From Acetobacteraceae bacterium (GTDB taxonomy: Bacteria; Pseudomonadota; Alphaproteobacteria; Acetobacterales; Acetobacteraceae): 64,000 nucleotides of DNA. The notes under the pieces were generated by a model that saw only the letters and a program-made list of their open reading frames with translations, did not search any database and had not been told where the DNA came from. Location: positions 12,082 through 76,081 of the forward strand of contig JADLHF010000191.1 of assembly GCA_020848935.1 (NCBI GenBank), read 5' to 3'. The translations under genes and the position numbers were made by a program. Of this stretch, positions 1 to 64,000 are shown one piece after another; position 1 is the first letter of the stretch, and every line of letters begins with the position of its first letter.

Positions 1-587
1 AGCAGCAGCCGCTCCACCGGCACGGCCAGCCCCAGCCCGGTGCCCCGCCAGGCCAGCGCCAGCGCGATGCACACCACCACGGGATTGCGCACCAGCCCCG
101 GCATGGTGGCGCGCAGCACGCCCAGCGGCGAGCGGCCATGCCCGGAATCCGCCTCGATCAGGATGGTCGCCAGCGGCAGCAGCAGGCCGGAATGGAAGGC
201 GACGACGGCCAGCAGGTAGGCCACGCCCTCGGCGCCGAAGGTGCTGTCGATGATCGGCACGCCCAGCATCACGGTGTTGCCGAACACCGCATTCAGCGCG
301 AACATCGCCGATGTCGCCAGCCGGGCGCGGAACAAGGTACGCGACAGCAGCACCGCCACCAGGAACAGCACGAAGGCCCCGGCGATGAACGAGCCCGCGA
401 CATCGACCAGCCGCAGCGGCGGGGCGGTGACCATGGAGCGGAACAGCAGGCTGGGCATGGCGAGGTAGAAGACGAAATCGTTCATCCCCGACACCGCGGC
501 CTTGTCCAGCAGCCGCAGCCGCACCGCGCCGGCGCCCATCAGGATCAGCGTGAAGACCGGTGCGACGATGCCGAACAGGGTGCCCAC
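1..587 (-). CDS. AEC (auxin efflux carrier) family transporter, N-terminal part; the 3' end lies beyond the left window edge
   Basis: Manual minus-strand translation from GTG at 585-587 gives VGTLFGIVAPVFTLILMGAGAVRLRLLDKAAVSGMNDFVFYLAMPSLLF...NAVFGNTVMLGVPI, a typical AEC permease N-terminus. GC3 is high. It is absent from the ORF track because it runs off the edge. Confidence 0.7.
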   Translation of the reverse strand, partial: MGTLFGIVAPVFTLILMGAGAVRLRLLDKAAVSGMNDFVFYLAMPSLLFRSMVTAPPLRLVDVAGSFIAGAFVLFLVAVLLSRTLFRARLATSAMFALNAVFGNTVMLGVPIIDSTFGAEGVAYLLAVVAFHSGLLLPLATILIEADSGHGRSPLGVLRATMPGLVRNPVVVCIALALAWRGTGLGLAVPVERLL

Positions 588-590
588 GGC

Positions 591-1445
591 TCAGCCCGGC
601 GCCGCCGGCGACAGCGCCCAGTTGTCGGCGCGGAACCAGGCCTCGGCGGGGCGGGACGGCGCCAGGTGCAGGCTGCGCACCGCCTCCGTGCCACCTCGCG
701 CGAAGGCGGCATCCAGCCGGGCGCGGTGGGCGGCGTCCCCGGCCAGGCGGCCGGCGGCACCGATGAATCCGCAGGGCGTGACGAACCGCGCCGCAAACCC
801 CGCCGCCAGCCGTTCCACCCGCAGCACCGCGCCGCCGCCGGTGCCCAGCGGCAGCACCGCCGTGCCGCCGGCGCGCAGCCGGGTGAACCAGGACGGCGGC
901 GGGTCGGCGACGGCGAAGTTCACGTAGATGCGGTCCACCTCGCCCGCCGGGAAATCCGCCGCATCGCCCTGCACCAGCGTGGCCCACGGCCAGGGCGCCA
1001 GGTTGCGCCGCGCCTGCTCGGCCAGGTGATCGACGAACTCCACCGCCGTCACCTGCCCCGCCGGGCCGACCAGCTCGGCCAGGATCGCGCTGTAGTAGCC
1101 GGTGCCGGCGCCGAGATGCAGCACCCGATCGCCCGGCCGCACCGCCAGGGCGTGGAGCATGAGCGCATGCAGCGATGGCGAGCCGTTGTTGATGCCGCGC
1201 GCGGCGTCAAGCACCACCAGCAGTTCCGGCTCTGCCGCCTGCGGATACAGCGCCATCGGGTCGTTGTGCGCCAGCACCTCGCGCCCGCCGGGACTGTGCA
1301 GCAGGATCCAGGGCCCCGGCGGCATGAACGCCTCGCGCGGCACGGTGGCGAAGGCCGCTTCCAGCGCCGGGGCGGGCACGCCCAGCGGGGCCACCATCGC
1401 CCGCGCGTAGCCGCGCCGCGCCGCGTCCAGCCTGTTCCCGCTCAT
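591..1445 (-). CDS. Protein-L-isoaspartate O-methyltransferase family (SAM-dependent methyltransferase)
   Basis: The 284-aa ORF carries the SAM-binding motif VLHLGAGTGYYSAILAELVG and an ..AFATVPREAFMP.. N-terminal region typical of PCMT-like proteins. Confidence 0.8.
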   Translation of the reverse strand: MSGNRLDAARRGYARAMVAPLGVPAPALEAAFATVPREAFMPPGPWILLHSPGGREVLAHNDPMALYPQAAEPELLVVLDAARGINNGSPSLHALMLHALAVRPGDRVLHLGAGTGYYSAILAELVGPAGQVTAVEFVDHLAEQARRNLAPWPWATLVQGDAADFPAGEVDRIYVNFAVADPPPSWFTRLRAGGTAVLPLGTGGGAVLRVERLAAGFAARFVTPCGFIGAAGRLAGDAAHRARLDAAFARGGTEAVRSLHLAPSRPAEAWFRADNWALSPAAPG

Positions 1446-2161
1446 GGCTGGCGCAGTCCCGCCAGGAAATCATCCAGCCCCGCCAGCCGCGCCCGCGCCA
1501 GGCGCTGCGCCGCCACCACGGCGCGCACGGCGGCGACGGTGGCCTCGAAGTCGTCGTTGACCACCACGTGGTCGAACTCGCCGGCATGGGACATTTCGCT
1601 GTCGGCCTGGGCCATGCGCCCGGCGATCGCTTGGGGCGGGTCGCCGCGCGCCACCAGCCGCGCCAGCAGGGCCGCGCGCGACGGCGGCAGGATGAACAGC
1701 CCCACCACCCGGCCCGGCAACGCGGCACGCACCTGGCGGTGGCCCTGCCAGTCGATGTCGAACACCACGTCGTGGCCCTCCGCCAGCCACGCCTCCACCG
1801 GTGCGCGCGGGCTGCCGTAGCTGCGGGCGAACACGCCGGCATGTTCCAGGAAGCCGCCCGCCGCCACGGTGGCGTCGAAGGTCGCCTGGTCGGCGAAATG
1901 GTAGTGCACGCCATCGGCCTCGCCCGGCCGCAGCGCCCGCGTGGTCATGCTGACCGACAGCCGCAGCGCCGGCTCCTGCGCCAGCAGCGCGCGCGTGATC
2001 GAGGTCTTGCCGGCGCCCGACGGGGCGGCAATCACCAGGCAGAAGGCATCGCGCTGGATTGCCCCGCTCACTCCACGTTGATCTGCTCCGCTCACTCCAC
2101 GTTGATCTGCTCCGCTCACTTCACGTTGATCTGCTCCGCTCACTTCACGTTCGACCACCAT
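1442..2161 (-). CDS. gmk: Guanylate kinase with a repeat-encoded N-terminal extension
   Basis: P-loop IAAPSGAGKTS, then ..SVSMTTRALRPGEADGVHYHF.. and ..YGSP... An ATG at 2159-2161 lies 2 nt after the yicC stop. The first ~30 codons are 24-bp tandem repeats, so an internal GTG start nearer the P-loop is possible. Confidence 0.85.
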   Translation of the reverse strand: MVVEREVSGADQREVSGADQRGVSGADQRGVSGAIQRDAFCLVIAAPSGAGKTSITRALLAQEPALRLSVSMTTRALRPGEADGVHYHFADQATFDATVAAGGFLEHAGVFARSYGSPRAPVEAWLAEGHDVVFDIDWQGHRQVRAALPGRVVGLFILPPSRAALLARLVARGDPPQAIAGRMAQADSEMSHAGEFDHVVVNDDFEATVAAVRAVVAAQRLARARLAGLDDFLAGLRQP

Positions 2162-2175
2162 GCTCACTCCACGTT
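2066..2175. repeat. 24-bp tandem repeat (about 4.5 copies) at the yicC/gmk junction
   Basis: GCTCAC(T/C)TCCACGTTGATCTGCTCC is repeated head to tail. The last partial copy contains the yicC stop and final codons (..NVE*). In the gmk frame the repeat reads (R)EVSGADQ four times. Confidence 0.9.
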
Positions 2176-3057
2176 CTGCACCTGCTCGCGCAGCTGCTCG
2201 ATCGCCGCCTTCAGCTTCAGCCCGGTGGAAGTCAGCGCCACGCTGGCGCTCTTGGAGCACAGCGTGTTGGCCTCGCGGTTGAACTCCTGCACCAGGAAGT
2301 CGAAGCGCCGGCCGATCGCCGTGCCCACGGCCAGCAGCGCATGGGCGGCGTGCAGGTGGGCGTCCAGCCGGTCCAACTCCTCACGCACGTCGGACTTGGC
2401 GGCCAGGATCGCCACCTCCTGGGCGATGCGGTCCTCGGGCAGCGCCGGCGTCTCGGCAAGCAGCGCGCGCACCGCGTCCAGCATCCGCGCACGCTGCGCC
2501 GCCGGCTGGTCCGCCGCCTCGGCCGCGGCCTGCCGGCAAAGCGTCGTGATGTCAGCCAGCATCCCGGCCAACAACCCGGCCAGCCGCGTGCCCTCGCCGC
2601 GCCGCGCCGTCACCAGGGCATCCAGCGCCTCGGCGAAACCGGCGCGCACCGCCTCGATCTGGGCGGCGGGCACCTCCTCGCGCACCTCGGCACCGGCGCG
2701 CAGCACGCCGGGCAGCGCCAGCAACGCCTCGGCGCGCGGCGGCGGGGCACCCGGGATGCGCGCCGCCAGTGCCATGGCCAGCGCCACCACCTGTTCCAGC
2801 GCCGCCGGGTCGGGCGCCAGGCGCGACGCCTCCTCCCGGCGGATGGTCAGGTTGGCGGTGACGTTGCCGCGCTTGAGCTGGCGCCCCGCGAGTTCGCGCA
2901 ACACCGGCTCCAGCGCGTCGAACCCGCCGGGCAGGCGGAAGCGCAACTCCAGCCCGCGGCCGTTCACGCTGCGCAACTCCCACGCCCAGCTCCAGGCAAC
3001 CGGCCCGGTGCCGGCGCCCTCGCTGCGGGCAAACCCGGTCATGGAGGCGAGAGTCAT
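2164..3057 (-). CDS. yicC: YicC/YloC family stress-induced endoribonuclease-like protein
   Basis: N-terminus MTLASMTGFARSEG and C-terminus FDFLVQEFNREANTLCSKS...IEQLREQVQNVE are YicC hallmarks. I take the ATG at 3055-3057, because the upstream part of the track ORF is translated repeat sequence. Confidence 0.85.
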   Translation of the reverse strand: MTLASMTGFARSEGAGTGPVAWSWAWELRSVNGRGLELRFRLPGGFDALEPVLRELAGRQLKRGNVTANLTIRREEASRLAPDPAALEQVVALAMALAARIPGAPPPRAEALLALPGVLRAGAEVREEVPAAQIEAVRAGFAEALDALVTARRGEGTRLAGLLAGMLADITTLCRQAAAEAADQPAAQRARMLDAVRALLAETPALPEDRIAQEVAILAAKSDVREELDRLDAHLHAAHALLAVGTAIGRRFDFLVQEFNREANTLCSKSASVALTSTGLKLKAAIEQLREQVQNVE

Positions 3058-3117
3058 CTTGCAGTCCCCGATGCGGCGCGACGTTGTAGCAGCGCCGCGC
3101 GGTGGTCCCAACACGAC

Positions 3118-3258
3118 GCAAGAAAGAATGTTCTTTTTTATAAAAAAGAACCAAAAAACTTTCATTCATTGATCGCGAGGCGGGCAGCGTGCGACCTCAT
3201 GAAACATGAGTGAAGTCTTTTTGCTTCTTTTTCTTCAGAAAAAGAAGGCCTTCCTTCC
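3118..3258 (-). repeat. AT-rich double-hairpin intergenic element, copy 1 (GTTC unit on the left, CTTCAG unit on the right)
   Basis: Left unit GCAAGAAAGAATG-GTTCTTTTTTATAAAAAAGAAC-CAAAAAACTTTCATTCATT, a variable centre, then right unit GTCTTTTTG-CTTCTTTTTCTTCAGAAAAAGAAG-GCCTTCCTTCC. It lies between the yicC start and the M20 peptidase stop. Confidence 0.9.
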
Positions 3259-3279
3259 CTTTTTCAACACCCGCACACC

Positions 3280-4380
3280 CTATATCCCGCGCGCCACCCG
3301 CTCCGCCAGCCGCATGAATTGCGGCACCGCCGCTTCCAGTTCCGCCAGCGCCAGGCTTTCGGCCGGGCAGTGTGCCTGGCCGATATCGCCGGGCCCGACG
3401 ATCACGCACGGCGCCAGGGCGCTCAGTTCCGAGGCATCGGTGCCGAACGGCGCGGTGATCGCCGGCTTGCCGGTTTCACCGCTGACCAGGCGGATCAGCG
3501 GGTGGTTGCTCGGCAGTTCCGGCGGCAAGCCTTCCGGCACCGCCGCCAGCGCCAGGCCGTGGCGGGCGGCGGAGGCGCGCACCCGGGCCATCACCGGCGC
3601 GGGGTCGATCCTGGCGGAATAGCGGAATTTCACCCGTGCCGTCGCCTTAGGCACGGTCATGTTCACCGGCGCGCCGTGGTTGTCGATGGTCAGGTTGAAG
3701 TCGCTGAACACCGGGTCGTAGGCGCTGTCGTGCCAGGCGGGATCGTCGCGCAGCATCTCGAAAATCGCCTTCATGTCGGCCGCGAAGCCGATCAGGTCCC
3801 AGTTGGCGTTGCGCCCCTTTCCGGTGGAGCTGTGCGCCTGCACCCCGGTGGCCACCGCGGTGATGGCGATGGAGCTGCGATGGCCGCGCACCGGGGTCAT
3901 CACCGTGGGCTCGGCCACCAGGATGGCGGCGGGGGCGGCGCGGCGGGCGAGCTGCGATTGCGCGGCGATCAGCCGGGCGCCGGCCTTGGTGGTTTCCTCG
4001 TCGGTGGTGATCAGCAGGGTCACCGGCACCGCCACGGCCCGCGCGGCCAGGATGCAGGCGGCCAGCGGACCCTTCATGTCGGTGCTGCCCAGCCCGTGCA
4101 GCCGCCCGTCGGCGATGCGCCCGTCCCAGGGATCGGTGGTCCAGCCGGTGTCCGGCACCGTGTCCATGTGGCCGCTGAACGCCAGCCCACCGGCGGCGCC
4201 GCGATGCGCCACCAGCGCCCGCTTGGCCACCCCGGCGGCGTCGGTGTAGTCCAGCCGCTCCACCTCGAAGCCGTCCAGCTCGCGCTCGATGCGGTCAGCC
4301 ACAGCGAGGTTGGAGACGAAGCTGCGGCTGTCGATGCGCACCAGGTCGGCGGCCAGCTGGACCACTTCGGCATGCGGCAT
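3280..4380 (-). CDS. M20 family metallopeptidase (ArgE/DapE-like deacylase)
   Basis: The C-terminal 366 aa of track ORF 3280..5619 begin at MPHAEVVQLAADLVRIDS. Motifs include GHMDTVP, GLGSTDMKG and TTDEE. The upstream part of the ORF is Ala/Gly/Arg junk overlapping the next gene. Confidence 0.8.
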   Translation of the reverse strand: MPHAEVVQLAADLVRIDSRSFVSNLAVADRIERELDGFEVERLDYTDAAGVAKRALVAHRGAAGGLAFSGHMDTVPDTGWTTDPWDGRIADGRLHGLGSTDMKGPLAACILAARAVAVPVTLLITTDEETTKAGARLIAAQSQLARRAAPAAILVAEPTVMTPVRGHRSSIAITAVATGVQAHSSTGKGRNANWDLIGFAADMKAIFEMLRDDPAWHDSAYDPVFSDFNLTIDNHGAPVNMTVPKATARVKFRYSARIDPAPVMARVRASAARHGLALAAVPEGLPPELPSNHPLIRLVSGETGKPAITAPFGTDASELSALAPCVIVGPGDIGQAHCPAESLALAELEAAVPQFMRLAERVARGI

Positions 4381-4403
4381 GTCACTCTCCCGGCGTTTGG
4401 CGC

Positions 4404-5543
4404 TCAGCCTCGCCGATCGCGGGCGCCAAGGCCAGGGCGCAGCGCCAGCGCCGCCGCCAGGGCCAGCGCCGCGTCGGTGGCATCGGCCGACCGGCCGGGC
4501 AGGCGGGTCTGCACCAGGCCGATCGCCAGCGCCAGCGCCACCACGGCCGCCGCGGCCGGCCGGAACCGCAACCCGGCGCGCACCGCCTGCCACAGCAGCC
4601 CGCCATACAGGAACACCTTCAGCAATGCCGCCTGCAGCCCCGCGGCATTCTCCCCGCCCAGCAGCGCGCCGAAGGGCAGCCAGCCGAACGGCCGCGCCCA
4701 GGGCAACAGGCGATAGGGTGCCAGCCCCTCGGCCAGCACCACCGCCAGCATCACCACCAGCAGCACAGGATCGACATGGCGCCACCCGCGCAGCAGCGCC
4801 CAGGCCGGCAGCGCCAGCAGCACCGCCAGCACCTCCGCCGGGGTCAGTACCCGCCCAATGATCGGCACCGCGGCGGCCAGCGTGCCCAGCATCATCGCCG
4901 CCGCCAACCCCGGGCGGCCCGGTGCTGCGGCCGCCAGCAGCCGGGCGGCCACCAGCCAGGCCCCGGCCAGGCGCAGCACCCGCACGGGATCGGCCAGCCA
5001 TGGCCCTTGCAGCGGCCGCAGACTGGCCAGCCACGCGCCCCGGTCGGTGGCGGGCAGATAGGGATACAGCCGATAGCCCAGCCACCCCGCCAGCAGCAGT
5101 GCGGCACCAAGGTCGCGCGGCGCGGGCAGCCGCCGCCGGCCGGGGCGCAGCACCACCCAGGCCAGCGCCCCCGCGCCGCCGCCGGCGGTGTTCAGCGCCA
5201 GGTCCCAGATACTGGCCACCCGCCCGGGGATATAAAGCTGCGCCGTCTCCATCGCCGCCGACAGCGCCGCGCACAGCAGGATGCCGCGCGGCAGGGCCAG
5301 CCAAGCCGCCCCTCGCCCGGCCGCCGCCAGCGCCAGGCCCAGCGGCATGTACAGCGCCAGGTTGGCCAGCAGGTCGCCGCGCCCCCCCTGCGGCGCCGCC
5401 AGCGCCATCCGCCATGCCTGCGCCAGCGTCACGCCCGGCGGCAGCGCCTGGACATGGAACGGGTACAGCGAGCCATAGGCGATGAACGCCGCCATCAGCC
5501 CGGCCAGCACCCAAGCCTGATGCGCCGCCCCGTCCCGCGCCAT
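4404..5543 (-). CDS. VanZ-like family integral membrane protein
   Basis: YGSLYPF...RGDLLANLALYMPLG...ETAQLYIPGRVASIWDLALNTAGGGAGA matches the VanZ-like pattern, followed by further hydrophobic segments. The start is uncertain: ATG at 5543, with alternatives at 5576 and 5624. Confidence 0.6.
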   Translation of the reverse strand: MARDGAAHQAWVLAGLMAAFIAYGSLYPFHVQALPPGVTLAQAWRMALAAPQGGRGDLLANLALYMPLGLALAAAGRGAAWLALPRGILLCAALSAAMETAQLYIPGRVASIWDLALNTAGGGAGALAWVVLRPGRRRLPAPRDLGAALLLAGWLGYRLYPYLPATDRGAWLASLRPLQGPWLADPVRVLRLAGAWLVAARLLAAAAPGRPGLAAAMMLGTLAAAVPIIGRVLTPAEVLAVLLALPAWALLRGWRHVDPVLLVVMLAVVLAEGLAPYRLLPWARPFGWLPFGALLGGENAAGLQAALLKVFLYGGLLWQAVRAGLRFRPAAAAVVALALAIGLVQTRLPGRSADATDAALALAAALALRPGLGARDRRG

Positions 5544-5617
5544 CCCATCCCTTTCCGCTCGGACAAGGTTGACCATTGCCCGCCCCTTGGCCAGCCTCCC
5601 GCCAACAGGAGGCCCGC

Positions 5618-6751
5618 ATGACACCTGCCTATCTCGACCCGCGCTCCGGCGAGACCTTCGCGCTGGACCAGCCGCGCTGGTGCGGCAGCAATCACGCGCC
5701 CCTGTTCCTGACCGATCTGCCCGGGATGCGCCGGGATGCGATCGACACCGCCACCCGCAGCCTGTGGCGCTATCGTGCCGCCCTGCCGATGCGGGCCGCC
5801 GAGCCGATCACCATGGGCGAAGGCTGCACCCCGCTGGTGCCGCGCTCGCTGCATGGCGCGACTGCCCTGCTGAAGCTGGAATGGTTCATGCCCACCGGCA
5901 GCTTCAAGGACCGTGGCGCCAGCGTGATGCTGTCCTTCCTGCGCCAGCAGGGGATTTCCCACGTGCTGGAGGACAGCTCCGGCAATGGCGGCGCCGCCGT
6001 CGCGGCCTATGCGGCGGCCGGCGGCATGACCGCCACCATCATGGCGCCGGACAGCACCTCGCCGGCCAAGACGGTGGCGATGCGCGCCGCCGGCGCCACC
6101 GTCGAGCTGATCCCCGGCAACCGCCAGGCCACCTCGGACGCCGCCGAGGCACGCGCCGCCACCACCTTCTACGCCAGCCATAACTGGCACCCGTTCTTCC
6201 TGCACGGGACCAAGACGCTGGCCTATGAGCTGTGGGAGGATCTGGGCTTCCAGGCGCCCGACAACATCATCATCCCCTGCGGCGCCGGCTCGAACGTGCT
6301 CGGCTGCGACATCGGATTCTCCGAACTGCTGCGTGCCGGCGCAATCACCCGGCTGCCCCGCCTGTTCGCCGCCCAGCCGGAGAATTGCGGCCCGATCGCC
6401 GCCAGCTTCATCGCCGGGCAGGACCACCGCGTCGCCACCCCGATCCTGCCCACCATCGCCGAAGGCACCGCCATCGCCCAGCCGATCCGCCTGCCGGAAG
6501 TCATCGCCGCCCTGCGCCGCAGCCGCGGCGGCGCGGTGTTGCTGACCGAGGCTGAGATTGCCGCCAGCGCCCTGTCGCTGGCCCGCGCCGGCATCCATGT
6601 CGAGCCGACCAGCGCCCAGGCCGAGGCGGCCTTCCGCCGGCTGCTGGAAACCGGCGCGATCAAGCCCGGCGAGACCACCGTGCTGGTGCTGACCGGCACC
6701 GGGCTGAAGGCCACGCCGCGCATCGCCGAACTGCTGGGGATCGAACTGTGA
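5618..6751 (+). CDS. Threonine synthase-like PLP-dependent enzyme (Trp-synthase beta fold)
   Basis: LKLEWFMPTGSFKDRGASV contains the PLP-lysine motif, followed by SSGNGGAAVAAYAA. I start at MTPAYLDP. The stop overlaps the next gene's start (GTGATG). Confidence 0.75.
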   Translation: MTPAYLDPRSGETFALDQPRWCGSNHAPLFLTDLPGMRRDAIDTATRSLWRYRAALPMRAAEPITMGEGCTPLVPRSLHGATALLKLEWFMPTGSFKDRGASVMLSFLRQQGISHVLEDSSGNGGAAVAAYAAAGGMTATIMAPDSTSPAKTVAMRAAGATVELIPGNRQATSDAAEARAATTFYASHNWHPFFLHGTKTLAYELWEDLGFQAPDNIIIPCGAGSNVLGCDIGFSELLRAGAITRLPRLFAAQPENCGPIAASFIAGQDHRVATPILPTIAEGTAIAQPIRLPEVIAALRRSRGGAVLLTEAEIAASALSLARAGIHVEPTSAQAEAAFRRLLETGAIKPGETTVLVLTGTGLKATPRIAELLGIEL

Positions 6752-8319
6752 TGAACGACGACAAGCACCACGCCGCGCGCACGACCAATCGGCCGCGCAT
6801 CGCCCTGCTCGGCTTCTCCATCGAATGCAACCGCTTCGCCCCCACCACCCACGAGCACGACTTCGCCATCCGCACCTTGATGCGCGGCGACGATATCCTG
6901 TCCGACGCTCGCGGCAAGGCGCCGCGCATGCTGGGCGAGTTGCCGGGCTTCGTCGGCGCGATGGACGGCGGCGAACCCTGGGAGCCGGTGCCGTTGCTGC
7001 TGGCGATGACCGAACCGAACGGCCCGGTGGAACAGGGCTTCTTCGACCGGATGATGGCGGAATGGGAAACCCGGCTGCGCGCCGCCGGGCCACTCGATGG
7101 TGTGTACTGCGTGATGCATGGCGCCGGCCTCACCACCGCGGACGACGACCCCGAGGGAACCATCCAGGCCATGGTGCGCCGCGTGGTCGGCCCCGACGTG
7201 CCGATCGTCGCCAGCTACGACCTGCATGCCAACATCTCGGACACCGACATCGCCACCATCGACGCGCTGATCGGCTATCGCACCAACCCGCATCTGGACA
7301 TGCGCGAACGCGGCGCGGAATCGGCCGCGGTGCTGAAACGCCTGATCGCCGGCGAGAAGACCCATATCGCCAAGGTCCGCCTGCCGGTCATCGCCCCCAC
7401 GGTGACGATGCTGACCGGCGCCGACGCCCCGAACCGGCCGTATGGCGAAATGATCGACCTGGGACAGGAACTGATGCATCAGGCGCCCTGGGCCGGGCGG
7501 GTGGTGAATGTCTCGGTGATGGGCGGCTTCGCCTATGCCGACACCACATTCAACGGCATGACCGTGGTGGTGACCGCCACCGACCGTGAAGCCGCCGAGG
7601 ATCTGGCGATGGAAATCGCCAAGGCGGGCTGGGCGCGCCGGGCGCAGTTCTTCCCCACGCTGACGCCCCTGGCCGACGCGGTGGCATTGGCAAAGGGCAC
7701 CGCGGACGCGACCATGCCAGCCTTGATCTTCGCCGACGTGGCCGACAACCCCGGCGGCGGCGGGCGCGGCAACACCATGTTCATCCTGGAGGCGTTCCAT
7801 ACCGCCGGCATCCGCAATGCCCTGGTCGGCGTGATCTACGACGCGGCATTGGCCGAGGAGGCGCACACGCTGGGCCAAGGCGCCCGCTTCACCGCCCGCT
7901 TCAATCGCAGCGTGGAGAACGCGTTTTCCAAACCCTTCGCCGCCGACGCAACCGTGACCGCGCTGCATCCCGGCCCGCTCGCCTGCCGGCGCGGCATCTT
8001 CGCCGGCGGGACCGTCGATGTCGGCCGCGCCGCCGCGCTGGACCTCGGCGGCATCACGGTGGTGGTGATCTCCCAGCGCGTGCAATGCGCCGACCCCGCC
8101 TTCTTCGAGGCGTTCGGGCTGGACATAGCCGCCGCCCGCGTGGTGGTGGTGAAGTCGCGCGGCCATTTCCGCGGCGGCTTCGACGAATTCTTCAGCCATG
8201 ACCAGGTGATCGAGGTCGATGCGCCGGGCCTGACCACGCCGATGCTGCAACATTTCGCCTGGCAGAACCTGCCGCGCCCGGCCATCCCGCTGGACCGCGA
8301 AGCGGAGTGGATGCCGTGA
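6748..8319 (+). CDS. M81 family metallopeptidase (MlrC-like)
   Basis: RIALLGFSIECNRFAP..., DGVYCVMHGAG, SYDLHANISD and IGYRTNPHLDMRERG are typical of the MlrC/DUF1485 architecture. It overlaps both neighbouring genes. Confidence 0.8.
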   Translation: MMNDDKHHAARTTNRPRIALLGFSIECNRFAPTTHEHDFAIRTLMRGDDILSDARGKAPRMLGELPGFVGAMDGGEPWEPVPLLLAMTEPNGPVEQGFFDRMMAEWETRLRAAGPLDGVYCVMHGAGLTTADDDPEGTIQAMVRRVVGPDVPIVASYDLHANISDTDIATIDALIGYRTNPHLDMRERGAESAAVLKRLIAGEKTHIAKVRLPVIAPTVTMLTGADAPNRPYGEMIDLGQELMHQAPWAGRVVNVSVMGGFAYADTTFNGMTVVVTATDREAAEDLAMEIAKAGWARRAQFFPTLTPLADAVALAKGTADATMPALIFADVADNPGGGGRGNTMFILEAFHTAGIRNALVGVIYDAALAEEAHTLGQGARFTARFNRSVENAFSKPFAADATVTALHPGPLACRRGIFAGGTVDVGRAAALDLGGITVVVISQRVQCADPAFFEAFGLDIAAARVVVVKSRGHFRGGFDEFFSHDQVIEVDAPGLTTPMLQHFAWQNLPRPAIPLDREAEWMP

Positions 8320-9422
8320 AGCTATCCGACCTCCCCACCCCCTGCCTTGTGCTCGACCGCACCGTGCTGGCGCGCAACATCGACCGCATGGCCCAGGCGG
8401 TCGGCCGGCTCGGCGTGGCCCTGCGGCCGCACATGAAGACCGCCAAGTCGATCGACGTGGCCCGCATGGTGCTGGCCAACCATGCTGCCCCGCTTTCCGG
8501 CATCACCGTCTCCACCCTTGCGGAGGCGGAATACTTCGCGGCGCACGGGATCACCGACATCCTCTATGCCGTCGGCATCACGCCGCACAAGCTGGACCAG
8601 GTGGCCAAGCTGAACGCGGCCGGCGCCGAGGTGAAGGTCGTCACCGACGACCTGGACATGGCCCGCGCCATCGCCGCCCACCCCGGCCGCCACCACGCGC
8701 TGATCGAGATCGATTGCGGCGAGATGCGCGGCGGCATCCCGCCCGGCGACCCGCAACTTGAAGCCATCGGCGCGGCCCTCGGCGACCGCCTGCTGGGCAT
8801 CATGACGCATGCCGGCCATTCCTATGCCGGCCGCACGATTGCCGAAATGGCCGATATCGCCGAGGCCGAACGCAACGCCGCCCTTGCCGCGGCCCGCCGC
8901 CTGCGGGCCGCCGGCATGGCCTGCCCGATGGTCTCGGTGGGCTCCTCGCCCACCGCCCTGCATGCCCGCGCGCTGGGCGGCGTCACGGAAACCCGGCCCG
9001 GCGTCTATATGTTCGGCGACCTGTTCCAGGCCGAGATCGCCACCGTCGAACCCGACGGAATCGCGGTGACCGTCCTGGCCAGCGTGATCGGCCGCCGCCC
9101 GGCGGAACGGCGAATCGTCATCGACGCCGGCGGCATGGCATTGTCCAAGGACCGCGCCACCGAATCCGCGCCGCACGACTTCAAGTTCGGCCTGGTGTTG
9201 GACCAGGACGGCCGCCGCACCCTGGGAAACTCGCTGGTGGCGCGCGCCAACCAGGAACACGGCGTGGTCGATCTGGACACCACCATCGATTTCCGCATCG
9301 GCGACCGGGTGCGCGTGGCGCCCAACCATACCTGCATGACCTCGGCGGCGCATGACCGATACTATGTGGTCGATGGCGGGGACGAAGTGGTCGCCGTTTG
9401 GCCCAGGATAGGAGGATGGTAA
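8307..9422 (+). CDS. D-TA family PLP enzyme (D-threonine aldolase / D-serine deaminase-like, alanine racemase N-terminal fold)
   Basis: LPTPCLVLDRTVLARNI, the PLP-lysine context RPHMKTAKS, and ..VAPNHTCMT... The start is GTG at 8307 or GTG at 8316 (the latter a GTGA overlap with the M81 stop). Confidence 0.8.
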   Translation: MDAVKLSDLPTPCLVLDRTVLARNIDRMAQAVGRLGVALRPHMKTAKSIDVARMVLANHAAPLSGITVSTLAEAEYFAAHGITDILYAVGITPHKLDQVAKLNAAGAEVKVVTDDLDMARAIAAHPGRHHALIEIDCGEMRGGIPPGDPQLEAIGAALGDRLLGIMTHAGHSYAGRTIAEMADIAEAERNAALAAARRLRAAGMACPMVSVGSSPTALHARALGGVTETRPGVYMFGDLFQAEIATVEPDGIAVTVLASVIGRRPAERRIVIDAGGMALSKDRATESAPHDFKFGLVLDQDGRRTLGNSLVARANQEHGVVDLDTTIDFRIGDRVRVAPNHTCMTSAAHDRYYVVDGGDEVVAVWPRIGGW

Positions 9423-9583
9423 GAAAGGAAGATTTCTTTTTGTGAACAAAAAGAAACAAAAAAACTTCATTCAATCGTGTAATGCACCATCGAGCGACCC
9501 CGGCACCCTCCGCACCCGTTCAGCGAATGAGTAAAGTTTTTTTGCTTCTTTTTGTTCACAAAAAGAAGACCTTCCTTCCTTCC
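9420..9583. repeat. AT-rich double-hairpin element, copy 2 (both units GTGAAC type)
   Basis: TAAGAAAGGAAGA-TTTCTTTTTGTGAACAAAAAGAAA-CAAAAAAACTTCATTCA, centre, TTTTTTTG-CTTCTTTTTGTTCACAAAAAGAAG-ACCTTCCTTCCTTCC. It fills the whole gap between convergent stops (TAA 9420-9422, TAG 9583-9585). Confidence 0.92.
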
Positions 9584-10797
9584 TAACCTACGCGCCACTT
9601 CCAGAACTCCCCCCCCTCCCGCGTCATGAAGTTCGACAGCACCATGCGATGCACCTCGCTCGCCCCGTCCACCAGCCGCGCCTGTCGGGCGTAGCGGTAG
9701 ATCCACTCCACCGGCGTGTCCTTGGAGTACCCCAGCGCACCGAGCAGTTGCAGCGCGGTATCGGCGGCCTTGTGCAGCGCGTCGGCCACCACGATCTTGG
9801 CCATCGAGATTTCCTTGCGGGCGAAGTCGCCCTGGTCCAGCAGCCAGGCGGCCTTCATGGTCAGCAGGCGGCCGATCTCGATCTCCATCGCCGCCTGGCC
9901 GATCAGGGTCTGCACGCTCTCATGGTCGATCAGCCGGCCGCCGAAGCTGCGCCGCTTGACCACATGCTCCATGGCGATTTCCAGGCAGCGCCGCGCCAGC
10001 CCGGTCCAGCGCATGCAGTGGGTCAGGCGGGCCGGCCCGAGGCGGATCTGGGTCAGCTTCAGCCCGTCGCCCACTTCCATCAGCCGGTTCTCGTCGGGGA
10101 TCTCCAGCCCGTCGAACTCGATCTCGCAGTGCCCGCCGTGCTCCTCCGGCCCCATGATCTCGATGCGGCGGATGATGCGCCAGCCCGGCTGGTCGCGGTG
10201 GAACAGGAAGCTGGTCAGGCCGCGCCGCGCATCGGCCGAGGTGCGGGCGATCAGGATGAAGTGCTCGGCGGTTTCCGCCCCGGTGATGAACCACTTGCGG
10301 CCGCGGATCTTCCAGCCGGCGTTGGTGCGCACCGCCTCGGTGTTGGTCAGCGACGGGTCGCTGCCGCAGCCGCCGCCGTCCTCGTCCATCGGCTCGGTCA
10401 TGATGAAGCTGCTGTTCATGCGGCCGTCGATGACGGGTTGCAGCCACCAATCCTGCTGCGCCTGCGTCGCCACCTGCGCCATCACCCGCATGTTGCCGTC
10501 GTCCGGCGCCGAGCAGTTGAAGCACACCGGCCCGAAGATGGACCGGTTCATCTCCTCGTACAGCACCGCCTGGTCGGCCATCTTCAGCCCGCCGCCGCCG
10601 CGCGCCTTGGGCGATTGCAGCGCCCAGATGCCCATCGCGCGGGTTTCCTGGCGCAGCTCGGCCAACAGGCCGTGGCGGATGTTCTCATGCGCGTCATAGC
10701 TGGCCCGATCGGCCTCCAGCGGGATCAGCCGCTCATCCACGAAGCGGCGGATGGCCAGGCGCTTGGCCTCGATATCGGGGTCGATGGTGAACTGCAT
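9583..10797 (-). CDS. Acyl-CoA dehydrogenase family protein
   Basis: MQFTIDPDIEAKRLAIRRFVDE..., WFITGAE, and the C-terminal RLVDGASEVHRMV motif. I start at the ATG at 10795-10797, because the upstream 70 codons are Arg/Pro-rich. Confidence 0.85.
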   Translation of the reverse strand: MQFTIDPDIEAKRLAIRRFVDERLIPLEADRASYDAHENIRHGLLAELRQETRAMGIWALQSPKARGGGGLKMADQAVLYEEMNRSIFGPVCFNCSAPDDGNMRVMAQVATQAQQDWWLQPVIDGRMNSSFIMTEPMDEDGGGCGSDPSLTNTEAVRTNAGWKIRGRKWFITGAETAEHFILIARTSADARRGLTSFLFHRDQPGWRIIRRIEIMGPEEHGGHCEIEFDGLEIPDENRLMEVGDGLKLTQIRLGPARLTHCMRWTGLARRCLEIAMEHVVKRRSFGGRLIDHESVQTLIGQAAMEIEIGRLLTMKAAWLLDQGDFARKEISMAKIVVADALHKAADTALQLLGALGYSKDTPVEWIYRYARQARLVDGASEVHRMVLSNFMTREGGEFWKWRVG

Positions 10798-10880
10798 GGC
10801 GTCCTCCGCAGGTTGCCCGCAGTATCGCGCCAGACGCGCCGCGCCGCCAAGGGCAGCCGGCAAACGCGGCCGGAGGCACG

Positions 10881-12086
10881 ATGAACGGGGCGGCACGAAT
10901 GCGCGCGGCATGGCGAAATGGCGTGCGGCTGGACGGGCCGGCGGCGCGCGCCGCGCTGGCGCTGGTGCTGGCTGCCGGAGTGTTCGTGGCCTGGCGGATC
11001 GGCGCACGCCAGTGGCCGGTGATCGCCAGCGGCAACAAGGTGTTCAGCGACCTGTTCGCGCATTGGAGCTACGCCGGCTTCGCCGCCGCCCATCCCGGCC
11101 CGGCAATCTACGACCGCGAGGCGATGTCCGCCTTCCAGCACGGCCTGTTCGACGGACGGTTGCAGGGCCTGCCATTCGCCTATCCGCCACCCTATCTGTT
11201 CCTGGTGCTGCCGCTGGCGGCATTCACCGTCTGGCACGCCGCCCTGCTGTGGGGCGCCGCCTCACTGGCCGCCTTCGCCGCCGCCATCGCCCCCCGGCCG
11301 TGGCGCGCCGATCCCCTGGCGCCCTCCTTGCTGGTGCTGGCGATCCTGGCGCCATCGACCATCGTCTGCCTGGGCTATGGCCAGAACGGCCTGCTGATCG
11401 CGGCCCTGCTGGCCGGCGGGCTGCGCCTGCTGCCGACACGGCCGGGCTGGGGCGGCGTGCTGCTGGCGCTGGCCTGCGTGAAGCCGCAAATGGCCGTGCT
11501 GCTGCCGGTGGCGCTGCTGGCGGGGCGGCAATGGCGCGCCATCGCCGCCGCAGTGGCAACCGGGCTGCTGTTGGTGTTGGCCAGTGCCGCCTGGATCGGC
11601 CCGCTGGCCTGGATCGACTGGATCGCCGCGCTGCGCGAACAGGGCGATTACGCCGCGCGCTGGATCGGCCCCCACCGCCAGCCCACCGTCGCGGCCACAA
11701 TGACGCTGTTCGGCATGGACCGCGCCAGTGGCCTGGCGGTGCAGGCCGCTGTAACCACGGCCGTGGTCCTTGGCGTGGTCGCCGCCTGGCGCCGCGGCCC
11801 CAGCGCCGCCGCCGCCGGCGCCGTCTTGGCCGGCGCATTGCTGGCAACACCCTATGGCTTCAACTACGATCTGCCGGTGGCAACCGCCGCGGTGGCCGCA
11901 CTCGTCGCCGGCCGCCGCCGCGTCTCCTGGCCGGAAGCGGCGGTGATGGCGGCCACCCTGCTGCTGCCAATGGTGCTGCACCTGACCAGCCGCTTCTTCT
12001 GGACCGCGCCGGTGACTCTGGCGGCACTCTTCGTCCTGTGCGTGTGGCGCGCATGCAGTGAGCAAGAAAGACTCTTCTTTTTCTGA
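10881..12086 (+). CDS. DUF2029 / GT87-like polytopic membrane glycosyltransferase-like protein
   Basis: The protein is multi-TM and hydrophobic, with ..LACVKPQMAVLLP.. and FNYDL segments typical of GT87-like mannosyltransferase relatives. The last ~8 codons (SEQERLFFF*) and the stop lie inside repeat copy 3. Confidence 0.6.
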   Translation: MNGAARMRAAWRNGVRLDGPAARAALALVLAAGVFVAWRIGARQWPVIASGNKVFSDLFAHWSYAGFAAAHPGPAIYDREAMSAFQHGLFDGRLQGLPFAYPPPYLFLVLPLAAFTVWHAALLWGAASLAAFAAAIAPRPWRADPLAPSLLVLAILAPSTIVCLGYGQNGLLIAALLAGGLRLLPTRPGWGGVLLALACVKPQMAVLLPVALLAGRQWRAIAAAVATGLLLVLASAAWIGPLAWIDWIAALREQGDYAARWIGPHRQPTVAATMTLFGMDRASGLAVQAAVTTAVVLGVVAAWRRGPSAAAAGAVLAGALLATPYGFNYDLPVATAAVAALVAGRRRVSWPEAAVMAATLLLPMVLHLTSRFFWTAPVTLAALFVLCVWRACSEQERLFFF

Positions 12087-12205
12087 AGAAAAAGAAGCAA
12101 AAATACTTCATCCCATATCCTTTGCGCGGCACCCTGGTGCCCCATGCTCCAATGAATGAAAGTTTTTTGGTTCTTTTTTTCAAAAAAGAACACACTTCCT
12201 ACCCT
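12063..12205 (+). repeat. AT-rich double-hairpin element, copy 3 (CTGAAG unit on the left, GTTC unit on the right)
   Basis: CAAGAAAGACT-CTTCTTTTTCTGAAGAAAAAGAAG-CAAAAATACTTCA, centre, GAATGAAAGTTTTTTG-GTTCTTTTTTTCAAAAAAGAAC-ACACTTCCTACCC. It contains the stop of the GT87-like gene (TGA in the loop) and the xerC stop (TAG at 12199-12201). Confidence 0.92.
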
Positions 12206-13113
12206 CTTGGATGCGTCCGCCGCCAAACGTCCATCAAATGCGCGGTGTCAACGGCGGTGTAGCGCTGGGTCGTGGACAGGCTGGCATGGCCCAACAGGTC
12301 CTGGATGGTGCGCAAATCCGCCCCTCCGGCCAGCAGGTGGGTGGCGAAGGAATGGCGCAGCGCGTGCGGCGTGGCATGCTCCGGCAGGCCGTTCTGCTGG
12401 CGGAACACCCGCAGCGTCCGCTGCGCCACCCCGGGGTTCAACCGCTCGCCGCGCACGCCGACGAATAGCGGGGCCGCGGGTTCCGCGCGGGCGGGGTGGT
12501 GGCGCAGCCAGGCGGCGATGGCGGCGCGCACCGCCGGCAGCACCGGCACGATGCGCGGCTTGGACCCCTTGCCGACCACCCGCAGCATGGCATCCGTGCC
12601 CTCGCGCGGCGCCTCGGCCACGGTCAGCGCCAGCGCCTCGGCGATGCGCAGCCCGCTGCCGTACAGCAGGCTGAACAGCGCCGTGTCGCGCGCCTGGGTG
12701 AAGGCCGCCTGGCTCGCCTCGCCGATATCCTGTGCCACCGCCAAGGCCTCGCGCGGCGTCAGCGCATGCGGCAGTGGCGGCTTGGCGCGCGGGGTTGCCA
12801 GCAGGGCGATCTGGGCATTGGCCACGCCATGCCGGCGCGCCAGGAAGCGGAAGAAGCTGCGCACCGCGGCCAGATGGCGCGCCCGCGTGCTGTTGCCGGC
12901 GCCCTCGCCGGCCTTCCAGGCCAGCCAGGCGCGCAGGTCGGTTGCCCGCAGCGCCGCCAGCGCAACCAGGTCCGGCTCGGCGCCGAGATGGCGCGTGATG
13001 AACCCCAGAAAGCCCGCAGTGTCGCGGCCATAGGCCTCGACGGTCAGCGGTGAGGCGCGGCGCTCATGCGCCAGCCAGGCGAGGAAGCCGGCGCGGGCCT
13101 CCGCGGCCATCAT
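12199..13113 (-). CDS. xerC: Tyrosine recombinase XerC
   Basis: GSGLRIAEALAL, HALRHSFATHLL and LLGHASLSTTQRYT carry the R..HxxR..Y catalytic set. A DUF484 gene lies immediately upstream, as is typical for xerC. I start at MMAAEARAGFLAWL. Confidence 0.85.
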   Translation of the reverse strand: MMAAEARAGFLAWLAHERRASPLTVEAYGRDTAGFLGFITRHLGAEPDLVALAALRATDLRAWLAWKAGEGAGNSTRARHLAAVRSFFRFLARRHGVANAQIALLATPRAKPPLPHALTPREALAVAQDIGEASQAAFTQARDTALFSLLYGSGLRIAEALALTVAEAPREGTDAMLRVVGKGSKPRIVPVLPAVRAAIAAWLRHHPARAEPAAPLFVGVRGERLNPGVAQRTLRVFRQQNGLPEHATPHALRHSFATHLLAGGADLRTIQDLLGHASLSTTQRYTAVDTAHLMDVWRRTHPRG

Positions 13114-13126
13114 CGGCCCGCCCCGC

Positions 13127-13774
13127 TCATCGCCCGAGCGCCGCCGCCACCGCACGGGCCAGGAAGCCCAGCGCGCCCGGTCCCTGTCGGGCATCCAGCG
13201 TGCCGGCGTCGCGGGTCGCCAGCGCAATCAGCGCCGGCGGCCCCTCGCCGGGCAGCCGCAGCAGCGCCTCGTACCGTGCCAGCCGCGCCGCCTCGCCATG
13301 CAGCGCCAGCGCGTCCTGGCCGCCTTCGCGGAACACCACGCCACGGTGGCCGACCAGCCGCGTCACCTGGCCCGGCGCCAGCGGGCGGGTACCCGAAAGA
13401 TCGTCCTCGATGCACAGGCTGGCGGCATCCACGGCCAACAGCGCGGGGAAGGCACCGCTGATGCAATCGGCCTTGTTGTCGCTGCGGATCAGCGCCAGCA
13501 CCGCCTCCTGCACCCGCACCGCCATGCCGGCCGCCGCACGCCCGGCCGCCAGCACGCCGTCCGCCCGATCGGCCATCTCCCCGGCATAGGTGCGCTCGGC
13601 CGCCAGCATCGCCGCCATGTGGTCGGCCAGCCGTTCGCCATGCACCCGCAGCGGCGGCTCCAGTGCGCGGTACAGCTCCGGCCGGTGGGTCAGGAACTGC
13701 GGATTGGCGCGCAGAAAGGCGGCAACGCGCTCCGCCGGGGGCAAATCCGTGCGCGGCGCGGGCCGGCTAGGCAA
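13127..13774 (-). CDS. DUF484 family protein (YigA-like)
   Basis: [18 protein letters not shown] is a DUF484 N-terminal signature, and the gene sits directly upstream of xerC. The start is non-ATG (TTG at 13774 or TTG at 13747) and uncertain. Confidence 0.75.
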
Positions 13775-14423
13775 TCGACTGCCCGGTCTTGGCCCAGTCC
13801 GCCAGGAACGCCGCCAGCCCCTTGTCGGTCAGCGGATGGCCATAGAGCAGGCGCAGCACATTCGGCGGCAAAGTGACGACATGGGCGCCCAGCTTGGCCG
13901 ACTGCACCACATGGATCGGGTGGCGGACACTGGCCACCAGCACCTCGGTCTTCAGCGCGTCGTAGTTGCGGAAGATCGTCACGATATCGGCAATCAGCGC
14001 CATGCCGTCCTGGCCGATATCGTCCAGCCGGCCGACGAAGGGGCTGACGAACGTCGCCCCCGCCTTGGCAGCCAGCAGCGCCTGCGCCGCCGAGAAGCAC
14101 AGCGTGACGTTGGTCTTCACCCCTTCCGAGCTCAGCGCCCTGCACGCCCGCAGCCCATCCGGCGTCAGCGGCAGCTTCACGGTGACATTGGCGGCGATCT
14201 TCTTCAGCACCGCGGCCTCGCGCATCATGCCGTCGTAGTCGGTCGCCGCCACCTCCGCACTCACCGGCCCCTCGACCAGCGCACAGATTTCCGCCACCAC
14301 ATCCAGGATCTTGCGGCCCGACTTGGCGATCAGCGACGGATTGGTGGTCACCCCGTCCAGCAGCCCGGAGGCGGCAAGGGCCTTGATCTCGGCCGTATCG
14401 GCGGTATCGACAAAGAATTTCAT
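13767..14423 (-). CDS. fsa: Fructose-6-phosphate aldolase / transaldolase type 3B
   Basis: [25 protein letters not shown]...[19 protein letters not shown]...[13 protein letters not shown]. This is the C-terminal 218 aa of track ORF 13767..15344. Confidence 0.88.
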
Positions 14424-14471
14424 GGCGGTCTTCCACATCGGGGACGGTCGGCAGGGACCCAGGTATAGCGG

Positions 14472-16703
14472 ATGGCGGACCGGAACAGGAAGCGCGCAGC
14501 CCAACCGGACCTCGCGGTCGATGCCGCCGCGCCCACCGGGCGCGGTCAAACCGTGCCCGTCCTGCTGCCCTATCCCTTCGCCGGCCCGTTCGATTACCGC
14601 GTCCCGCCCGCCATGGCGGTGGCGCCCGGCGACGTGGTGCTGGTGCCGCTGAACCGCCGCAGCGAAATCGGCGTGGTGTGGGACGGCCCGCCCGACGGCA
14701 GCATCGGCGACAACCGCCTGCGCCCCATTTCCGGCCCGGTGGACGCCCCCCCGATGCGCGCCGATATCCGCCAACTGGTGGACTGGATCGCCGCCTACAC
14801 CGTCTCGCCCCCCGGCACCGTGCTGGCCATGGCGCTGCGCGTGCCCGCCATCCCGGCCGAGCCGCCGCCGGTCGGCTGGCAGCGCGCCGACGCGCCGCCA
14901 CCGGCGCGCATGACCGAGGCGCGGCAGCGCGTGCTGGCCGCTCTCGGCGACACCCATATGCCCGGCCCCGACCTCGCCCGTGCCGCCGGCGTCTCCCCCG
15001 CGTTGCTGCGCGGCATGGCCGCCGCCGGCCTGCTGATCCCCGTCGCCCTGCCGGTTCCGCCGCCCTTCACCCGGCCCGACCCCGACCACCCCGGCCCCGC
15101 CTTGTCCGCCGACCAGGAAGCCGCCGCCGCGGACCTGCGCACCGCCGTCGCGGCCCAAGCCTTCAGCGTCACCCTGCTCGACGGCGTCACCGGCTCCGGC
15201 AAGACCGAAATCTACCTGGAGGCAATCGCCGAATGCCTGCGCCACGGCCGACAGGCGCTGGTGCTGCTGCCGGAAATCGCCCTGTCCTCGCAGTGGCTCG
15301 CCCGCTTCGAACGCCGCTTCGGCGTCGCCCCGGCGGTCTGGCATTCCGACCTGCCGTCACGCACCCGCCGCATCACCTGGCGCGAGGTGGCCGCCGGCGC
15401 CGCCCCGGTGGTGGTCGGCGCCCGCTCCGCCCTGTTCCTGCCCTTCCCCGATCTCGGCCTGGTGGTGGTGGACGAGGAGCACGAGACCGCCTTCAAGCAG
15501 GAGGAAGGCGTGGTCTATCATGCCCGCGACATGGCCGTGGTGCGCGCCCGCCTCTGCGCCGCCCCCGCCGTGCTGGTCTCCGCCACGCCCAGCCTGGAGA
15601 CCATCGCCAATGTCGAGGCCGGCCGCTACCACCGCCTGCATTTGCCCGACCGCTTCGGCGGCGCCAAGCTGCCGAGGGTGGAATTGCTCGACCTGCGCGA
15701 GTCGCCCCCCGAACGCGGCCACTTCCTCGCCCCCAAGCTGATCGAGGCGATCCGGGAAACCTTCGCCCGCGGCGAACAGGCGATGCTGTTCCTCAACCGC
15801 CGCGGCTACGCGCCCCTGACCCTGTGCCGCACCTGCGGCCACCGCATGCAGTGCCCCAACTGCACCGCCTGGCTGGTCGAACACCGCGCCCGCCGCATCC
15901 TGCAATGCCACCATTGCGGCCACACCATCCCCATCCCCGCCGAATGCCCCGAATGCAAGGCCGCCCACAGCCTCACCGCCGTCGGCCCCGGCGTGGAACG
16001 CATCACCGAGGAAGCCCGCGCCACCTTCCCCGACGCCCGCCTGCTGGTGATGGCCTCCGACACCCTCACCGGCCCCCACGCCGCCGCCGAAGCCGCCCGC
16101 GCCATCGAGGCCCGCGAGGTCGACCTGATCATCGGCACCCAGATCGTCGCCAAGGGCTGGCACTTCCCCTACCTCACCCTGGTCGGCGCCATCGACGCCG
16201 ATCTCGGCCTGGCCGGCGGCGACCTGCGCGCCGCCGAACGCACCGTCCAGCTCCTCCACCAGGTCGCCGGCCGGGCCGGGCGCGCCGACGCCCCTGGCCG
16301 CGTCCTGCTCCAGACCTGGTCGCCCGAGCACAAGGTGATGCAGGCCCTGCTCTCCGGCGACCTGGAAAGCTTCCGCGACAACGAAGCCGCCGAACGCCGC
16401 CCCGGCAACTGGCCGCCCTACGGCCGCCTCGCCGCCCTGATCGTCTCCGCCGACACCGCCGAAGCCGCCGATATCGCCGCCCGCGACCTCGGCCGCGCCG
16501 CCCCCATGGCCGATGGCATCCTGGTGCTCGGCCCCGCGCCGGCCCCCCTGGCCATCCTGCGCGGCCGCCACCGCCGCCGCCTGCTGCTCAAGGCCCGCCG
16601 CGACGTGGCGGTGCAACCGCTGATCCGCACCTGGCTCGCCAGCGTCGCCACCGGGCGCGGCGTGCGGGTGGATGTGGATATCGATCCGGTGAGCTTTCTG
16701 TAA
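14472..16703 (+). CDS. priA: Primosomal protein N' (replication restart helicase PriA)
   Basis: Walker [15 protein letters not shown], and the Cys-rich zinc region [20 protein letters not shown]...LQCHHCGH...CPECK. The exact start is uncertain. Confidence 0.9.
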
Positions 16704-16848
16704 CAAGGCAAAGAAAGTCTTCTTTTTGTGAACAAAAAGAAGCAAAAAAACTTCAATACCTATCCATATTGTGGCACCGCTGTGCCCCCACACGCCAACG
16801 AATGAAAGTTTTTTGGTTCTTTTTTTCAAAAAAGAACCTTCTTCCTTA
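16704..16848. repeat. AT-rich double-hairpin element, copy 4 (GTGAAC unit plus GTTC unit)
   Basis: CAAGGCAAAGAAAGT-CTTCTTTTTGTGAACAAAAAGAAG-CAAAAAAACTTCA, centre, GAATGAAAGTTTTTTG-GTTCTTTTTTTCAAAAAAGAAC-CTTCTTCCTTA. It starts 1 nt after the priA TAA and contains the tlpA-like TAA (16846-16848). Confidence 0.92.
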
Positions 16849-17454
16849 TTCTACCATCTGCCTTAACTCAGCCACCGTCGCCGCACTGGCCCAGTCGATC
16901 GCCCCTTCCACCCGGCCGCGCTCGCGCCCCTGCCGGTCGATCACCAGCGTGGTCGGCAGCCCCCGCGCCCCCCAGGCCCGCGCCGCCTCGCCGCGCGGGT
17001 CCAGCAGCACCGGCAGGGCGTCGATCCCGTTCGCGGCGTAGAAGCGCCGCACCACCTCCGCCCCGCCGCGATCGCTGGACAGCGGCAGCACCAGGATGCC
17101 GTCACCCGCCACGGCGCGGGCCAGGGCTTGCAGTTCCGGCATCTCGGCCACGCAGGGCGCGCACCAGGTCGCCCACAGATTCACCACCAGCCCATGCCCC
17201 AGATGCTCAGCCAGGCTGCGTTCGCCGCCCTCGCCATCGCGAAACACTGCCGCCGCCGGCACCGCGGGCGGCTCGGTGCGGCGCAGATTGGCGATGGTGC
17301 CCACCTTCACCGCCGGCGGCCCCGGCATCGCGCCCGGCACCAGTGTCTGGATGGCGGGCCCGCCGGGTTTGCGCAGCAGGGCGACGGCGGCTAGGGTCCC
17401 GGCCGCGACAATCCCGCCGGCGGTGAGCAGCGCACGGCGAGTGGTGGTATTCAT
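16846..17454 (-). CDS. TlpA family thiol:disulfide oxidoreductase (thioredoxin fold, membrane anchored)
   Basis: MNTTTRRALLTAGGIVAAGTLAAV anchor, NLWATWCAPCVAEMP (WCxxC), and GLPTTLVID. It is divergent from argH, as in many Alphaproteobacteria. Confidence 0.82.
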   Translation of the reverse strand: MNTTTRRALLTAGGIVAAGTLAAVALLRKPGGPAIQTLVPGAMPGPPAVKVGTIANLRRTEPPAVPAAAVFRDGEGGERSLAEHLGHGLVVNLWATWCAPCVAEMPELQALARAVAGDGILVLPLSSDRGGAEVVRRFYAANGIDALPVLLDPRGEAARAWGARGLPTTLVIDRQGRERGRVEGAIDWASAATVAELRQMVE

Positions 17455-17489
17455 GATGCTGCGCCCCTTTTTCCGATGAGTCCGAACCG

Positions 17490-18899
17490 GTGACCGACAC
17501 GCCCGACCTGCGCAACACAACATCCAACGCCCAATGGGGCGGCCGCTTCGCCGCCGGTCCCTCGGTGGTGATGCAGGAGATAAATGCCTCCATCGGCTTC
17601 GACCGCAAGATGTGGCGCCAGGATATCCAGGGCTCGCTCGCCCACGCCGCCATGCTGGTGCGCATCGGCATCCTGACGGCAAAGGACGGATCGGACATCC
17701 AATCCGGCCTGGAAGCCATCGCCGCCGAGATCGACGCCGGAAAATTCCCCTTCGACGAAGCCCTCGAAGACATCCACATGAACATCGAGGCCCGGCTCAC
17801 CGAGCGCATCGGCGATGCCGGCCGCCGCCTGCACACCGGGCGCAGCCGCAACGACCAGGTCGCCACCGATTTCCGCCTCTGGGTCCGCGACGCCATCGAC
17901 GGGCTCGATGCCCAGCTCGCCGACGTCATGACCGCCCTGGCCACCCGCGCCGCCCAGCACGCCGCCGACCCGATGCCCGGCTTCACCCACCTGCAAACCG
18001 CCCAGCCCGTCACTTTCGGCCACCATCTCCTGGCCTATGTCGAGATGCTGTCGCGCGACCGTGGCCGGCTGGCCGATTGCCGCCGCCGCCTCAACGAATG
18101 CCCGCTCGGCTCCGCCGCCCTGGCCGGCACCTCCTTCCCGCTCGACCGCGAGATGACCGCCCGCGCCCTGGGCTTCGACCGTCCCACCGCCAACTCGCTG
18201 GATGGCGTGTCCGACCGCGACTTCGCGCTGGAATTCCTCTCCGCCGCCGCCATCTCCGCCATGCACATGTCGCGCCTGGCAGAGGAAATGATCATCTGGT
18301 GCAGCGCGCCCTACCGCTTCATCCGCCTGTCCGACGCCTTCACCACCGGCAGCTCGATCATGCCGCAAAAGCGCAACCCCGACGCCGCCGAGCTGGTCCG
18401 CGCCAAGACCGGCCGCATCAACGGCGCCCTGGTCGGCCTGCTCACCGTCATGAAGGGCCTGCCGCTCGCCTATGCCAAGGACATGCAGGAAGACAAGGAA
18501 CAGGTCTTCGATGCCGCCGAGGCCTGGGCGCTGTGCCTCGCCGCCACCGCCGGCCAGGTGCGCGACATGACCCCGAACCTGGAGCGCATGCGCGAATTCG
18601 CCGGCTCCGGCTTCGCCACCGCCACCGACCTGGCCGACTGGCTGGTCCGCGTGCTGAAGCTGCCGTTCCGCACCGCCCACCACGTCACCGGCCGCCTGGT
18701 CGCCAAGGCCGAAGCCCGCAACATCGACCTCGCCGAACTCACCCTGGCCGACATGCAGGCCGAAGAGCCCGGCATCACCCAGGACATCTTCGGCGTGCTC
18801 ACCGTGGATGCCTCGGTCGCCTCCCGCTCGGTCTATGGCGGCACCGCGCCGTCCAATGTCGCGGCGCAGGCGCAAAGGTGGTTGGAGAAGCTGAAGTGA
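17490..18899 (+). CDS. argH: Argininosuccinate lyase
   Basis: [10 protein letters not shown]..., [11 protein letters not shown], and the fumarate-lyase signature [16 protein letters not shown]. Confidence 0.93.
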
Positions 18900-19052
18900 A
18901 GACTCTTCTTTTTGTGAACAAAAAGAAGCAAAAAAACTTCACCCATTCAGCGGTGGCGGAAGCTGCGTGCGCCATGCCCACCCAGGGCACCACCACCCAA
19001 CGAATAAAGTTTTTTTGCTTCTTTTTGTTCACAAAAAGAAGCCTTGTCTTTC
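18893..19052. repeat. AT-rich double-hairpin element, copy 5 (both units GTGAAC type)
   Basis: ..GAAGTGAAGACT-CTTCTTTTTGTGAACAAAAAGAAG-CAAAAAAACTTCA, centre, AAGTTTTTTTG-CTTCTTTTTGTTCACAAAAAGAAG-CCTTGTCTTTC. The argH TGA (18897-18899) lies in the left end. Confidence 0.9.
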
Positions 19053-19159
19053 TATTGTTGCTCGCCCTGGCCCTCCCCGCCTGCGGCCGCAAGGGCCCGC
19101 CCAACCCCCCGGGCCCGGCGGACAAGATAACCTTCCCCCGCAGCTACCCGGCGCGCTGA
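19025..19159 (+). CDS. Putative small lipoprotein (LptM/YifL-like), start inferred
   Basis: The frame reads (M)FTKRSLVFLLLLALALPACGRKGPPNPPGPADKITFPRSYPAR*, a signal peptide plus lipobox-like LPAC followed by GRKGP. It sits after argH, where small lipoproteins are common. The only in-frame start candidates are TTG (19025 or 19055), and both the start and the basic n-region lie inside repeat copy 5. Confidence 0.35.
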   Translation: MFTKRSLVFLLLLALALPACGRKGPPNPPGPADKITFPRSYPAR

Positions 19160-22100
19160 ACCGCGGAGTCGGGCACGGCGTCGGCGGTTTCCCGCCCTGG
19201 CAGTTTCACCCGGTAGCACAGCGCGTAGAGTGCCGGCAGGAACACCAGCGTCAGCCCGGTGGCCGCCGCCAGACCGCCGATCATGGCGATCGCCATCGGC
19301 CCCCAGAACACGTTCAGGCTCAGCGGCACGAACGCCAGGATGGCGGCCAGCGCCGTCAGCACCACCGGCCGCGCCCGCCGCACGGTGGATTCCACGATCG
19401 CCTCGGCCAGCGAATGCCCGGCGGCCAGGTCCTGCCGCACCTGGTCCACCAGGATGACGGTATTGCGCATGATCATCCCGGCCAGCGCGATCACGCCGAG
19501 CAGCGCCACGAAGCCGAACGCGGCATCGGCGGCCAGCAGGGCGGCCACGGCCCCGATCAGCCCCAGCGGTGCGGTCGCCAGCACCAGCGCCACCCGGCCG
19601 AGATCCTGCAACTGCACCATCAGCAGCAGCACCATGGTGGCGATCATCAGCGGGAACACCGCGGCCAGCGACGCATTGGCCTTGGCCGATTCCTCGGCCG
19701 CCCCGCCGGTCTGGATGCTGACACCGGGCGGCAGCGCGATGGCGCGGATGCGCGGCAGGGCGGCGGCGGTGACGTCGGGCGCCTGCAACCCGTCCTGGAT
19801 GTCGGCGCGCACGGTGATGAAGGCGGCACGGTCGCGGCGCCACAGGATCGGCTCCTCCACCGTCGCCACGATCCGCCCCAGCTGCGACAGCGGCAGCGGC
19901 CCGGCCGGCGTCATCAGCACCAGGTCGGCCAGCCGGTCCAGCTCCAGCCGCTCCTCCGGCGCCGCGCGCAGCACCACGTCGATCAGCTTGGTCCCCGCCC
20001 GCAGTTGCGTCGCCGTGGTGCCGGAAATCTGCGCCTGCAACGTCTGGGCAATCTGCGCCGGCGACAGCCCCAGCGCGCGGATGCGCGCCTGGTCCAGCTC
20101 CAGCGTCAGCCCCGGCGCCCGCTCGCCCCAGCCGATCTCGGCCCGCCGCGTGCCCGGCGTGGCGCGCAATGCCGCCAGCGCCTCGTCCGCCACCCCCCGC
20201 ACCGCCTGCATGTCGGCGCCCACCACGCGGAACTGCACCGGAAACCCCACCGGCGGCCCAAGCTCCATTCGCGACACGCGCACCCGCGCCTCCGGCACCC
20301 CCTCGGCGGCCACAAACGCCATCAGCCGCGCCCGCGCGCGCTCCCGCGCTTCCATGTCCGTGGTGGTCAGCACCATGGTGGCCACCGCATCGTTCGGCAG
20401 CGCCGGGTTCACCGTCAGCGCGAAGCGCGGCCCACCATTGCCGATATAGGCGGTGAACCAGCGCACGTCCCGCTTCAGCTCGGGATCGCCCGCCAGCTTC
20501 GCCTCGATCTTCGCCACCGCGGCGGCCGTCGCCGCATGGCTGGCACCCTGGCGCAGCGTGACGTCCAGCAACAGCTCCGGCCGCGCCGAGGACGGGAAGA
20601 ACTGCTGCTTCACCAGCCCCATGCCCGCCCCGGCCAGCACCAGCAGCGCCACAGTCGCCAGCACCACGCTGCGCCGCCACCGCAGCGACCACTGCACCGC
20701 ACGCCGCAGCGCGCGATAAATCCGGGTTTCGTAAATGGCGTGATGCGCCTGGCCGGCCCCCCGTTTCGGCGCCGGCAGCAGCAGCACGCCCAGGAACGGC
20801 GTGAACACCACCGCCACGACCCAACTGGCCAGCAACGCCAGCCCCACCACCCAGAAGATGCCGCCGGCATATTCCCCGGTGGTGGAATTCGCCAACCCCA
20901 CCGGCATGAACCCCGCCGCCGTCACCAAGGTGCCGGACAGCATCGGGAACGCCGTCGACGTCCAGGCATGGCCCGCCGCGCGCACCCGGTCCCACCCCTC
21001 GTCCAGCTTCACCACCATCGTCTCGATGGCGATGATCGCGTCGTCCACCAGCAGCCCCAGCGACAGGATCAGCGCGCCCAGCGAAATCCGCTGCAACTCG
21101 ATCCCCGCCGCCTCCATGACGATGAACACGATCGCCAGCGTCAACGGCACCGCCAGCGCCACCACCAGCCCGGCGCGAAACCCCAGCGAGGCGAACGACA
21201 CCAGCAGCACCACCACCAGCGCGGCGACGAACTTCATCAGGAATTCGCCGACGGCCTCCGCCACCACTTCCGGCTGGTCGGCAATCCGGTCCAGCGCCAG
21301 GCCCACCGGCAGGTCGGCCTGGATGCGCGCCATCTCCTCGGTCAACGCCGCGCCGAAATGCAGGGCATTGGTGCCCTTGCGCATCGATACCGCGATCACC
21401 ACCGCCCCCTGGGCGTTGTGGCGCACTTCGGAGAACAGCGGCTCCTGGTAGCCGGCGCGAATACTCGCCACCTCGCCCAGCCGCAGCGTCCGCCCGCCGC
21501 TGGCCACCGGCACATCGCCCACCGCCGCCACCCCGCCATCGGTACCGGCCGCCAGCGCCCCGCTGACCCGCACCGGCACCCGGCTGCTGGCGGTGTCCAC
21601 AATGCCGGACGCCGCCACCAGGTTCTGCCGCGCCAGCGCCGCGGCGATCTCCTGCACCGTCACGCCCAGCGAGGCCAGCCGCGCCTGGTTGAACTCCACG
21701 AAGACCGTGCGCGGAATCTCGCCCAGGATATTGACCTTCTCGGCGCCGGCCACCTTCAGCAGCCGGTTGCGAATCCCCTCCGCCGCGCGCACCAGCGTCG
21801 CATTGTCCGCCCCGGTCAGGGCGAACACCGCGCCATAGACATCGGTGAACTCGTCGTTGGCGAACGGTCCCTGCACGCCCTGCGGCAAGTCGGGCCGCAA
21901 ATCGTCCAGCCGCTTGCGCACCTGGTAGAACAGCGCCGGCACCTGCGCCGGCGGCGTGTCGTCGCGAAAGCTCAGCATGCTGGCCACGAAGCCCGGCCGG
22001 GTGTACGTGTCCAGGTGGTCGATATACGGCGTGTCCTGCAGCTTGCGCTCGATCCGCTCGGCCACCAGCGCCTGGGTCTCGCGCGCCGTCGCCCCCGGCC

Positions 22101-22284
22101 ACACCGCGGTCACCACCATCAGCTTCAGGGTGAAGGACGGGTCCTCGCCGCGCCCCAGCTTCTGGTAGGAAAAGCCCCCGGCAATGAACAGCAGCGCAAT
22201 CAGGAAGCCGGTCAGGCTGCGATGCGCCACCGCCCAGGCCGAAAGATTGAAGCGGGACACCGCGCTAATCCCCCAGCCGGGCAA
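19144..22284 (-). CDS. RND family efflux transporter permease (AcrB/HAE1-like)
   Basis: The ~1040-aa product begins ..SRFNLSAWAVAHRSLTGFLIALLFIAGG.. and has the 12-TM plus two large loop layout. A GTG at 22260 is an alternative start, 4 nt after the adaptor gene's stop. Confidence 0.9.
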   Translation of the reverse strand: MPGWGISAVSRFNLSAWAVAHRSLTGFLIALLFIAGGFSYQKLGRGEDPSFTLKLMVVTAVWPGATARETQALVAERIERKLQDTPYIDHLDTYTRPGFVASMLSFRDDTPPAQVPALFYQVRKRLDDLRPDLPQGVQGPFANDEFTDVYGAVFALTGADNATLVRAAEGIRNRLLKVAGAEKVNILGEIPRTVFVEFNQARLASLGVTVQEIAAALARQNLVAASGIVDTASSRVPVRVSGALAAGTDGGVAAVGDVPVASGGRTLRLGEVASIRAGYQEPLFSEVRHNAQGAVVIAVSMRKGTNALHFGAALTEEMARIQADLPVGLALDRIADQPEVVAEAVGEFLMKFVAALVVVLLVSFASLGFRAGLVVALAVPLTLAIVFIVMEAAGIELQRISLGALILSLGLLVDDAIIAIETMVVKLDEGWDRVRAAGHAWTSTAFPMLSGTLVTAAGFMPVGLANSTTGEYAGGIFWVVGLALLASWVVAVVFTPFLGVLLLPAPKRGAGQAHHAIYETRIYRALRRAVQWSLRWRRSVVLATVALLVLAGAGMGLVKQQFFPSSARPELLLDVTLRQGASHAATAAAVAKIEAKLAGDPELKRDVRWFTAYIGNGGPRFALTVNPALPNDAVATMVLTTTDMEARERARARLMAFVAAEGVPEARVRVSRMELGPPVGFPVQFRVVGADMQAVRGVADEALAALRATPGTRRAEIGWGERAPGLTLELDQARIRALGLSPAQIAQTLQAQISGTTATQLRAGTKLIDVVLRAAPEERLELDRLADLVLMTPAGPLPLSQLGRIVATVEEPILWRRDRAAFITVRADIQDGLQAPDVTAAALPRIRAIALPPGVSIQTGGAAEESAKANASLAAVFPLMIATMVLLLMVQLQDLGRVALVLATAPLGLIGAVAALLAADAAFGFVALLGVIALAGMIMRNTVILVDQVRQDLAAGHSLAEAIVESTVRRARPVVLTALAAILAFVPLSLNVFWGPMAIAMIGGLAAATGLTLVFLPALYALCYRVKLPGRETADAVPDSAVQRAG

Positions 22285-23332
22285 TGCGCACCCGCGCCGC
22301 CGGATCCAATTTGTGCCCGCCCAGCGCCACGATGGTCGCGCCCGGCGCCACCCCGCTCACCACCGCATGATCCCGGCCCAGCGACATGATCTGCACCGGC
22401 CGCGCCACCACCGCGTCGCCGGCAATCACCCACACCATCGCCCCCTGGCCGCGATCCACCAGCGCCGCGGCCGGCACGCTGGCCAACCCCTCCGGCACCG
22501 TCGCGCGCAGCGACACGGTGGCGCTCATGCCAATCGCCAGCCACGCCGGCGGCGCCGCCAGCGTGAACCGCGCCGCATAGAGCCGCAGCCCCGGCGTCGC
22601 GGCCGCGGCCAGCTCGCGCAAATGCGCCGGAATCGTGGCATCCGGGTCCGCCCACAACGACACCTCGGCCGCCGCCCGCCGCGCGTCACCCAGCGCCGTC
22701 TCCGGCAACTGCACCTCCACCTCCAGCCCGCGCGCATCCGCCAGCCGCAGCACCGGCTGCCCCTCGTCCACCACCGTGCCGCGATCGGCCAGCACCGCCG
22801 TCACCACGCCATCCACCGGCGCGCGCAACACCGCATGCTCCAGCCGGTTGCGCGCCAAGGCCCGCGCCGCACGCGCCGCCAGCACCCGCTGCTTCGCGCT
22901 GCGCGCCGCCGCCTGCCTCTGGTCATCCGCCGCCGCCGAGGCCCAGCCGCCCGCCGCCAGCGTGCGGCTGCGCCCCGCCTCGGCCGTCGCCAGCGCCGCC
23001 TGCGCCTCGGCACTGGCCAGGTCCGCCTCGGCGGCACGCACGCCCAGCGCAATGTCGGCATCATCCAACCGCGCCAGCGCCTGGCCCGCCGTCACCCGCG
23101 CCCCGACATCCACCTCGCGCGCCACGATGCGCCCCGCCGCGCGAAATCCCACATCCGCCTCCCGCCGCGGCCGGATCACCCCGGGATAGCGCCGCGGCGC
23201 CTCCTCCTGCGCCGGCTGAACCACCGTCGCCAGAACCGGGCGCACCGGATGGTCCACCGTCGCCTCGGCACGCTCGAAACAGCCGCCCAGCGCGAGCGGC
23301 AGCACCAGCAGCAACATGTGGGAAGGGCGCAT
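22265..23332 (-). CDS. RND efflux periplasmic adaptor (MFP/HlyD_D23 family), lipoprotein-type
   Basis: MRPSHMLLLVLPLALGGC is a lipobox. It is followed by the ..GVIRPRREADVGFRAAGRIVAREVDVG.. barrel-sandwich region and a coiled-coil Ala-rich hairpin, directly upstream of the RND permease. Confidence 0.85.
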   Translation of the reverse strand: MRPSHMLLLVLPLALGGCFERAEATVDHPVRPVLATVVQPAQEEAPRRYPGVIRPRREADVGFRAAGRIVAREVDVGARVTAGQALARLDDADIALGVRAAEADLASAEAQAALATAEAGRSRTLAAGGWASAAADDQRQAAARSAKQRVLAARAARALARNRLEHAVLRAPVDGVVTAVLADRGTVVDEGQPVLRLADARGLEVEVQLPETALGDARRAAAEVSLWADPDATIPAHLRELAAAATPGLRLYAARFTLAAPPAWLAIGMSATVSLRATVPEGLASVPAAALVDRGQGAMVWVIAGDAVVARPVQIMSLGRDHAVVSGVAPGATIVALGGHKLDPAARVRIARLGD

Positions 23333-23367
23333 TGGCCACCTCATTCAGGATTGCCTCGAATCTGCCT

Positions 23368-23401
23368 TCGTATATGATGAATCTTAATATTCGTCATACG
23401 A
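23368..23401. promoter_or_regulatory. Imperfect AT-rich inverted repeat upstream of the RND operon (candidate operator or promoter element)
   Basis: TCGTATATGATGAAT-cttaat-ATTCGTCATACGA lies 36-70 bp upstream of the adaptor gene start, in the only AT-rich non-repeat stretch of this intergenic region. Confidence 0.4.
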
Positions 23402-23443
23402 CAAATCGTCGTGAAGCACGGTATTTTCACCAGGGCTTTGCAG

Positions 23444-23584
23444 TAAGGAAGGTCTTCTTTTTTCTGAAGAAAAAGAAGCAAAAAGACTTCATTCAAAAGA
23501 AAGAATCGCAATATATGCATACGAAGCACCAGGTCATGAAAGTTTTTTGGTTCTTTTTTTCAAAAAAGAACGCTTTCCTGCCCC
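23444..23584 (+). repeat. AT-rich double-hairpin element, copy 6 (CTGAAG unit on the left, GTTC unit on the right)
   Basis: TAAGGAAGGT-CTTCTTTTTTCTGAAGAAAAAGAAG-CAAAAAGACTTCATTCA, centre, CATGAAAGTTTTTTG-GTTCTTTTTTTCAAAAAAGAAC-GCTTTCCTGCCCC. Confidence 0.92.
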
Positions 23585-23588
23585 TCCC

Positions 23589-23945
23589 CTAGGGCCGCAA
23601 CGCCCGCAGCACCAACTTCGCCATCGCCGGCAGATCCTCCTTGGCCCATTGCTCGATCAGCATGGCGTGGCAGAAATGCGCGGTTGCGGCGTGCGGTCGA
23701 ACACGCAAGCCGCCTGGCCGTGCATCACCACATGGCGCAGGGCCGTGCCGATGTCGTGGATATGGGCGCCGATGATCCCCCAACGCTCCTGCATCGCCGC
23801 ATTGACCATGGCGTGCAGGCGCTTCTCGTCGAAGAAAAGCTGCACCATCTTGCCGTAAAGGTCCTGGAAAATCGAACGAATTCGGTCGGGCGCCGGCGCC
23901 GCGGGGCCCATCACCGCGCCCGCCGCTCGCATTCCGTCAGCCATT
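23589..23945 (-). pseudogene. Small hypothetical gene with an apparent frameshift (two high-GC3 frames abut near 23690-23700)
   Basis: Frame A reads MADGMRAAG...IRSIFQDLYGKMVQLFFDEKRLHAMVNAAMQERWG...ACVFDRTPQP and then stops after low-GC3 codons. A shifted frame continues HFCHAMLIEQWAKEDLPAMAKLVLRALRP* with high GC3. I did not recognise a family. Confidence 0.35.
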
Positions 23946-23961
23946 GCGCGCCGCTTCGGCG

Positions 23962-24219
23962 CTACTCCGCCTTGGCGTCGTGGAACCAGGCCTCCACCGG
24001 GCCTGACAGCTTCATCGTCATCGGGTTGCCGCGCCGGTCCACCGTCTTGCCGATCGCCACCCGCACCCAACCCTCGCTGATGCAGTATTCCTCGACATTG
24101 GTGCGTTCCACGCCCTTGAACCGTATCCCCACCCCGCGCTGCAACAGCGCCTGGTCGAACCACGGGCTCTTGGGATCGGTGGAAAGCCGGTCGGGCGGGG
24201 TATCGGGTGTGTCGCTCAT
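23962..24219 (-). CDS. DUF3297 family small protein
   Basis: MSDTPDTPPDRLSTDPKSPWFDQALLQRGVGIRFKGVERTNVEEYCISEGWVRV...KLSGPVEAWF matches my recollection of the DUF3297 pattern. Confidence 0.7.
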   Translation of the reverse strand: MSDTPDTPPDRLSTDPKSPWFDQALLQRGVGIRFKGVERTNVEEYCISEGWVRVAIGKTVDRRGNPMTMKLSGPVEAWFHDAKAE

Positions 24220-24254
24220 GCCCCCCATATAGCGCGGCCACACCGCCGCCGCCT

Positions 24255-25361
24255 ATGGTCCCGCGCATGCCGCGCCCCACGCCCCTGGACCATCTCCGCC
24301 GCCACGCCCTGGCCGCCGCCTTTCCCCGCCCCACGACCCTGCCGGCGGCGCTGGCGGCAATCGGCTTCGTCCAGGCCGACCCCATCCGCGCCCCCGCCCG
24401 CGCCCAGGACCTCATCCTGCGCCACCGCGTCCGCGCCTATCGCGCCGGCGAGCTGGAACGCCGCTACCCCCGCCTCGCGCTGGAGGAAGGCTACCTGCAT
24501 GTCTACGGCTTCATGACCCCCGACCTGCACGCCCTGCTGCACCCCCGCCGCGACCCCGCCTTGCCGGACGGCATGCTGGTGCCCGACTCCATCGCCCAAT
24601 CCGTGCTCGCCCATGTCCGCCACCACGGCCCCAGCCACCCCGCCGACATCGCCATCGCGCTGGGCACCGGGCGCACCGTGAACGCCTGGGGCGGCCAGTC
24701 GCAGGCCACCACGCGGGCGCTGGACCTGCTGCAACACCACGGCCTGCTGCGCGTCGCCGGCCGGCGCCGCGGCATCCGGGTCTATGCGGCGGCGCCGTCG
24801 CCGGCCGCCACCCTGGCGCCGGCCGACCGCCTCGCCCGCCTGGCGCTGCACCTGGCCCGCCAGCTCGCCCCGGTGGCGCAGCCCACCCTCACCGGCCTGG
24901 TCGCCCGCGTCGCGCGCATGACCATCGGCGAACAGCCCCGCCCCGGCGCGGTCGCCGACCTGCTGCGGCGCGGCGAACTGCAAGCCGCCGAGATCGACGG
25001 CGTCACCTATCTCTGGCCCGCCGGCACGCCCCCCGCGCCCCGCCCCGCCCCGGCGCTGCGCTTCCTCGCCCCGTTCGACCCCCTGGTCTGGTGCCGCCGC
25101 CGCTTCGAACACCTGTGGGGCTGGGAGTACCGCTTCGAGGCCTACACCAAGCCGGAAAAGCGCCTGCGCGGCTATTACGCCCTGCCGCTGCTCTGGCGCG
25201 GCGACGTGATCGGCTGGGTCAACCTCGCGCGCACCGCCCATGGGCTCGACGCCACCCCCGGCTTCATCGCCGGCCGCCCCGACGACCCCGCCTTCACCCG
25301 CGCCTTCGACGCCGAAGTGGCGGCGATGGCCGCCTTCCTGCACGGCGACACCACGGCCTGA
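24255..25361 (+). CDS. YcaQ/AlkZ-like winged-helix DNA glycosylase family protein (DUF1006)
   Basis: IGFVQADPIRAPARAQDLILRHRV..., FLAPFDPLVWCRRRFEHLWGWEYRFEAYTKPEKRLRGYYALPLLWRGDVIGWVNL. The start is ATG at 24255 or 24267. Confidence 0.8.
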   Translation: MVPRMPRPTPLDHLRRHALAAAFPRPTTLPAALAAIGFVQADPIRAPARAQDLILRHRVRAYRAGELERRYPRLALEEGYLHVYGFMTPDLHALLHPRRDPALPDGMLVPDSIAQSVLAHVRHHGPSHPADIAIALGTGRTVNAWGGQSQATTRALDLLQHHGLLRVAGRRRGIRVYAAAPSPAATLAPADRLARLALHLARQLAPVAQPTLTGLVARVARMTIGEQPRPGAVADLLRRGELQAAEIDGVTYLWPAGTPPAPRPAPALRFLAPFDPLVWCRRRFEHLWGWEYRFEAYTKPEKRLRGYYALPLLWRGDVIGWVNLARTAHGLDATPGFIAGRPDDPAFTRAFDAEVAAMAAFLHGDTTA

Positions 25362-25433
25362 TTCCGCAGCCTGATCCCGCGGCCTGATCCCGCCGCCTGA
25401 TACCGCCGCCCGATACCGCGGCCTGAGGCGGGG
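25356..25433. repeat. 13-bp tandem repeat, six copies
   Basis: GCCTGATTCCGCA / GCCTGATCCCGCG / GCCTGATCCCGCC / GCCTGATACCGCC / GCCCGATACCGCG / GCCTGAGGCGGGG. The first copy contains the ycaQ-like stop codon. Confidence 0.9.
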
Positions 25434-25450
25434 CCGCCACAACGGCTGCA

Positions 25451-25479
25451 TTGACAAAAGCGTGTCGTAATCGTATCGT
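25451..25479 (+). promoter_or_regulatory. Sigma-70-like promoter for the giant repeat-protein gene
   Basis: TTGACA, a 17-nt spacer, then TATCGT. AAGGAG lies at 25516-25521, 7 nt before the ATG at 25529. Confidence 0.5.
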
Positions 25480-25528
25480 TCTAACGCTCTTGTAACGACC
25501 CGTTGCCGGCCCGCCAAGGAGTTGCCAA

Positions 25529-28500
25529 ATGGCCAGTCCCTCCCTCACCGCGGCCGCGGCCATCACCGCCTTCGGCGCCGGCACGCTGCCCGCCGGCAGC
25601 ATCATCGCCGACACCGCGCGCACCATCGCCGCCAATATCGACGCACTGCTGCCGCTGGCCAATTCCGGCCTGCTGACCGGCATCGCGCTGCGCAACGGCG
25701 GCCGCCCGACGATGGTCGTCACCCCGGCCCAGGCCACCGCCGACGCCGCGGTGCTGGCGCTGGTCACCAGCCCCTATGTCATGACCCAGCGCCTCACCGC
25801 CGCCCAGGCCGCCGGCCCCACGCTGTCGGCGGGGTTCGAGGGTTTCGGCGTATGGGACACCGCCGCCAACATCGCCGCCAACCTCGCCGATATCGAGGCG
25901 CTCTGGCGCACCGGCACGCTCAACGCCGTCCGCCTGGAAGATTCCACCCCGCCGCCCAACTTCGCCCTGTCGGCCGCCCAGGTCGCCGCCAACATCGATG
26001 CCCTGCGCCTGATCGGCTCGCCCTTCGCCATCACGCTGACCGATGCCGGCACGCCCAAGATCACCCTGCCGGTCTGGGCCGACAGCGAAGCCAACTACTC
26101 CCAGGTGATCGCCAACATCGCCTCCCCCTTCACGCTGGAGATCAACGGCGTGATGCGGCCCACGCGGGTCGCCGGCATCATCGCGGGCATCAACCGCTCG
26201 GGCAACTTCGAAACCTCGGTGCCGGCCAACCCGATCGCCCCGTTCGGCACCACCAGCACCGCCCTGCTGCCCGCCAATCTCACCGTGCAGGATTACCAGG
26301 GGAAGATTTCGAGCTTCATCGAATCGCTCCAGCTCGCCGCCGCCGCCGGCAAGCTCACCGCCATCCTGATGCGCGATGCCGGCGTGCAGGTGCTCAGCCT
26401 CACCCCCGCCCAGCTGACCGCCAGCGCCCAGGCCGTGGCGCTGTTCTCCCCCAACGTCCAGCTCTCGCAGATCATCACCGCCACCCAGGCCGCCAGCCCC
26501 ACCCTGGATAGCCGCTTCTTCAACTTCACCGTCCAGGACTCGGTGGCCAACATCCTGGCCAACATCCCGGCGATCGACGCCCTGATGCGCGCCGGCCAGC
26601 TCGCCAAGCTGCGCTTCACCGAGGCCACCCCCAACCTCCAGCTCACCGCCGCCCAGCTCGGCCAGGCCGCCCTGGTGCTCGGCCAGGCCTACGAAGACGC
26701 GCAATCGATCCAGCTGACCGATCTCGGCACCCCCACCATCACCATCGCCGCCGCGGTGCTGGCCAACAGCAACGTGCGCAGCAACGTGCTGAACCTGATC
26801 GCCGGACCATTCAAGCTGGTGGTCACCGGCGCCATCTCCGCCGGCACCGCCGCCACCATCGTCTCGGAAAACAACCGGGTCCTGGCCAGCCTCGATGTCG
26901 GCGGCGTGCGCATCGCCGACTCCGGCGCCAATATCGGCACCAACATCGCCGCCCTGACAACGATGGGGGCCAAGGTTGCGGCCATCGACCTGCTGAACAC
27001 CGGGGTGGCGTCGCTCGGCATCTCCATCGGCACGGCCACCGCCAATGCCGCCACCCTGGCCAGGATCACCTCGCCATACGTCAACGCCACGCCCACCGCC
27101 ACGCCCGTCACGCTGACCGCCGCCCAACTCCTGGCGCAGCTCGCCACGCTGGAGGCCAGCGCCCGCGCCGGCACGCTGGGCACCGTCACCCTCAGCGACG
27201 CGGGCGTTCCCGCGCTCGGCATGACCACGGCCCAGCTCGTCGCCAACATGGAAGCGCTGGTCAAGATCGCCGGCAGCTACACCATCACCCTCTCCGACAC
27301 CGGCGACTGGAACTTCCAGGCCTGGCAGATGTCCAGCGGCGCCGCCAATGTCCTGAACCACACCACCCCGATCGGCTCGCCCACGCTGGCGATCAGCGGC
27401 GCCATCAATGCCGCCACGGCCACCGTGATCGCCCAGAACGCCGGCGCGGGCTCAACCATCTCCCCCAAGCTGCAAATCCGCGACTTCGCCAGCAATGTCG
27501 CCACCAACATCGCCGGGATCCAGACCCTGGCCGCCGCCGGGTTCCTGGGCGGCATCACGCTGATCGACAATGGCGGCGTCGGCCGCGTGATCCTGACGGC
27601 GGCACAGGCCGCGGCCGCACCCGATGCGCTGGCGGCGATCACCTCGCCCCATGCCCTGGTCCTCTCGGTCACCGCCGCCCAGGCGCTCACCGCCACCGTG
27701 CCCAGCGGCGACTTCGACTCGCTGCACGTCAACGACACCCTGGCCAACATCGCGGCCAACCTCGCCGGGCTGGAGAAGCTGGCCGCCAACGGCACCATCA
27801 CCGGCATCACCTACACCGGCACGGTGCTGAACCTGCCCGCGGCCCAGGTCGGCGCCCATGCCGAGCTGCTGCTGCGCCTGGGCACCGGCTACACCATCAA
27901 CCTCACCGATGGCGGCACCCCGACCATCGCCCTCCAGGAATGGCAGCTCGCCGGCAACATCGCCACCCTGCTGAACCGCATCGCCTCGCCCTACACCCTG
28001 GCGATCGACGGCCCGATCCGCGCCCAGCGCGCCTCCACCCTGGTTGCCGCCGGCGCCACCATCTACACCAAGCTGGTGCCGAACTCGCTGCAGATCCGCG
28101 ACTACCCCACCAGCTTCCGCGGCCGGATGGACGACCTCCTCACCCTGGTCACCGCCGGCAAGATCGCCTCCATCGACACCCGCGGCGGCCAGCCGCCGTT
28201 CTCGCTGAACGACGGCGACCCGACCACCTATGCCGCCCTCCTGGCCAGGATCAACACGCCCTACACGCTGTCGCAGTACATCACCGTGGCCCAGATCGCC
28301 GGCGCCAGCCTGGCCGCCCCGTTCCAGAGCTTCACCGTCTACGACAGCGTCGCCAACATCCTGGCCGGCCTGTCCCAGGTCCAGGCGCTGGCCGCCGCCG
28401 GCACGCTCGGCCGGCTGCAATTCAGCGATGCCGCCCCGCGCATCACCACCACCGCCGCCACCCTGATGTCCGGCCTGGACGCCTTCGCCCAGCAGGACAG

Positions 28501-29755
28501 CGGCGGCTACCCGGTGGTGCTGACCGATGCCGGCACGCCCACCCTCACCGTGCCCGCCCACCTGCTCGGCGACTGGTACATCCGCAACGACGTGCTGGAC
28601 GCCATCGCCACGCCCTGGTCCCTGCAGGTCAGCGGAACCGTCACCGCCGCCACCGCCGCCGCCGTGGCGGCCGAGGACAACAACGTCAAATCCCACCTCG
28701 CCGGCACCATGGCCGTCGCCGACTACAGCTTCAACATCCAACCCTTCCTCGACCATCTCCAGGTGATGCAGGACGCCGGCCGCATCGCCACGCTGGACCT
28801 GCTCGACGGCGCCGTGCCCACCTTCACCCTCACCAGCGCCCAGGCCAGCCAGGACAACGCCACCCTGTCCCTCATCCAACAGGCCTACGTGATCAAGACG
28901 GAGTCCGGCGGCACCGCGCGCGCCACCCTCGCCCAGTTCGGCCAGCTCGCCCTGACCGGCTTCGACGCCAGCTGGTCGATCGACCTGCGCGACCGCCCCT
29001 TCACCCCGGCGAACGTGTCCTTCGTGCGCGACGGAACCAGCAACACGCTCCAGATTGCCGAGAACGGCACCCCGCTCGGCACCGCCGGCCTCGTGCCCGC
29101 CAGTGGCACGGCCTACGACAGCACCAGCTTCTACATGGAAGACGACGGCACCGGCGGCACCCTGATCAAGGCCAGCGCGGCACCGATCGCGGTCACCGAC
29201 ACCACCACCAGCACCAGCTTCGTCACCGGCGGCGCCTTCTACAGCGGCGCCGTCGGCTACCTGCAACGCCAGTTCATCAACCCCACCGGCGACAGCGTGA
29301 ACGTCGCCGCCAACATCCCCAACGTCTTCCTCCACGGCGGCGGCGTCGTCGGCGGCAACGCCCTGCAAGTCCTCTCCGGCAACAACGTCCTCGACGGCGG
29401 CACCGGCTCCAACTTCCTGGTCGGCGGCACCGGCAGCGGGCCCGGCCAGACCGACACCTTCTTCCTCGACGGCCGCGGCGGCGGCGTCAGCTGGGGCACG
29501 GTGGTCAACTTCCACCAGGGCGACGCCGTCACCTTCTGGGGCTGGAAGGACGGCACCACCAATTTCGACTGGTTCGCCAGCGCCGGCGCGTCAGGCTTCG
29601 AGGGCGCCACCATCCACGCCCGCCTCAACGGCGGCGCCGGCGCCTACGACGCCTCGATCACTTTTGCCCACATTGACCTGGCCACCGCCAAGAACTTCAC
29701 CATGCTGACCGGCGATTCCGGCGGCAACAAATACGCCTATTTCCTGTTCAGCTGA
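25529..29755 (+). CDS. Giant repeat protein (1408 aa), probably secreted or surface-located, with a Gly-rich RTX-like C-terminal region
   Basis: Good SD and ATG. The protein is Ala/Thr/Leu-rich and has no Cys. About five ~200-aa super-repeats are marked by F-x-V-x-D-[ST]-x-A-N-I (residues ~108, 335, 734, 937, with a diverged copy near 540) and by LTD-x-GTPT-[IL] modules. The C-terminus has LDGGTGSNFLVGGTGSGPGQTDTFFLDG. There is no N-terminal signal peptide. Confidence 0.85.
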   Translation: MASPSLTAAAAITAFGAGTLPAGSIIADTARTIAANIDALLPLANSGLLTGIALRNGGRPTMVVTPAQATADAAVLALVTSPYVMTQRLTAAQAAGPTLSAGFEGFGVWDTAANIAANLADIEALWRTGTLNAVRLEDSTPPPNFALSAAQVAANIDALRLIGSPFAITLTDAGTPKITLPVWADSEANYSQVIANIASPFTLEINGVMRPTRVAGIIAGINRSGNFETSVPANPIAPFGTTSTALLPANLTVQDYQGKISSFIESLQLAAAAGKLTAILMRDAGVQVLSLTPAQLTASAQAVALFSPNVQLSQIITATQAASPTLDSRFFNFTVQDSVANILANIPAIDALMRAGQLAKLRFTEATPNLQLTAAQLGQAALVLGQAYEDAQSIQLTDLGTPTITIAAAVLANSNVRSNVLNLIAGPFKLVVTGAISAGTAATIVSENNRVLASLDVGGVRIADSGANIGTNIAALTTMGAKVAAIDLLNTGVASLGISIGTATANAATLARITSPYVNATPTATPVTLTAAQLLAQLATLEASARAGTLGTVTLSDAGVPALGMTTAQLVANMEALVKIAGSYTITLSDTGDWNFQAWQMSSGAANVLNHTTPIGSPTLAISGAINAATATVIAQNAGAGSTISPKLQIRDFASNVATNIAGIQTLAAAGFLGGITLIDNGGVGRVILTAAQAAAAPDALAAITSPHALVLSVTAAQALTATVPSGDFDSLHVNDTLANIAANLAGLEKLAANGTITGITYTGTVLNLPAAQVGAHAELLLRLGTGYTINLTDGGTPTIALQEWQLAGNIATLLNRIASPYTLAIDGPIRAQRASTLVAAGATIYTKLVPNSLQIRDYPTSFRGRMDDLLTLVTAGKIASIDTRGGQPPFSLNDGDPTTYAALLARINTPYTLSQYITVAQIAGASLAAPFQSFTVYDSVANILAGLSQVQALAAAGTLGRLQFSDAAPRITTTAATLMSGLDAFAQQDSGGYPVVLTDAGTPTLTVPAHLLGDWYIRNDVLDAIATPWSLQVSGTVTAATAAAVAAEDNNVKSHLAGTMAVADYSFNIQPFLDHLQVMQDAGRIATLDLLDGAVPTFTLTSAQASQDNATLSLIQQAYVIKTESGGTARATLAQFGQLALTGFDASWSIDLRDRPFTPANVSFVRDGTSNTLQIAENGTPLGTAGLVPASGTAYDSTSFYMEDDGTGGTLIKASAAPIAVTDTTTSTSFVTGGAFYSGAVGYLQRQFINPTGDSVNVAANIPNVFLHGGGVVGGNALQVLSGNNVLDGGTGSNFLVGGTGSGPGQTDTFFLDGRGGGVSWGTVVNFHQGDAVTFWGWKDGTTNFDWFASAGASGFEGATIHARLNGGAGAYDASITFAHIDLATAKNFTMLTGDSGGNKYAYFLFS

Positions 29756-29765
29756 CGCATTCACC

Positions 29766-29846
29766 CATGAACGAAAGTTTCTGCTTCTTTTTCCAAAAAG
29801 AAGCGCTTGTTCTTTCTTGAAAAAAAGAACCAAGAAACACCATCAC
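29766..29846. repeat. AT-rich hairpin units, copy 7 (two units joined by their GGAAGG-type ends, no centre)
   Basis: CATGAACGAAAGTTTCTG-CTTCTTTTTCCAAAAAGAAG-CGCT then T-GTTCTTTCTTGAAAAAAAGAAC-CAAGAAACACCATCA. The glycosyltransferase TGA (29843-29845) lies in the degenerate CATTCA tail. Confidence 0.8.
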
Positions 29847-32800
29847 TTGGCGTGCGCCAATGCAACGCCCGGCCGCGCCTTCCGCGCCTTGCGCGCCACC
29901 CCCAGCGTCGCCGACATCTCGGCCAGATAGGCAAGCTGCCGCGCCTCATCCACCGCGTCGCCCAGCACCGCGCGGGCATGCGCCTGCGCCCGGGCGATCT
30001 CGTCCAGGTGGCGCACCGGGTCCATCCCCGCCGTCACCCCCGCGGCATGGCGGCGATGGCGGTTCAACGGCGTCGCCACCCACGCCACCTGCCCCTCGCT
30101 GCGCCCCAGCAGGTCCAGGTACAGATGCCAGTCCCCGGCCATCCGATACTCCGCCAATGCCGGCGCACAGCGGGCTAATGCCGCCCGCAGCGCCGAGCGG
30201 CGGAACAGAATGGCGCTGGCATTGACCAGGAGATTCCGCTCGCCCAGGAACCGCGCCGCGAACTCCCGTGCCGCGAACAGCCCGTCCTGCGCCAGCGCCG
30301 TCACCCCGGCGGCGGCGAAATATTCCTGGTGGCTCTTCCACAGCACCGCGCCCGCGCCATCCACCGCATCGCTGTCGCAGGCCACCGCCACCACGTCCTC
30401 GCCCGTCCCCAGCCGCGCCGCCAGCGCCGCCAGCAGCGCGGGGTCGGCCTCGTCGTCGGACTCGGCAATCCACACCCACTCCCCCGTCGCCCGCTCCACG
30501 CCGCGGCGCCACTGCGCGAACACGCTGCCGGAGTTGCGCCGGTTGGCCACCACCGCCAGCTCCCGCCCCCACGCCGTCGCCTCCGCGCGCGCCACCGCCA
30601 GGCTGTCATCGCCCGAGGCATCGTCCAGCAGCAGCACCTCGGCCACCGGATGGCTCTGGCCGAACACCGACCCCAGCCGCGCGCCCAGATGGCGGGCATG
30701 GTTGTAGTTCGGCACCACCACGCTGATCCGCGCCAGCGCCGGCAACGCCTCGCCCAGCAGGCGCGCGGCGTAGCGCGGGAAATCGAACGCCGCCTGCGCC
30801 CGCCGCGCGGTGTCCAGCCGCGGCGGCGGCGCGGCCAGCAGGCGGGCCAGGGCGGCGGCCATCTCCGGCGGATCGCCCATCGCCACCGCCGCCCCGCCCC
30901 ACTCCGCCAGCATCGGCGCCGTCCCGCCCGCCCCCTCGAACGCCACCACCGGCAACCCGGCCGCCAGCGCCTCCAGCGCCACGGTCGGGAACGGGTCCTC
31001 GCGCGACGGCAGGCAGAACGCATCCGCGGCACTGAACCAGTCCGCCGCATCGTCGCGAAACCCCGGCCGCAGGAACCGCCCGCCCGCCTCGGCGGCGGCG
31101 ATCTCCGGCCCGAGATACGACAGCAGCGCCGGCTCGATCGCCCCGATCCAGGCAAACACCACATCGCCACACCGTCGCGACAGCGCCCGCCAGACCTGGA
31201 GGAACAGGTCGAACCCCTTGCGCATGTCGCCATACCCGGCCCCCAGCACCAGGGGCGTGCCGGCATCCAGCCCCAACTCGGCCCGCAGCCGCTCCCGCGC
31301 GGTGGCATCGAACGCCACGGCGCGATAATTGCCCTGCGGCAGCACCAGCGCCGCCTCCGGCGCGAAATCGGCCACGGTGGCAAATCCATCGCGCACCGCC
31401 GGCGCCGCGAACACGATCCGCCGCGCCGCCGCCGCCCCCGCCCGCGCCGCCCCGCGCGCCCCCTTCTCCGCCAGCAACCGCGGCAGCTCGTGCACCAGCA
31501 GCGTGGCGTCGATGCCCGCCTCGGCCAACAGCGGCACCACCGCCCCGCTGACCGCGCTGTTCACCAGCGCCGCACCAAACCCGCGCGCCGCACAGCCGGC
31601 CAGATGCGCCGGCCAGGAGGCGGCATCCGCCAGCACCGTGGTCGGCGCCACCGCCGCGAACTCGTCGCGCAGCGCCCCGCCGCCCAGCAGCAGGATCTCC
31701 AGCCGCATCCCATGCGCCCGCCACAACTGCCGCGCCAGATGCAGCAGCAGCATCTGCGCGCCGGCCGGAAAGGCATCGTGCCCCACCAGCAGCAGCCCCG
31801 GCACGGCCGCGCCCTCCACCCGGCTCGAACCCGCCTGGCCGGTCACCGCCCGGGCCGTCGCGTTCAGATAGGCGCCGCCGTAATGCACGTCCGGCTCCAG
31901 ATACGCCGCCTCCGCCCATTCGTTCCAGGCATTGACGCACACCAGCGCCTCGCCCCCCACCGGCGCCGCCTGCGCGCGCGCCACCAGGGCCGCCAGCCAC
32001 GCCTGGTATTTCGCCGGCGACGCCCCGTGCAGCACCAGCCCCGCCCCCTGCCGCCGCGCGTCGTTGTCCCATGACGGCACCGCCGTCTTGATCAGCGGAA
32101 ACGCCGGCTCCGCCTCGCCCAGCGAGGCCGCCGCCACGTCGTCATAGGCGAACACCTGCGCCGTGGCACTCGGGTCGAAATAGGTCAGCTCGCCATTGCG
32201 CATCGCCAGCCCGCCCACCAGCTTGTGCGGCGGGAACTCGACGGCGGCATCGAAGCCCAGCGGCCGCGGGTCCATGGCGTCGAAGCTTTGCGACATCACC
32301 AGCAGCGGGTCCTCGCCATGCCGCGCGCGGAACAATTCCCGCCACCGCGCCACCCGCATCGCGGTATCGGGGATCAGCGCCGGGCGATACAGCATCAGCA
32401 GCGCCCGCCCCTGCAGCCGGATATAGCGGGGGTCGGCGAAATGCCGCGCCAGGCAATCCACCAGCGCCTCGTCGTCCGCCTCGCGGTAATCCTGCGCGAT
32501 CAGCACATCCTTGTCGCCGCCATCCCACCGCCGCGTCCAGTTCTCGTTCGCCCACATCAGGCAGAACGGAAAATCCACCCCGCGGTCGGCCAGCATCGCC
32601 TCCACCGGCCGTTCCAGCAGCCGCCGCCCGTTGAACCAGTAGAAGTAGTGCACGAAGCCGCCCAGCCCCGCCCCGCGCGCCAGCGCCACCTGCCGGCGCA
32701 GCGTCGCCGTGCCCTCCAGCGTATAATGGCCCAGGTCGCGCGGCACCCGCGGCTGGTAATGCCCCTGGAACCGCGGCATCGCCCGCGCCGCCGAGGTCCA

Positions 32801-33772
32801 TTCGGTGAATCCCTTGCCCCACCAGGCATCGTTCTCCGCCACCGCATGGAATTGCGGCAGATAGAACGCCAGCACCTTCGCCCGCCGCCGCGCCCCCGGC
32901 GGCAGCGCCACCGGCTCCTCGAAATCCGGCCCCGGCCGCGTGTTGCGCCGCACCGCGTCGAACACCCCGGTCTCGCTCTGCGGCGGCGTCGGGTGCACCC
33001 GCAGCAGCCGGCGGATGCGCCGGTAGTGCAGCAGCGGATTCTCCGACAGGTCGCCGTCCAGGTAGCGACCGATATAGTACCGCGTGTCGAACCCGGCCGA
33101 GGGATTGCGCCCCTCGCGGAACCCCCAGTGCAGGAAGTGCTCGAACGGATCCACCCCGGCGGCGGCAATGTCGGGATAGGTCTCCAGGTAGAACACCGGG
33201 TCGAATTCCGGCAGCGGCGACGTCGACCCGTCCAGCCGCCGGTCCAGGAAGTGGCGCAGCAGCGTCTGCCCCGGCGCCGCGTTGTGCCTGGTGCGGTACC
33301 ACGCCAGGTCGAAATACGGCGCCGGCGCCCGGCACTCGGTCTCGCCGCGCCGGATATAGTGCAGCAGCGGGTTCTGCCCCAGCAGCCCGACATCGGGGTT
33401 CTGCCGCAGATACCATTCGGTGGAGAAATACGGGTTCGGCAGCCGCCCCTCGCGCGCGCCATGGTCGAAGTAATGCGCCACCGGGTCGATGCCCTCGGGA
33501 TCGCTGTAGGCGCGGCCGTACCACGCCGCATCCACCAACCCGCTGGCCAGCAGGTCCGCCAGTTCCCGCTCGCGCCCCTGCTGCCCGGACTGCCCCGATT
33601 GTCCAGATTGGCCCAACTGCCCAGACTGGCCCAACTGCCCAGACTGGCCCGACTGCCCATCCGGCGCCACCAGCGACAGGCTCTCCGACTCGCTGCGCGT
33701 CAGCTGAACCGGCTGGTCGTTCACTGAACGCCACCCCGCGCCCCACCGCGCGCCCCGCACCGCGCCCCGCAC
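29843..33772 (-). CDS. Multidomain glycosyltransferase: repeat-rich N-terminal region, WbsX/GH99-like domain, GT4 domain and GT2 domain
   Basis: WbsX-like: FYLPQFHAVAENDAWWGKGFTEWT...MWANENWTRRWDG. GT4: ..PSREDPFPTVALEALAAGLPVV... GT2: ISVVVPNYNHARHL...LLLDDASGDDS...ESDDE. The N-terminus has a (G-Q-S/L)9 tract and several [FY]D..[FW]Y......D......P..H[FY]...G..EGR..P repeats. A GTG at 33724 is an alternative start. Confidence 0.85.
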   Translation of the reverse strand: MRGAVRGARWGAGWRSVNDQPVQLTRSESESLSLVAPDGQSGQSGQLGQSGQLGQSGQSGQSGQQGRERELADLLASGLVDAAWYGRAYSDPEGIDPVAHYFDHGAREGRLPNPYFSTEWYLRQNPDVGLLGQNPLLHYIRRGETECRAPAPYFDLAWYRTRHNAAPGQTLLRHFLDRRLDGSTSPLPEFDPVFYLETYPDIAAAGVDPFEHFLHWGFREGRNPSAGFDTRYYIGRYLDGDLSENPLLHYRRIRRLLRVHPTPPQSETGVFDAVRRNTRPGPDFEEPVALPPGARRRAKVLAFYLPQFHAVAENDAWWGKGFTEWTSAARAMPRFQGHYQPRVPRDLGHYTLEGTATLRRQVALARGAGLGGFVHYFYWFNGRRLLERPVEAMLADRGVDFPFCLMWANENWTRRWDGGDKDVLIAQDYREADDEALVDCLARHFADPRYIRLQGRALLMLYRPALIPDTAMRVARWRELFRARHGEDPLLVMSQSFDAMDPRPLGFDAAVEFPPHKLVGGLAMRNGELTYFDPSATAQVFAYDDVAAASLGEAEPAFPLIKTAVPSWDNDARRQGAGLVLHGASPAKYQAWLAALVARAQAAPVGGEALVCVNAWNEWAEAAYLEPDVHYGGAYLNATARAVTGQAGSSRVEGAAVPGLLLVGHDAFPAGAQMLLLHLARQLWRAHGMRLEILLLGGGALRDEFAAVAPTTVLADAASWPAHLAGCAARGFGAALVNSAVSGAVVPLLAEAGIDATLLVHELPRLLAEKGARGAARAGAAAARRIVFAAPAVRDGFATVADFAPEAALVLPQGNYRAVAFDATARERLRAELGLDAGTPLVLGAGYGDMRKGFDLFLQVWRALSRRCGDVVFAWIGAIEPALLSYLGPEIAAAEAGGRFLRPGFRDDAADWFSAADAFCLPSREDPFPTVALEALAAGLPVVAFEGAGGTAPMLAEWGGAAVAMGDPPEMAAALARLLAAPPPRLDTARRAQAAFDFPRYAARLLGEALPALARISVVVPNYNHARHLGARLGSVFGQSHPVAEVLLLDDASGDDSLAVARAEATAWGRELAVVANRRNSGSVFAQWRRGVERATGEWVWIAESDDEADPALLAALAARLGTGEDVVAVACDSDAVDGAGAVLWKSHQEYFAAAGVTALAQDGLFAAREFAARFLGERNLLVNASAILFRRSALRAALARCAPALAEYRMAGDWHLYLDLLGRSEGQVAWVATPLNRHRRHAAGVTAGMDPVRHLDEIARAQAHARAVLGDAVDEARQLAYLAEMSATLGVARKARKARPGVALAHAK
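33581..33661. repeat. 9-bp tandem repeat (nine copies) encoding a Gly-X-Y tract
   Basis: Plus-strand CTGCCCGGA CTGCCCCGA TTGTCCAGA TTGGCCCAA CTGCCCAGA CTGGCCCAA CTGCCCAGA CTGGCCCGA CTGCCCATC. On the minus strand it reads GQSGQSGQLGQSGQLGQSGQSGQSGQQG. Confidence 0.9.
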
Positions 33773-34089
33773 CGCGCCATTGCGGGCCGCGTCGCGCCGG
33801 GTCTCGTCATTCCGGGCCGCACCATTCCCTGCCGCGCCATGTCATGCCCGCCGCGCTGAAACCGACCGCTGCATCAAACATGAACCGACCATACAGGCCC
33901 GGTTGGCGGCGGCAATTCGGTAAACTACATTAACGATTATTTTACGTTTTGGAAACCGTTCCGGTAACGCCACGCACCGCCTCGCGCCCGAATCCCCCCG
34001 CCCGAATCCCCCCACCCGAATCCCCCTCCCCTGGCGCCGCCGCCGGACAATGCCACTATGCTGGCCGCCGCAAGACAGGGAATCGCCCG

Positions 34090-35133
34090 ATGACCGCACC
34101 CCGCATGCCATACCGCCCCCTCGGCCGCAGCGGCCTGAAGGTCTCGCCGCTCTGCCTCGGCGCCATGATGTTCGGCGGCCCCACCGACGAAGCCACTTCC
34201 CGCGCCATCGTCGATCGCGCCCGCGACCAGGGCATCAACTTCATCGACACCGCCGATGCCTACAACAACGGCGCCTCCGAGGAGGTCGTCGGCCGCGCCA
34301 TCGCCGCCCGCCGCAACTGGTGGGTCGTCGCCACCAAGCTCGCCAACCCCACCGGCGAAGGCCCCAACGGCACCGGCACCTCCCGCGGCCACGTCCAGCG
34401 CGCCACCGAGGCCAGCCTCCGCCGCCTCGGCGTGGAAGCCATCGACATCATGTACCTCCACAAGGAAGACCACTCCACGCCGCTGGAGGAAACCGTCCGC
34501 GCCCTGGCCGACCTCATCCGCGCGGGAAAACTCCGCCACTTCGGCGTCTCCAACCACCGCGCCTGGCGCCTGGCCGAAATCTGCCGCCTCTGCGACCAGG
34601 CCGGCATCGACCGCCCCGTCGCCAGCCAGCCGCTCTACAACGCGCTGAACCGCATGATCGAGGTCGAGCACCTGCCCGCCTGCGCCCATTTCGGCGTCGG
34701 CGTCTTCCCCTACTCCCCCCTCGCCCGCGGCGTGCTCACCGGCAAATACACCCCCGACATCCCGCCCCAGCCCGGAACCCGCGCCGGCCGCCAGGACCGC
34801 CGCATGATGGAAACCGAATGGCGCCCGGAATCGCTGCACCTCGCCCGCGCCATCGCCGAACACGCCGAAGCCCGCGGCACCACCGCCAGCCGCTTCGCCC
34901 TCGCCTGGGTGCTGAACAACCAGCTCGTCACCGGCGCCATCGCCGGGCCGCGCACCATGGAGCAATGGGACGACTACCTCGCCGCCCTGGACGTCCGCCT
35001 CACGCCGGACGACGAAGCCTTCATCGACCGCCTCGTGCCGCCGGGCCATCCCTCCAGCCCCGGATACAACGATCCCGCCTATCCCATCGAGGGGCGGGTC
35101 GTCAGGCAGCAGGAAGGAAGCGCTTCTTTTTGA
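34090..35133 (+). CDS. Aldo/keto reductase family oxidoreductase
   Basis: YRPLGRSGLKVSPLCLGAMMFG, INFIDTADAYNNGASEE, DIMYLHKED and FGVSNH. The last codons and the TGA (35131-35133) lie inside repeat copy 8. Confidence 0.9.
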   Translation: MTAPRMPYRPLGRSGLKVSPLCLGAMMFGGPTDEATSRAIVDRARDQGINFIDTADAYNNGASEEVVGRAIAARRNWWVVATKLANPTGEGPNGTGTSRGHVQRATEASLRRLGVEAIDIMYLHKEDHSTPLEETVRALADLIRAGKLRHFGVSNHRAWRLAEICRLCDQAGIDRPVASQPLYNALNRMIEVEHLPACAHFGVGVFPYSPLARGVLTGKYTPDIPPQPGTRAGRQDRRMMETEWRPESLHLARAIAEHAEARGTTASRFALAWVLNNQLVTGAIAGPRTMEQWDDYLAALDVRLTPDDEAFIDRLVPPGHPSSPGYNDPAYPIEGRVVRQQEGSASF

Positions 35134-35250
35134 AAAAAGAAGCAAAAATTTTTATTCATTTGTTCCTGGGTATCGAACGTCGCCACAAGATGGACAATGA
35201 ATGAAAGTCTTTTTGCTTCTTTTTCTTCAGAAAAAGAAGACCTTCCTTCA
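35111..35250. repeat. AT-rich double-hairpin element, copy 8
   Basis: AGGAAGGAAGC-GCTTCTTTTTGAAAAAAGAAGC-AAAAATTTTTATTCATT, centre, GAATGAAAGTCTTTTTG-CTTCTTTTTCTTCAGAAAAAGAAG-ACCTTCCTTCA. Confidence 0.92.
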
Positions 35251-35274
35251 CGCAACCACTCAGGATAAAAATCC

Positions 35275-35311
35275 TTGCACCGCCCATCCATCGGCGCTAT
35301 AAGAACGTATC
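35275..35311 (+). promoter_or_regulatory. Sigma-70-like promoter positioned for a leaderless transcript
   Basis: TTGCAC, a 17-nt spacer, TATAAG, 8 nt, then ATG (35312). There is no Shine-Dalgarno sequence. An A-tract (GATAAAAATCC) lies just upstream. Confidence 0.5.
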
Positions 35312-35932
35312 ATGAACACGCCCTCCCCCGCAACGGCCACCGCGATCGAGGCGATCGCCGCGCGGCTCGACGCCATCCTGGCGTCGCTGCTGGTCGTCAT
35401 CGGCCATGGCTGGGGCGTGCTGGGCCTGTTCGCCCAGCCGCTGGTCACCCGGATCGGCCGCGCCCGTCAGCGCCTCGCCCGCCTGCTCACCAGCCTCGCC
35501 GCCGGCCAGGCCCCGCGCCGCCATGCCCCGGGTCCCAGCCGCACCGGCGCCACGCCTCCGATCCAGTTGCCGCGCCGCCGCGCCTGGCTCGTCGCCACGC
35601 TGGGCTACCAGGCCGCCGCCTTCGCCAGCCAGCTCCAGCACCTGCTCGCCGACCCCGCCACCCAGGCCGCCCTGGCCGAGGCCGCCGCCGCCGCGCCCGC
35701 CATCACCCGCACCCTGCGCCCGCTCTGCCGGCTGCTCGGCGTGGACCTGCCGCCGGCCCTGCGCCTGCCCCCGCGCCCCCCGCGCCCCCGGTCGGCAAAG
35801 CCCCCGCGGCCCAAACCCCCGCCGCCCAAACCCCCGCCGCCCAAACCCCCGCCGATGCGCCCGCTCTACCCGCAGAGCCGGCCGCGCCCCATGCCCTTCC
35901 TGCGCCCGCCAGCGAAAATTCGCGACGCCTGA
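35312..35932 (+). CDS. Hypothetical proline-rich protein (paralogue A)
   Basis: High-GC3 ORF with a hydrophobic segment LASLLVVIGHGWGVLGLFAQPLV, then RLARLLTSLAAGQAP, ..TRTLRPLCRLLGVDLP.. and a (PKPPP)3 tail. It shares promoter geometry, flanks and a short motif with the ORF at 48472..48960. Confidence 0.5.
   Translation: MNTPSPATATAIEAIAARLDAILASLLVVIGHGWGVLGLFAQPLVTRIGRARQRLARLLTSLAAGQAPRRHAPGPSRTGATPPIQLPRRRAWLVATLGYQAAAFASQLQHLLADPATQAALAEAAAAAPAITRTLRPLCRLLGVDLPPALRLPPRPPRPRSAKPPRPKPPPPKPPPPKPPPMRPLYPQSRPRPMPFLRPPAKIRDA
35810..35854. repeat. 15-bp tandem repeat, three copies, encoding (PKPPP)3
   Basis: CCCAAACCCCCGCCG occurs three times in the 3' part of the proline-rich gene. Confidence 0.85.
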
Positions 35933-35954
35933 CTCCACGCCAACGCACGTCGTT

Positions 35955-35978
35955 ATTATTACGATATCGTAATATTAT
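35955..35978. promoter_or_regulatory. AT-rich palindrome, copy A
   Basis: ATTATTACGATATCGTAATATTAT has a perfect core palindrome TTACGATATCGTAA. It lies 22 nt after the stop of paralogue A and ~125 nt upstream of the FAH gene start. It matches the site at 48514-48537 at 21 of 24 positions. Confidence 0.55.
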
Positions 35979-36102
35979 TCCAATGCCACCGCCATCTGGC
36001 CCTTTGCCGCCGCCGCGCTAGAATGGCGCGGACAACAGGGAACACCGCCATGTTCATCCCCAGCACGCCCCAGGCACGCCAGCCGATGGTCTCGGGCTGA
36101 CC

Positions 36103-36888
36103 ATGCGCTTCCTCCGCTACACCGCCAACGCCAGGACCGCCCTCGGAATCCTCGAAGGCGACACCATCGCCGAAATCACCGGCGACCTGTTCGCCACCTG
36201 GACCCGCACCGGCCGCCAGACCCCGCTCGCCGCCGCCCGCATCGAAGTCCCCCTCATCCCCCCCACCTTCTACGCCGCCGGCCTGAACTACGTCGCCCAC
36301 GTCAAGGAAGTCGCGGAATCCCGCGGCGAGACGCCCAACTTCCCGCCCCAGGCCGATATCGGCTACCGCGCCGTCAACGCACTGACCGCCCACGACACCG
36401 ACGTCGTCATCCCCGCCGACGCCCCGGACCAGGTCCACTACGAAGGCGAACTCGTCGCCATCATCGGCAAGACCGCGAAAAACGTCAGCGAAGCCGACGC
36501 GCTGAACCACGTCTTCGGCTACACCATCGGCAACGACGTCTCCGAACGCACCTGGCAGCGCAACGACCGCACCTTCTTCCGCGCCAAGAACACCGATACC
36601 TTCAAGCCCATGGGCCCATGGATCGAAACCGACCTCGACCTCGCCGCCGCCACCACCATCATCCGCGTCAACGGCACCGAAACCATCCGCTTCCCCACCA
36701 ACGACATGCTCTACGGCATCGCCACCTTCATCAGCCGCACCAGCCGATACTGCACCCTGGTCCCCGGCGACGTGATGTGGATGGGAACCGACGGCACCTC
36801 GCCCAACCTCAAGCACAACGATGTCGTCGAAATCGACATCACCGGCCTCGGCACCCTGCGCAACCGCTTCGTCCGCGCCGGGGCGTGA
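36103..36888 (+). CDS. Fumarylacetoacetate hydrolase (FAH) family protein
   Basis: FYAAGLNYVAHVKE, HYEGELVAIIGK, GYTIGNDVSER, KNTDTFKPMGPW and PGDVMWMGT. Confidence 0.88.
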   Translation: MRFLRYTANARTALGILEGDTIAEITGDLFATWTRTGRQTPLAAARIEVPLIPPTFYAAGLNYVAHVKEVAESRGETPNFPPQADIGYRAVNALTAHDTDVVIPADAPDQVHYEGELVAIIGKTAKNVSEADALNHVFGYTIGNDVSERTWQRNDRTFFRAKNTDTFKPMGPWIETDLDLAAATTIIRVNGTETIRFPTNDMLYGIATFISRTSRYCTLVPGDVMWMGTDGTSPNLKHNDVVEIDITGLGTLRNRFVRAGA

Positions 36889-36892
36889 CGGG

Positions 36893-37042
36893 GGAAGGAA
36901 GGCCAGGGCTTTGCCCCGGACCCCACCAGGGACCCGAGGTCCCTGGACCCTCGGTCATTTTCGCCTTCGGCGAGCAAACGAATGGGGTCTGGGGCCCCCG
37001 GCCCCAGCGGGTCGAGGGCAGAGCCCTCGCCTTCCTTCCTTC
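36893..37042. repeat. GC-rich inverted-repeat element with the same GGAAGGAAGG / CCTTCCTTCC ends as the AT-rich family
   Basis: GGAAGGAAGGCCAGGGCTTTGCCCCGGACCCC...TTCGCCTTCGGCGAGCAAACGAATGGGGTCTGGGGCCCCCGGCCCC...GAGGGCAGAGCCCTCGCCTTCCTTCC. The arms are mutually complementary. The internal ACGAATG junction is the one that precedes right-hand units of the AT-rich elements. Confidence 0.8.
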
Positions 37043-37064
37043 ACCACACGCCCAGGAGACACGC

Positions 37065-38129
37065 ATGGCCGCATCGTATGAGTTGCATCGGGGTCAGTTG
37101 GAGGCGATTTTGCGGGCCTGGGGCATGCCGGCCATTCAGGCGGCGGTCACCGCCGACATCATGGCCTGGGCTGACTTGCATGGCATCGACAGCCACGGCA
37201 TGTCGATGGTCCCCGGCTATGACGACCGCCGCCGCAGCGGCAAGACCAGCATGACCGCCCAGCCCAGGGTTGTGATGGACAAGCCGGTTGCGGCCTTGAT
37301 CGATGGTGGCGGGGGGTTGGGCCACTACAACTCGTACACCGCCATGAACCTGGCGATTTCCAAGGCCCGCACGGTGGGGGTTGGCATTGCCGGCGTGCGC
37401 AATTCCTCGCATTTCGGCGCCTGCGGCTATTACGCCAAGATGGCCGCCGATGCCGGTTTCATCGGCATGGTCACCACCTCGGCCAGCGGCATCCAGGTCG
37501 CCCCCACTGGCGGGGCCGAGGCCAAGTACGGCACCGATCCCATCGCGTTTGCCGCCCCGGCGCGCGAGGGTGAGCCGTTCCTGCTCGACATGGCCACCAC
37601 CACGGTGGCCGCCGGCCGCATCCGCAACAAGGCCAACGAGGGCCTTCCCACCCCCGATGGCTGGCTGGTGGCCAAGGACGGTTCGCCCAGCAACGACCCG
37701 CTGGAGGCCTCCCAGAAGGGCGGCTTCCTCACCCCGCTCGGCGGCACCGCGGATGGCAGCAGCTACAAGGGCTATGGCCTGGCCGTCATGGTCAACGTGC
37801 TCGCCGCCGGCCTGTCGGGGGCCACCTTCCCCACCGACCCCAGCCACACCAGGAAGGCCGGCACGATGGATATCGGCCATTTCTTCATGGCCATCGACAC
37901 CGGCCTGCTGCGCGACCCCGCCGAGTTCCGCGCCGAGATGATCGCCTTCTGCGACTCCCTGCGCGCAACGAAACCCGCCGACCCCCAAAAACCCGTCATG
38001 GTCGCCGGCGATCCCGAGCGCCGCAACGCGGCACGCCGCCGGCAGGAGGGGATTCCGGTCGGCCCGAACCTGCTGGCCAAGGTGAAGGCGATTGCCGCGG
38101 CGTCGGGGGCGCCGTGGCTATTGGGGTGA
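37065..38129 (+). CDS. Ldh2 family (malate/L-lactate/ureidoglycolate dehydrogenase-like) oxidoreductase
   Basis: HGIDSHGMSMVPGY, NSSHFGACGYYA, YGTDPIAFAAP, TTTVAAGRIR and YKGYGLAVMVNVL. AGGAGA lies 5 nt before the ATG. Confidence 0.88.
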   Translation: MAASYELHRGQLEAILRAWGMPAIQAAVTADIMAWADLHGIDSHGMSMVPGYDDRRRSGKTSMTAQPRVVMDKPVAALIDGGGGLGHYNSYTAMNLAISKARTVGVGIAGVRNSSHFGACGYYAKMAADAGFIGMVTTSASGIQVAPTGGAEAKYGTDPIAFAAPAREGEPFLLDMATTTVAAGRIRNKANEGLPTPDGWLVAKDGSPSNDPLEASQKGGFLTPLGGTADGSSYKGYGLAVMVNVLAAGLSGATFPTDPSHTRKAGTMDIGHFFMAIDTGLLRDPAEFRAEMIAFCDSLRATKPADPQKPVMVAGDPERRNAARRRQEGIPVGPNLLAKVKAIAAASGAPWLLG

Positions 38130-38173
38130 CGGACCGACGGACAGCGCCAGGGCGCCGGCCGTGTCCGCCGCCA

Positions 38174-39499
38174 TCACACCGCCACCGAATGCCGCGCCCG
38201 GCCGGTGGCGAGGTATGTGTCGAACACGGACGCGACAACGCGCGCCAGCTTGCGCCCGGCGGGGGTCAGGATGATGCTGGTGCCGTCGCGGATGAGCAGG
38301 CCGTCGGCGGCCATGGTGTCCAGGATCGCGCCTTCGTCGGCACACGGACCCAGCGCGGCGATATCGGCCTGGCCAGCGCACATCAGCCGTTCGATGATGT
38401 CCCCGCGCAGCCGGTCTTCGGCAGAGATCGCCACCCCCTTGGCCACCGGCAGGCTGCCGGCGGCGATGGCTCGGGACCAGGCGCCGGTTTCGGCGATGTT
38501 CTGCACGTGGCCGAAGGGCGAGCGGCCGATGGCCGTGGCGCCCAGGCCGATCAGGGTTTCCGCGGGGTCGGTGGTGTAGCCCTGGAAGTTGCGCCGCAGG
38601 GTGCCGGCGCGGGCGGCGATGGCCATGGGATCATCGGGCAGGGCGAAGTGGTCCAGGCCGATCGCCTGGTACCCGGCCTCGCCAAGAGCTTCGGCGGCGG
38701 ACTCGGCCTGGCATGCGCGAGCGGCACCGTCAGGCAGGGCGGCTTCGTCGATCAGCCGCTGCTTCTTGGCCATCCAGGGAACATGGGCATAGCCGAACAG
38801 GGCGATGCGGTCCGGGCGCATGGCCGCGGCGGTGGCGATGGTGGCCAGCAGGGTGGCCTCGGTCTGGTGCGGCAGGCCGTAGATCAGGTCGAAATTGATG
38901 CGCGAGACACCGGCCCCGCGCAGGTTGTCCACCGCGCGGGCGACCATGTCGGGCGGCTGGATGCGGTTGATCGCCTGCTGCACCCGGGGGTCGAACTCCT
39001 GCACGCCGAAGCTGGCGCGGGTGAAGCCCAGCGCGCCGATGCGCCGGGCCATTTCGGGCGTCAGGGTCCGCGGGTCGCTCTCGATCGCCAACTCGGCATC
39101 CGCCAGGATGGTGAAGTGCCTGCGCAGGCGGTCCATGACCGCGGCAAGGTCGTCAGGCGAAAGCGCCGTCGGCGTGCCGCCGCCCCAGGCGAGGTGGGCG
39201 ACCGGCAACCCCGGCGGCAGCAGGGCGGCGGCCAGCTCGATCTCGGCGTGCAGCGCCTCGACATAGGCGGCGATCGGCGCATAGCTGGCGGCCAGCTTCA
39301 TGTTGCAGCCGCAGTAGAAGCACACCTCGCGGCAGAACGGCACGTGCAGGTAGAGCGAGACCGGGCGCGAAGGATCGGTGCGGCGCAGCCAGTCGGCATA
39401 GGTGGCGGGCGCGAAATCGGGCTGGAAATGCGGCGCCGTGGGATAGCTGGTGTAGCGCGGCACCGCGCGGCGGGCGTAGGCGGCAAGGGCTTCGGACAT
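38174..39499 (-). CDS. hemN: Oxygen-independent coproporphyrinogen III oxidase (radical SAM)
   Basis: PRYTSYPTAPHF, the radical-SAM cluster motif YLHVPFCREVCFYCGCN, and GGGTPT. Confidence 0.9.
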   Translation of the reverse strand: MSEALAAYARRAVPRYTSYPTAPHFQPDFAPATYADWLRRTDPSRPVSLYLHVPFCREVCFYCGCNMKLAASYAPIAAYVEALHAEIELAAALLPPGLPVAHLAWGGGTPTALSPDDLAAVMDRLRRHFTILADAELAIESDPRTLTPEMARRIGALGFTRASFGVQEFDPRVQQAINRIQPPDMVARAVDNLRGAGVSRINFDLIYGLPHQTEATLLATIATAAAMRPDRIALFGYAHVPWMAKKQRLIDEAALPDGAARACQAESAAEALGEAGYQAIGLDHFALPDDPMAIAARAGTLRRNFQGYTTDPAETLIGLGATAIGRSPFGHVQNIAETGAWSRAIAAGSLPVAKGVAISAEDRLRGDIIERLMCAGQADIAALGPCADEGAILDTMAADGLLIRDGTSIILTPAGRKLARVVASVFDTYLATGRARHSVAV

Positions 39500-39552
39500 G
39501 GGATGCTCCCGCGAAGGCGCGCGCAGAATGGCGCGCGCGACGGCATTGGACG

Positions 39553-39566
39553 TTGATGCAGGTCAA
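39553..39566 (-). promoter_or_regulatory. FNR/FixK-type box upstream of hemN
   Basis: Minus strand TTGACCTGCATCAA fits TTGA-N6-TCAA (consensus TTGAT-N4-ATCAA). It is centred ~60 nt upstream of the hemN ATG, and hemN is a classical FNR/FixK target. Confidence 0.6.
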
Positions 39567-39611
39567 GCAAGGCTTCTTTTTGTGAACAGGAAGAAGCCTC
39601 CTTCTTCCTTC
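39564..39611. repeat. Minimal single-hairpin version of the repeat family, copy 9
   Basis: CAAGCAAG-GCTTCTTTTTGTGAACAGGAAGAAGC-CTCCTTCTTCCTTC has one GTGAAC-loop hairpin flanked by both end types. It overlaps the FNR-like box on one side and the amidase TGA (39610-39612) on the other. Confidence 0.75.
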
Positions 39612-41118
39612 ACTCCACCTGCTGCGCCAGGCTCCGTGCCTGCGGATGTGCGCTGCGGTGGGTGGCGAAGGCGGCGAGTTCGGGGTGCGGGGTGGACAGC
39701 TTGGCCAGGTCCGGGCGCGGGCGGGCCAGGGTGGGGATGCGCGACCAGGCGGCTTCCATCGCCTCGGCGGCGTCCAGCAGCGCCAGGTCGCCGTGGAAGC
39801 GGCCGATGACCTGCATCCCGAAGGGCATGCCCATGGGATCGCGGCCGCAGGGCAGCGAGATCGCGGGGTTGGTCACCAGGGTCACGTCATAGGTCAGCGC
39901 CAGCCAGTGGTAGTAGTTGCGGAGCCTCTTGCCGTCGAGCTCGTCGAGATAGAGCTGGGTCCAGGGGAAGGGGGTGACGGGCACGGTGGGGGACAGGACC
40001 AGGTCGTAGTCGCGGAAGATGGTCTGGAAGCGGCGGAAGATGCGGGTCTGCTCGCCGGCGGCCCAGGCGGAGTCGGCAAGCGTCATGCCGGCACCGATCT
40101 CGTAGTTGGCGCGGATGTTGGGGCCGAGCGCGGAGGGGTCGCGGGAGTACTGCGCCTGGTAGCGGGCAACGAAGCCCTGCGCGCGCACCACGTCGAAGCA
40201 GCGGTCGGCCTCGCCCATGTCGATGTCGATCGCGTCGCAGCGGGCGAACAGATGGGCCATGGCGGCGATCTTGTCGCGCATGGCGGCGCGGATTTCCTGT
40301 CCGACCGGGCATTGGCCGAAATCCTCGGTCCAGGCCACGCGCAGGGTGCCGAGGTCGGCGGGGCGGGGGGCGAGGATAGCGGCCCGGTCGAGCGGGAAGC
40401 CCAGCGGCTCGCGGTCGTCCATGCCAGCCTGGGCGGCGAACAACAGGCGGGTGTCGGCGACAGTGCGGCCCATCGGGCCGAGGACGGAAATCGGCGTCCA
40501 GCCATGCGGGCGCTTGTCCATCGGCACCACGCCGGGCGAGGGGCGGAATCCGGTGATGCCGCACATCGCCGCCGGGATGCGCAGCGAGCCGCCAGTGTCC
40601 GATCCCGTGCAGACCGGCAGCATGTCGGTGGCCAGGGCGACCGCCGAGCCGCCCGAGGAGCCGCCGGGGTTGAGCGTCGGGTTGAACGGGTTGCCGGTGG
40701 CGCCCCAGACCGGGTTGCGGCTGTTCGCCCCGGCACCGAATTCCGGCACGTTGGTCTTGCACAGGATCACCGCACCCTCGCCGCGGATGTTGGCGACCAT
40801 GGCACAGTCGAAATCCGGCACCTCCTCGGCGTGCAGCGGCGAGCCGTAGGTGGTCAGCAGCCCGCCGGTTTCGTGCAGGTCCTTGACCCCGGTCGGCAGG
40901 CCGTGCAGCAGGCCGAGCGGTTCGCCGGCCAGCACCGCGCGTTCGGCCAGGCGCGCGACGCGCCGCGCCTCGGCGAGATCGGCGCCGGTGATGGCGTTGG
41001 TCGCGGGGTTCAGCGCGACGATGCGTTCGACGCTGGCCTCCAGCAGTTCGACCGGGGAGATCTCCTTCGAGCCGATGCGCTGGCGCAGTTCGACGGTGGA
41101 GAGCGACAAAAGGTCCAT
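39610..41118 (-). CDS. Amidase (amidase-signature family)
   Basis: GGSSGGSAVALATDMLPVCTGSDTGGSLRIPAAMCGITGFRPSPG. The N-terminus MDLLSLSTVELRQRIGSKEISPVELL is typical. An ATG at 41139 is an alternative start. Confidence 0.88.
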   Translation of the reverse strand: MDLLSLSTVELRQRIGSKEISPVELLEASVERIVALNPATNAITGADLAEARRVARLAERAVLAGEPLGLLHGLPTGVKDLHETGGLLTTYGSPLHAEEVPDFDCAMVANIRGEGAVILCKTNVPEFGAGANSRNPVWGATGNPFNPTLNPGGSSGGSAVALATDMLPVCTGSDTGGSLRIPAAMCGITGFRPSPGVVPMDKRPHGWTPISVLGPMGRTVADTRLLFAAQAGMDDREPLGFPLDRAAILAPRPADLGTLRVAWTEDFGQCPVGQEIRAAMRDKIAAMAHLFARCDAIDIDMGEADRCFDVVRAQGFVARYQAQYSRDPSALGPNIRANYEIGAGMTLADSAWAAGEQTRIFRRFQTIFRDYDLVLSPTVPVTPFPWTQLYLDELDGKRLRNYYHWLALTYDVTLVTNPAISLPCGRDPMGMPFGMQVIGRFHGDLALLDAAEAMEAAWSRIPTLARPRPDLAKLSTPHPELAAFATHRSAHPQARSLAQQVE

Positions 41119-41201
41119 GATGGCGGTCCTTGGGATCAATCGCGGCCGGGGAAGTCGTCAGCGGTGCCGAGGCGGCCGTTGTGCCATCCATCCATGCCCT
41201 A

Positions 41202-42002
41202 TTATTCCACGTGTGCCGAGACGCCCGCCGGCGCCGCGCTGCGGCCGCCATCGACCACGTATTGCGCGCCGGTCACGTTGCCGGCGAGGTCGCAGAGCAG
41301 GAACAGCACGACGTTGGCGACTTCCTCGGCGGTCCCGTAGCGGCGCAGCGGGATCGATCCGGCGTAGCCCGCCTCGACGGCGTCGGGGTTGTTGGGGGAG
41401 ACCTGCCTGGCGATGTCGCGCACCATGCGGGTGTCGATCGGGCCGGGCAGGACGGCGTTGACCCGGATGCCTTGCGGCCCGACCTCGCCGGCGGCGACCT
41501 TGGTCAGCCCGGCGACCGCGTGCTTGCTGGCGACATAGGCCGGCATGCCGGAGGTGCCGAAGATGGCGGCGACCGAGGCGGTGTTGACGATGGCGCCGTG
41601 GCCCTGTTTCAGCATCACCGGCAGGACGTGGCGCAGGCCGAGGAACACGCCCTTGACGTTGACCGCGATCACGCTGTCGAACACCGCCTCGTCGTATTCG
41701 GCGGTGGGCGCGATGCGGCCCTCGATGCCGGCGTTGTTGTGGAAGCAGTCGATCGCGCCCCAGGTGTCCAGCGCCAGCTTCACATAGGCCTGGACGTCGC
41801 GGGATTGCGACACGTCCGCGGCGGCGAACAGGGCGTGGCCGCCGGCGGCGCGGATGGCGGCGGCGGTCGCCTCGCCGGCCGCCGCGTCGCGGTCCACCAC
41901 CAGCACGCCGCGCGCGCCGCGCTGCGCCAGGCCGTGGCACACCGCGGCGCCGATGCCGTTGGCGCCGCCGGTGACCACCGCCACCTTGCCCGAGAAATCC
42001 AT
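41202..42002 (-). CDS. SDR family oxidoreductase
   Basis: KVAVVTGGANGIGAA (TGxxxGxG), NNAG, YVASKHAV (YxxxK) and RVNAVLPGPIDT. Confidence 0.88.
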   Translation of the reverse strand: MDFSGKVAVVTGGANGIGAAVCHGLAQRGARGVLVVDRDAAAGEATAAAIRAAGGHALFAAADVSQSRDVQAYVKLALDTWGAIDCFHNNAGIEGRIAPTAEYDEAVFDSVIAVNVKGVFLGLRHVLPVMLKQGHGAIVNTASVAAIFGTSGMPAYVASKHAVAGLTKVAAGEVGPQGIRVNAVLPGPIDTRMVRDIARQVSPNNPDAVEAGYAGSIPLRRYGTAEEVANVVLFLLCDLAGNVTGAQYVVDGGRSAAPAGVSAHVE

Positions 42003-42074
42003 CCGCCGCCTCCCTCCCCTGCCCCACTTGCCCCTGACGATGCCAGCGGGGTGGAGCAGGGGCAAGCGGCGGGA

Positions 42075-45000
42075 TCAGGCGGCGGGCACGTGGGCGATGC
42101 CGGCGCTGGCCGCCGCGCGGTTGATCTCGGCGATGTCGCCGGTCAGCACGGCGTTCATGGCCGCCAGCTGGGCGGCCACGTTGTCCATCAGCTCCTGCGA
42201 CACCGCGGCGGCCTGGGCGGTGGGCTCGCGGTCCGAGATGGCCACCGTGTTGATCAGATCGACCAGCGTGTCGTTCAGCCCCGCCGGGTTGCGCAGCGCA
42301 TCGCGCGGGGATTGGCGGTGGACATCGACCAGCACGCCCTCCACGGCGGCGAGCGCCGTGCTGGCGGATGTCGCGCGCTCGGCGAGGTCGCCCGGCCCGG
42401 CGGCCTCGGCCAGGGCGGCGAGTTGCCTTCGGGTGCGGCGCAGGCGGTTGACGCCCTGGTTGAGACTGTCCAGCGAAGCGTTCAGCCGCAGCAGCAGGTC
42501 CAGCTGCGCCTGGTGCTGCGCCGGGGTGGTGGGCAGGCGCGGGTCCTTGACGATGGTGAAGGGTTGCGCCTGGGTGGCGCCGCCGACGGTCAGCTCGGCG
42601 GTGTAGTTGCCGGGGATGGCGAGCGGGCCGGGCGTGTTGTCGGGATCGGCGACCAGCGCCTTCGGCTTCGGCGCGGCGAGCGTATTGTCCATCTTCGCCG
42701 GGCCGGGGTGGCGCATGTCCCAGATGTAGCGGTTCAGGCCCGGCCTGGTGGACGGGCGCTTGGCCGCGGGGACCGTGGTGTCGTCGCTGGCATAGGCGGC
42801 GATGGTCTTGCCGCCGGCGTCGCGGAAGGCGAGCGTGACGGGGCCGCTGTGGTCGGCGGGCAGGGTGTACCAGATGATGGCGCCGCCGGGCGGGTTCTCG
42901 CCGATGTCCAGGTGCTCGCGCACCTTGGTCCCGTCGGGCTTCTCGTAATGGGCGATGCCGCCGCCGATGCCGAACACCAGTTGGAACGAGACCGGGCCGC
43001 GAGCGCCGCCGAGGGCACCGAAATGCATGCGCGTGCGCACGGTGGGCCGTGACGGCAGCAGCTTCGCGCCGCTGCCGGCGGCCGGCAGGTTGCGCAGGGC
43101 GGTGAGGTCGTCCAGCACCCAGAAGGCGCGGCCGTGGGTGCCGGCGACCAGGTCGGTGTCCTTGATCTTGAGATCATAGACCGGAACGATCGGCAGGCCG
43201 CCGGGCAGCCGCGCCCAGCTGGCGCCGTCGTCCAGGGTGAAGAACACGCCGGTCTCGGTGCCGGCGAACAGCAGGCCGCGGCGCACGGGATCGGCGCGGA
43301 CGACGCGGGTGATCTCGCCCTCGGGGAAATTGCCGTTGATCGAGGTCCAGCTGCGGCCGCCGTCGCTGGTGCGATAGAGATAGGGCTTGTAGTCCGACAG
43401 CTTGTAGCGCGTGGCCGCGACATAGACGGTGTCGGCATCGAAGGGCGAGGGCTCGACGCAGCCGACATAGGCGAGTTCCGGCAGGCTGGGCGGGGTGACG
43501 TTGGTCCAGTCATTGCCGCCCGCGCGCATGACGTGGACCAGGCCGTCATCGGTGGCGGCCCAGATCTCGCCCTTGCGGTGCGGGTTCTCGACCACGCTGG
43601 CGGTGGTGGCGTGGACTTCGGCGCCAGCACTTTCGCGGGTGATGTCGCCGCCGGAATGGCCCTGGCGGGACTTGTCGTTCAGGCTGAGGTCGGGCGAGAT
43701 CGGCTGCCAGCTCTGGCCCTCGTTGGTGGATTTGAACACCACGTTGCCGCCGGCATAGAGCGTGTCGGGGTCGTGCGGCGAGAAGACGATCGGGAAGGTC
43801 CAGGCGAAGCGGTATTTCAGGTCGCGCGGGGCGACGCCGGTGGATTCCTCCGGCCAAACATTGACCAGCGAGATCTGGTCGGTCTTGTAGTCGTAGCGCT
43901 GCAACGCGCCGGCCCCGCCGGGGCTGGAGCCGACGGCGCCGACGAAGACCACGTCCTGGTCGTTCGGCTTGACCGCGATGAAGCCGCTTTCGCCGGTGCC
44001 GGGATAGGTGCAGTCGCCGAGCGTGATCGCACCCCAGACGGTGGCGGTGGGCACGGCGATGGAGGTGTTGTCCTGCTGCGTGCCATAGACGCGGTAGGGG
44101 TACCGGTTGTCGGTGTCGATCCGGTAGAACTGGCCGGTGGGCTGGTTGTAGATCGACGACCAGGTGATGCCGCCGTTGAAGGTGACCTGGGCGCCGCCGT
44201 CATTGCCCTCGATCATGCGGCGGCTGTCGGCCGGGTCGATCCAGAGGTCGTGGTTGTCGCCGTGCGAGGTGTTGATCTCGGTGAAGTTCGTGCCGCCGTC
44301 GGTGGATTTCCACATGCACAGGTTGGTGACGTACACCGTGTCGGCGTGGCTGGGGTCGGCGAAGACGTGGGTGTAGTACCACGGCCGGTGCATCAGGTCG
44401 CGGCTGGCTTGGGTTTGCACCCAGGTGGCGCCGTGGTCGTCGGAGCGGTAGAGGCCGCATTTCTCGCCCTCCGCCTCCACCAGCGCCCAGACGCGGCCGG
44501 ACTGGGCGGGGGAGACGGCGACGCCGATCTTGCCGAGCGGGCCGGTGGGCAGGCCCTTGTTGCGGGAAATCTCCGTCCACGTGTCGCCGCCGTCGGTGGA
44601 CTTGAACAGGCCGCAGCCGGGGCCGCCCGACGAAATATTCCAGAAGTTGCGGCGGGTCTGCCAGATGGTGGCGTAGAGCACGCGCGGGTTGCTGGCATCC
44701 ATCGCCATGTCCACGGCACCACTGTCGGCGTCGCGGTGCAGCACGCATTGCCAGGTCTTGCCGCCATCGGTGGTGCGATAGACGCCGCGCGCCTCGTGGG
44801 GGCCGAAGATGTCGCCCAGGGCGGCGACATAGGCGATGTCGGGGTTGGCCGGGTGGATCAGCACGCGGCCGATATGCTTGGTGTCGCGCAGGCCGACATT
44901 GGTCCAGGTGGCGCCGGCATCGGTGCTTTTGTAGACGCCGTCGCCGTAGGAGACGTCCAGGCGGATGGTGGTCTCGCCCATGCCGGCGTAGATGACGTTG

Positions 45001-45242
45001 GAGTCCGAGCGGGCGACGGCGATTGCGCCGACGGCGGCGGTGGCCAGGAAGCCGTCGGACACGCAGCGCCAGTAGATGCCGCCGTCGATGGTCTTCCAAA
45101 TGCCGCCGGCGCAGGCGCCGAAGTAGAACACCATCGGGTTGTTGAAGTCGCCCGCCACCGCCACCACGCGCCCGCCGCGCGATGGGCCGATGCAGCGCCA
45201 CTTGAGACCGGACAGCATGGCGTCGGAGGGCACGTCGTTCAT
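42075..45242 (-). CDS. BNR/Asp-box repeat protein (sortilin/VPS10-like beta-propeller, glycosyl-hydrolase-like)
   Basis: At least nine S/T-x-D-G-G-x-T/S-W boxes, for example STDAGATW, TTDGGKTW, STDGGDTW, SDDHGATW, STNEGQSW and TSDGGRSW. I start at MNDVPSDAMLSGLKWRCIGP (ATG 45240-45242). The 5' 400 codons of the track ORF are junk. No signal peptide is evident. Confidence 0.8.
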   Translation of the reverse strand: MNDVPSDAMLSGLKWRCIGPSRGGRVVAVAGDFNNPMVFYFGACAGGIWKTIDGGIYWRCVSDGFLATAAVGAIAVARSDSNVIYAGMGETTIRLDVSYGDGVYKSTDAGATWTNVGLRDTKHIGRVLIHPANPDIAYVAALGDIFGPHEARGVYRTTDGGKTWQCVLHRDADSGAVDMAMDASNPRVLYATIWQTRRNFWNISSGGPGCGLFKSTDGGDTWTEISRNKGLPTGPLGKIGVAVSPAQSGRVWALVEAEGEKCGLYRSDDHGATWVQTQASRDLMHRPWYYTHVFADPSHADTVYVTNLCMWKSTDGGTNFTEINTSHGDNHDLWIDPADSRRMIEGNDGGAQVTFNGGITWSSIYNQPTGQFYRIDTDNRYPYRVYGTQQDNTSIAVPTATVWGAITLGDCTYPGTGESGFIAVKPNDQDVVFVGAVGSSPGGAGALQRYDYKTDQISLVNVWPEESTGVAPRDLKYRFAWTFPIVFSPHDPDTLYAGGNVVFKSTNEGQSWQPISPDLSLNDKSRQGHSGGDITRESAGAEVHATTASVVENPHRKGEIWAATDDGLVHVMRAGGNDWTNVTPPSLPELAYVGCVEPSPFDADTVYVAATRYKLSDYKPYLYRTSDGGRSWTSINGNFPEGEITRVVRADPVRRGLLFAGTETGVFFTLDDGASWARLPGGLPIVPVYDLKIKDTDLVAGTHGRAFWVLDDLTALRNLPAAGSGAKLLPSRPTVRTRMHFGALGGARGPVSFQLVFGIGGGIAHYEKPDGTKVREHLDIGENPPGGAIIWYTLPADHSGPVTLAFRDAGGKTIAAYASDDTTVPAAKRPSTRPGLNRYIWDMRHPGPAKMDNTLAAPKPKALVADPDNTPGPLAIPGNYTAELTVGGATQAQPFTIVKDPRLPTTPAQHQAQLDLLLRLNASLDSLNQGVNRLRRTRRQLAALAEAAGPGDLAERATSASTALAAVEGVLVDVHRQSPRDALRNPAGLNDTLVDLINTVAISDREPTAQAAAVSQELMDNVAAQLAAMNAVLTGDIAEINRAAASAGIAHVPAA

Positions 45243-45350
45243 CGCATTGTTCTCGGGAAAAATTGGAGGTGGCGCGAGAGTGCTGCCGTTCCGTCCCGCT
45301 GGCAACCGGGGCCGCTTGACCGGACCCGGCGGGGGGCGGAGGCTTGGCGC

Positions 45351-46538
45351 ATGCCCCGCATTGCGCGCCCCGACATCATCCGCCCGCAACGCCTGTGGGC
45401 GGCGCTGCTGGCGGCGACGTTGCTGAACCTGCCGCTGGGCTCGGTGTATTCGTTCAGCGTGTTCCTGCGGCCGATCGAGCTGGACCTGGCAATCCCGCGC
45501 TCGGCGCTGTCGCTGGTGTTCGGGATGGCGACGGTGGGATTCACCGTGGGCTCGGTGGGGGCGGCGTTTCTGTATCGACTGGCGCCGGCGGCGGTGCTGG
45601 TGTTTGCCGCTGCCGCCTGGGCCGCCATGGGGATCGGGGTGGCGGCGATGGCGAGCGGGATGGCGCAGCTTCTGCTCGGCTACGGCGTGGCGTTCGGCAC
45701 CGGTGGGGGGGTGGCCTATATCCTGTTGCAGCAGGGGGTGAACCTTCTGCTGCGGCGGCGGCAGGGGCTGGTGAACGGCTATATCGTCAGCCTGTATCCG
45801 CTGGGGGCGATGATCGCGACGCCGGTCTTCCACTGGTGCAACGAGAATTTCGGCTGGCGCACCACCCTGGCCGGGCTGGCGGTGGTGCTGGTGGTGTTCG
45901 GGGCCGTGGCGGCATGGCTGGTGCATCACGGCGGGGCGCGGCTGGCGGCGCCGGCGGGGAGCGCGCCGGTTGTCCCGGCGCGGCTGGGGCTGACATTCGT
46001 CAAGCTTGCCGCGACGTTCTTCCTGGCGGCCTCGGCGGGGCTGATGGTGCTGAGCCAGGCGCGGGAGATCGTGGCCGCCTATGGCGGGGCGGTGGCGCTG
46101 GCGGTGGGGGCCACCACCGGGATCACCGCGGCGATCGCATTGGCGCGGGTGAGCGGCGGGTGGCTGGTGGATCGCTTCGCGGTGCCGCATGTGATGTGCT
46201 CGGCGCATGGGCTGGCGCTGGGCGGGGCGGTGCTGCTGACGGCGTATCCCGCACCGGTGACCGCGGTGCTGGGGCTGGGGATGGTGGGGATGGGCTATGG
46301 CTTCATATCCGGCTCGACGGCCGGGAGCATCGCGCTGTACTGGCCAGTGGCGGATTTCGGGCGGGTGGCGGGGCGGACCTATATCGCCTGGTGCGCGGCG
46401 GCGGTGGGGCTGCCGGTGCTGGCGGGGTATCTGTTCGACCTGACCCAAGGCTATGCGGCGGCGGTGGTGATCGCGGGAGCGGGCAACCTGGCGGGCATGG
46501 CGGTGGCTTTGAGCTTGCCACGGAAAGACTCAAGGTAA
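45351..46538 (+). CDS. MFS transporter (oxalate/formate antiporter-like, OFA family)
   Basis: It starts MPRIARPD... and has LNLPLGSVYSFSVFL plus about 12 hydrophobic segments. This is the 3' part of track ORF 43134..46538. The TAA forms the first 3 nt of repeat copy 10. Confidence 0.8.
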   Translation: MPRIARPDIIRPQRLWAALLAATLLNLPLGSVYSFSVFLRPIELDLAIPRSALSLVFGMATVGFTVGSVGAAFLYRLAPAAVLVFAAAAWAAMGIGVAAMASGMAQLLLGYGVAFGTGGGVAYILLQQGVNLLLRRRQGLVNGYIVSLYPLGAMIATPVFHWCNENFGWRTTLAGLAVVLVVFGAVAAWLVHHGGARLAAPAGSAPVVPARLGLTFVKLAATFFLAASAGLMVLSQAREIVAAYGGAVALAVGATTGITAAIALARVSGGWLVDRFAVPHVMCSAHGLALGGAVLLTAYPAPVTAVLGLGMVGMGYGFISGSTAGSIALYWPVADFGRVAGRTYIAWCAAAVGLPVLAGYLFDLTQGYAAAVVIAGAGNLAGMAVALSLPRKDSR

Positions 46539-46648
46539 GAAAGATCTTCTTTTTCTGAAGAAAAAGAAGCAAAAAGACTTTTTATTCATTAGGATAGATC
46601 TTATTATAGAAAGTTTTTTGGTTCTTTTTTTCAAAAAAGAACACTTTC

Positions 46649-46652
<4 letters not shown>
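46536..46652 (+). repeat. AT-rich double-hairpin element, copy 10 (CTGAAG unit on the left, GTTC unit on the right)
   Basis: TAAGAAAGAT-CTTCTTTTTCTGAAGAAAAAGAAG-CAAAAAGACTTTTTATTCATT, a 17-nt centre, AGAAAGTTTTTTG-GTTCTTTTTTTCAAAAAAGAAC-ACTTTCTTACTC. It spans exactly from the MFS TAA to the ABC exporter TAA (46649-46651). Confidence 0.93.
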
Positions 46653-48382
<1,730 letters not shown>

Positions 48383-48471
48383 GGCCTTGGCATGGCGTGC
48401 GGGAGCGCGGCGCGCCGGCTGGCGGAATGGAGTCCGCTGTTGTCGCTGTGGGGTGCTCAGGACATGGTGCC

Positions 48472-48960
48472 CTATTCATCGCGCGGGTGGGGGGCAGGCG
48501 TCAAGCTATGGCGATTATTGCGATATCGGAACATTATAGGCATGCGTCGGCATGATCGGCCGAGGGGCGAAAAAGCGGCGGGTGGGGCGCGGGCGGCGGT
48601 TGCCGGCGGCGCGGGTGTGCGGGTGGCGTGGGGATGGGGGATCGCGGTGCGGCCCGCGCCGGGCGCGTGGGGGCGGCGGGCGGGCGCAGGGGCGCCGGCG
48701 CGCTGGGCGTGGCGGGGCTGGCGGGGCTGGGTGGTGCGCCGGGCCTGGCGGGAATGGGGGGTGTGGCGCAGCGGCGCGGGACGCGCGGCGCGTGTGGGCG
48801 GGGGCGGCGGCAGGGTGCCCGCGCGCCATTGCCCGAGCAGGGCTTCCAGGCGGAGGAAGATGCGGTCGAGCAGGGTGTGGAGCAGGGCGAGCAAGGCAGC
48901 GCGCGCGGCTTCGCCGAGGGTGTCCAGGATGGGGGTTGCGGGGGCGGTCTGGGATTTCAT
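48472..48960 (-). CDS. Hypothetical proline/arginine-rich protein (paralogue B, possibly truncated)
   Basis: The N-terminus has ...LLALLHTLLDRIFLRLEALLGQWRAGTLPPPPP, which resembles RLARLLTSLAAGQAP in paralogue A. Promoter geometry is the same. The 3' end of the ORF reads through the conserved palindrome, so the true stop and the coding status are uncertain. Confidence 0.4.
   Translation of the reverse strand: MKSQTAPATPILDTLGEAARAALLALLHTLLDRIFLRLEALLGQWRAGTLPPPPPTRAARPAPLRHTPHSRQARRTTQPRQPRHAQRAGAPAPARRPHAPGAGRTAIPHPHATRTPAPPATAARAPPAAFSPLGRSCRRMPIMFRYRNNRHSLTPAPHPRDE
48514..48537. promoter_or_regulatory. AT-rich palindrome, copy B
   Basis: ATTATTGCGATATCGGAACATTAT matches copy A at 21 of 24 positions. 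It lies ~132 nt upstream of the ABC exporter start (48382), between that gene and paralogue B. Confidence 0.5.
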
Positions 48961-48997
48961 GTTAGTTAGATATAATCTGATGTGGGAGGGGCGTCAA
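48961..48997 (-). promoter_or_regulatory. Sigma-70-like promoter positioned for a leaderless transcript (paralogue B)
   Basis: Minus strand TTGACG, a 17-nt spacer, TATATC, 8 nt, then ATG (48960). There is no SD. An A-tract (AGAAAAAATCC) lies upstream. The spacing is identical to the promoter at 35275-35311. Confidence 0.5.
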
Positions 48998-49034
48998 GAG
49001 GGGGGGTGGGGATTTTTTCTGGGGTTGGGTGGGG

Positions 49035-49268
49035 GAGGGAAGGTCTTCTTTTTGTGAACAAAAAGAAGCAAAAAAACTTTATTCATTGGTTGGGGTGGCG
49101 ATTGCGTTGGGTCGGTGGCGCGATGGTGAGGGGGGTTTGCCAGTATATCTGGCGGTTTTGGTGGGGCTACCCCTCACCCCGGCCCTCTCCCCCAAGGGGA
49201 GAGGGGGCTTTCTTAACGAATGAATTTTTTTTGCTTCTGTTTGTTCACAAAAAGAAGAGTCTTGCTTA
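49035..49268. repeat. AT-rich double-hairpin element, copy 11, with an enlarged centre carrying a second, GC-rich hairpin repeat
   Basis: GAGGGAAGGT-CTTCTTTTTGTGAACAAAAAGAAG-CAAAAAAACTTTATTCATT, a ~130-bp centre containing CCCTCACCCCGGCCCTCTCCCCCAAGGGGAGAGGGGGC, then ACGAATGAATTTTTTTTG-CTTCTGTTTGTTCACAAAAAGAAG-AGTCTTGCTTACC. It contains the permease TAA (49266-49268). Confidence 0.88.
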
Positions 49269-50213
49269 CCGATATTCGATCCTGGGGTCGATATAGGCAT
49301 ACAGCACATCCACCAGCACGTTCATCAGGACGTAGATCACCAGCACGAACAGGATGCAGCCTTGGATCAGCGGGTAGTCGCGCACGCCGATGGCTTGGAT
49401 CAGCAGGCGGCCGATGCCGGGGTAGGTGAAGACGGCTTCGGTGACCACGGTGCCGCCGACGAAGGCGGCCAGCATCAGGCCGACGATGGTGACGAAGGGC
49501 AGCAGGGCGTTGCGCATGACGTGGCGGCCGACGACGTCGCGTTCGCGCAGGCCTTTGCTGCGGGCGGTGCGGACGTAGTCGGCTTTCAGTTCGCCGAGCA
49601 GGGAGGCGCGCAGGAAGCGGGCGAAGATGCCGGAGACGTAGGTGCCCAGGGTCAGCGCCGGGAGGAGGAGGTTTTCCAGCGCGCCGACGGGGTCTTCGAA
49701 GAAGGGGATATAGGTGGAGACGGAGGGGAGCCAGTGGAGTTGGACGCCGAACAGCAGGATCAGCAGGATGCCGAGCCAGAAGGTGGGCACGCCGAGGGCG
49801 AGCGCGCTCCAGCCGCTGAGCATGCGGTCGATCAGGCTTCCGGGGACCAGGGCGCTGACGACGGCGACGGGGACGCCGAGGACGAGGCCGACGAGGATGG
49901 CGGCGAGGCCGAGCTGGATGGTGGCGGGGACGCGGGTGAGGATCAGGTCGAGCACGGGCTCGCGGCTTTGGATGGACTCGCCGAGATCGCCGAGGACGGC
50001 GCCTGACAGCCAGGACCAGTATTGTTCGTAGAACGGCCGGTCGAGGCCGAGGCGCTGGATGGTATCGGCGATCTGCTCGGGGGTGGCGTTCTCGCCGACG
50101 ATGGCGCCGACCGGGGAGCCGGGGACGGCATAGACCATGGCCCAGATGCCGATCGAGGCGAGGAAGAGGACCGGGACGAGTTGGGCGAGGCGGCGGAGGA
50201 TGTAGCTGGTCAT
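49266..50213 (-). CDS. ABC transporter permease (DppB/OppB-like, binding-protein-dependent family)
   Basis: MTSYILRRLAQLVPVLFLASIGIWAMVYAVPGSPV... and the EAA-loop region YVRTARSKGLRERDVVGRHVMRNAL. Confidence 0.88.
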   Translation of the reverse strand: MTSYILRRLAQLVPVLFLASIGIWAMVYAVPGSPVGAIVGENATPEQIADTIQRLGLDRPFYEQYWSWLSGAVLGDLGESIQSREPVLDLILTRVPATIQLGLAAILVGLVLGVPVAVVSALVPGSLIDRMLSGWSALALGVPTFWLGILLILLFGVQLHWLPSVSTYIPFFEDPVGALENLLLPALTLGTYVSGIFARFLRASLLGELKADYVRTARSKGLRERDVVGRHVMRNALLPFVTIVGLMLAAFVGGTVVTEAVFTYPGIGRLLIQAIGVRDYPLIQGCILFVLVIYVLMNVLVDVLYAYIDPRIEYR

Positions 50214-50239
50214 GCCACGCGCCGTGTGGCGACGTTATT

Positions 50240-50343
50240 GCGTGGCGGCCCCCCTCCGGCTCCCCCCGTGAAGGACGCCTGGTGCAGTATTACGAAGGTG
50301 TCATCGCGTGGCGGCCCCCCTCCGGCTCCCCCCGTGAAGGACG
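50240..50343. repeat. 38-bp direct repeat, two copies 66 bp apart, in the gap between the two permease genes
   Basis: GCGTGGCGGCCCCCCTCCGGCTCCCCCCGTGAAGGACG occurs at 50240-50277 and 50306-50343. The second copy runs into a perfect 10-bp stem, CTCCCCCCGT-gaagg-ACGGGGGGAG. Confidence 0.88.
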
Positions 50344-50360
50344 GGGGGAGGGAAGAGTTC

Positions 50361-50421
50361 TTATGGATGAAGTTTTTTTGCTTCTTTTTGTTCACAAAAA
50401 GAAGACTCCTTCCTGCCTTCA
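50361..50421. repeat. Single right-hand unit of the AT-rich family, copy 12
   Basis: TTATGGATGAAGTTTTTTTG-CTTCTTTTTGTTCACAAAAAGAAG-ACTCCTTCCTGCCTTCA. The upstream permease TGA (50419-50421) lies in its end. Confidence 0.85.
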
Positions 50422-51288
50422 TTGCGCTTCGTCCTCGACGACTTCGCGGCGGTCTTCGAGCACGGTGGCCAGGGTGCGGCCGAGGGTGTCGAGGGAGAGG
50501 ATGGTGAGCGTGAGGGCGAGGCCGGGGAGGATGGCGTAGGTGGGGGCTTCGTAGAGGTAGGATTTTCCGGTGCGCAGCATTTCGCCCCAGCTTGGGGTGG
50601 GGGGTGGGATGCCGACGCCGAGGAAGGCCAGGGCGGCTTCCAGCAGGATGGCGACGCTGGACAGGATCACGACCTGGACCAGGATGGGCGACCAGGCGTT
50701 GGGCAGGACGGTGCGGAACATGTTGTAGGCGGCGGTGCCGCCGAGGGCTTCGACGGCGAGGACGAAATCGCGCTGGCGCAGGCTGAGGACCTGGGCGCGG
50801 GTGATGCGGGCGAAGCTGGGGATGCCGGTGATGCCGACGGCGACCAGGGCGGCGGCCTGGCTGCGGCCGAGCACGGCGATCAGGGCCATGGCGAAGAGGA
50901 TGCCGGGCAGGGCGAGGAGGACATCGACGATGCGCATCAGGATGGTGTCGCGCCAGCCGCCGAAGTAGCCGGCGATGAGGCCGATGGGCACGCCGATGGC
51001 CGCGGCGATCACCACCGCGCCCCCGGCGGTGAGCAGCGAGGTGCGCGCGCCGTAGATGACGCGGGCGAGGATGTCGCGGCCGAGTTCGTCGGTGCCGAAC
51101 CAGTAGGTGGCACCGGGGGGTTCGAGGGTGGAGGCGAGGTCCTGGTAGAGCGGGTCGATCGGCAGCAGCCATTGCGCGGTCAGCGAGACGCAGATGGTCA
51201 CCGCCAGGTAGGCGACGCTGATGAGGGCGCCGGGGTGGGCGAGGACGCGCCAGGCGGCGGCGCGGGTGCGTTGCCAACTGCCACTCAT
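50419..51288 (-). CDS. ABC transporter permease (DppC/OppC-like)
   Basis: The N-terminus ..HPGALISVAYLAVTICVSL..PIDP.., ...GTDELGRDILARVIYGAR, and a six-TM layout. Confidence 0.88.
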   Translation of the reverse strand: MSGSWQRTRAAAWRVLAHPGALISVAYLAVTICVSLTAQWLLPIDPLYQDLASTLEPPGATYWFGTDELGRDILARVIYGARTSLLTAGGAVVIAAAIGVPIGLIAGYFGGWRDTILMRIVDVLLALPGILFAMALIAVLGRSQAAALVAVGITGIPSFARITRAQVLSLRQRDFVLAVEALGGTAAYNMFRTVLPNAWSPILVQVVILSSVAILLEAALAFLGVGIPPPTPSWGEMLRTGKSYLYEAPTYAILPGLALTLTILSLDTLGRTLATVLEDRREVVEDEAQ

Positions 51289-51301
51289 GCCGGGACGTCG
51301 C

Positions 51302-53383
<2,082 letters not shown>

Positions 53384-53389
53384 GGTGGA

Positions 53390-54934
53390 TCAGCTCGTGA
53401 ATCCCAGCGTGCGCAAGACCAGCAGGCTGTCGAGATCCTTGGTGAAGCCGCCGACGTTCTTGGCGGCGACCGTGAGGAACACGTCGTAGGTGTTGGTGGC
53501 GATGCCGAAGGCGGATTCGACCAGGGCCTTGTTGAGCGCGGCGTAGGCGGCCTTGACGTCGGCGGTGCCGAAGGCGCTTTCGACCCGGGCGATGGCCGCG
53601 ACGTAGGCCTTGTGCGGATTGGGGTTGCCCAGGACGGGGTTGTTGACGGTGCGGTAGATCGAGTTGGTGGTGATGCGGGTGGGGAATTTCTGCACGTTGC
53701 CGACGCCGCCGAAGGTGGCGCTGAACTTGCCGCCGAGCAGGGCGTCGACATATTCCGAGCCCTGTTTGATTTCGAGCTGGATGTCGATGCCGACCTTCTT
53801 CAGCGTGCCCTGCACGATCTGGCTGATCGCCACCGCGTCCTGCGAGCTGCCGCTGGCCAGGAGTTTCCAGTCGTTCATCTCGGCCGGGGACAGGCCGGAG
53901 GCCTTCAGCAGCGCCTCGCCCTTCTTCAGGTCGAAGGCGTAGGTCTTGTCGTAGCTGCGATCGGCGGCCGGGCTGGCGGGCGCCCAGGGCAGGGCGGTGA
54001 CCTCGCCGAGGCCGGCATAGCCGACGCGCAGGATGGCGGCGCGGTCCAGCAGGTAGTTGAAGGCCTGGCGGAACTTCTCGTTGCGGAAGGGGCCCATGTT
54101 GGTGTTGATGCGGAACACCTGCACCAGCTGGCCCTGGCCCTGCCACAGGTGGTAGCCGGCATTGCGCAGCCGCACCGCCGCGCGGGCGCCGCCGCCGAAG
54201 ATCATGTCGACAGCCTTGGATTCCAGGGCCGCCGCGGCGCTGTCGTCGTCGCTGAAGATGGTGTAGATGACCTCGGACAGCACCGGCTGCTTGGCGCGCC
54301 AGTATTTCGGGTTGGCGACCAGGCGCATGCGCTGGCCGAGGACGCGCTCGGCGACGGTGAACGGGCCGGTGCCGTTGACCTTGGTCTCGGCACTGTCGGT
54401 GGTGTCGGCGGCGATGACGAACATGAATTGCAGCAGGTCGGTGACCTGCCGGTCGGGCACCTTGGCCTTGAAGTTCAGGCGCACGGTCTTGGGATCGACG
54501 ACGGTCCAGTCCTTAACCACGCCCATGGTGGGATAGACGTTCTTGCCGGTCTTGGGGTCGTTGGCCTTCTTCAGCGTGGCGTCCAGGTCCGCGCTGGTGA
54601 GCGGGGCGCCGCTGTGGAAGGTGACGCCGGCGCGCAGGACCACGGTGCAGCTCAGGTTGTCGGGCGCGATGGCGAAGGACGAGGCCAGGGCGGGGATCGG
54701 CTTGCCGGCGTCATCATACTCGATCAGCGTGTCGTACAGGTTGCGCATGATCGAGGCGTTCTGCGACGAGAACTGGTGCGGATCGAAGTTGACGATGTCG
54801 TTCAGCAGGGCGACGCGCAGCGGCTTGCCGCCCTTGACCGCGGCCTGGGCGCCGGCATCGGCTGCCACCGCGCCGGCCAAGCCAACCCCGGCCACGCCGG
54901 CAAGCAGAGTTCGACGATTGATGACTTGGGTCAC
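53390..54934 (-). CDS. ABC transporter substrate-binding protein, family 5 (peptide/opine/nickel type)
   Basis: Tat-like signal VINRRTLLAGVAGVGLAGAVAA, and a mature part with ..LNDIVNFDPHQ.. and ..LVANPKYW... It is the first gene of the SBP, ATPase, permease, permease operon on the minus strand. Confidence 0.88.
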   Translation of the reverse strand: MTQVINRRTLLAGVAGVGLAGAVAADAGAQAAVKGGKPLRVALLNDIVNFDPHQFSSQNASIMRNLYDTLIEYDDAGKPIPALASSFAIAPDNLSCTVVLRAGVTFHSGAPLTSADLDATLKKANDPKTGKNVYPTMGVVKDWTVVDPKTVRLNFKAKVPDRQVTDLLQFMFVIAADTTDSAETKVNGTGPFTVAERVLGQRMRLVANPKYWRAKQPVLSEVIYTIFSDDDSAAAALESKAVDMIFGGGARAAVRLRNAGYHLWQGQGQLVQVFRINTNMGPFRNEKFRQAFNYLLDRAAILRVGYAGLGEVTALPWAPASPAADRSYDKTYAFDLKKGEALLKASGLSPAEMNDWKLLASGSSQDAVAISQIVQGTLKKVGIDIQLEIKQGSEYVDALLGGKFSATFGGVGNVQKFPTRITTNSIYRTVNNPVLGNPNPHKAYVAAIARVESAFGTADVKAAYAALNKALVESAFGIATNTYDVFLTVAAKNVGGFTKDLDSLLVLRTLGFTS

Positions 54935-55113
54935 GTTCGGCCTCCATTCTTCCCTGCGGCTTGCTGTGCCGTTTGGCGAAGCCTCTCACCGGGGCGGAGG
55001 CGAGTCAAACCGATTTGGCGGATCCTTGCCCGCGGATGGCGGCTGCTTTCCACGCCGGTTGACACGCCGCCGCCGCCGCAGGACGCTCGGCGGATACCGC
55101 AAGGGAGGCGACG

Positions 55114-55503
55114 ATGATCGGCTATGTGATGCTGGGCACCAACGACCTCGCACGTGCCCGCGCGTTCTACGACCCGCTGATGGAATTGCTCGGCGCCACG
55201 GTGATGGCCGGCTACAGCAACGACAAGCGCGTGTTCTACACCACCGGCGCCGGTCAGCCGATGCTGGCGGTTGGCCTGCCCTGGGACGGCGGCAAGGCCG
55301 GGGCCGGCAACGGCACCATGGTCGCGCTCAGCGTGCCCACCCGCGCCGCGATCGACGCCATGCATGCCAAGGCGATGGCCGCCGGCGGCAAGGACGAGGG
55401 CGCGCCGGGCGTGCGCGGGTCGGATCCGAACGGGTTCTATGCCGCGTATTTCCGCGATCCCGATGGCAACAAGCTGTGCGCGTTTCGCGTGGGGCCGCCG
55501 TGA
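55114..55503 (+). CDS. VOC (glyoxalase/bleomycin resistance/dioxygenase) family protein
   Basis: MIGYVMLGTNDLARARAFYDPL... and ..YAAYFRDPDGNKLCAF. Confidence 0.85.
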   Translation: MIGYVMLGTNDLARARAFYDPLMELLGATVMAGYSNDKRVFYTTGAGQPMLAVGLPWDGGKAGAGNGTMVALSVPTRAAIDAMHAKAMAAGGKDEGAPGVRGSDPNGFYAAYFRDPDGNKLCAFRVGPP

Positions 55504-55704
55504 GGGGGTGAGGTGGGAAGCCTTCTCCTTGCCAGTTCGCTGACCACCAACCCGATCGCCCGCCCCGCGCTACCGGCAGGCCCGCGGCCAGCAATGCGTC
55601 GTCGGGCGGCCTAACCGTCCTGACGCGAAAGCGTGCCATCGCCCGGTTGCCCTTGGCCGATGCGCCTGCCACGGTTGCTCGACAGCCTGCCAGCCGGGGA
55701 ACAT

Positions 55705-57396
55705 ATGCCGATGATCGCGCCCGTCGCTTCCGTCACGGTCGATTCCGTCACGGTCGATCCCATCACCGTCTCGGTCATCCAGCACCGGCTGCGGGCGATC
55801 GTGGAGGAGATGGGCGAGGCCATGCTGCGCACCGCCTATTCGCAGATCCTCAATTCCAGCCGGGATTTTTCCACCGCCCTGTGCGACCCGAAGGGCCGGC
55901 TGATCGCGCAGGCCGAGCATGTGCCGATCCATGTCGGCGCGCTGCCGTTCGCGGCGCGGGCGGTGACGGAATATTTTGGCGACACGATCCGGCCGGGTGA
56001 CGTGTTCCTGTTGAACGACCCGTATCGCGGCGGCAACCACCTGCCGGACCTGACGGTGTTCGTGCCGGTGTTCGACGGTGACCGGTTCGTGTTCTGGTCG
56101 ATCAACCGGTCCCACCAGTCCGATATCGGCGGGGCGACGCATGGCGCCTACAACGCCGGCGCCACCGAGATCTTCCAGGAGGGCATCCGGATTCCGCCGC
56201 TGCGGCTGTACGACCAGGGGATTCGCCGCGAGGATGTGTACGAGATGATCGTGCTCAACGTGCGCCATCCGCGCGACTTCCGTGGCGACCTGGCGGCGAT
56301 GATCGGTTCGGCGCGGGTGGGCGAGCGGCGGCTGGGCCAGTTGCTGGGCGAGTTCGGCTCGGCGACCACGCATGCCGGGGTGGAGGCGGTGCTGGACGGC
56401 GCCGAGCGGCAGGTGCGGGCGATCATTTCCGGCTGGCCCGACGGGGTGTACGAGGGCGAGGCGTTCCTGGACGATGACGGGCACCAGTTCCACGATATCC
56501 GCATCCATGCCCGCATCACCAAGGCGGGCAGCGCACTGGAAGTGGACCTGACCGGCAGCCACGAGCAGGTGGTGGGGTTCATCAACTCGTCCTATGCCAA
56601 CACGCATTCCGCCGTGGTGGTGGCGCTGGCCTATCTGATCGATCCCGAGATCCCGAAGAATGACGGTGCCTTTCGTCCGCTTAAGGTTGTGCTGAAGGAA
56701 GGTACCATCGTCTGGCCGCGGCCCGGTGCGCCGGTGACGCTGTGCACCAACCATTGCGGCCAGGAAATCATCGAGGCGGTGGTCCGCGCCCTCGCCCCGG
56801 CCTGCCCGGAGCGGACCATGGCCGGCTGGGGGCGGCGGTTTCGCATCGCCATCCAGGGGGTTGATCCGCGCACCGAGCGGCCGTTCATCTGGCATCTGTT
56901 CCAGTCCCGCCCCGGCGGCGGCGCCAGTTCGGCGGGCGATGGCTGGGCCGGGGCCGGCGAATGGCAGGCGGCCGGCGGCATCAAGTTCGGCAGCATCGAG
57001 GTGCACGAGGTGCGCTTTCCGCTGCACTTCAGGCGCCACGAATTCCGCCCCGACAGCGGGGGCGACGGGCGGTATCGCGGCGGGCCCGGCGGCGTGCTGG
57101 AGATGGCGATCGAGACCGATGTCCCCGCCGTGGGCAACACCGCCGGCGACGGCATCAAGTACGGCGCCTGCGGCATGGTGGGCGGGCAGGATGGCCGGCC
57201 GCACGATTACTGGCTGCAATCCGACGGTCGGCCGGACCGCAAGCTGAAGACCAAGGAGGTGGGCGTGGTCATCCGGCCGTACGACGTGCTGCACGCCCAT
57301 TCCGGCGGTGGCGGCGGCTGGGGCGACCCGGCCGAGCGCAGTGCGGCGGAGCGGGCGGCCGACCGGCGCGCCGGCTTCGTGACGGATACGAATTAA
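55705..57396 (+). CDS. Hydantoinase B / oxoprolinase family protein
   Basis: DPITVSVIQHRLRAIVEEMGEAMLRTAYSQILNSSRDFSTALCD, LNDPYRGGNHLPD and GGGGWGDP. The stop overlaps the next start (TAATG). A 15-bp duplication (TTCCGTCACGGTCGA twice, 55728-55757) lies at the 5' end. Confidence 0.88.
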   Translation: MPMIAPVASVTVDSVTVDPITVSVIQHRLRAIVEEMGEAMLRTAYSQILNSSRDFSTALCDPKGRLIAQAEHVPIHVGALPFAARAVTEYFGDTIRPGDVFLLNDPYRGGNHLPDLTVFVPVFDGDRFVFWSINRSHQSDIGGATHGAYNAGATEIFQEGIRIPPLRLYDQGIRREDVYEMIVLNVRHPRDFRGDLAAMIGSARVGERRLGQLLGEFGSATTHAGVEAVLDGAERQVRAIISGWPDGVYEGEAFLDDDGHQFHDIRIHARITKAGSALEVDLTGSHEQVVGFINSSYANTHSAVVVALAYLIDPEIPKNDGAFRPLKVVLKEGTIVWPRPGAPVTLCTNHCGQEIIEAVVRALAPACPERTMAGWGRRFRIAIQGVDPRTERPFIWHLFQSRPGGGASSAGDGWAGAGEWQAAGGIKFGSIEVHEVRFPLHFRRHEFRPDSGGDGRYRGGPGGVLEMAIETDVPAVGNTAGDGIKYGACGMVGGQDGRPHDYWLQSDGRPDRKLKTKEVGVVIRPYDVLHAHSGGGGGWGDPAERSAAERAADRRAGFVTDTN

Positions 57397-59438
57397 TGTA
57401 CGCCATCGGGATCGATGTCGGTGGGACCTTCACCGACCTGGTGGCGGTGGATGCCGCCGGCACGGTGACGCTGGCCAAAGCCGCCTCCACCCCCGAGGAC
57501 CAGTCGCTGGGGGTGATGGCGGGGTTGGGCCGGCTGGCGGAAGCGCTCGGCGTTCCGCAAGCCGCCATGCTGGCCGCGACCCTGCGCATCGTGCATGGCA
57601 CCACGGTGGCCACCAACGCGCTGTTGGAACGCAAGGGGGCGCGCGTCGGGCTGCTGACCACCGAGGGCCATCGCGACATCATCGAGATGCGCGAGGGGCT
57701 GAAGGATGACCGCTACAATCTGCGCCAGGCGCCGCCGGAACAGCTGGTGCCGCGCCATCTGCGGCTGGGGGTGCGCGAGCGCATCCGGCCCGATGGGCGG
57801 ATCGAGATCCCGCTCGACCGCGCCTCGCTGGATGCCGCCATCGCGGTGCTGCGCGACGAGCGGGTCGATTCGGTGGCGATCTGCACCCTGCATGCCTGGC
57901 GCGACGGGCGGCATGAGCGGGCGATGGCCGAGGCGGTGCGGGCCGCGATGCCCGGTGCCTATGTCTGCCTGTCCTGCGAGGTGCTGCCGCAGATCAAGGA
58001 ATACGACCGGGTCTGCACCACGGTGGTCAACGCCTATGTCGGACCGGCGCTGCAACGCTACCTCACCCGGCTGGAGGAGCGCCTGCGCGCCGGCGGCTAT
58101 GGCGGGCCGGTGCTGATCATCCAGTCCCATGGCGGTGTGGCGACCATCGCGGACGCGGTGGCGTTGTCGGCCGGCGCGGTGCTGTCCGGCCCGGCCGGCG
58201 GGGTGGCCGGCAGCTGCCATGCCGCCAGCCTGATCGGGCATGGCGACCTGATCCCGTTCGACATGGGCGGCACCTCGACCGATATCTCGCTGGTGGTGGG
58301 CGGGCAGGCCACGATTGCCTCGGACCGGCGGCTGGCCGGGCAGCGGGTGGCGTTGCAGAGCCTGGACATCGCCAGCATCGGTGCCGGCGGCGGCTCGATC
58401 GCGCGCGTCGATGCCGGGGGGGTGCTGCATGTCGGGCCGGAAAGCGCGGGGGCGCAGCCGGGGCCGGCGTGCTACGGGCGCGGCGGCGTGGACGCGACGG
58501 TGACCGATGCCAACCTGGTGCTGGGCTTTCTCGATCCCGATAATTTTCTTGGCGGGCGGACGAAGCTCGATGTCGCGTCGGCCGTGGCGGCGGTGGACCG
58601 GGTGGCGGGGCGGCTGGGGGTGGACCGGATGGCGGCGGCCGAGGGCATCCACCGCATCATCAATACCCGCATGGCCGAGGGCATCCGCCTGGTTTCGGTG
58701 CGCCGAGGGGTTGATCCGCGCCGCTTCGCCATCCTGTCGTTCGGGGGGGCGGCGGCGCTGCATGTCACCGACGTGGCGCGCCAGCTCGACCTGAAGCGGG
58801 TGATCGTGCCGCGCGTGGCGGCGGTGCTGTCGGCCTGGGGGATGCTGGCGTCGGACCTGCGCTACGAGATCGCCCGCACCCATATCGGCGATGCCAGCCG
58901 GCTGGACGCCGCAGGGCTGCGCGCCGCCTGGGCCGGGATGGAGGAGGATGGCCGCGCCCGCCTGGCCGCCGCGCAGTTCGACGGCCCGGTGCGGACCCAC
59001 CGTTCGGCCGACATGCGCTATGGCGAGCAGATTTTCGAAGTGGCCGTGCCGCTGGACGGCATCGACTTCGCCCGGCCGGACCTGACTTCGGCGCTGGCCG
59101 ACGCCTTCCACCGCCAGCACGAGGCGCTCTACACCTACGCCATGCCCGACCAGGAGGCGGTGCTGGTCAATGCCCGCGTGGCCGTGGTGGGAGGGCTGCC
59201 CGCCCTGCCGCGCGAACCCGCGCTGCAGGGCGGGCCGGACGCCGTGGCGCGGGGGATGCGGCGCCTCTACCTCGGGGCATGGCGCGAGGTGGAGGTGTTC
59301 GACTTCGACAGCCTGGCGCCGGGACAGGGGATCGTCGGGCCGGCGGTGGTGGAATCGGCCACGACCACGGTGCTGCTGCGCGACGGGGACCGTGCACGGG
59401 TGACCGGGTTTGGATGGCTGGATGTGGCGGTAGGGTAA
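57396..59438 (+). CDS. Hydantoinase A / oxoprolinase family protein
   Basis: MYAIGIDVGGTFTDLV, GTTVATNALLERKGA, FDMGGTSTDISL and ..YGEQIFEV... The TAA forms the first 3 nt of repeat copy 13. Confidence 0.9.
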   Translation: MYAIGIDVGGTFTDLVAVDAAGTVTLAKAASTPEDQSLGVMAGLGRLAEALGVPQAAMLAATLRIVHGTTVATNALLERKGARVGLLTTEGHRDIIEMREGLKDDRYNLRQAPPEQLVPRHLRLGVRERIRPDGRIEIPLDRASLDAAIAVLRDERVDSVAICTLHAWRDGRHERAMAEAVRAAMPGAYVCLSCEVLPQIKEYDRVCTTVVNAYVGPALQRYLTRLEERLRAGGYGGPVLIIQSHGGVATIADAVALSAGAVLSGPAGGVAGSCHAASLIGHGDLIPFDMGGTSTDISLVVGGQATIASDRRLAGQRVALQSLDIASIGAGGGSIARVDAGGVLHVGPESAGAQPGPACYGRGGVDATVTDANLVLGFLDPDNFLGGRTKLDVASAVAAVDRVAGRLGVDRMAAAEGIHRIINTRMAEGIRLVSVRRGVDPRRFAILSFGGAAALHVTDVARQLDLKRVIVPRVAAVLSAWGMLASDLRYEIARTHIGDASRLDAAGLRAAWAGMEEDGRARLAAAQFDGPVRTHRSADMRYGEQIFEVAVPLDGIDFARPDLTSALADAFHRQHEALYTYAMPDQEAVLVNARVAVVGGLPALPREPALQGGPDAVARGMRRLYLGAWREVEVFDFDSLAPGQGIVGPAVVESATTTVLLRDGDRARVTGFGWLDVAVG

Positions 59439-59563
59439 GAAAGGCCTTCTTTTTCTGAAGAAAAAGAAGCAAAAAGACTTTCAATCGTTAAGAAAGAATG
59501 GCATTTTTCTTAGTATTGAAAGTTTTTTGGTTCTTTTTTTCAAAAAAGAACTCCTTCCTACCC
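59436..59563 (+). repeat. AT-rich double-hairpin element, copy 13 (CTGAAG unit on the left, GTTC unit on the right)
   Basis: TAAGAAAGGC-CTTCTTTTTCTGAAGAAAAAGAAG-CAAAAAGACTTTCAATCG, a centre with its own hairpin TAAGAAAGAATGGCATTTTTCTTA, then TTGAAAGTTTTTTG-GTTCTTTTTTTCAAAAAAGAAC-TCCTTCCTACCC. Confidence 0.92.
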
Positions 59564-59582
59564 TACCCCTTCGGCATCGGGA

Positions 59583-61154
59583 TCATCCTTTCTTGACGTT
59601 CCAGTGCAGCGCCAGCGCCGAGCGCACGATGTCGTGGATGTTGTCGCGCGTGGCATTCGGCGTGAACCACTGCCCGGTCGGGATGATCGGCACCTCCTGC
59701 ATGGCGTGAATCTGAATCTCCTCGGCCAGCTTCTTCTGCGCGGCGAGATCGGGCGCATTGAACCAGGCATCCCGCAGCGCCTCCATCTTCGGATCGTCCG
59801 GCCAGCCGAACCAGGCGCCGCGCCCGTTGCCGCGGATCGGGAAATGGCCGCCGGGGTCGCTGACCGACATGCCGTCCCACGCGGTGCAGAAGGCGTTCCA
59901 GCCGCCCTTGTCCGGCGGTTCGCGGCTGGCGCGGCGCGAGACCAGGGTGGACCAGTCCATCGACTGGTACTCGACATTCAGCCCGAGCTTCATGAACAGC
60001 TCGCGCGTTACCTGGCTGATCTGTGTCAGGGCCGGCTGGTCGGTCGGCGACATCAGGACCACCTTTTCGCCCTTGTAACCGCTTTCGGCCACCAGGCGCT
60101 TGGCCAGGGCCAGGTCACGCGGCCCGGACAGCACCTCCAGCCCCGCGGTGTTGGCCATTGGCGTGCCCAGGGCGAAGATGCCCACCGGCTCCTTGCCCAG
60201 CTCCTGCTGGTCACCGATCACGGCGGCGAGGAATTCCTTCTGGTCCACCGCCGGCAGGATGGCGCGCAGCAGCTTGGGGTTGTTGAATGGCGGATGGAGG
60301 AAGTTCGGCCGGATTACCCCGACCCAGCCGAACGGGTCGTTGACGAAGGTGCGCACGCCGCGGCTCTTCTTCAGCATCGGTATCAGGTCGATGGTTGGCA
60401 CCTGCACCCAGTCGATCTCGCCCGACTGCAACGCCGCCGCCGCGGTCGCGCCATCGGGCATGACAATCTGCTCGACCCGGTCGACAAAGACGCGCTTGCC
60501 GCCGGACAACATGTTCGGCTCTTCGTCGCGCGGCACGTATTTGGTGTTCTTCACCCACACCGCCTTGGCGCCGGCGATCCACTCATCGCGCTTGAACATG
60601 AAGGGGCCGGAACCGACGGTCTCGGTGATCTGCTTGAACGGATCGGTCAGCGCCACCCGCTCGGGCATGATGAAGCTGTGGCCCTGGCCCAGTGCGTTCA
60701 GCGTCAGCGCGAAGGGCATCTTCAACCGCATCGTGAAGCTGCGGTCGTCGACCACCTTCATTTCCTCGATGCGCGCCCCCAGCGCCTGGCCCCACGCCGA
60801 GCGCTTCGACCAGCGGTTGATCGAGGCGATGCAGTCGCGCGAGCGCACCGGCTCGCCGTCGTGGAACGCCAGCCCGGCGCGCAGCTTGAAGGTGTACAGC
60901 AGCTTGTCGTCGGACAGCGTGTGCCCTTCGGCCATCTGCGGCCGCGGCACCAGGCCGACATCCGATCCGTACAGCGTGTCGTAGACCATGTAGCCGTAGT
61001 TGACCGCCACCGTCGCCGTGGTCCAGACCGGGTCGATGCTGGCCAGGTTGGCCTCGGGGGCGCACAGCAGCACCTTTGCGTTGCCCTGGCCGATGGCCGG
61101 TGCCGGCAGTAGGGCGGATGCGGCGGCGGCCTTGAGCAGTGTCCTGCGCTTCAT
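59583..61154 (-). CDS. ABC transporter substrate-binding protein, family 5 (orphan, no adjacent permease or ATPase genes)
   Basis: Signal MKRRTLLKAAAASALLPAPAIG, and a mature part with ..ASIDPVWTTATVAVNYGYMVYDTLYG... I start at the ATG at 61152-61154. Confidence 0.88.
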   Translation of the reverse strand: MKRRTLLKAAAASALLPAPAIGQGNAKVLLCAPEANLASIDPVWTTATVAVNYGYMVYDTLYGSDVGLVPRPQMAEGHTLSDDKLLYTFKLRAGLAFHDGEPVRSRDCIASINRWSKRSAWGQALGARIEEMKVVDDRSFTMRLKMPFALTLNALGQGHSFIMPERVALTDPFKQITETVGSGPFMFKRDEWIAGAKAVWVKNTKYVPRDEEPNMLSGGKRVFVDRVEQIVMPDGATAAAALQSGEIDWVQVPTIDLIPMLKKSRGVRTFVNDPFGWVGVIRPNFLHPPFNNPKLLRAILPAVDQKEFLAAVIGDQQELGKEPVGIFALGTPMANTAGLEVLSGPRDLALAKRLVAESGYKGEKVVLMSPTDQPALTQISQVTRELFMKLGLNVEYQSMDWSTLVSRRASREPPDKGGWNAFCTAWDGMSVSDPGGHFPIRGNGRGAWFGWPDDPKMEALRDAWFNAPDLAAQKKLAEEIQIHAMQEVPIIPTGQWFTPNATRDNIHDIVRSALALHWNVKKG

Positions 61155-61229
61155 GGTGTGCTCCCTGTCCCTGGTTGACCGGCACCATGCTGCACCGGCG
61201 GGGTGCGCCGTCAAGCATTTCAGGCGGGG

Positions 61230-62090
61230 CTACCAGACGAAGCGTGGCAGCACGGCGGCGGGGTGCAGCCTGGCTTCGGCGGCGGCGGCGGCGATGCGGG
61301 CGGGGTCGCCGCCGAGTTCGGCCGCGTGGATGCCGCCCAGAATCCAGCAGGACGGGATGTCGCGGCTGGCGGCGCCGGCGATGTCGGTGCGCAGCGAGTC
61401 GCCGACCGCCAGGGTTTCGCCGGGCGCGGTGCCGAGCATGGCCAGGACCGGGGTGTAGATCGCCGGGTCGGGCTTGCCGAGCCAGCGGGCGGTGCCGCCG
61501 ATCGCCTCGTAGCGCTGGGTCAGCGCGCCGGCGCAGATCACGCGAATGCCGCCGCGAATGACCTCCAGGTCCGGGTTGGCGCAGATCATCGGCAGGTCGG
61601 CGCGGCGGAAGGATTGCAGCAGGTCTTCCCAGTCGGCCACCTCGGTGGGGCCGGCGAGATCATCGGGGCCGGTGTTGAGCACGAAATCGGCGTCCTGCGG
61701 GCGGGTAACCACTTCTAGGTCGAGCGTGTCGAACACGTTGCGGTCGCGCGCCGGGCCGAGATGGAGCATGCGGCGGCCGAGGCCGGCGAACCAGGGGTCC
61801 GTCCGGTCGCGCAGGGCGATGTGGGCGGCCTCGCCGGAGGTCAGGATGCCGGTGTAGAGGTCGTCGGCAATGCCCATCGCCCGCATCGCCGCCTGGGCCG
61901 CATGGGCGCGGCGCGGGGCGTTGGACAGCAGCACGGCCGGCTTGCCCAGGGCGCGGATGCGCGCCAGGCAGTCGGCGGCGCCGGGGTAAGGCTGCACGCC
62001 GTCGTGGATCACCCCCCATAGGTCGAGGATGAAGCCGCTGTAGCGGTGGGCCAGGGATTCGAAGCCGGGGAGGTGGTGCATCTTGCTCAC
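61230..62090 (-). CDS. HAD-superfamily hydrolase (TIGR01459-like subfamily IIA)
   Basis: GFILDLWGVIHDG carries the DxWG nucleophile motif, followed by VLLSNAPR, GKPDPAIY and AVGDSLRTDIAGA. The start is GTG at 62090 or ATG at 62081. Confidence 0.8.
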   Translation of the reverse strand: MSKMHHLPGFESLAHRYSGFILDLWGVIHDGVQPYPGAADCLARIRALGKPAVLLSNAPRRAHAAQAAMRAMGIADDLYTGILTSGEAAHIALRDRTDPWFAGLGRRMLHLGPARDRNVFDTLDLEVVTRPQDADFVLNTGPDDLAGPTEVADWEDLLQSFRRADLPMICANPDLEVIRGGIRVICAGALTQRYEAIGGTARWLGKPDPAIYTPVLAMLGTAPGETLAVGDSLRTDIAGAASRDIPSCWILGGIHAAELGGDPARIAAAAAEARLHPAAVLPRFVW

Positions 62091-62094
62091 TGAC

Positions 62095-62220
62095 GGGTGG
62101 GAAGGGGGTGTTCTTTTTTGAAAAAAAGAACCAAAAAACTTTCAGTCATAAGAGTAGGCGGGAGCAATCTTATTATCAAAAAGTCTTTTTGCTTCTTTTT
62201 CTTCAGAAAAAGAAGATCTA
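62095..62220 (-). repeat. AT-rich double-hairpin element, copy 14 (GTTC unit on the left, CTTCAG unit on the right)
   Basis: GGGTGGGAAGGGGGT-GTTCTTTTTTGAAAAAAAGAAC-CAAAAAACTTTCAGTCA, centre, AAAAGTCTTTTTG-CTTCTTTTTCTTCAGAAAAAGAAG-ATCTA. It contains the pyrD TAG (62218-62220) and starts 5 nt from the HAD gene start. Confidence 0.9.
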
Positions 62221-63276
62221 AACATCTACGCCTACAGCATCGGCAATATTGGCGAATCCTTGCCGGTCCATCGCAGCGAGCAGTTGGCGTTTCAGGCGCG
62301 GGATCAATGCCGGGCCGGCATAGGCGAATTCGGAGTAGATCTGCACCAGTTGGGCGCCGGCGCGGATGCGGGCCAGGATGTCGTCGCCGGTGGCGATGCC
62401 GCCGACGCCGATCAGCGCGAGCCGGCCGGCGGCGGCGCGGGCGGCGGTCAGCAGGGCGGCCTGGGCGAGGGGTTTCAGGGGTGCGCCCGACAGGCCGCCG
62501 GCCTGGCTGGCGTTGGCCGAGCGCAGCCCGGGGGGGCGGCGGATGGTGGTGTTGCTGACGATCAGGCCGTCTGCGCCCTCGGCCGCCGCGGTTTCGACCA
62601 CGCTGGCGATGCCGTCCTCGGACAGGTCGGGGGCGATCTTGACCAGCAGCTTCGGGTGCACCGGCACGGCTTCGGCCACCGCGCGCAGGATCGATCGCAG
62701 CCGCGCCTCGCCCTGGAGGTCGCGCAGGCCGGGGGTGTTGGGCGAGGAGACGTTGATCACGATGTAGTCGCAATGCGGGGCGACGGCGGCGACCAGAGCG
62801 GGATAGTCACGCTCGGGGTCGGCGCCGTCCTTGTTGATGCCGATATTGGCGCCGACCGGCACGCCGATGGCGGCAAGCCGGGGGCGGGCGGCGGCAAGGC
62901 GGGGCAGGTAGGCGGCGATGCCGGCATTGTTGAAGCCCATGCGGTTGATCACCGCGCGGTCTTCGGCCAGGCGGAACAGGCGCGGGCGCGGATTGCCGGC
63001 CTGTGGGCGGGGGGTGACGGTGCCGGCCTCGACAAAGCCGAAGCCGAGGCACGCGAGCGGGCGCAGGACGCGGGCATCCTTGTCGAAGCCGGCGGCAATG
63101 CCGATCGGGTTGGGGAAGGTCAGGCCCAATGCTTGGACTGCCAGGCGGGGCGTGGCGCCGCCGCCGCCCTGGCCGCCCAGGCCGACGGCCAGGGCGGACA
63201 GGGCGAGAGTGTGCGCCGCCTCGGCGTCCATCAGGCGCAGCAACGGCATCACGGCAGACGCGAGGACGGGGTGCAT
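62218..63276 (-). CDS. pyrD: Dihydroorotate dehydrogenase (quinone), class 2
   Basis: FPNPIGIAAGFDKDA, GFGFVEAGTVTPRPQAGNPRPRLFRL, INRMGFNNAG, INVSSPNTPGLR and GGIATGDD. Confidence 0.93.
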   Translation of the reverse strand: MHPVLASAVMPLLRLMDAEAAHTLALSALAVGLGGQGGGGATPRLAVQALGLTFPNPIGIAAGFDKDARVLRPLACLGFGFVEAGTVTPRPQAGNPRPRLFRLAEDRAVINRMGFNNAGIAAYLPRLAAARPRLAAIGVPVGANIGINKDGADPERDYPALVAAVAPHCDYIVINVSSPNTPGLRDLQGEARLRSILRAVAEAVPVHPKLLVKIAPDLSEDGIASVVETAAAEGADGLIVSNTTIRRPPGLRSANASQAGGLSGAPLKPLAQAALLTAARAAAGRLALIGVGGIATGDDILARIRAGAQLVQIYSEFAYAGPALIPRLKRQLLAAMDRQGFANIADAVGVDV

Positions 63277-63319
63277 GGGCCGCTATGTGCCGGGATTGCG
63301 GCGGCTTGGGAAGCCGGGG

Positions 63320-63562
63320 CTATCCCGCCAGCGCGGTGGTGGCCACGTCGCCGGTCTCGCCGGCGCTGGCGACATACAGCAGCCGGCCACCGTCGCTGGC
63401 GGAAACCAGCATCATGTCGCCCACCGCCAGCATGTCGGCGGCGTCGTTGAAGAAGCCCGACGATGCGGCCCGGTCGAGCGCGCAGTCCCGCGCACGGTAG
63501 TGCCACAGGGTGAAACCCTGGGCGTAGGCGAGGACGGAAAGATTGCGAATGGCGAAGTCCAT
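63320..63562 (-). CDS. Conserved small hypothetical protein upstream of pyrD
   Basis: MDFAIRNLSVLAYAQGFTLWHYRA...GDMMLVSASDGG. AGGAG lies 6 nt upstream of the ATG, and GC3 is high. I did not name a family with confidence. Confidence 0.6.
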   Translation of the reverse strand: MDFAIRNLSVLAYAQGFTLWHYRARDCALDRAASSGFFNDAADMLAVGDMMLVSASDGGRLLYVASAGETGDVATTALAG

Positions 63563-63581
63563 GGGGCAGCTCCTGGTCAAC

Positions 63582-63614
63582 AAAAAAGCCGCGCTTCCCG
63601 ATGGGAGGCGCGGC
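63582..63614 (-). terminator. Rho-independent terminator-like hairpin (minus strand)
   Basis: Minus strand GCCGCGCCTCCCATCGGGAAGCGCGGC followed by TTTTTT. It lies downstream of the partial gene ending at 63903 and only ~12 nt upstream of the SD of the small gene. Confidence 0.55.
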
Positions 63615-63750
63615 CGGAGAAGGCGGACGGTGCCGGCGGAGCAGATATGGCTGCGCCGCCGATGGAGGGAGGTTAGTGGGGGGAGAGGAGGCTGGTCAAG
63701 GATTTTTTTCCTTTTTCAGTTAATTTTATCGGCGAGAGGTTGGCAGGGGG

Positions 63751-63893
63751 AGAAGGAAGGAAGGGTGTTCTTTTTTGGAAAAAAGAACCAAAAAACTTTT
63801 ATTCCCTGGGGTGTGGGGCAGGCGGGTGCCGCGCATTGAACAATGGCGAAGTCTTTTTGCTTCTTTTTCTTCAGAAAAAGAAGTCCTTCCTTC
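63751..63893 (-). repeat. AT-rich double-hairpin element, copy 15 (GTTC unit on the left, CTTCAG unit on the right)
   Basis: AGAAGGAAGGAAGGGT-GTTCTTTTTTGGAAAAAAGAAC-CAAAAAACTTTTATTCC, centre, GGCGAAGTCTTTTTG-CTTCTTTTTCTTCAGAAAAAGAAG-TCCTTCCTTC. Confidence 0.92.
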
Positions 63894-63902
63894 GCTTTTT
63901 AT

Positions 63903-64000
63903 CTAGGCGACGATCCGCTTGACGCGGAGCAGGCCGTCCAGCCGGTCCAGCGCTTCGGTCCATAGTTGCGCATCGGCGGCCTCGGTGGGGCGGCCGGGTT
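63903..64000 (-). CDS. 3' end of an unidentified gene that continues beyond the right window edge
   Basis: Minus-strand frame ...TEAADAQLWTEALDRLDGLLRVKRIVA* has high GC3, with TAG at 63903-63905. It is too short to assign. Confidence 0.3.
   Translation of the reverse strand, partial: PGRPTEAADAQLWTEALDRLDGLLRVKRIVA

Follow-up and report, generated by a model that had tools for sequence, protein, structure and literature searches.

The window analysed here, a 64-kb stretch of GC-rich DNA from an Acetobacteraceae bacterium, carries at 15 places an AT-rich, self-complementary repeat of 120–240 bp. This repeat is apparently a hitherto undescribed element of REP/REPIN-like type with a two-way, terminator-like core. 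The repeat family is specific to the Acetobacteraceae, and its members are restricted to the 3′ ends of genes, tight against the stop codons. We favour, with moderate confidence, a reading in which these copies form one noncoding dispersed-repeat family, closest to REPINs and BIMEs, that combines copying through recognition of the ends with two-way termination or 3′-end protection. The repeat is probably copied by a putative factor, and each element most likely acts as a terminator or 3′-end stabilizer, the terminator and RNA roles being inferred from anatomy and position.

Each unit consists of a purine end, (N-A-R-G)2–3, followed by a 9–10 bp A/T hairpin with a TGAA loop and then by CAAAAAA(A)CTTT. 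A variable, self-complementary centre sits between two inverted units, so that a full copy runs in the order purine end, AT hairpin (TGAA loop), A-tract, copy-specific central hairpin, T-tract, AT hairpin and pyrimidine end; the middle is therefore an A-tract, a hairpin and a T-tract, resembling a bidirectional Rho-independent terminator. The outer ends are NARG repeats in variable number, without a sharp terminus. The 15 elements are as follows, with the strand given where one is assigned.

E1, 3115–3260: full, left unit GTTC and right unit CTGAAG; tandem, 3′ of an M20 peptidase gene (stop 3280, minus strand) and upstream of yicC.
E2, 9420–9581: full, both hairpins of the GTGAAC type; convergent genes, with stops TAA 9420–9422 and TAG 9583–9585, one at either end.
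E3, 12061–12206: full, CTGAAG + GTTC; convergent GT87 and xerC genes, the GT87 stop TGA 12084–12086 within the hairpin loop; orthologous copies in L121 and L123.
E4, 16706–16850: full, GTGAAC + GTTC; convergent priA (stop 16703) and AhpC-like (stop 16846) genes.
E5, 18892–19054: full, GTGAAC + GTGAAC; convergent argininosuccinate lyase and acrB-like genes.
E6, 23441–23584: full, CTGAAG + GTTC; tandem, upstream of the AT-rich promoter region of an hlyD/acrB operon.
E7, 29771–29837: abnormal pair, the purine ends of two units meeting mid-element, T-tract left and A-tract right; convergent genes, stops 29755 and 29843.
E8, 35110–35252: full; tandem, the aldo/keto reductase stop TGA 35131–35133 within the first hairpin.
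E9, 39560–39614: minimal, a single degenerate hairpin with purine and pyrimidine ends both kept; adjoins an amidase stop at 39610.
E10, 46533–46655: full, CTGAAG + GTTC; convergent MFS and ABC transporter genes, MFS stop TAA 46536–46538 inside the element end, ABC transporter stop 46649.
E11, 49032–49270: full, centre of ∼130 bp with an additional GC-rich palindrome; adjoins a permease gene stop at 49266.
E12, 50363–50417, minus strand: internal deletion, one unit plus the remnant AAGAAC-TCTTCCCTCC, T-tract and central hairpin gone; within one ABC operon, flanked by two permease genes.
E13, 59433–59564: exemplar full element; convergent hydantoinase A and SBP genes.
E13 purine end, 59436–59445, plus strand: TAAGAAAGGC; the TAA stop of the gene is 59436–59438.
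E13 hairpin H1, 59446–59469, plus strand: CTTCTTTTTC-TGAA-GAAAAAGAAG.
E13 core, 59470–59529: A-tract CAAAAAGAC, copy-specific central hairpin and T-tract GTTTTTTG, in the layout of a bidirectional terminator.
E13 hairpin H2, 59530–59551, plus strand: GTTCTTTTT-TTCA-AAAAAGAAC.
E13 pyrimidine end, 59552–59563, plus strand: TCCTTCCTACCC.
E14, 62095–62216: full, GTTC + CTGAAG; tandem, adjoins the dihydroorotate dehydrogenase stop (62218).
E15, 63752–63896: full, GTTC + CTGAAG; right-hand neighbour outside the window.

An earlier sequence-only reading had listed 15 loci and about 28 units. The element is present at all 15, and with a profile derived from 10 units, 28 are detected in the window against a chance expectation of 0. 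Searches with the GTTC and CTTC hairpin patterns gave nine matches and 13 distinct sites (22 matches with both strands counted), respectively, with 0.00 expected from shuffles in either case. The CTGAAG-plus-GTTC composite occurs in the orientations first described, four copies one way (12063, 23444, 46536 and 59436) and three the other (3118, 62095 and 63751). All three of the proposed hairpin types recur, but they share one design of a 9–10 bp stem and a TGAA loop. The inverted pairing in that reading is indeed usual, with 75 of 77 adjacent unit pairs arranged head-to-head, but the copy at 29766 is abnormal, that at 39564 has a single hairpin and that at 50361 is internally deleted; E9 and E12 are deletion derivatives of the element. 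In the position profile, the hairpin is preceded on its 5′ side by the NARG repeats and followed on its 3′ side by CAAAAAAC; C-A(5–7)-C stands on the 3′ side of the first hairpin at a frequency above 90%, and its complement precedes the second. Whole elements fold into long hairpins, as had been anticipated (z = −3.9 to −7.2 versus shuffles).

Stem covariation was evaluated on the best 150 of 208 matches by score, originating from 93 loci: 99.7% of the cells are paired and 91 cells carry double changes, a result matched by none of 500 shuffles. The alternation between GTGAAC and CTGAAG represents a compensatory swap of the closing pair, and other variants include GTCC/GGAC, CTGC/GCAG and CTCC/GGAG. 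The two halves of the centre are complementary within each copy, real centres folding at −0.37 kcal/mol/nt compared with −0.29 kcal/mol/nt for two-copy chimeras (p = 6e-8). The stem sequence of the AT hairpin is near-invariant, which suggests sequence-specific recognition beyond pairing. Such recognition would suit a DNA-level host element, with palindromes that bind or extrude for nucleoid or topology proteins and relieve supercoiling between converging genes, as would the position of the elements, strong AT islands in 70% GC DNA that lie mainly at convergent junctions. E. coli BIMEs bind gyrase and IHF, and the alphaproteobacterial GapR binds AT-rich DNA at the 3′ ends of transcribed genes. 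However, both the co-varying centres and the covariation seen at the base of the stem favour a single-strand fold, and long stretches of related replicons are without the family; we consider a DNA-level role quite improbable. The elements had also been thought to be the sole strongly AT-rich islands of the window, but six smaller ones are present, including those at 33911, 35945 and 48514.

Within the window, elements occupy seven of eight convergent, seven of ∼27 tandem and none of eight divergent junctions; over all loci the occupancies are 56, 22 and 9%, respectively. All 28 units lie outside ORFs or at the extreme end of one. Mapping against stop and start codons, as had been suggested, shows the copies confined to the 3′ sides of genes. 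They are not all strictly intergenic as first stated, since two ORFs end inside elements (stops 12084–12086 and 35131–35133). The distance from stop to element peaks at 0–9 nt and that from stop to hairpin at 7–8 and 11 nt, with the stop codon in register with the NARG motif. TAA accounts for 37% of stops beside elements and for 14% elsewhere (p = 3e-8), and 28 of 35 informative solo units have the purine end toward the incoming gene. Full copies also occur between genes that are as a rule co-transcribed, ybaB–recR (in L121) and TAL–DUF484 (in L122) among them, where the next start follows the pyrimidine end by 0–11 nt and has no Shine–Dalgarno (SD) sequence of its own.

The register, the orientation of the solo units and these downstream starts are compatible with a translation-linked element, in which a stop within a purine SD-like motif, with a hairpin 7–12 nt further on, would stall or hold terminating ribosomes, or in which the long hairpin would join the stop and the next start and so save translational coupling. 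Such an effect on ribosomes is reported for E. coli REPs that lie no more than 15 nt from a stop, and REPs at this distance are discussed in PMC12306157. Many copies, however, lie 20–50 nt from the stop, and the two ends within a copy match each other only slightly better than expected from the family consensus, so we judge a translational role to be doubtful indeed.

In the reading that we favour, a putative trans-acting factor reads the conserved ends and copies, or once copied, whole elements to new sites, and copies would survive only downstream of genes. There the core of A-tract, hairpin and U-tract would halt transcription both ways, the distal U-rich arm CUUCUUUUU would lengthen the U-tract and the fully paired 3′ end would shield the mRNA, while operon-internal copies would tend toward deletion derivatives without the T-tract core. 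It is exactly this core that is missing from the operon-internal E12. T-tract scores are 4.4–5.7; d-scores of the central hairpins, which are long, irregular and AU-rich at the base, fall around the E. coli terminator threshold, with several below it. A/T runs of at least five are almost all inside elements (84 of 96, in 3.1% of the sequence), so that the U-tract terminators of this organism, if there are any, are predicted to be these elements. Several points count against a terminator role or limit it. Between usually co-transcribed genes, as at ybaB–recR and TAL–DUF484, harm would be expected from a strong terminator. No hairpin with a T-tract after it is present in E7 or in similar pairs whose units join at their purine ends. 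In Pseudoroseomonas cervicalis, a 50-kb plasmid stretch has no copy of the element and no A/T run of at least six, which makes the family dispensable for termination in that lineage. The terminator role alone also leaves the outer hairpins and the purine ends unexplained.

A more specific proposal addresses the ends. A dedicated, family-conserved putative protein, neither a RAYT nor a classical transposase, might keep the ∼50-nt ends and copy elements to stop codons, in a new replicator–host partnership that provides ready-made terminators working both ways and, in some cases, the gene's stop codon as well; the long hairpin may in addition hold the stop and the next start adjacent. Recognition by such a protein would account for ends that are near-invariant across a bacterial family, and the adjacency of stop and start would allow the element to sit inside operons. 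We regard this proposal as unlikely.

Comparison of relatives shows that copies are gained or lost, in line with the insertion polymorphism that had been put forward as a check. At the TAL/DUF484 junction, the window has no element, L122 a full one and L121 half of one. The junction 3′ of priA carries other subtypes, or a GC-rich terminator, in relatives, and L122 has a plain GC hairpin plus U-tract where its relatives have the element, which fits a terminator-like role of the element. E8 is missing from the 85%-identical relative L079, in which the C-terminus of the protein differs. In orthologous copies the units are ∼100% identical and the centre is barely alignable; the retention of ends and loss of centres at orthologous sites points to selection on the ends and not to neutral MITE decay. 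Centres are common to copies at different loci of the same genome, and subfamilies carry linked variants.

These last features, together with filled and empty states of one junction, the range of copy number between genomes (see below) and the MITE traits of terminal inverted repeats, small size, noncoding sequence and many copies, could reflect a classical MITE, i.e. a selfish nonautonomous IS derivative without host function, tolerated behind genes, whose ∼50-bp terminal inverted repeats are bound by a transposase that moves it. The TAA and TAG stops at the ends could then mean a TA-rich target. However, ∼2 Mb of element-bearing DNA contained no mobilizing gene, autonomous copy or clear target duplication; inverted units 0.4–4 kb apart in it, where a parent IS with the same ends was sought, enclose ordinary or phage genes and never a transposase. 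No consistent direct repeat surrounds the 15 window copies; one comparison of a filled with an empty junction would allow a duplication of TGA, at a GTGA overlap, but does not establish it. The frayed NARG ends, the covarying stems and the contrast between a decaying centre and ends kept nearly identical from genus to genus and at orthologous positions also argue against a MITE, which we consider unlikely. The earlier label of MITE/REP hybrid is partly supported, the architecture being REP/MITE-like and the family genuine and very dense.

In agreement with the sequence-only reading, no transposase or RAYT was found among the Pfam-scanned called genes of the window, which cover all but a few short, low-scoring calls and the stretch at 13.2–14.5 kb. 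The recommended search for RAYTs returned one in ∼2 Mb (L057, 2587–3126), in a related genome; it is flanked by its own GC-rich GTAG palindromes (REPs) rather than by these units, and no RAYT flanked by these units was found in the same DNA. A GTAG or CGTC tag is absent from the position profile of the unit. An IS200/IS605-type palindrome element, whose left and right hairpins share one orientation, was rejected, as the units here form an inverted rather than a direct pair, loops and flanks included. Rfam gave no match at gathering score on the window and only chance-level matches for E2 at E-values up to 10, and no publication on the repeat family was found in the searchable literature; the family appears to be undescribed, in keeping with the first reading.

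A scan with one genome per species identified more than 117 loci, nearly all in Acetobacteraceae, the carriers including Acidiphilium, Acidocella, Gluconacetobacter, Roseomonas/Pseudoroseomonas, Rhodovastum and Endosaccharibacter; Gluconacetobacter liquefaciens DSM 5603 and Acidiphilium rubrum ATCC 35905 are two carrier strains. The element also occurs on P. cervicalis plasmids, and 0.83 Mb of high-GC IMG/VR contigs contain 218 units. Among genomes, density varies between no copy in 50 kb and one in 4 kb. The unit is conserved nearly base for base between genera, a conservation across a whole bacterial family that the first reading had missed. A motif kept across a family, in perhaps thousands of copies per genome (an extrapolation from local density) and in inverted pairs at gene ends, recalls the DNA uptake sequences of Neisseria (DUS) and Pasteurellaceae (USS), in which biased uptake during transformation would accumulate the motif and inverted pairs would double as terminators. 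Against this, the conserved unit of ∼50 nt far exceeds the length of an uptake signal, the copies are strictly extragenic and the density differences between related genomes are enormous; an uptake sequence is extremely improbable.

Among known systems, the RAYT-mobilized REPs, REPINs and BIMEs of E. coli and Pseudomonas are the most similar: short palindromic units, mostly in inverted doublets that form one long hairpin, extragenic and favouring gene 3′ ends and convergent junctions, present in hundreds or more copies per genome with singlets as decay products, long-lived in a lineage and with proposed roles as terminator, mRNA stabilizer and gyrase site. The Acetobacteraceae units differ in being AT-rich in a 70% GC genome, ∼50 nt long with fixed A/T tracts, free of the GTAG/CGTC tag (the RAYT of the related genome having other, GC-rich GTAG REPs) and of one consensus throughout a family rather than a species or genus. 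Correia elements (MITEs of Neisseria) and terminator-forming MITEs share the size (100–160 bp), inverted ends and noncoding nature, and Correia elements vary in presence by strain and can terminate transcription and alter neighbour expression; in Correia elements, however, the TIRs are sharp (26 bp), a TA duplication is found and the interior is conserved, whereas the present element has a variable interior, frayed NARG ends and no duplication seen. Bidirectional Rho-independent terminators resemble the core, with its extended U-rich tail, and its position directly after stops and between convergent genes, but ordinary ones form no repeat family, have GC-rich stems and are without flanking AT hairpins or purine/pyrimidine ends. 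Inverted DUS/USS pairs of Neisseriaceae and Pasteurellaceae are likewise family-conserved and often form terminator hairpins at gene ends; these signals are 9–12 nt and also occur in genes, in contrast to the ∼50-nt, exclusively extragenic unit. In integron attC sites and Vibrio VCRs, too, an imperfect palindrome whose ends are conserved and whose centre varies lies straight after a stop codon, but our element has no cassette array, single orientation, integrase or core-site motifs, and is flanked by housekeeping genes on both strands. The AT-rich repeat family thus appears to be new and its class, REP/REPIN-like, familiar.

If the favoured reading is correct, one repeat family would set most transcription-unit ends in some Acetobacteraceae (∼1 copy per 4 kb in the window), giving a simple rule for operon-end calling that would also flag spurious small ORFs called within the elements. 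The elements could provide compact two-way terminator parts for engineering acetic acid bacteria and a tractable evolutionary model, a repeat with ends under far stronger conservation than the genes around it, and the question of what reads the ends would follow. Elements also border variable gene blocks and may thus guide recombination.

The repeat family is real and striking in both its density and its conservation. In the window, which has a G+C content of 66–75%, the consensus of the GTTC-type hairpin matches nine sites and that of the CTTC-type hairpin 13 distinct sites (22 hits, both strands) at three or fewer mismatches, and shuffled sequences gave none for either. A profile built from ten units recovered 28 units, which fall at all 15 loci of the sequence-only reading and nowhere else, and the seven asymmetric composites of CTGAAG and GTTC hairpins were found again, four in one orientation and three in the opposite. 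Whole elements do fold as long hairpins, as had been proposed, with z-scores of −3.9 to −7.2 versus dinucleotide shuffles. The elements are not the sole AT-rich islands of the window, as six further small ones are present, and the intergenic location claimed for every copy applies to most, with two ORFs stopping inside an element.

Atypical features of individual copies in the window
12084–12086: TGA stop of an ORF, in a hairpin loop
35131–35133: TGA stop of an ORF, in a hairpin
29771–29837: E7, a pair of units joined at their purine ends
E9: a lone hairpin with both ends kept
E12: a copy with an internal deletion

The three hairpin types share one design, a TGAA loop on a 9–10 bp stem (S-TTCTTTTT-S), and GTGAAC and CTGAAG differ by a swap of the closing pair from G:C to C:G. 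The unit consensus is AARGNAAGNN-CTTCTTTTTSTGAASAAAAAGAAG-CAAAAAAACTTT. In a position profile of 217 units the hairpin is preceded by a 2-nt spacer and, before it, by two or three N-A-R-G (NARG) repeats, with conservation ending beyond about −13, and is followed by C-A-A-A-A-A-(A)-C-T-T-T at 75–100% frequency, fading by +20. Of 77 pairs of adjacent units, 75 are head-to-head (median gap 40 nt), so that a full element consists of a purine end, first hairpin (H1), A-tract, centre, T-tract, second hairpin (H2) and pyrimidine end. The centre is copy-specific, yet self-complementary within each copy, with a fold energy of −0.37 kcal/mol/nt for real centres versus −0.29 for two-copy chimeras (p = 6e-8). 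Flanked by the A-tract and T-tract, it gives the core the layout of a bidirectional Rho-independent terminator, in which the 5′ arm of H2 (CUUCUUUUU) prolongs the U-tract. Complementarity of the two ends within a copy is weakly above that of the family consensus (6.6 versus 5.7 of 14 positions) and the conservation of the ends is thus not due to their pairing. The unusually long centre of E11 (49100–49215) contains an extra GC-rich palindrome, CCCTCTCCCCCAAGGGGAGAGGG, which resembles an additional, unrelated hairpin lying within the element; its pattern, searched with a wrong loop length, gave no second copy.

With 15 units of the window as its seed, a covariance model gave 208 matches at 93 loci. 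In the best 150 of these 208, 99.7% of the stem cells are paired and four of the ten stem pairs show compensatory changes (91 cells), values that none of 500 shuffles and no slid register matched. Only the stem base and the closing pair vary, and the T/A run is invariant, which indicates constraint on sequence as well as on pairing. At one orthologous site in two comparison loci (L089 and L096), the units are ∼98% identical and the flanks ∼78%. At the GT87/xerC junction of the window and of two other such loci (L121 and L123) the units are ∼100% identical and the centre is barely alignable, on a divergence scale at which the PriA proteins are 84–87% identical. Near-identical units around a scrambled centre at orthologous sites point to purifying selection on the ends, or to a constraint common to all of these genomes; judged from these alignments, the conserved-end pattern is not that of a neutrally decaying MITE.

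Gene calls, made by a GC-frame method and checked with Pfam, place the elements mainly where genes converge.

Gene junctions occupied by elements
Convergent: 7 of 8 in the window; 56% in all high-GC loci
Tandem: 7 of ∼27 in the window; 22% in all high-GC loci
Divergent: 0 of 8 in the window; 9% in all high-GC loci

Stop codons most often lie 0–9 nt from the element and 7–8 or 11 nt from the hairpin, so that they fit the register of the NARG repeats, as TAAG or TAGG; TAA accounts for 37% of stops beside elements versus 14% elsewhere (p = 3e-8). Solo units turn their purine end toward the incoming gene in 28 versus 7 cases, and between several convergent gene pairs the whole intergenic region is the element. 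The acyl-CoA dehydrogenase encoded beside E2 has the same C-terminus as in relatives and this copy therefore simply abuts the native stop. A 45-residue gene call of a public assembly (L121, 4407–4544) lies wholly within an element between ybaB and recR, and the elements probably generate spurious small ORF annotations. Some convergent pairs have 3–45 nt between their stops, without a hairpin or T-run (window 38129–38174; L121 5137–5141); converging genes are tolerated in these genomes without a recognizable terminator.

We consider the element most likely to be a REPIN/BIME-like replicator, with conserved ends that would be read by a putative factor and a core that would terminate transcription in both directions and leave a fully paired, exonuclease-resistant 3′ end. 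A/T runs of five or more fall within the elements in 84 of 96 cases, although the elements make up 3.1% of the window, which leaves practically no other U-tract terminators there. The T-tract scores of the cores are 4.4–5.7. Both results favour a terminator role, as do the A-tract, hairpin and T-tract layout of the core, a canonical terminator at the same junction (3′ of priA) in the comparison locus L122 and the operon-internal E12, which has lost exactly the T-tract core. Against it, the central stems have a weak base and scores that straddle the E. coli threshold, the ybaB–recR and TAL–DUF484 gene pairs each have a full copy between them with a start codon 0–11 nt further on, E7-type pairs have no hairpin with a T-tract after it, and plasmid DNA of Pseudoroseomonas cervicalis can do without the family. 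The outer hairpin with the pyrimidine end was also considered as a terminator and was rejected on its score, which is far under the threshold. Termination does not account for the outer hairpins and NARG ends, which may be recognition sites for copying; by analogy, they may instead act on terminating ribosomes, since E. coli REPs no more than 15 nt from a stop codon affect translation, or may be binding sites for topology proteins, as in BIMEs.

Copies at different loci of the OZ240673 chromosome share centres (e.g. 90–96% identity over 26–41 nt), as do two P. cervicalis plasmids with each other, which implies that whole elements have been duplicated. The closest relatives are ∼85% identical and their intergenic DNA is not alignable, so gain and loss were compared at gene-to-gene junctions only. 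Presence/absence differences between relatives do occur. At the TAL/DUF484 junction, the window has no element (a 22-nt spacer), L122 has one that runs exactly from stop to start, L121 has half an element and L123 an unrelated insert; E8 is missing from a relative 85% identical to the window. The L123 insert (9125–9265; 139 bp, ends CTAGTGTCC...GGACACTAG) stands where relatives carry the AT-rich element and may itself be a small mobile element. On the 3′ side of priA, the window carries GTGAAC+GTTC, L121 and L123 carry GTTC+CTGAAG in the opposite orientation and L122 a plain GC-rich hairpin with a U-tract. No consistent target-site duplication was found; one filled/empty pair would fit duplication of TGA at a GTGA stop/start overlap. 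Two genomes that are 93% identical in the flanks differ in the genes of a 2.5-kb block (L012 3723–6513 versus L050 4092–6470), both borders of which coincide with family units, and recombination may therefore take place at the repeats.

The window belongs to the genome of an uncultured member of the Acetobacteraceae, and its PriA matches a MAG protein with 100% identity. With one genome taken per species, a scan for the pattern TTCTTTTT-N(2-8)-AAAAAGAAS-CAAAAA found at least 117 loci. Among the matches listed, almost all are from Acetobacteraceae, including Acidiphilium rubrum, Acidocella, Gluconacetobacter liquefaciens, G. tumulicola, Roseomonas sp. GC11, Pseudoroseomonas aestuarii, Rhodovastum, Endosaccharibacter trunci and many MAGs, and the few in Clostridia or Bacteroidota occur singly, in genomes that are AT-rich. 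Both G. liquefaciens and plasmids of P. cervicalis also carry the asymmetric composite, with identical hairpins. A plasmid BLAST search matched two Pseudoroseomonas plasmids only, an outcome that probably reflects masking of the hairpins by the low-complexity filter. Among IMG/VR contigs, high-GC loci totalling 0.83 Mb contain 218 units. Density differs widely between sequences.

Elements per sequence
Window (64 kb): 15
L121 (priA-centred 22-kb locus): 6
L122 (priA-centred 22-kb locus): 3
L123 (priA-centred 22-kb locus): 3
P. cervicalis plasmid (50 kb): 0

No transposase was found among the window genes scanned, in agreement with the sequence-only reading, or between inverted units 0.4–4 kb apart in ∼2 Mb of element-bearing DNA. 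An autonomous element bounded by such units was rejected, as every pair encloses cold-shock, ordinary or phage tail genes. A RAYT is not supported as the mobilizer: the one found, in an Acetobacteraceae MAG (L057 2512–3172; 50% identical to E. coli RayT), has its own inverted GC-rich GTAG REPs (flanking palindromes GTAGGGTGGGGTGCTCTTCCGCACCCCACCC), a classical REP/RAYT pair coexisting with the AT-rich family, and another 1.1 Mb contained no further RAYT. Rfam gave no real match at the gathering threshold or at permissive E-values, and literature searches by sequence strings or topic found no published description; neither a G. oxydans RNA-seq paper nor a GTAG/CGTC REP survey mentions the family. 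The RepRanger survey (2025) ranks Lichenicola cladoniae (Acetobacteraceae) richest of 16 taxa in extragenic palindromes and gives no sequence. The family is apparently undescribed so far and belongs in kind with REP/REPIN/BIME repeats and terminator-forming MITEs. Its interest lies in an AT-rich 50-nt end conserved family-wide in GC-rich genomes, in the built-in terminator design with an embedded stop codon and in the missing mobilizer.

The GC skew of the window turns from negative to positive near 38 kb, where the predominant coding strand also changes, and the turn is not necessarily a replication landmark. Two small AT-rich islands unrelated to the family (35945–35989 and 48514–48543), one a perfect palindrome TTATTACGATATCGTAATA and the other similar ATTATTGCGATATCGGAAC, may be operator sites for one regulator. 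An AT-rich segment with internal dyad symmetry (23358–23440) adjoins E6 just upstream of an hlyD/acrB-like efflux operon and is probably its promoter/operator region.

Follow-up and report, generated by a model that had tools for sequence, protein, structure and literature searches.

An AT-rich palindromic repeat lies flush with gene 3' ends and supplies part of their stop codons in a GC-rich Acetobacteraceae genome

The window analysed here, a stretch of 64,000 nucleotides (64 kb) from a GC-rich Acetobacteraceae genome (G000), holds at 46536-46652 a short repeat element between two convergent genes, an MFS_1 gene (45351-46538; Pfam) and an ABC exporter gene. The element reaches from the TAA of the former, whose 3' end reads ...TCA AGG TAA, to the TAA of the latter, with its end at 46652 lying one base beyond the exporter stop, so that the TAA-to-TAA span described in a first-pass annotation of this DNA is borne out by the sequence (Table 1). 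At the orthologous site of a relative, G005, which is empty, the exporter has the identical C-terminus ...AAE and a TAG stop, while the MFS protein ends in LPRRGWRG as opposed to LPRKDSR here, its stop being a TAG one codon later. In G012 the MFS tail is LPKASKKAVLF, reading into the hairpin loop. In seven relatives the same gene end carries elements whose module order is the reverse of that at 46536 and whose centre differs from it.

Table 1. Coordinates within the 64-kb window of the parts of the 46536-46652 element and of other gene ends at copies of the repeat
Feature	Position	Strand	Remarks
D-threonine-aldolase-like gene, TAA stop	9420..9422	+	GG-TAA-GAAAGG; arm GAAAGGAAGA directly 3', then hairpin
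GT87 gene end: element-encoded tail SEQERLFFF and hairpin-loop TGA	12057..12086	+	TGA at 12084-12086
TAG stop (CTA) of gene convergent to GT87	12199..12201	-	flush with right arm of 12062-12198 element
Gene 14472-16703, TAA stop	16701..16703	+	ends 16 nt 5' of hairpin
Gene 16846-17454, TAA stop	16846..16848	-	9 nt to hairpin
Gene 17490-18899, TGA stop	18897..18899	+	6 nt to hairpin
Aldo/keto reductase (AKR) gene end: element-encoded tail QEGSASF and loop TGA	35110..35133	+	TGA at 35131-35133
MFS_1 gene, TAA stop	46536..46538	+	T is the gene's own; AA forms part of the element's purine arm
Remainder of left purine arm, GAAAGAT	46539..46545	.	
C-type AT-rich hairpin CTTCTTTTTCTGAAGAAAAAGAAG = CTTCTTTTT-CTGAAG-AAAAAGAAG	46546..46569	.	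~99% invariant, 126 copies
A-run CAAAAAGACTT, short AT-rich centre and T-run AAAGTTTTTTG	46570..46620	.	runs invariant, centre variable
G-type AT-rich hairpin GTTCTTTTTTTCAAAAAAGAAC = GTTCTTTTTTT-C-AAAAAAGAAC	46621..46642	.	
Right arm ACTTTC (complement of purine arm)	46643..46648	.	
ABC exporter gene (46649-48373), TAA stop	46649..46651	-	TTA on the + strand
Hydantoinase A gene, TAA stop	59436..59438	+	GG-TAA-GAAAGG junction; arm GAAAGGC directly 3', then hairpin
Gene 62218-63276, TAG stop	62218..62220	-	3 nt to hairpin

The element is one of hundreds of copies of a dispersed, non-coding, palindromic and AT-rich repeat of ~140 nt in a genome of 70% GC. Each end comprises, from outside in, a purine-only arm of ~13 nt (about AAGGAAGGAAGGT), an AT-rich hairpin of 22-24 nt and an A-run, and the two ends are inverted about a variable centre. 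Genome-wide, 770 hairpin modules were counted, including 277 inverted pairs of modules of ~50 nt each, whose hairpin-to-hairpin length peaks sharply at 110-119 nt. Whereas the hairpins are ~99% invariant, the centres are so at only 35-70%. Terminal inverted repeats, small size and the lack of coding capacity are features of the MITE type. All 15 genomes of the genus surveyed contain the modules, at 44-325 copies per genome, and related genomes are polymorphic for the presence or absence of an element at orthologous sites. Across Acetobacteraceae, module copies number hundreds in genus g1, 53 in g5 and six in g2, against none in eight further genera; cultured carriers include Gluconacetobacter liquefaciens DSM 5603, Rhodovarius crocodyli CCP-6 and Pseudoroseomonas aestuarii KCTC 22692. 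In the 64-kb window no Rfam family matched at the gathering score, and literature searches yielded no description of this repeat family.

Further junctions in the window resemble the one at 46536. Nineteen of its 25 module ends face an incoming gene, and in 14 of these 19 the stop lies at most 16 nt from the hairpin or inside it. The GG-TAA-GAAAGG junctions previously reported at 9420 and 59436 are both correct, and the stops of the GT87 (12084) and AKR (35131) genes are indeed TGA codons in hairpin loops, terminating the tails SEQERLFFF and EGSASF. The GT87 protein ends in RACSEQERLFFF here and in RSIRADASAPTPP at the empty site of G005, where the orthologue has a different tail and the convergent gene overlaps it; the stop of that convergent gene (12199..12201) occupies the same codon position in both. 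The AKR protein ends in RVVRQQEGSASF, whereas four element-free relatives end seven residues earlier in R(P/I)(V/A)RG or RS. The suggestion that the repeat has remodelled C-termini thus holds for the MFS, GT87 and AKR tails, all of which differ from their element-free orthologues.

Genes were called throughout the genome with a purpose-made codon-bias caller; the same peak emerged when frames were assigned independently from GC3. Among the 770 hairpin modules, 511 have an end that faces a gene 3' end, and for 388 of these a stop lies no more than 30 nt from the hairpin; in 264 cases the stop lies 6-15 nt from the hairpin, i.e. inside the ~13-nt purine arm. Gene starts, by comparison, lie at a median of 42 nt past the arm. 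In co-directional spacers the element is closer to the upstream stop than to the next start in 127 of 142 cases (p=3e-23), and 97 elements are flush with the stop where uniform placement within the same spacer predicts 23.5, an excess of ~4-fold. Occupancy is highest in convergent spacers (33.5%), followed by co-directional (9.6%) and divergent ones (3.8%), and the 103 elements in convergent spacers are flush on both sides in 47 cases, on one side in 43 and on neither in 13. Spacers free of the element are short (median 25 nt if co-directional, 62 nt if convergent). At 111 loci of other Acetobacteraceae, 90 of 127 incoming stops begin 5-20 nt ahead of the hairpin, 77% of these 90 being TAA or TAG. 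The non-random association between element ends and stops that the first-pass annotation had proposed is therefore found both across this genome and beyond it.

Stop-codon usage is shifted accordingly, the purine-only tips of the repeat providing part or all of the stop. At elements, stops are TAG in 45%, TGA in 34% and TAA in 20% of cases, while elsewhere in the genome the respective shares are 22%, 72% and 6% (chi2=247, p=2e-54), and 29% of all TAA, 19% of all TAG and 5% of all TGA stops are associated with an element. The explanation lies in the arm, which consists of A and G only when read inwards, so that in three of the four AAGG registers any T immediately preceding it creates a stop (TAA, TAG or TGA). 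At the 3' end of a gene, the stop opens with a T that belongs to the gene, and its second and third bases fall into the register of the arm. These two bases thus come from the element, and it is the arm register, not the genome's habit of using TGA, that the stop type follows. Along the arm, TAG dominates at positions -14 and -13, TGA at -12, TAA at -11 and -10, and TAG again at -9. The junction is not fixed to one position, the length of arm left beyond the stop varying from 5 to 15 nt, and purines make up 80% or more of the stretch from stop to hairpin at 234 of the 262 flush ends. Far from genes, T is rare in the arm (6-8% per position, against 12-16% in flush ends) and the base preceding the arm shows no conservation. 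Where the junction falls a few codons inside the gene, reading runs through the arm and stops at an arm T or at the hairpin-loop TGA, which accounts for the short element-encoded tails.

Orthologous sites with and without the element were compared mainly between G000 and 1.48 Mb of G005, giving ~30 empty/filled pairs, to which further sites at the 46536, GT87 and AKR loci were added; the polarity of these pairs is unrooted. Thirteen flush ends have the stop at the same codon in both states, and in 10 of them its type differs, with TGA in the empty and TAA or TAG in the filled site in eight (empty/filled: TGA/TAG five, TGA/TAA three, TGA/TGA two, TAG/TAA two, TAG/TAG one); none of the 13 changes in the opposite direction. 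In most flush cases, then, the two states encode the same protein and differ in stop type alone, so that the element contributes the second and third bases of the stop and not a new tail. Other ends shift by 1-3 codons or carry element-encoded tails, as in MFS, GT87 and AKR. The native spacer is missing from filled sites and is not kept in the element centre; in several empty orthologues it consists of a GC-rich hairpin and a T-run. Separate insertion of two modules around a native spacer was rejected, given that empty-site spacers resemble the centre no more than shuffled sequences do and that the sharp spacing peak also contradicts it. Empty sites share no common sequence: any of the four bases can follow the stop, which is mostly TGA, in keeping with the genome as a whole. 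Insertion can lie exactly beside the stop of one gene, even within the overlapping tail of a convergent gene. When two species carry elements at orthologous sites, their centres resemble each other no more than those of randomly paired elements do, and the module order differs in four of 13. At several sites one species has the AT-type element and another a GC-rich cousin that has the same arms and the same stop-flush tendency; the AKR end, for instance, bears the AT type in G000 and the GC type in G012, and is empty in four relatives.

The first-pass annotation had also raised the possibility of duplicated TAA or TTA target sites. The TAA...TTA pair at 46536-46652 is inverted, not direct, and forms the base of the element stem. 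When the inverted repeat was extended outward and flanking 2-5-mers were compared with shuffled pairs, no target duplication was detectable in 266 AT-type elements (11 matching 2-mers against 8.9 expected, and no 3-5-mers). Targeting of TA, or of TAA and TAG stops, was rejected too, as the empty orthologous sites are mostly TGA and 34% of flush stops are TGA, a codon that contains no TA. In the G002-empty/G007-filled pair (95% identity), a GC-rich cousin interrupts an overlap of stop and start, GTGA, to give ...TGA[element]ATGA..., which implies duplication of at least four target bases; it is the only duplication seen, at one locus. No AT-type polymorphism was found in the stretches compared between G002 and G007 or between G010 and G013 (~90% identity), where one unrelated insertion was also seen among the two pairs. 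A search of G000 (95% complete) gave no match to the RAYT transposase (Y1_Tnp, PF01797), and only three closely related genomes of the 15 in the genus have matches, at 28-29 bits. No module lies within 1.5 kb of the homologue in G007. Neither a GTAG or CGTC outer tag nor any conserved tetranucleotide was found in the outer 13 nt. The genes between widely spaced module pairs are ordinary, both in G000 and at the 111 loci of other genomes. No parent IS was found: the IS5-family transposase loci of G000 have no GGAAGG-type ends, and draft MAGs often lack IS copies.

How did the repeat come to lie at stops? We favour an explanation, to which we would give an even chance of being right as a whole, in which an arm-bearing palindrome rebuilds stops, so that it persists at gene 3' ends and its hairpins are kept there. 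Copies would persist almost only where they are harmless, namely at gene 3' ends, because element ends can rebuild a stop; the element would replace the native spacer, and whatever DNA lay between stop and element would be dispensable and then be lost up to the T. In line with such a loss, flushness reaches 70% among copies whose centres have diverged most, against ~50% otherwise (Fisher p=0.02), a weak trend of flushness with age only. About half of the least diverged copies, however, are flush already, so slow loss of spacer DNA cannot explain everything. The same observation speaks for an active mechanism, in which a transposase or recombinase recognising the purine arms would insert the element at or near stops or gene 3' boundaries, producing the flush geometry at insertion. 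Such targeting, which seems to us possible rather than probable, would also agree with the independent occupation of the same gene ends in different species (as at 46536 and AKR, and with centres at orthologous sites no closer than chance pairs), with insertion exactly at one stop inside an overlapping gene tail, with the like tendency of the GC-rich cousin and with the duplication of at least four bases required by the cousin's insertion in G007. The repeated occupation of gene ends across species fits targeting at least as well as selection. The baseline occupancy of 10-33% of gene ends leads one to expect some co-occupation by chance. Against targeting stand the 266 AT-type elements free of target duplication, the empty sites with no common sequence and a mostly TGA ancestral stop, the varying junction within the arm and the failure to find an enzyme, RAYT being absent from 12 of 15 genomes of the genus and not situated beside modules and the IS5-family ends being unrelated.

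Two other readings fare worse. The repeat could be a REP or REPIN moved by RAYT, an IS200-like Y1 transposase, with an outer tag that provides the stop, in the manner of the GTAG tag of GTAG REPs. Its inverted doublets, the lack of target duplication and a placement that matches the REPs described in PMC3733652 would suit this origin, yet it is very improbable and in our view largely refuted: there is no conserved GTAG or CGTC tag, PF01797 is confined to three genomes while all 15 hold modules, the G007 homologue has none beside it, and a unit of ~140 nt with long inverted ends is not a 20-40-nt palindrome. Still less credible is an effect of chance and composition, whereby a T followed by a purine run often reads as a stop and short spacers push any repeat near one. 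A T and two purines do form a stop in three of four cases, and element-free spacers are as short as reported above, but the stops counted are in-frame ends of long, codon-biased ORFs, and the fourfold excess of flush elements, the preference for the stop side over the start side, the shifted stop usage and the change of stop type with element presence in orthologues together refute it.

Other bacterial repeat families, too, are known to lie tight against stop codons, and the present repeat is a further case. Correia elements (NEMIS or CREE) of Neisseria and other MITEs are non-coding, 100-160 nt long, bounded by terminal inverted repeats and present in hundreds of copies; they lie near genes, are co-transcribed with their neighbours, fold into long hairpins and vary in presence from one related genome to another. 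The target of Correia elements is a TA, which they duplicate. The present element is like them in its non-coding nature, size class, inverted ends, copy number, proximity to genes, long-hairpin fold, polymorphism and, presumably, co-transcription with its neighbours, but it shows no duplication, no TA requirement and no parent IS with matching ends, and its hairpin modules are far more conserved than its centre. Liang, Rudd and Deutscher are said to have found in 2015 that a REP within 15 nt of a stop affects translation termination in E. coli. By analogy, the hairpin of the present repeat, like that of E. coli REPs, would begin within the footprint of a ribosome terminating at the stop; unlike in E. 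coli REPs, its stems are weak and A/T-rich and the stop itself is partly derived from the repeat. MIRUs of Mycobacterium tuberculosis occur in tandem within operons, where they preserve the coupling of reading frames. Both they and our element have ends that overlap codons of flanking genes (stop and start in MIRUs), whereas our element is a palindrome at 3' ends, far from starts.

The closest parallel is found in GTAG REPs and REP dimers, for which the same placement, the supply of TAG stops included, has been published: conv-REPs are found <20 bp from each of the two ORF ends, uni-REPs near the upstream ORF (Di Nocera et al. 2013, PMC3733652). GTAG REPs and our element are alike as high-copy palindromic intergenic repeats, often in inverted doublets, that are rare between divergent genes, lie at most 20 bp from both convergent ORF ends, sit near the upstream ORF at a variable distance from the downstream one in co-directional pairs, and cause no target duplication (PMC3733652). 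Unlike GTAG REPs, our element lacks a GTAG or CGTC tag, and a gene's T with the purine arm gives all three stops by register; it is also AT-rich, ~140 nt long, composed of two different hairpins and associated with no RAYT. Since the general phenomenon has been published for REPs, our findings should be of moderate surprise to a specialist. They offer a clear and countable case of a repeat that rewrites stops (TGA in empty sites, TAA or TAG in filled ones) and adds tails to enzymes and transporters. About 9% of the genome's genes end in or at the repeat, and both the annotation of stops and C-termini and comparisons of stop usage in Acetobacteraceae are affected by it.

Returning to the persistence of stop-rebuilding copies at 3' ends, the near-invariance of the hairpins beside drifting centres suggests selection for a 3'-end role, or else conversion between copies. 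Judging from sequence features, the role we rate as most likely would be to end or stabilise transcripts in both directions, the pyrimidine complement of the far arm serving as a U-rich tail. One might go further and picture a mobile two-way 3'-end cassette, in which a transcript-ending or -stabilising hairpin pair under purifying selection, with arms that double as stop rebuilders and U-rich tails, has taken the place of native intrinsic terminators at ~1/3 of convergent pairs and is swapped across species with the GC-rich cousin of the same arms and presumably the same machinery; this fuller picture we think unlikely. If the hairpins do end transcripts, the repeat would exemplify the replacement of native terminators by a spreading element, and would provide a compact ready-made two-way terminator for industrially used acetic acid bacteria. 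The most stable fold of the entire element has the far arm base-paired, not free as a tail. A simple terminator scan accepts the hairpin with its pyrimidine arm at 46569-46546 and 59469-59446, both on the minus strand; the stems contain no more than 2-3 G-C pairs, and CCUUCCUU tails result from arms of the AAGGAAGG type.

Within the draft assembly of the source genome (4.6 Mb, 301 contigs, 70 % G+C), an AT-rich island occupies window positions 46536-46652, and the first-pass annotation, which had described an element spanning precisely from the stop of an MFS gene to that of a convergent ABC exporter, placed it accurately to within 1 base (see table). The RNA of this stretch is predicted to fold into a single long hairpin from either strand (-45 and -42 kcal/mol, z -5.8 and -4.8), at the base of which the two stop codons are paired together. 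In three relatives (G007, G002 and G008), a small additional minus-strand gene separates the MFS and ABC exporter genes (G007:C84, G002:C104); in G007 and G002 an AT-type element is placed between the stops of the MFS gene and this small gene, and G008 lacks the element, with 3 nt separating these stops.

Features of the 46536-46652 element and related loci (plain numbers, window positions, the window being G000:C191:12082-76081; otherwise genome:contig:position, G000 being the source genome)
Feature	Position	Sequence or basis
TAA stop, MFS_1 gene	46536-46538	gene call and Pfam
First outer segment	between MFS_1 TAA and first hairpin	GAAAGAT
C-type hairpin	46546-46569	CTTCTTTTT-CTGAAG-AAAAAGAAG
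Interior	between the two hairpins	CAAAAAGACTT, short centre, AAAGTTTTTTG
G-type hairpin	46621-46642	GTTCTTTTTTT-C-AAAAAAGAAC
Second outer segment	between second hairpin and TTA	ACTTTC
TTA, the TAA stop of the convergent ABC exporter	46649-46651	gene call and Pfam
GC-rich cousin	36893-37042; G000 C191:48982-49110 plus 14 more paired copies	
GC-rich cousin polymorphism (loci L017, L028)	G007:C84:33337-33557 (filled); G002:C104:13670-13675 (empty)	
Y1_Tnp homologue	G002:C4:3983-4318; G007:C53:15978-16313; G009:C303:1064-1399	PF01797, 28-29 bits

A loose single-hairpin pattern matched 770 modules (single hairpin ends) in the source genome, with 277 inverted pairs whose hairpin-to-hairpin length peaks at 110-119 nt. 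The typical AT-type unit combines one C-type (CTTC...GAAG) and one G-type (GTTC...GAAC) hairpin, either order being equally frequent, and external to each lies an arm of ~13 nt that is nearly all A/G on the inward-read strand (about AAGGAAGGAAGGT). Among 126 aligned copies, hairpins and flanking A/T runs are ~99 % invariant, arms are conserved at 50-90 % and the centre at just 35-70 %; the constancy of the hairpins, set against centres that drift, indicates selection or else conversion among copies. In the outward direction the arm's pyrimidine complement comes after each hairpin, and a simple terminator scan accepted 46569-46546 and 59469-59446 as terminator-like; against this, the stems are weak and the best whole-element fold has the arm paired. 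Judged from these sequence features, a putative role at transcript 3' ends may be envisaged. No Rfam family matches the element. An exact 30-mer of the C-type hairpin occurs across many Acetobacteraceae, among others Gluconacetobacter, Neokomagataea, Roseomonas, Pseudoroseomonas, Rhodovarius, Rhodovastum, Acidocella, and Asaia-labelled MAGs. A 29-mer of the G-type hairpin, counted with at most 1 mismatch, was found at 44-325 copies per genome in all 15 genomes of the source genus, at 53 and 6 copies, respectively, in two other genera of the family, with zero copies in eight more Acetobacteraceae genera and 16 other-family genomes searched. Two structural variants were also observed: in the relative G005 (C19:16875, C5:54053, C15:34662, C10:44741), a subfamily with two C-type hairpins and GTGAAC loops has far longer arms (about GAAAAGCCAAGTGGCAGGAAGAGT, 22-25 nt), so that the stop is ~25 nt from the hairpin, yet at the edge of the arm; and at window 29763-29850, between the genes of a 1408-aa repeat protein and a 1309-aa glycosyltransferase, a C-type and then a G-type hairpin stand back to back, arms facing, with no centre.

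The association with stop codons claimed in the first-pass annotation held within the window, across the source genome and family-wide. A codon-bias caller trained on the source genome yielded 3857 genes (stops TGA 68 %, TAG 25 %, TAA 7 %), relative to which 511 of the 770 module ends face a gene 3' end and 230 a 5' end. A stop lies within 30 nt of the hairpin in 388 of the 511, at 6-15 nt, within the arm, in 264, and inside the hairpin itself in 15 cases, as the loop TGA; an independent incoming-frame method using third-position G+C alone gave an identical stop-distance peak. In co-directional spacers the median free distance to the stop is -1 nt and that to the start 42.5 nt, the former being shorter in 127 of 142 (p=3e-23), and 97 elements are flush with the stop versus 23.5 expected from uniform placement in the same spacers. 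For elements in convergent spacers (n=103), both sides are flush in 47 and a single side in 43; by spacer type, the share with an element is 33.5 % (convergent), 9.6 % (co-directional) and 3.8 % (divergent). The 111 loci of other Acetobacteraceae have 127 incoming stops, 90 of which begin 5-20 nt ahead of the hairpin.

Three lines of evidence show that the element supplies the stop codon. Stops at elements are 45 % TAG, 34 % TGA and 20 % TAA, compared with 22 %, 72 % and 6 % elsewhere (chi2=247), and their type tracks the position within the arm's four-base period. The sequence between stop and hairpin is purine-rich, resembling the arms of copies distant from genes; because T is rare at those arm positions in the latter, the T of the stop is the gene's own and the two purines are a continuation of the arm. 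Furthermore, 76 element loci were compared with G005 (1.48 Mb retrieved, ~80-85 % identical in genes), of which ~30 have an element in one genome (filled) but not in the other (empty). Inspected by eye, these included 13 flush ends with the stop at the identical codon in both genomes: an empty-site TGA is paired with a filled-site TAG in five, TAA in three and TGA in two, and an empty-site TAG with TAA in two and TAG in one. The opposite pairing, TAA or TAG when empty and TGA when filled, occurred at none of the 13 (sign test p=0.008), and drift is an unlikely cause, as two substitutions separate TGA from TAG. Stop usage at empty sites is ordinary for the genome, which also speaks against any favouring of stops that contain TA.

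The proposal that the repeat remodelled C-termini was likewise borne out, the MFS, GT87 and aldo/keto reductase tails differing from orthologues without the element. The MFS protein ends LPRKDSR* in the source genome and LPRRGWRG* at the empty G005 site; relatives carrying the element have LPRRGWR*, ...WRE* or ...WRAV*, and in G012 the frame reads on as far as the loop TGA (LPKASKKAVLF*). Its convergent neighbour, the ABC exporter, kept its ...AAE end, the sole change from G005 being TAG to TAA. The GT87 protein ends ...RACSEQERLFFF* in the source genome and ...RSIRADASAPTPP* in the empty G005, there overlapping the convergent gene, whose own end (...RTHPRG*, TAG) is flush with the element and unaltered. 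For the aldo/keto reductase, the source-genome end is ...RVVRQQEGSASF*, and four element-free relatives stop seven residues earlier (...RG* or ...RS*); in G012 the gene is cut four codons short by a GC-rich cousin of the element, with a flush TAA. Between the source genome and G005, other ends are displaced by 1-3 codons, and two are extended as far as the loop TGA.

This cousin is a GC-rich palindrome (GCCAGGGCTCTGCCCTGGACCC...) with arms GGAAGGAAGG/CCTTCCTTCC shared with the AT-rich family and 71 half-sites; it too tends to lie against stops: of its 39 incoming stops, 19 are at most 20 nt away, and TAG plus TAA account for 52 % of nearby stops.

At some empty convergent pairs the stops abut or overlap, as in TAGCTA (at the 46536 locus), CTAG or TAG-C-TCA, and some co-directional pairs overlap as ATGA or GTGA. 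In at least five empty sites the spacer holds a GC-rich hairpin and, after it, a T-run. Filled sites lack this native spacer, nor is it retained within the element's centre, implying that the element replaces the spacer instead of adjoining it. Convergent genes of the genus, at empty sites in G005 and the source genome, often lack a spacer wholly, with stops abutting or sharing bases, or with coding regions overlapping by up to ~40 nt (GT87 locus, G005).

How elements came to lie flush may, with about even probability, be explained by selection together with compaction: thanks to the purine arms, overlapping a stop would do no harm; the element would then assume the role of the native spacer, and the remaining spacer would be lost up to the T. 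Favouring this are the absence of native hairpins from filled sites, the strong difference between stop and start side, and a weak trend (p=0.02) towards a higher flush fraction where centres have diverged most (70 % versus about 50 %). Targeting of elements to stops is a more tentative explanation, and not mutually exclusive with selection and compaction. Supporting it, flush placement is already seen in about half of the copies with least divergence, and different species bear independent elements at the same gene ends: compared with its counterparts in seven relatives, the 46536 element has its modules in reverse order and a different centre; orthologous centres are as unlike as random pairs, with module order differing in 4 of 13; and several sites are occupied by an AT-type element in one of two species but by the GC-rich cousin in the other. 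One clean cousin case also speaks for targeting, between the ~95 % identical genomes G002 (empty) and G007 (filled), where a GTGA overlap of stop and start became ...GGA TGA [element] ATG ACC..., requiring at least 4 duplicated bases; codons beside this junction diverge beyond the 95 % background. A duplicated target site at element ends was looked for and not found; the empty sites share no common motif, and the junction position varies, the stop being followed by 5-15 nt of arm. A RAYT gene (IS200-like Y1 transposase, the mover of REP/REPIN repeats) is absent from the source genome and from 12 of the 15 genus genomes, and none stands beside modules. A weak Y1_Tnp homologue, a 222-aa open frame, is present in three closely related genus genomes only, and that of G007 has no module adjoining. 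IS5-family transposases are present, but with ends unrelated to those of the element, and between widely spaced modules we found just ordinary genes and none of a parent element.

Such placement at gene ends, of which the AT-type family offers a further case, is already published for REP families: Di Nocera et al. 2013 (PMC3733652) describe conv-REPs at <20 bp from both ORF ends and uni-REPs near the upstream ORF at varying distance to the downstream one. The AT-type family behaves alike in placement, but has neither tag nor RAYT, and REP/RAYT identity was rejected on these grounds; tests for a TA-duplicating MITE also failed. No description of the family was found in the literature searched. 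Distinctive are its purine-only arms, which yield all three stops by register, and the sharing of arms by two different interiors.

Other repeats were encountered as well. Where the source genome has a complete AT-type element (C90:2018-2121), the orthologous G005 site holds a ~45-nt unit with the common arms (TAAAGGAAG...CTTCCTTTCT) and a different short interior, which could represent a collapsed copy or else a third type bearing these arms. A ~150-nt insertion of another kind, containing the hairpin CGAAATGCCGACTCTTCCGGCATTTCG, immediately follows a TGA stop at G010:C75:15270-15418 and is missing at G013:C31:29365. Finally, window 2036-2179 contains five tandem copies, 73-100 % alike, of a 24-nt unit, TGCTCCGCTCACTCCACGTTGATC (family D9).
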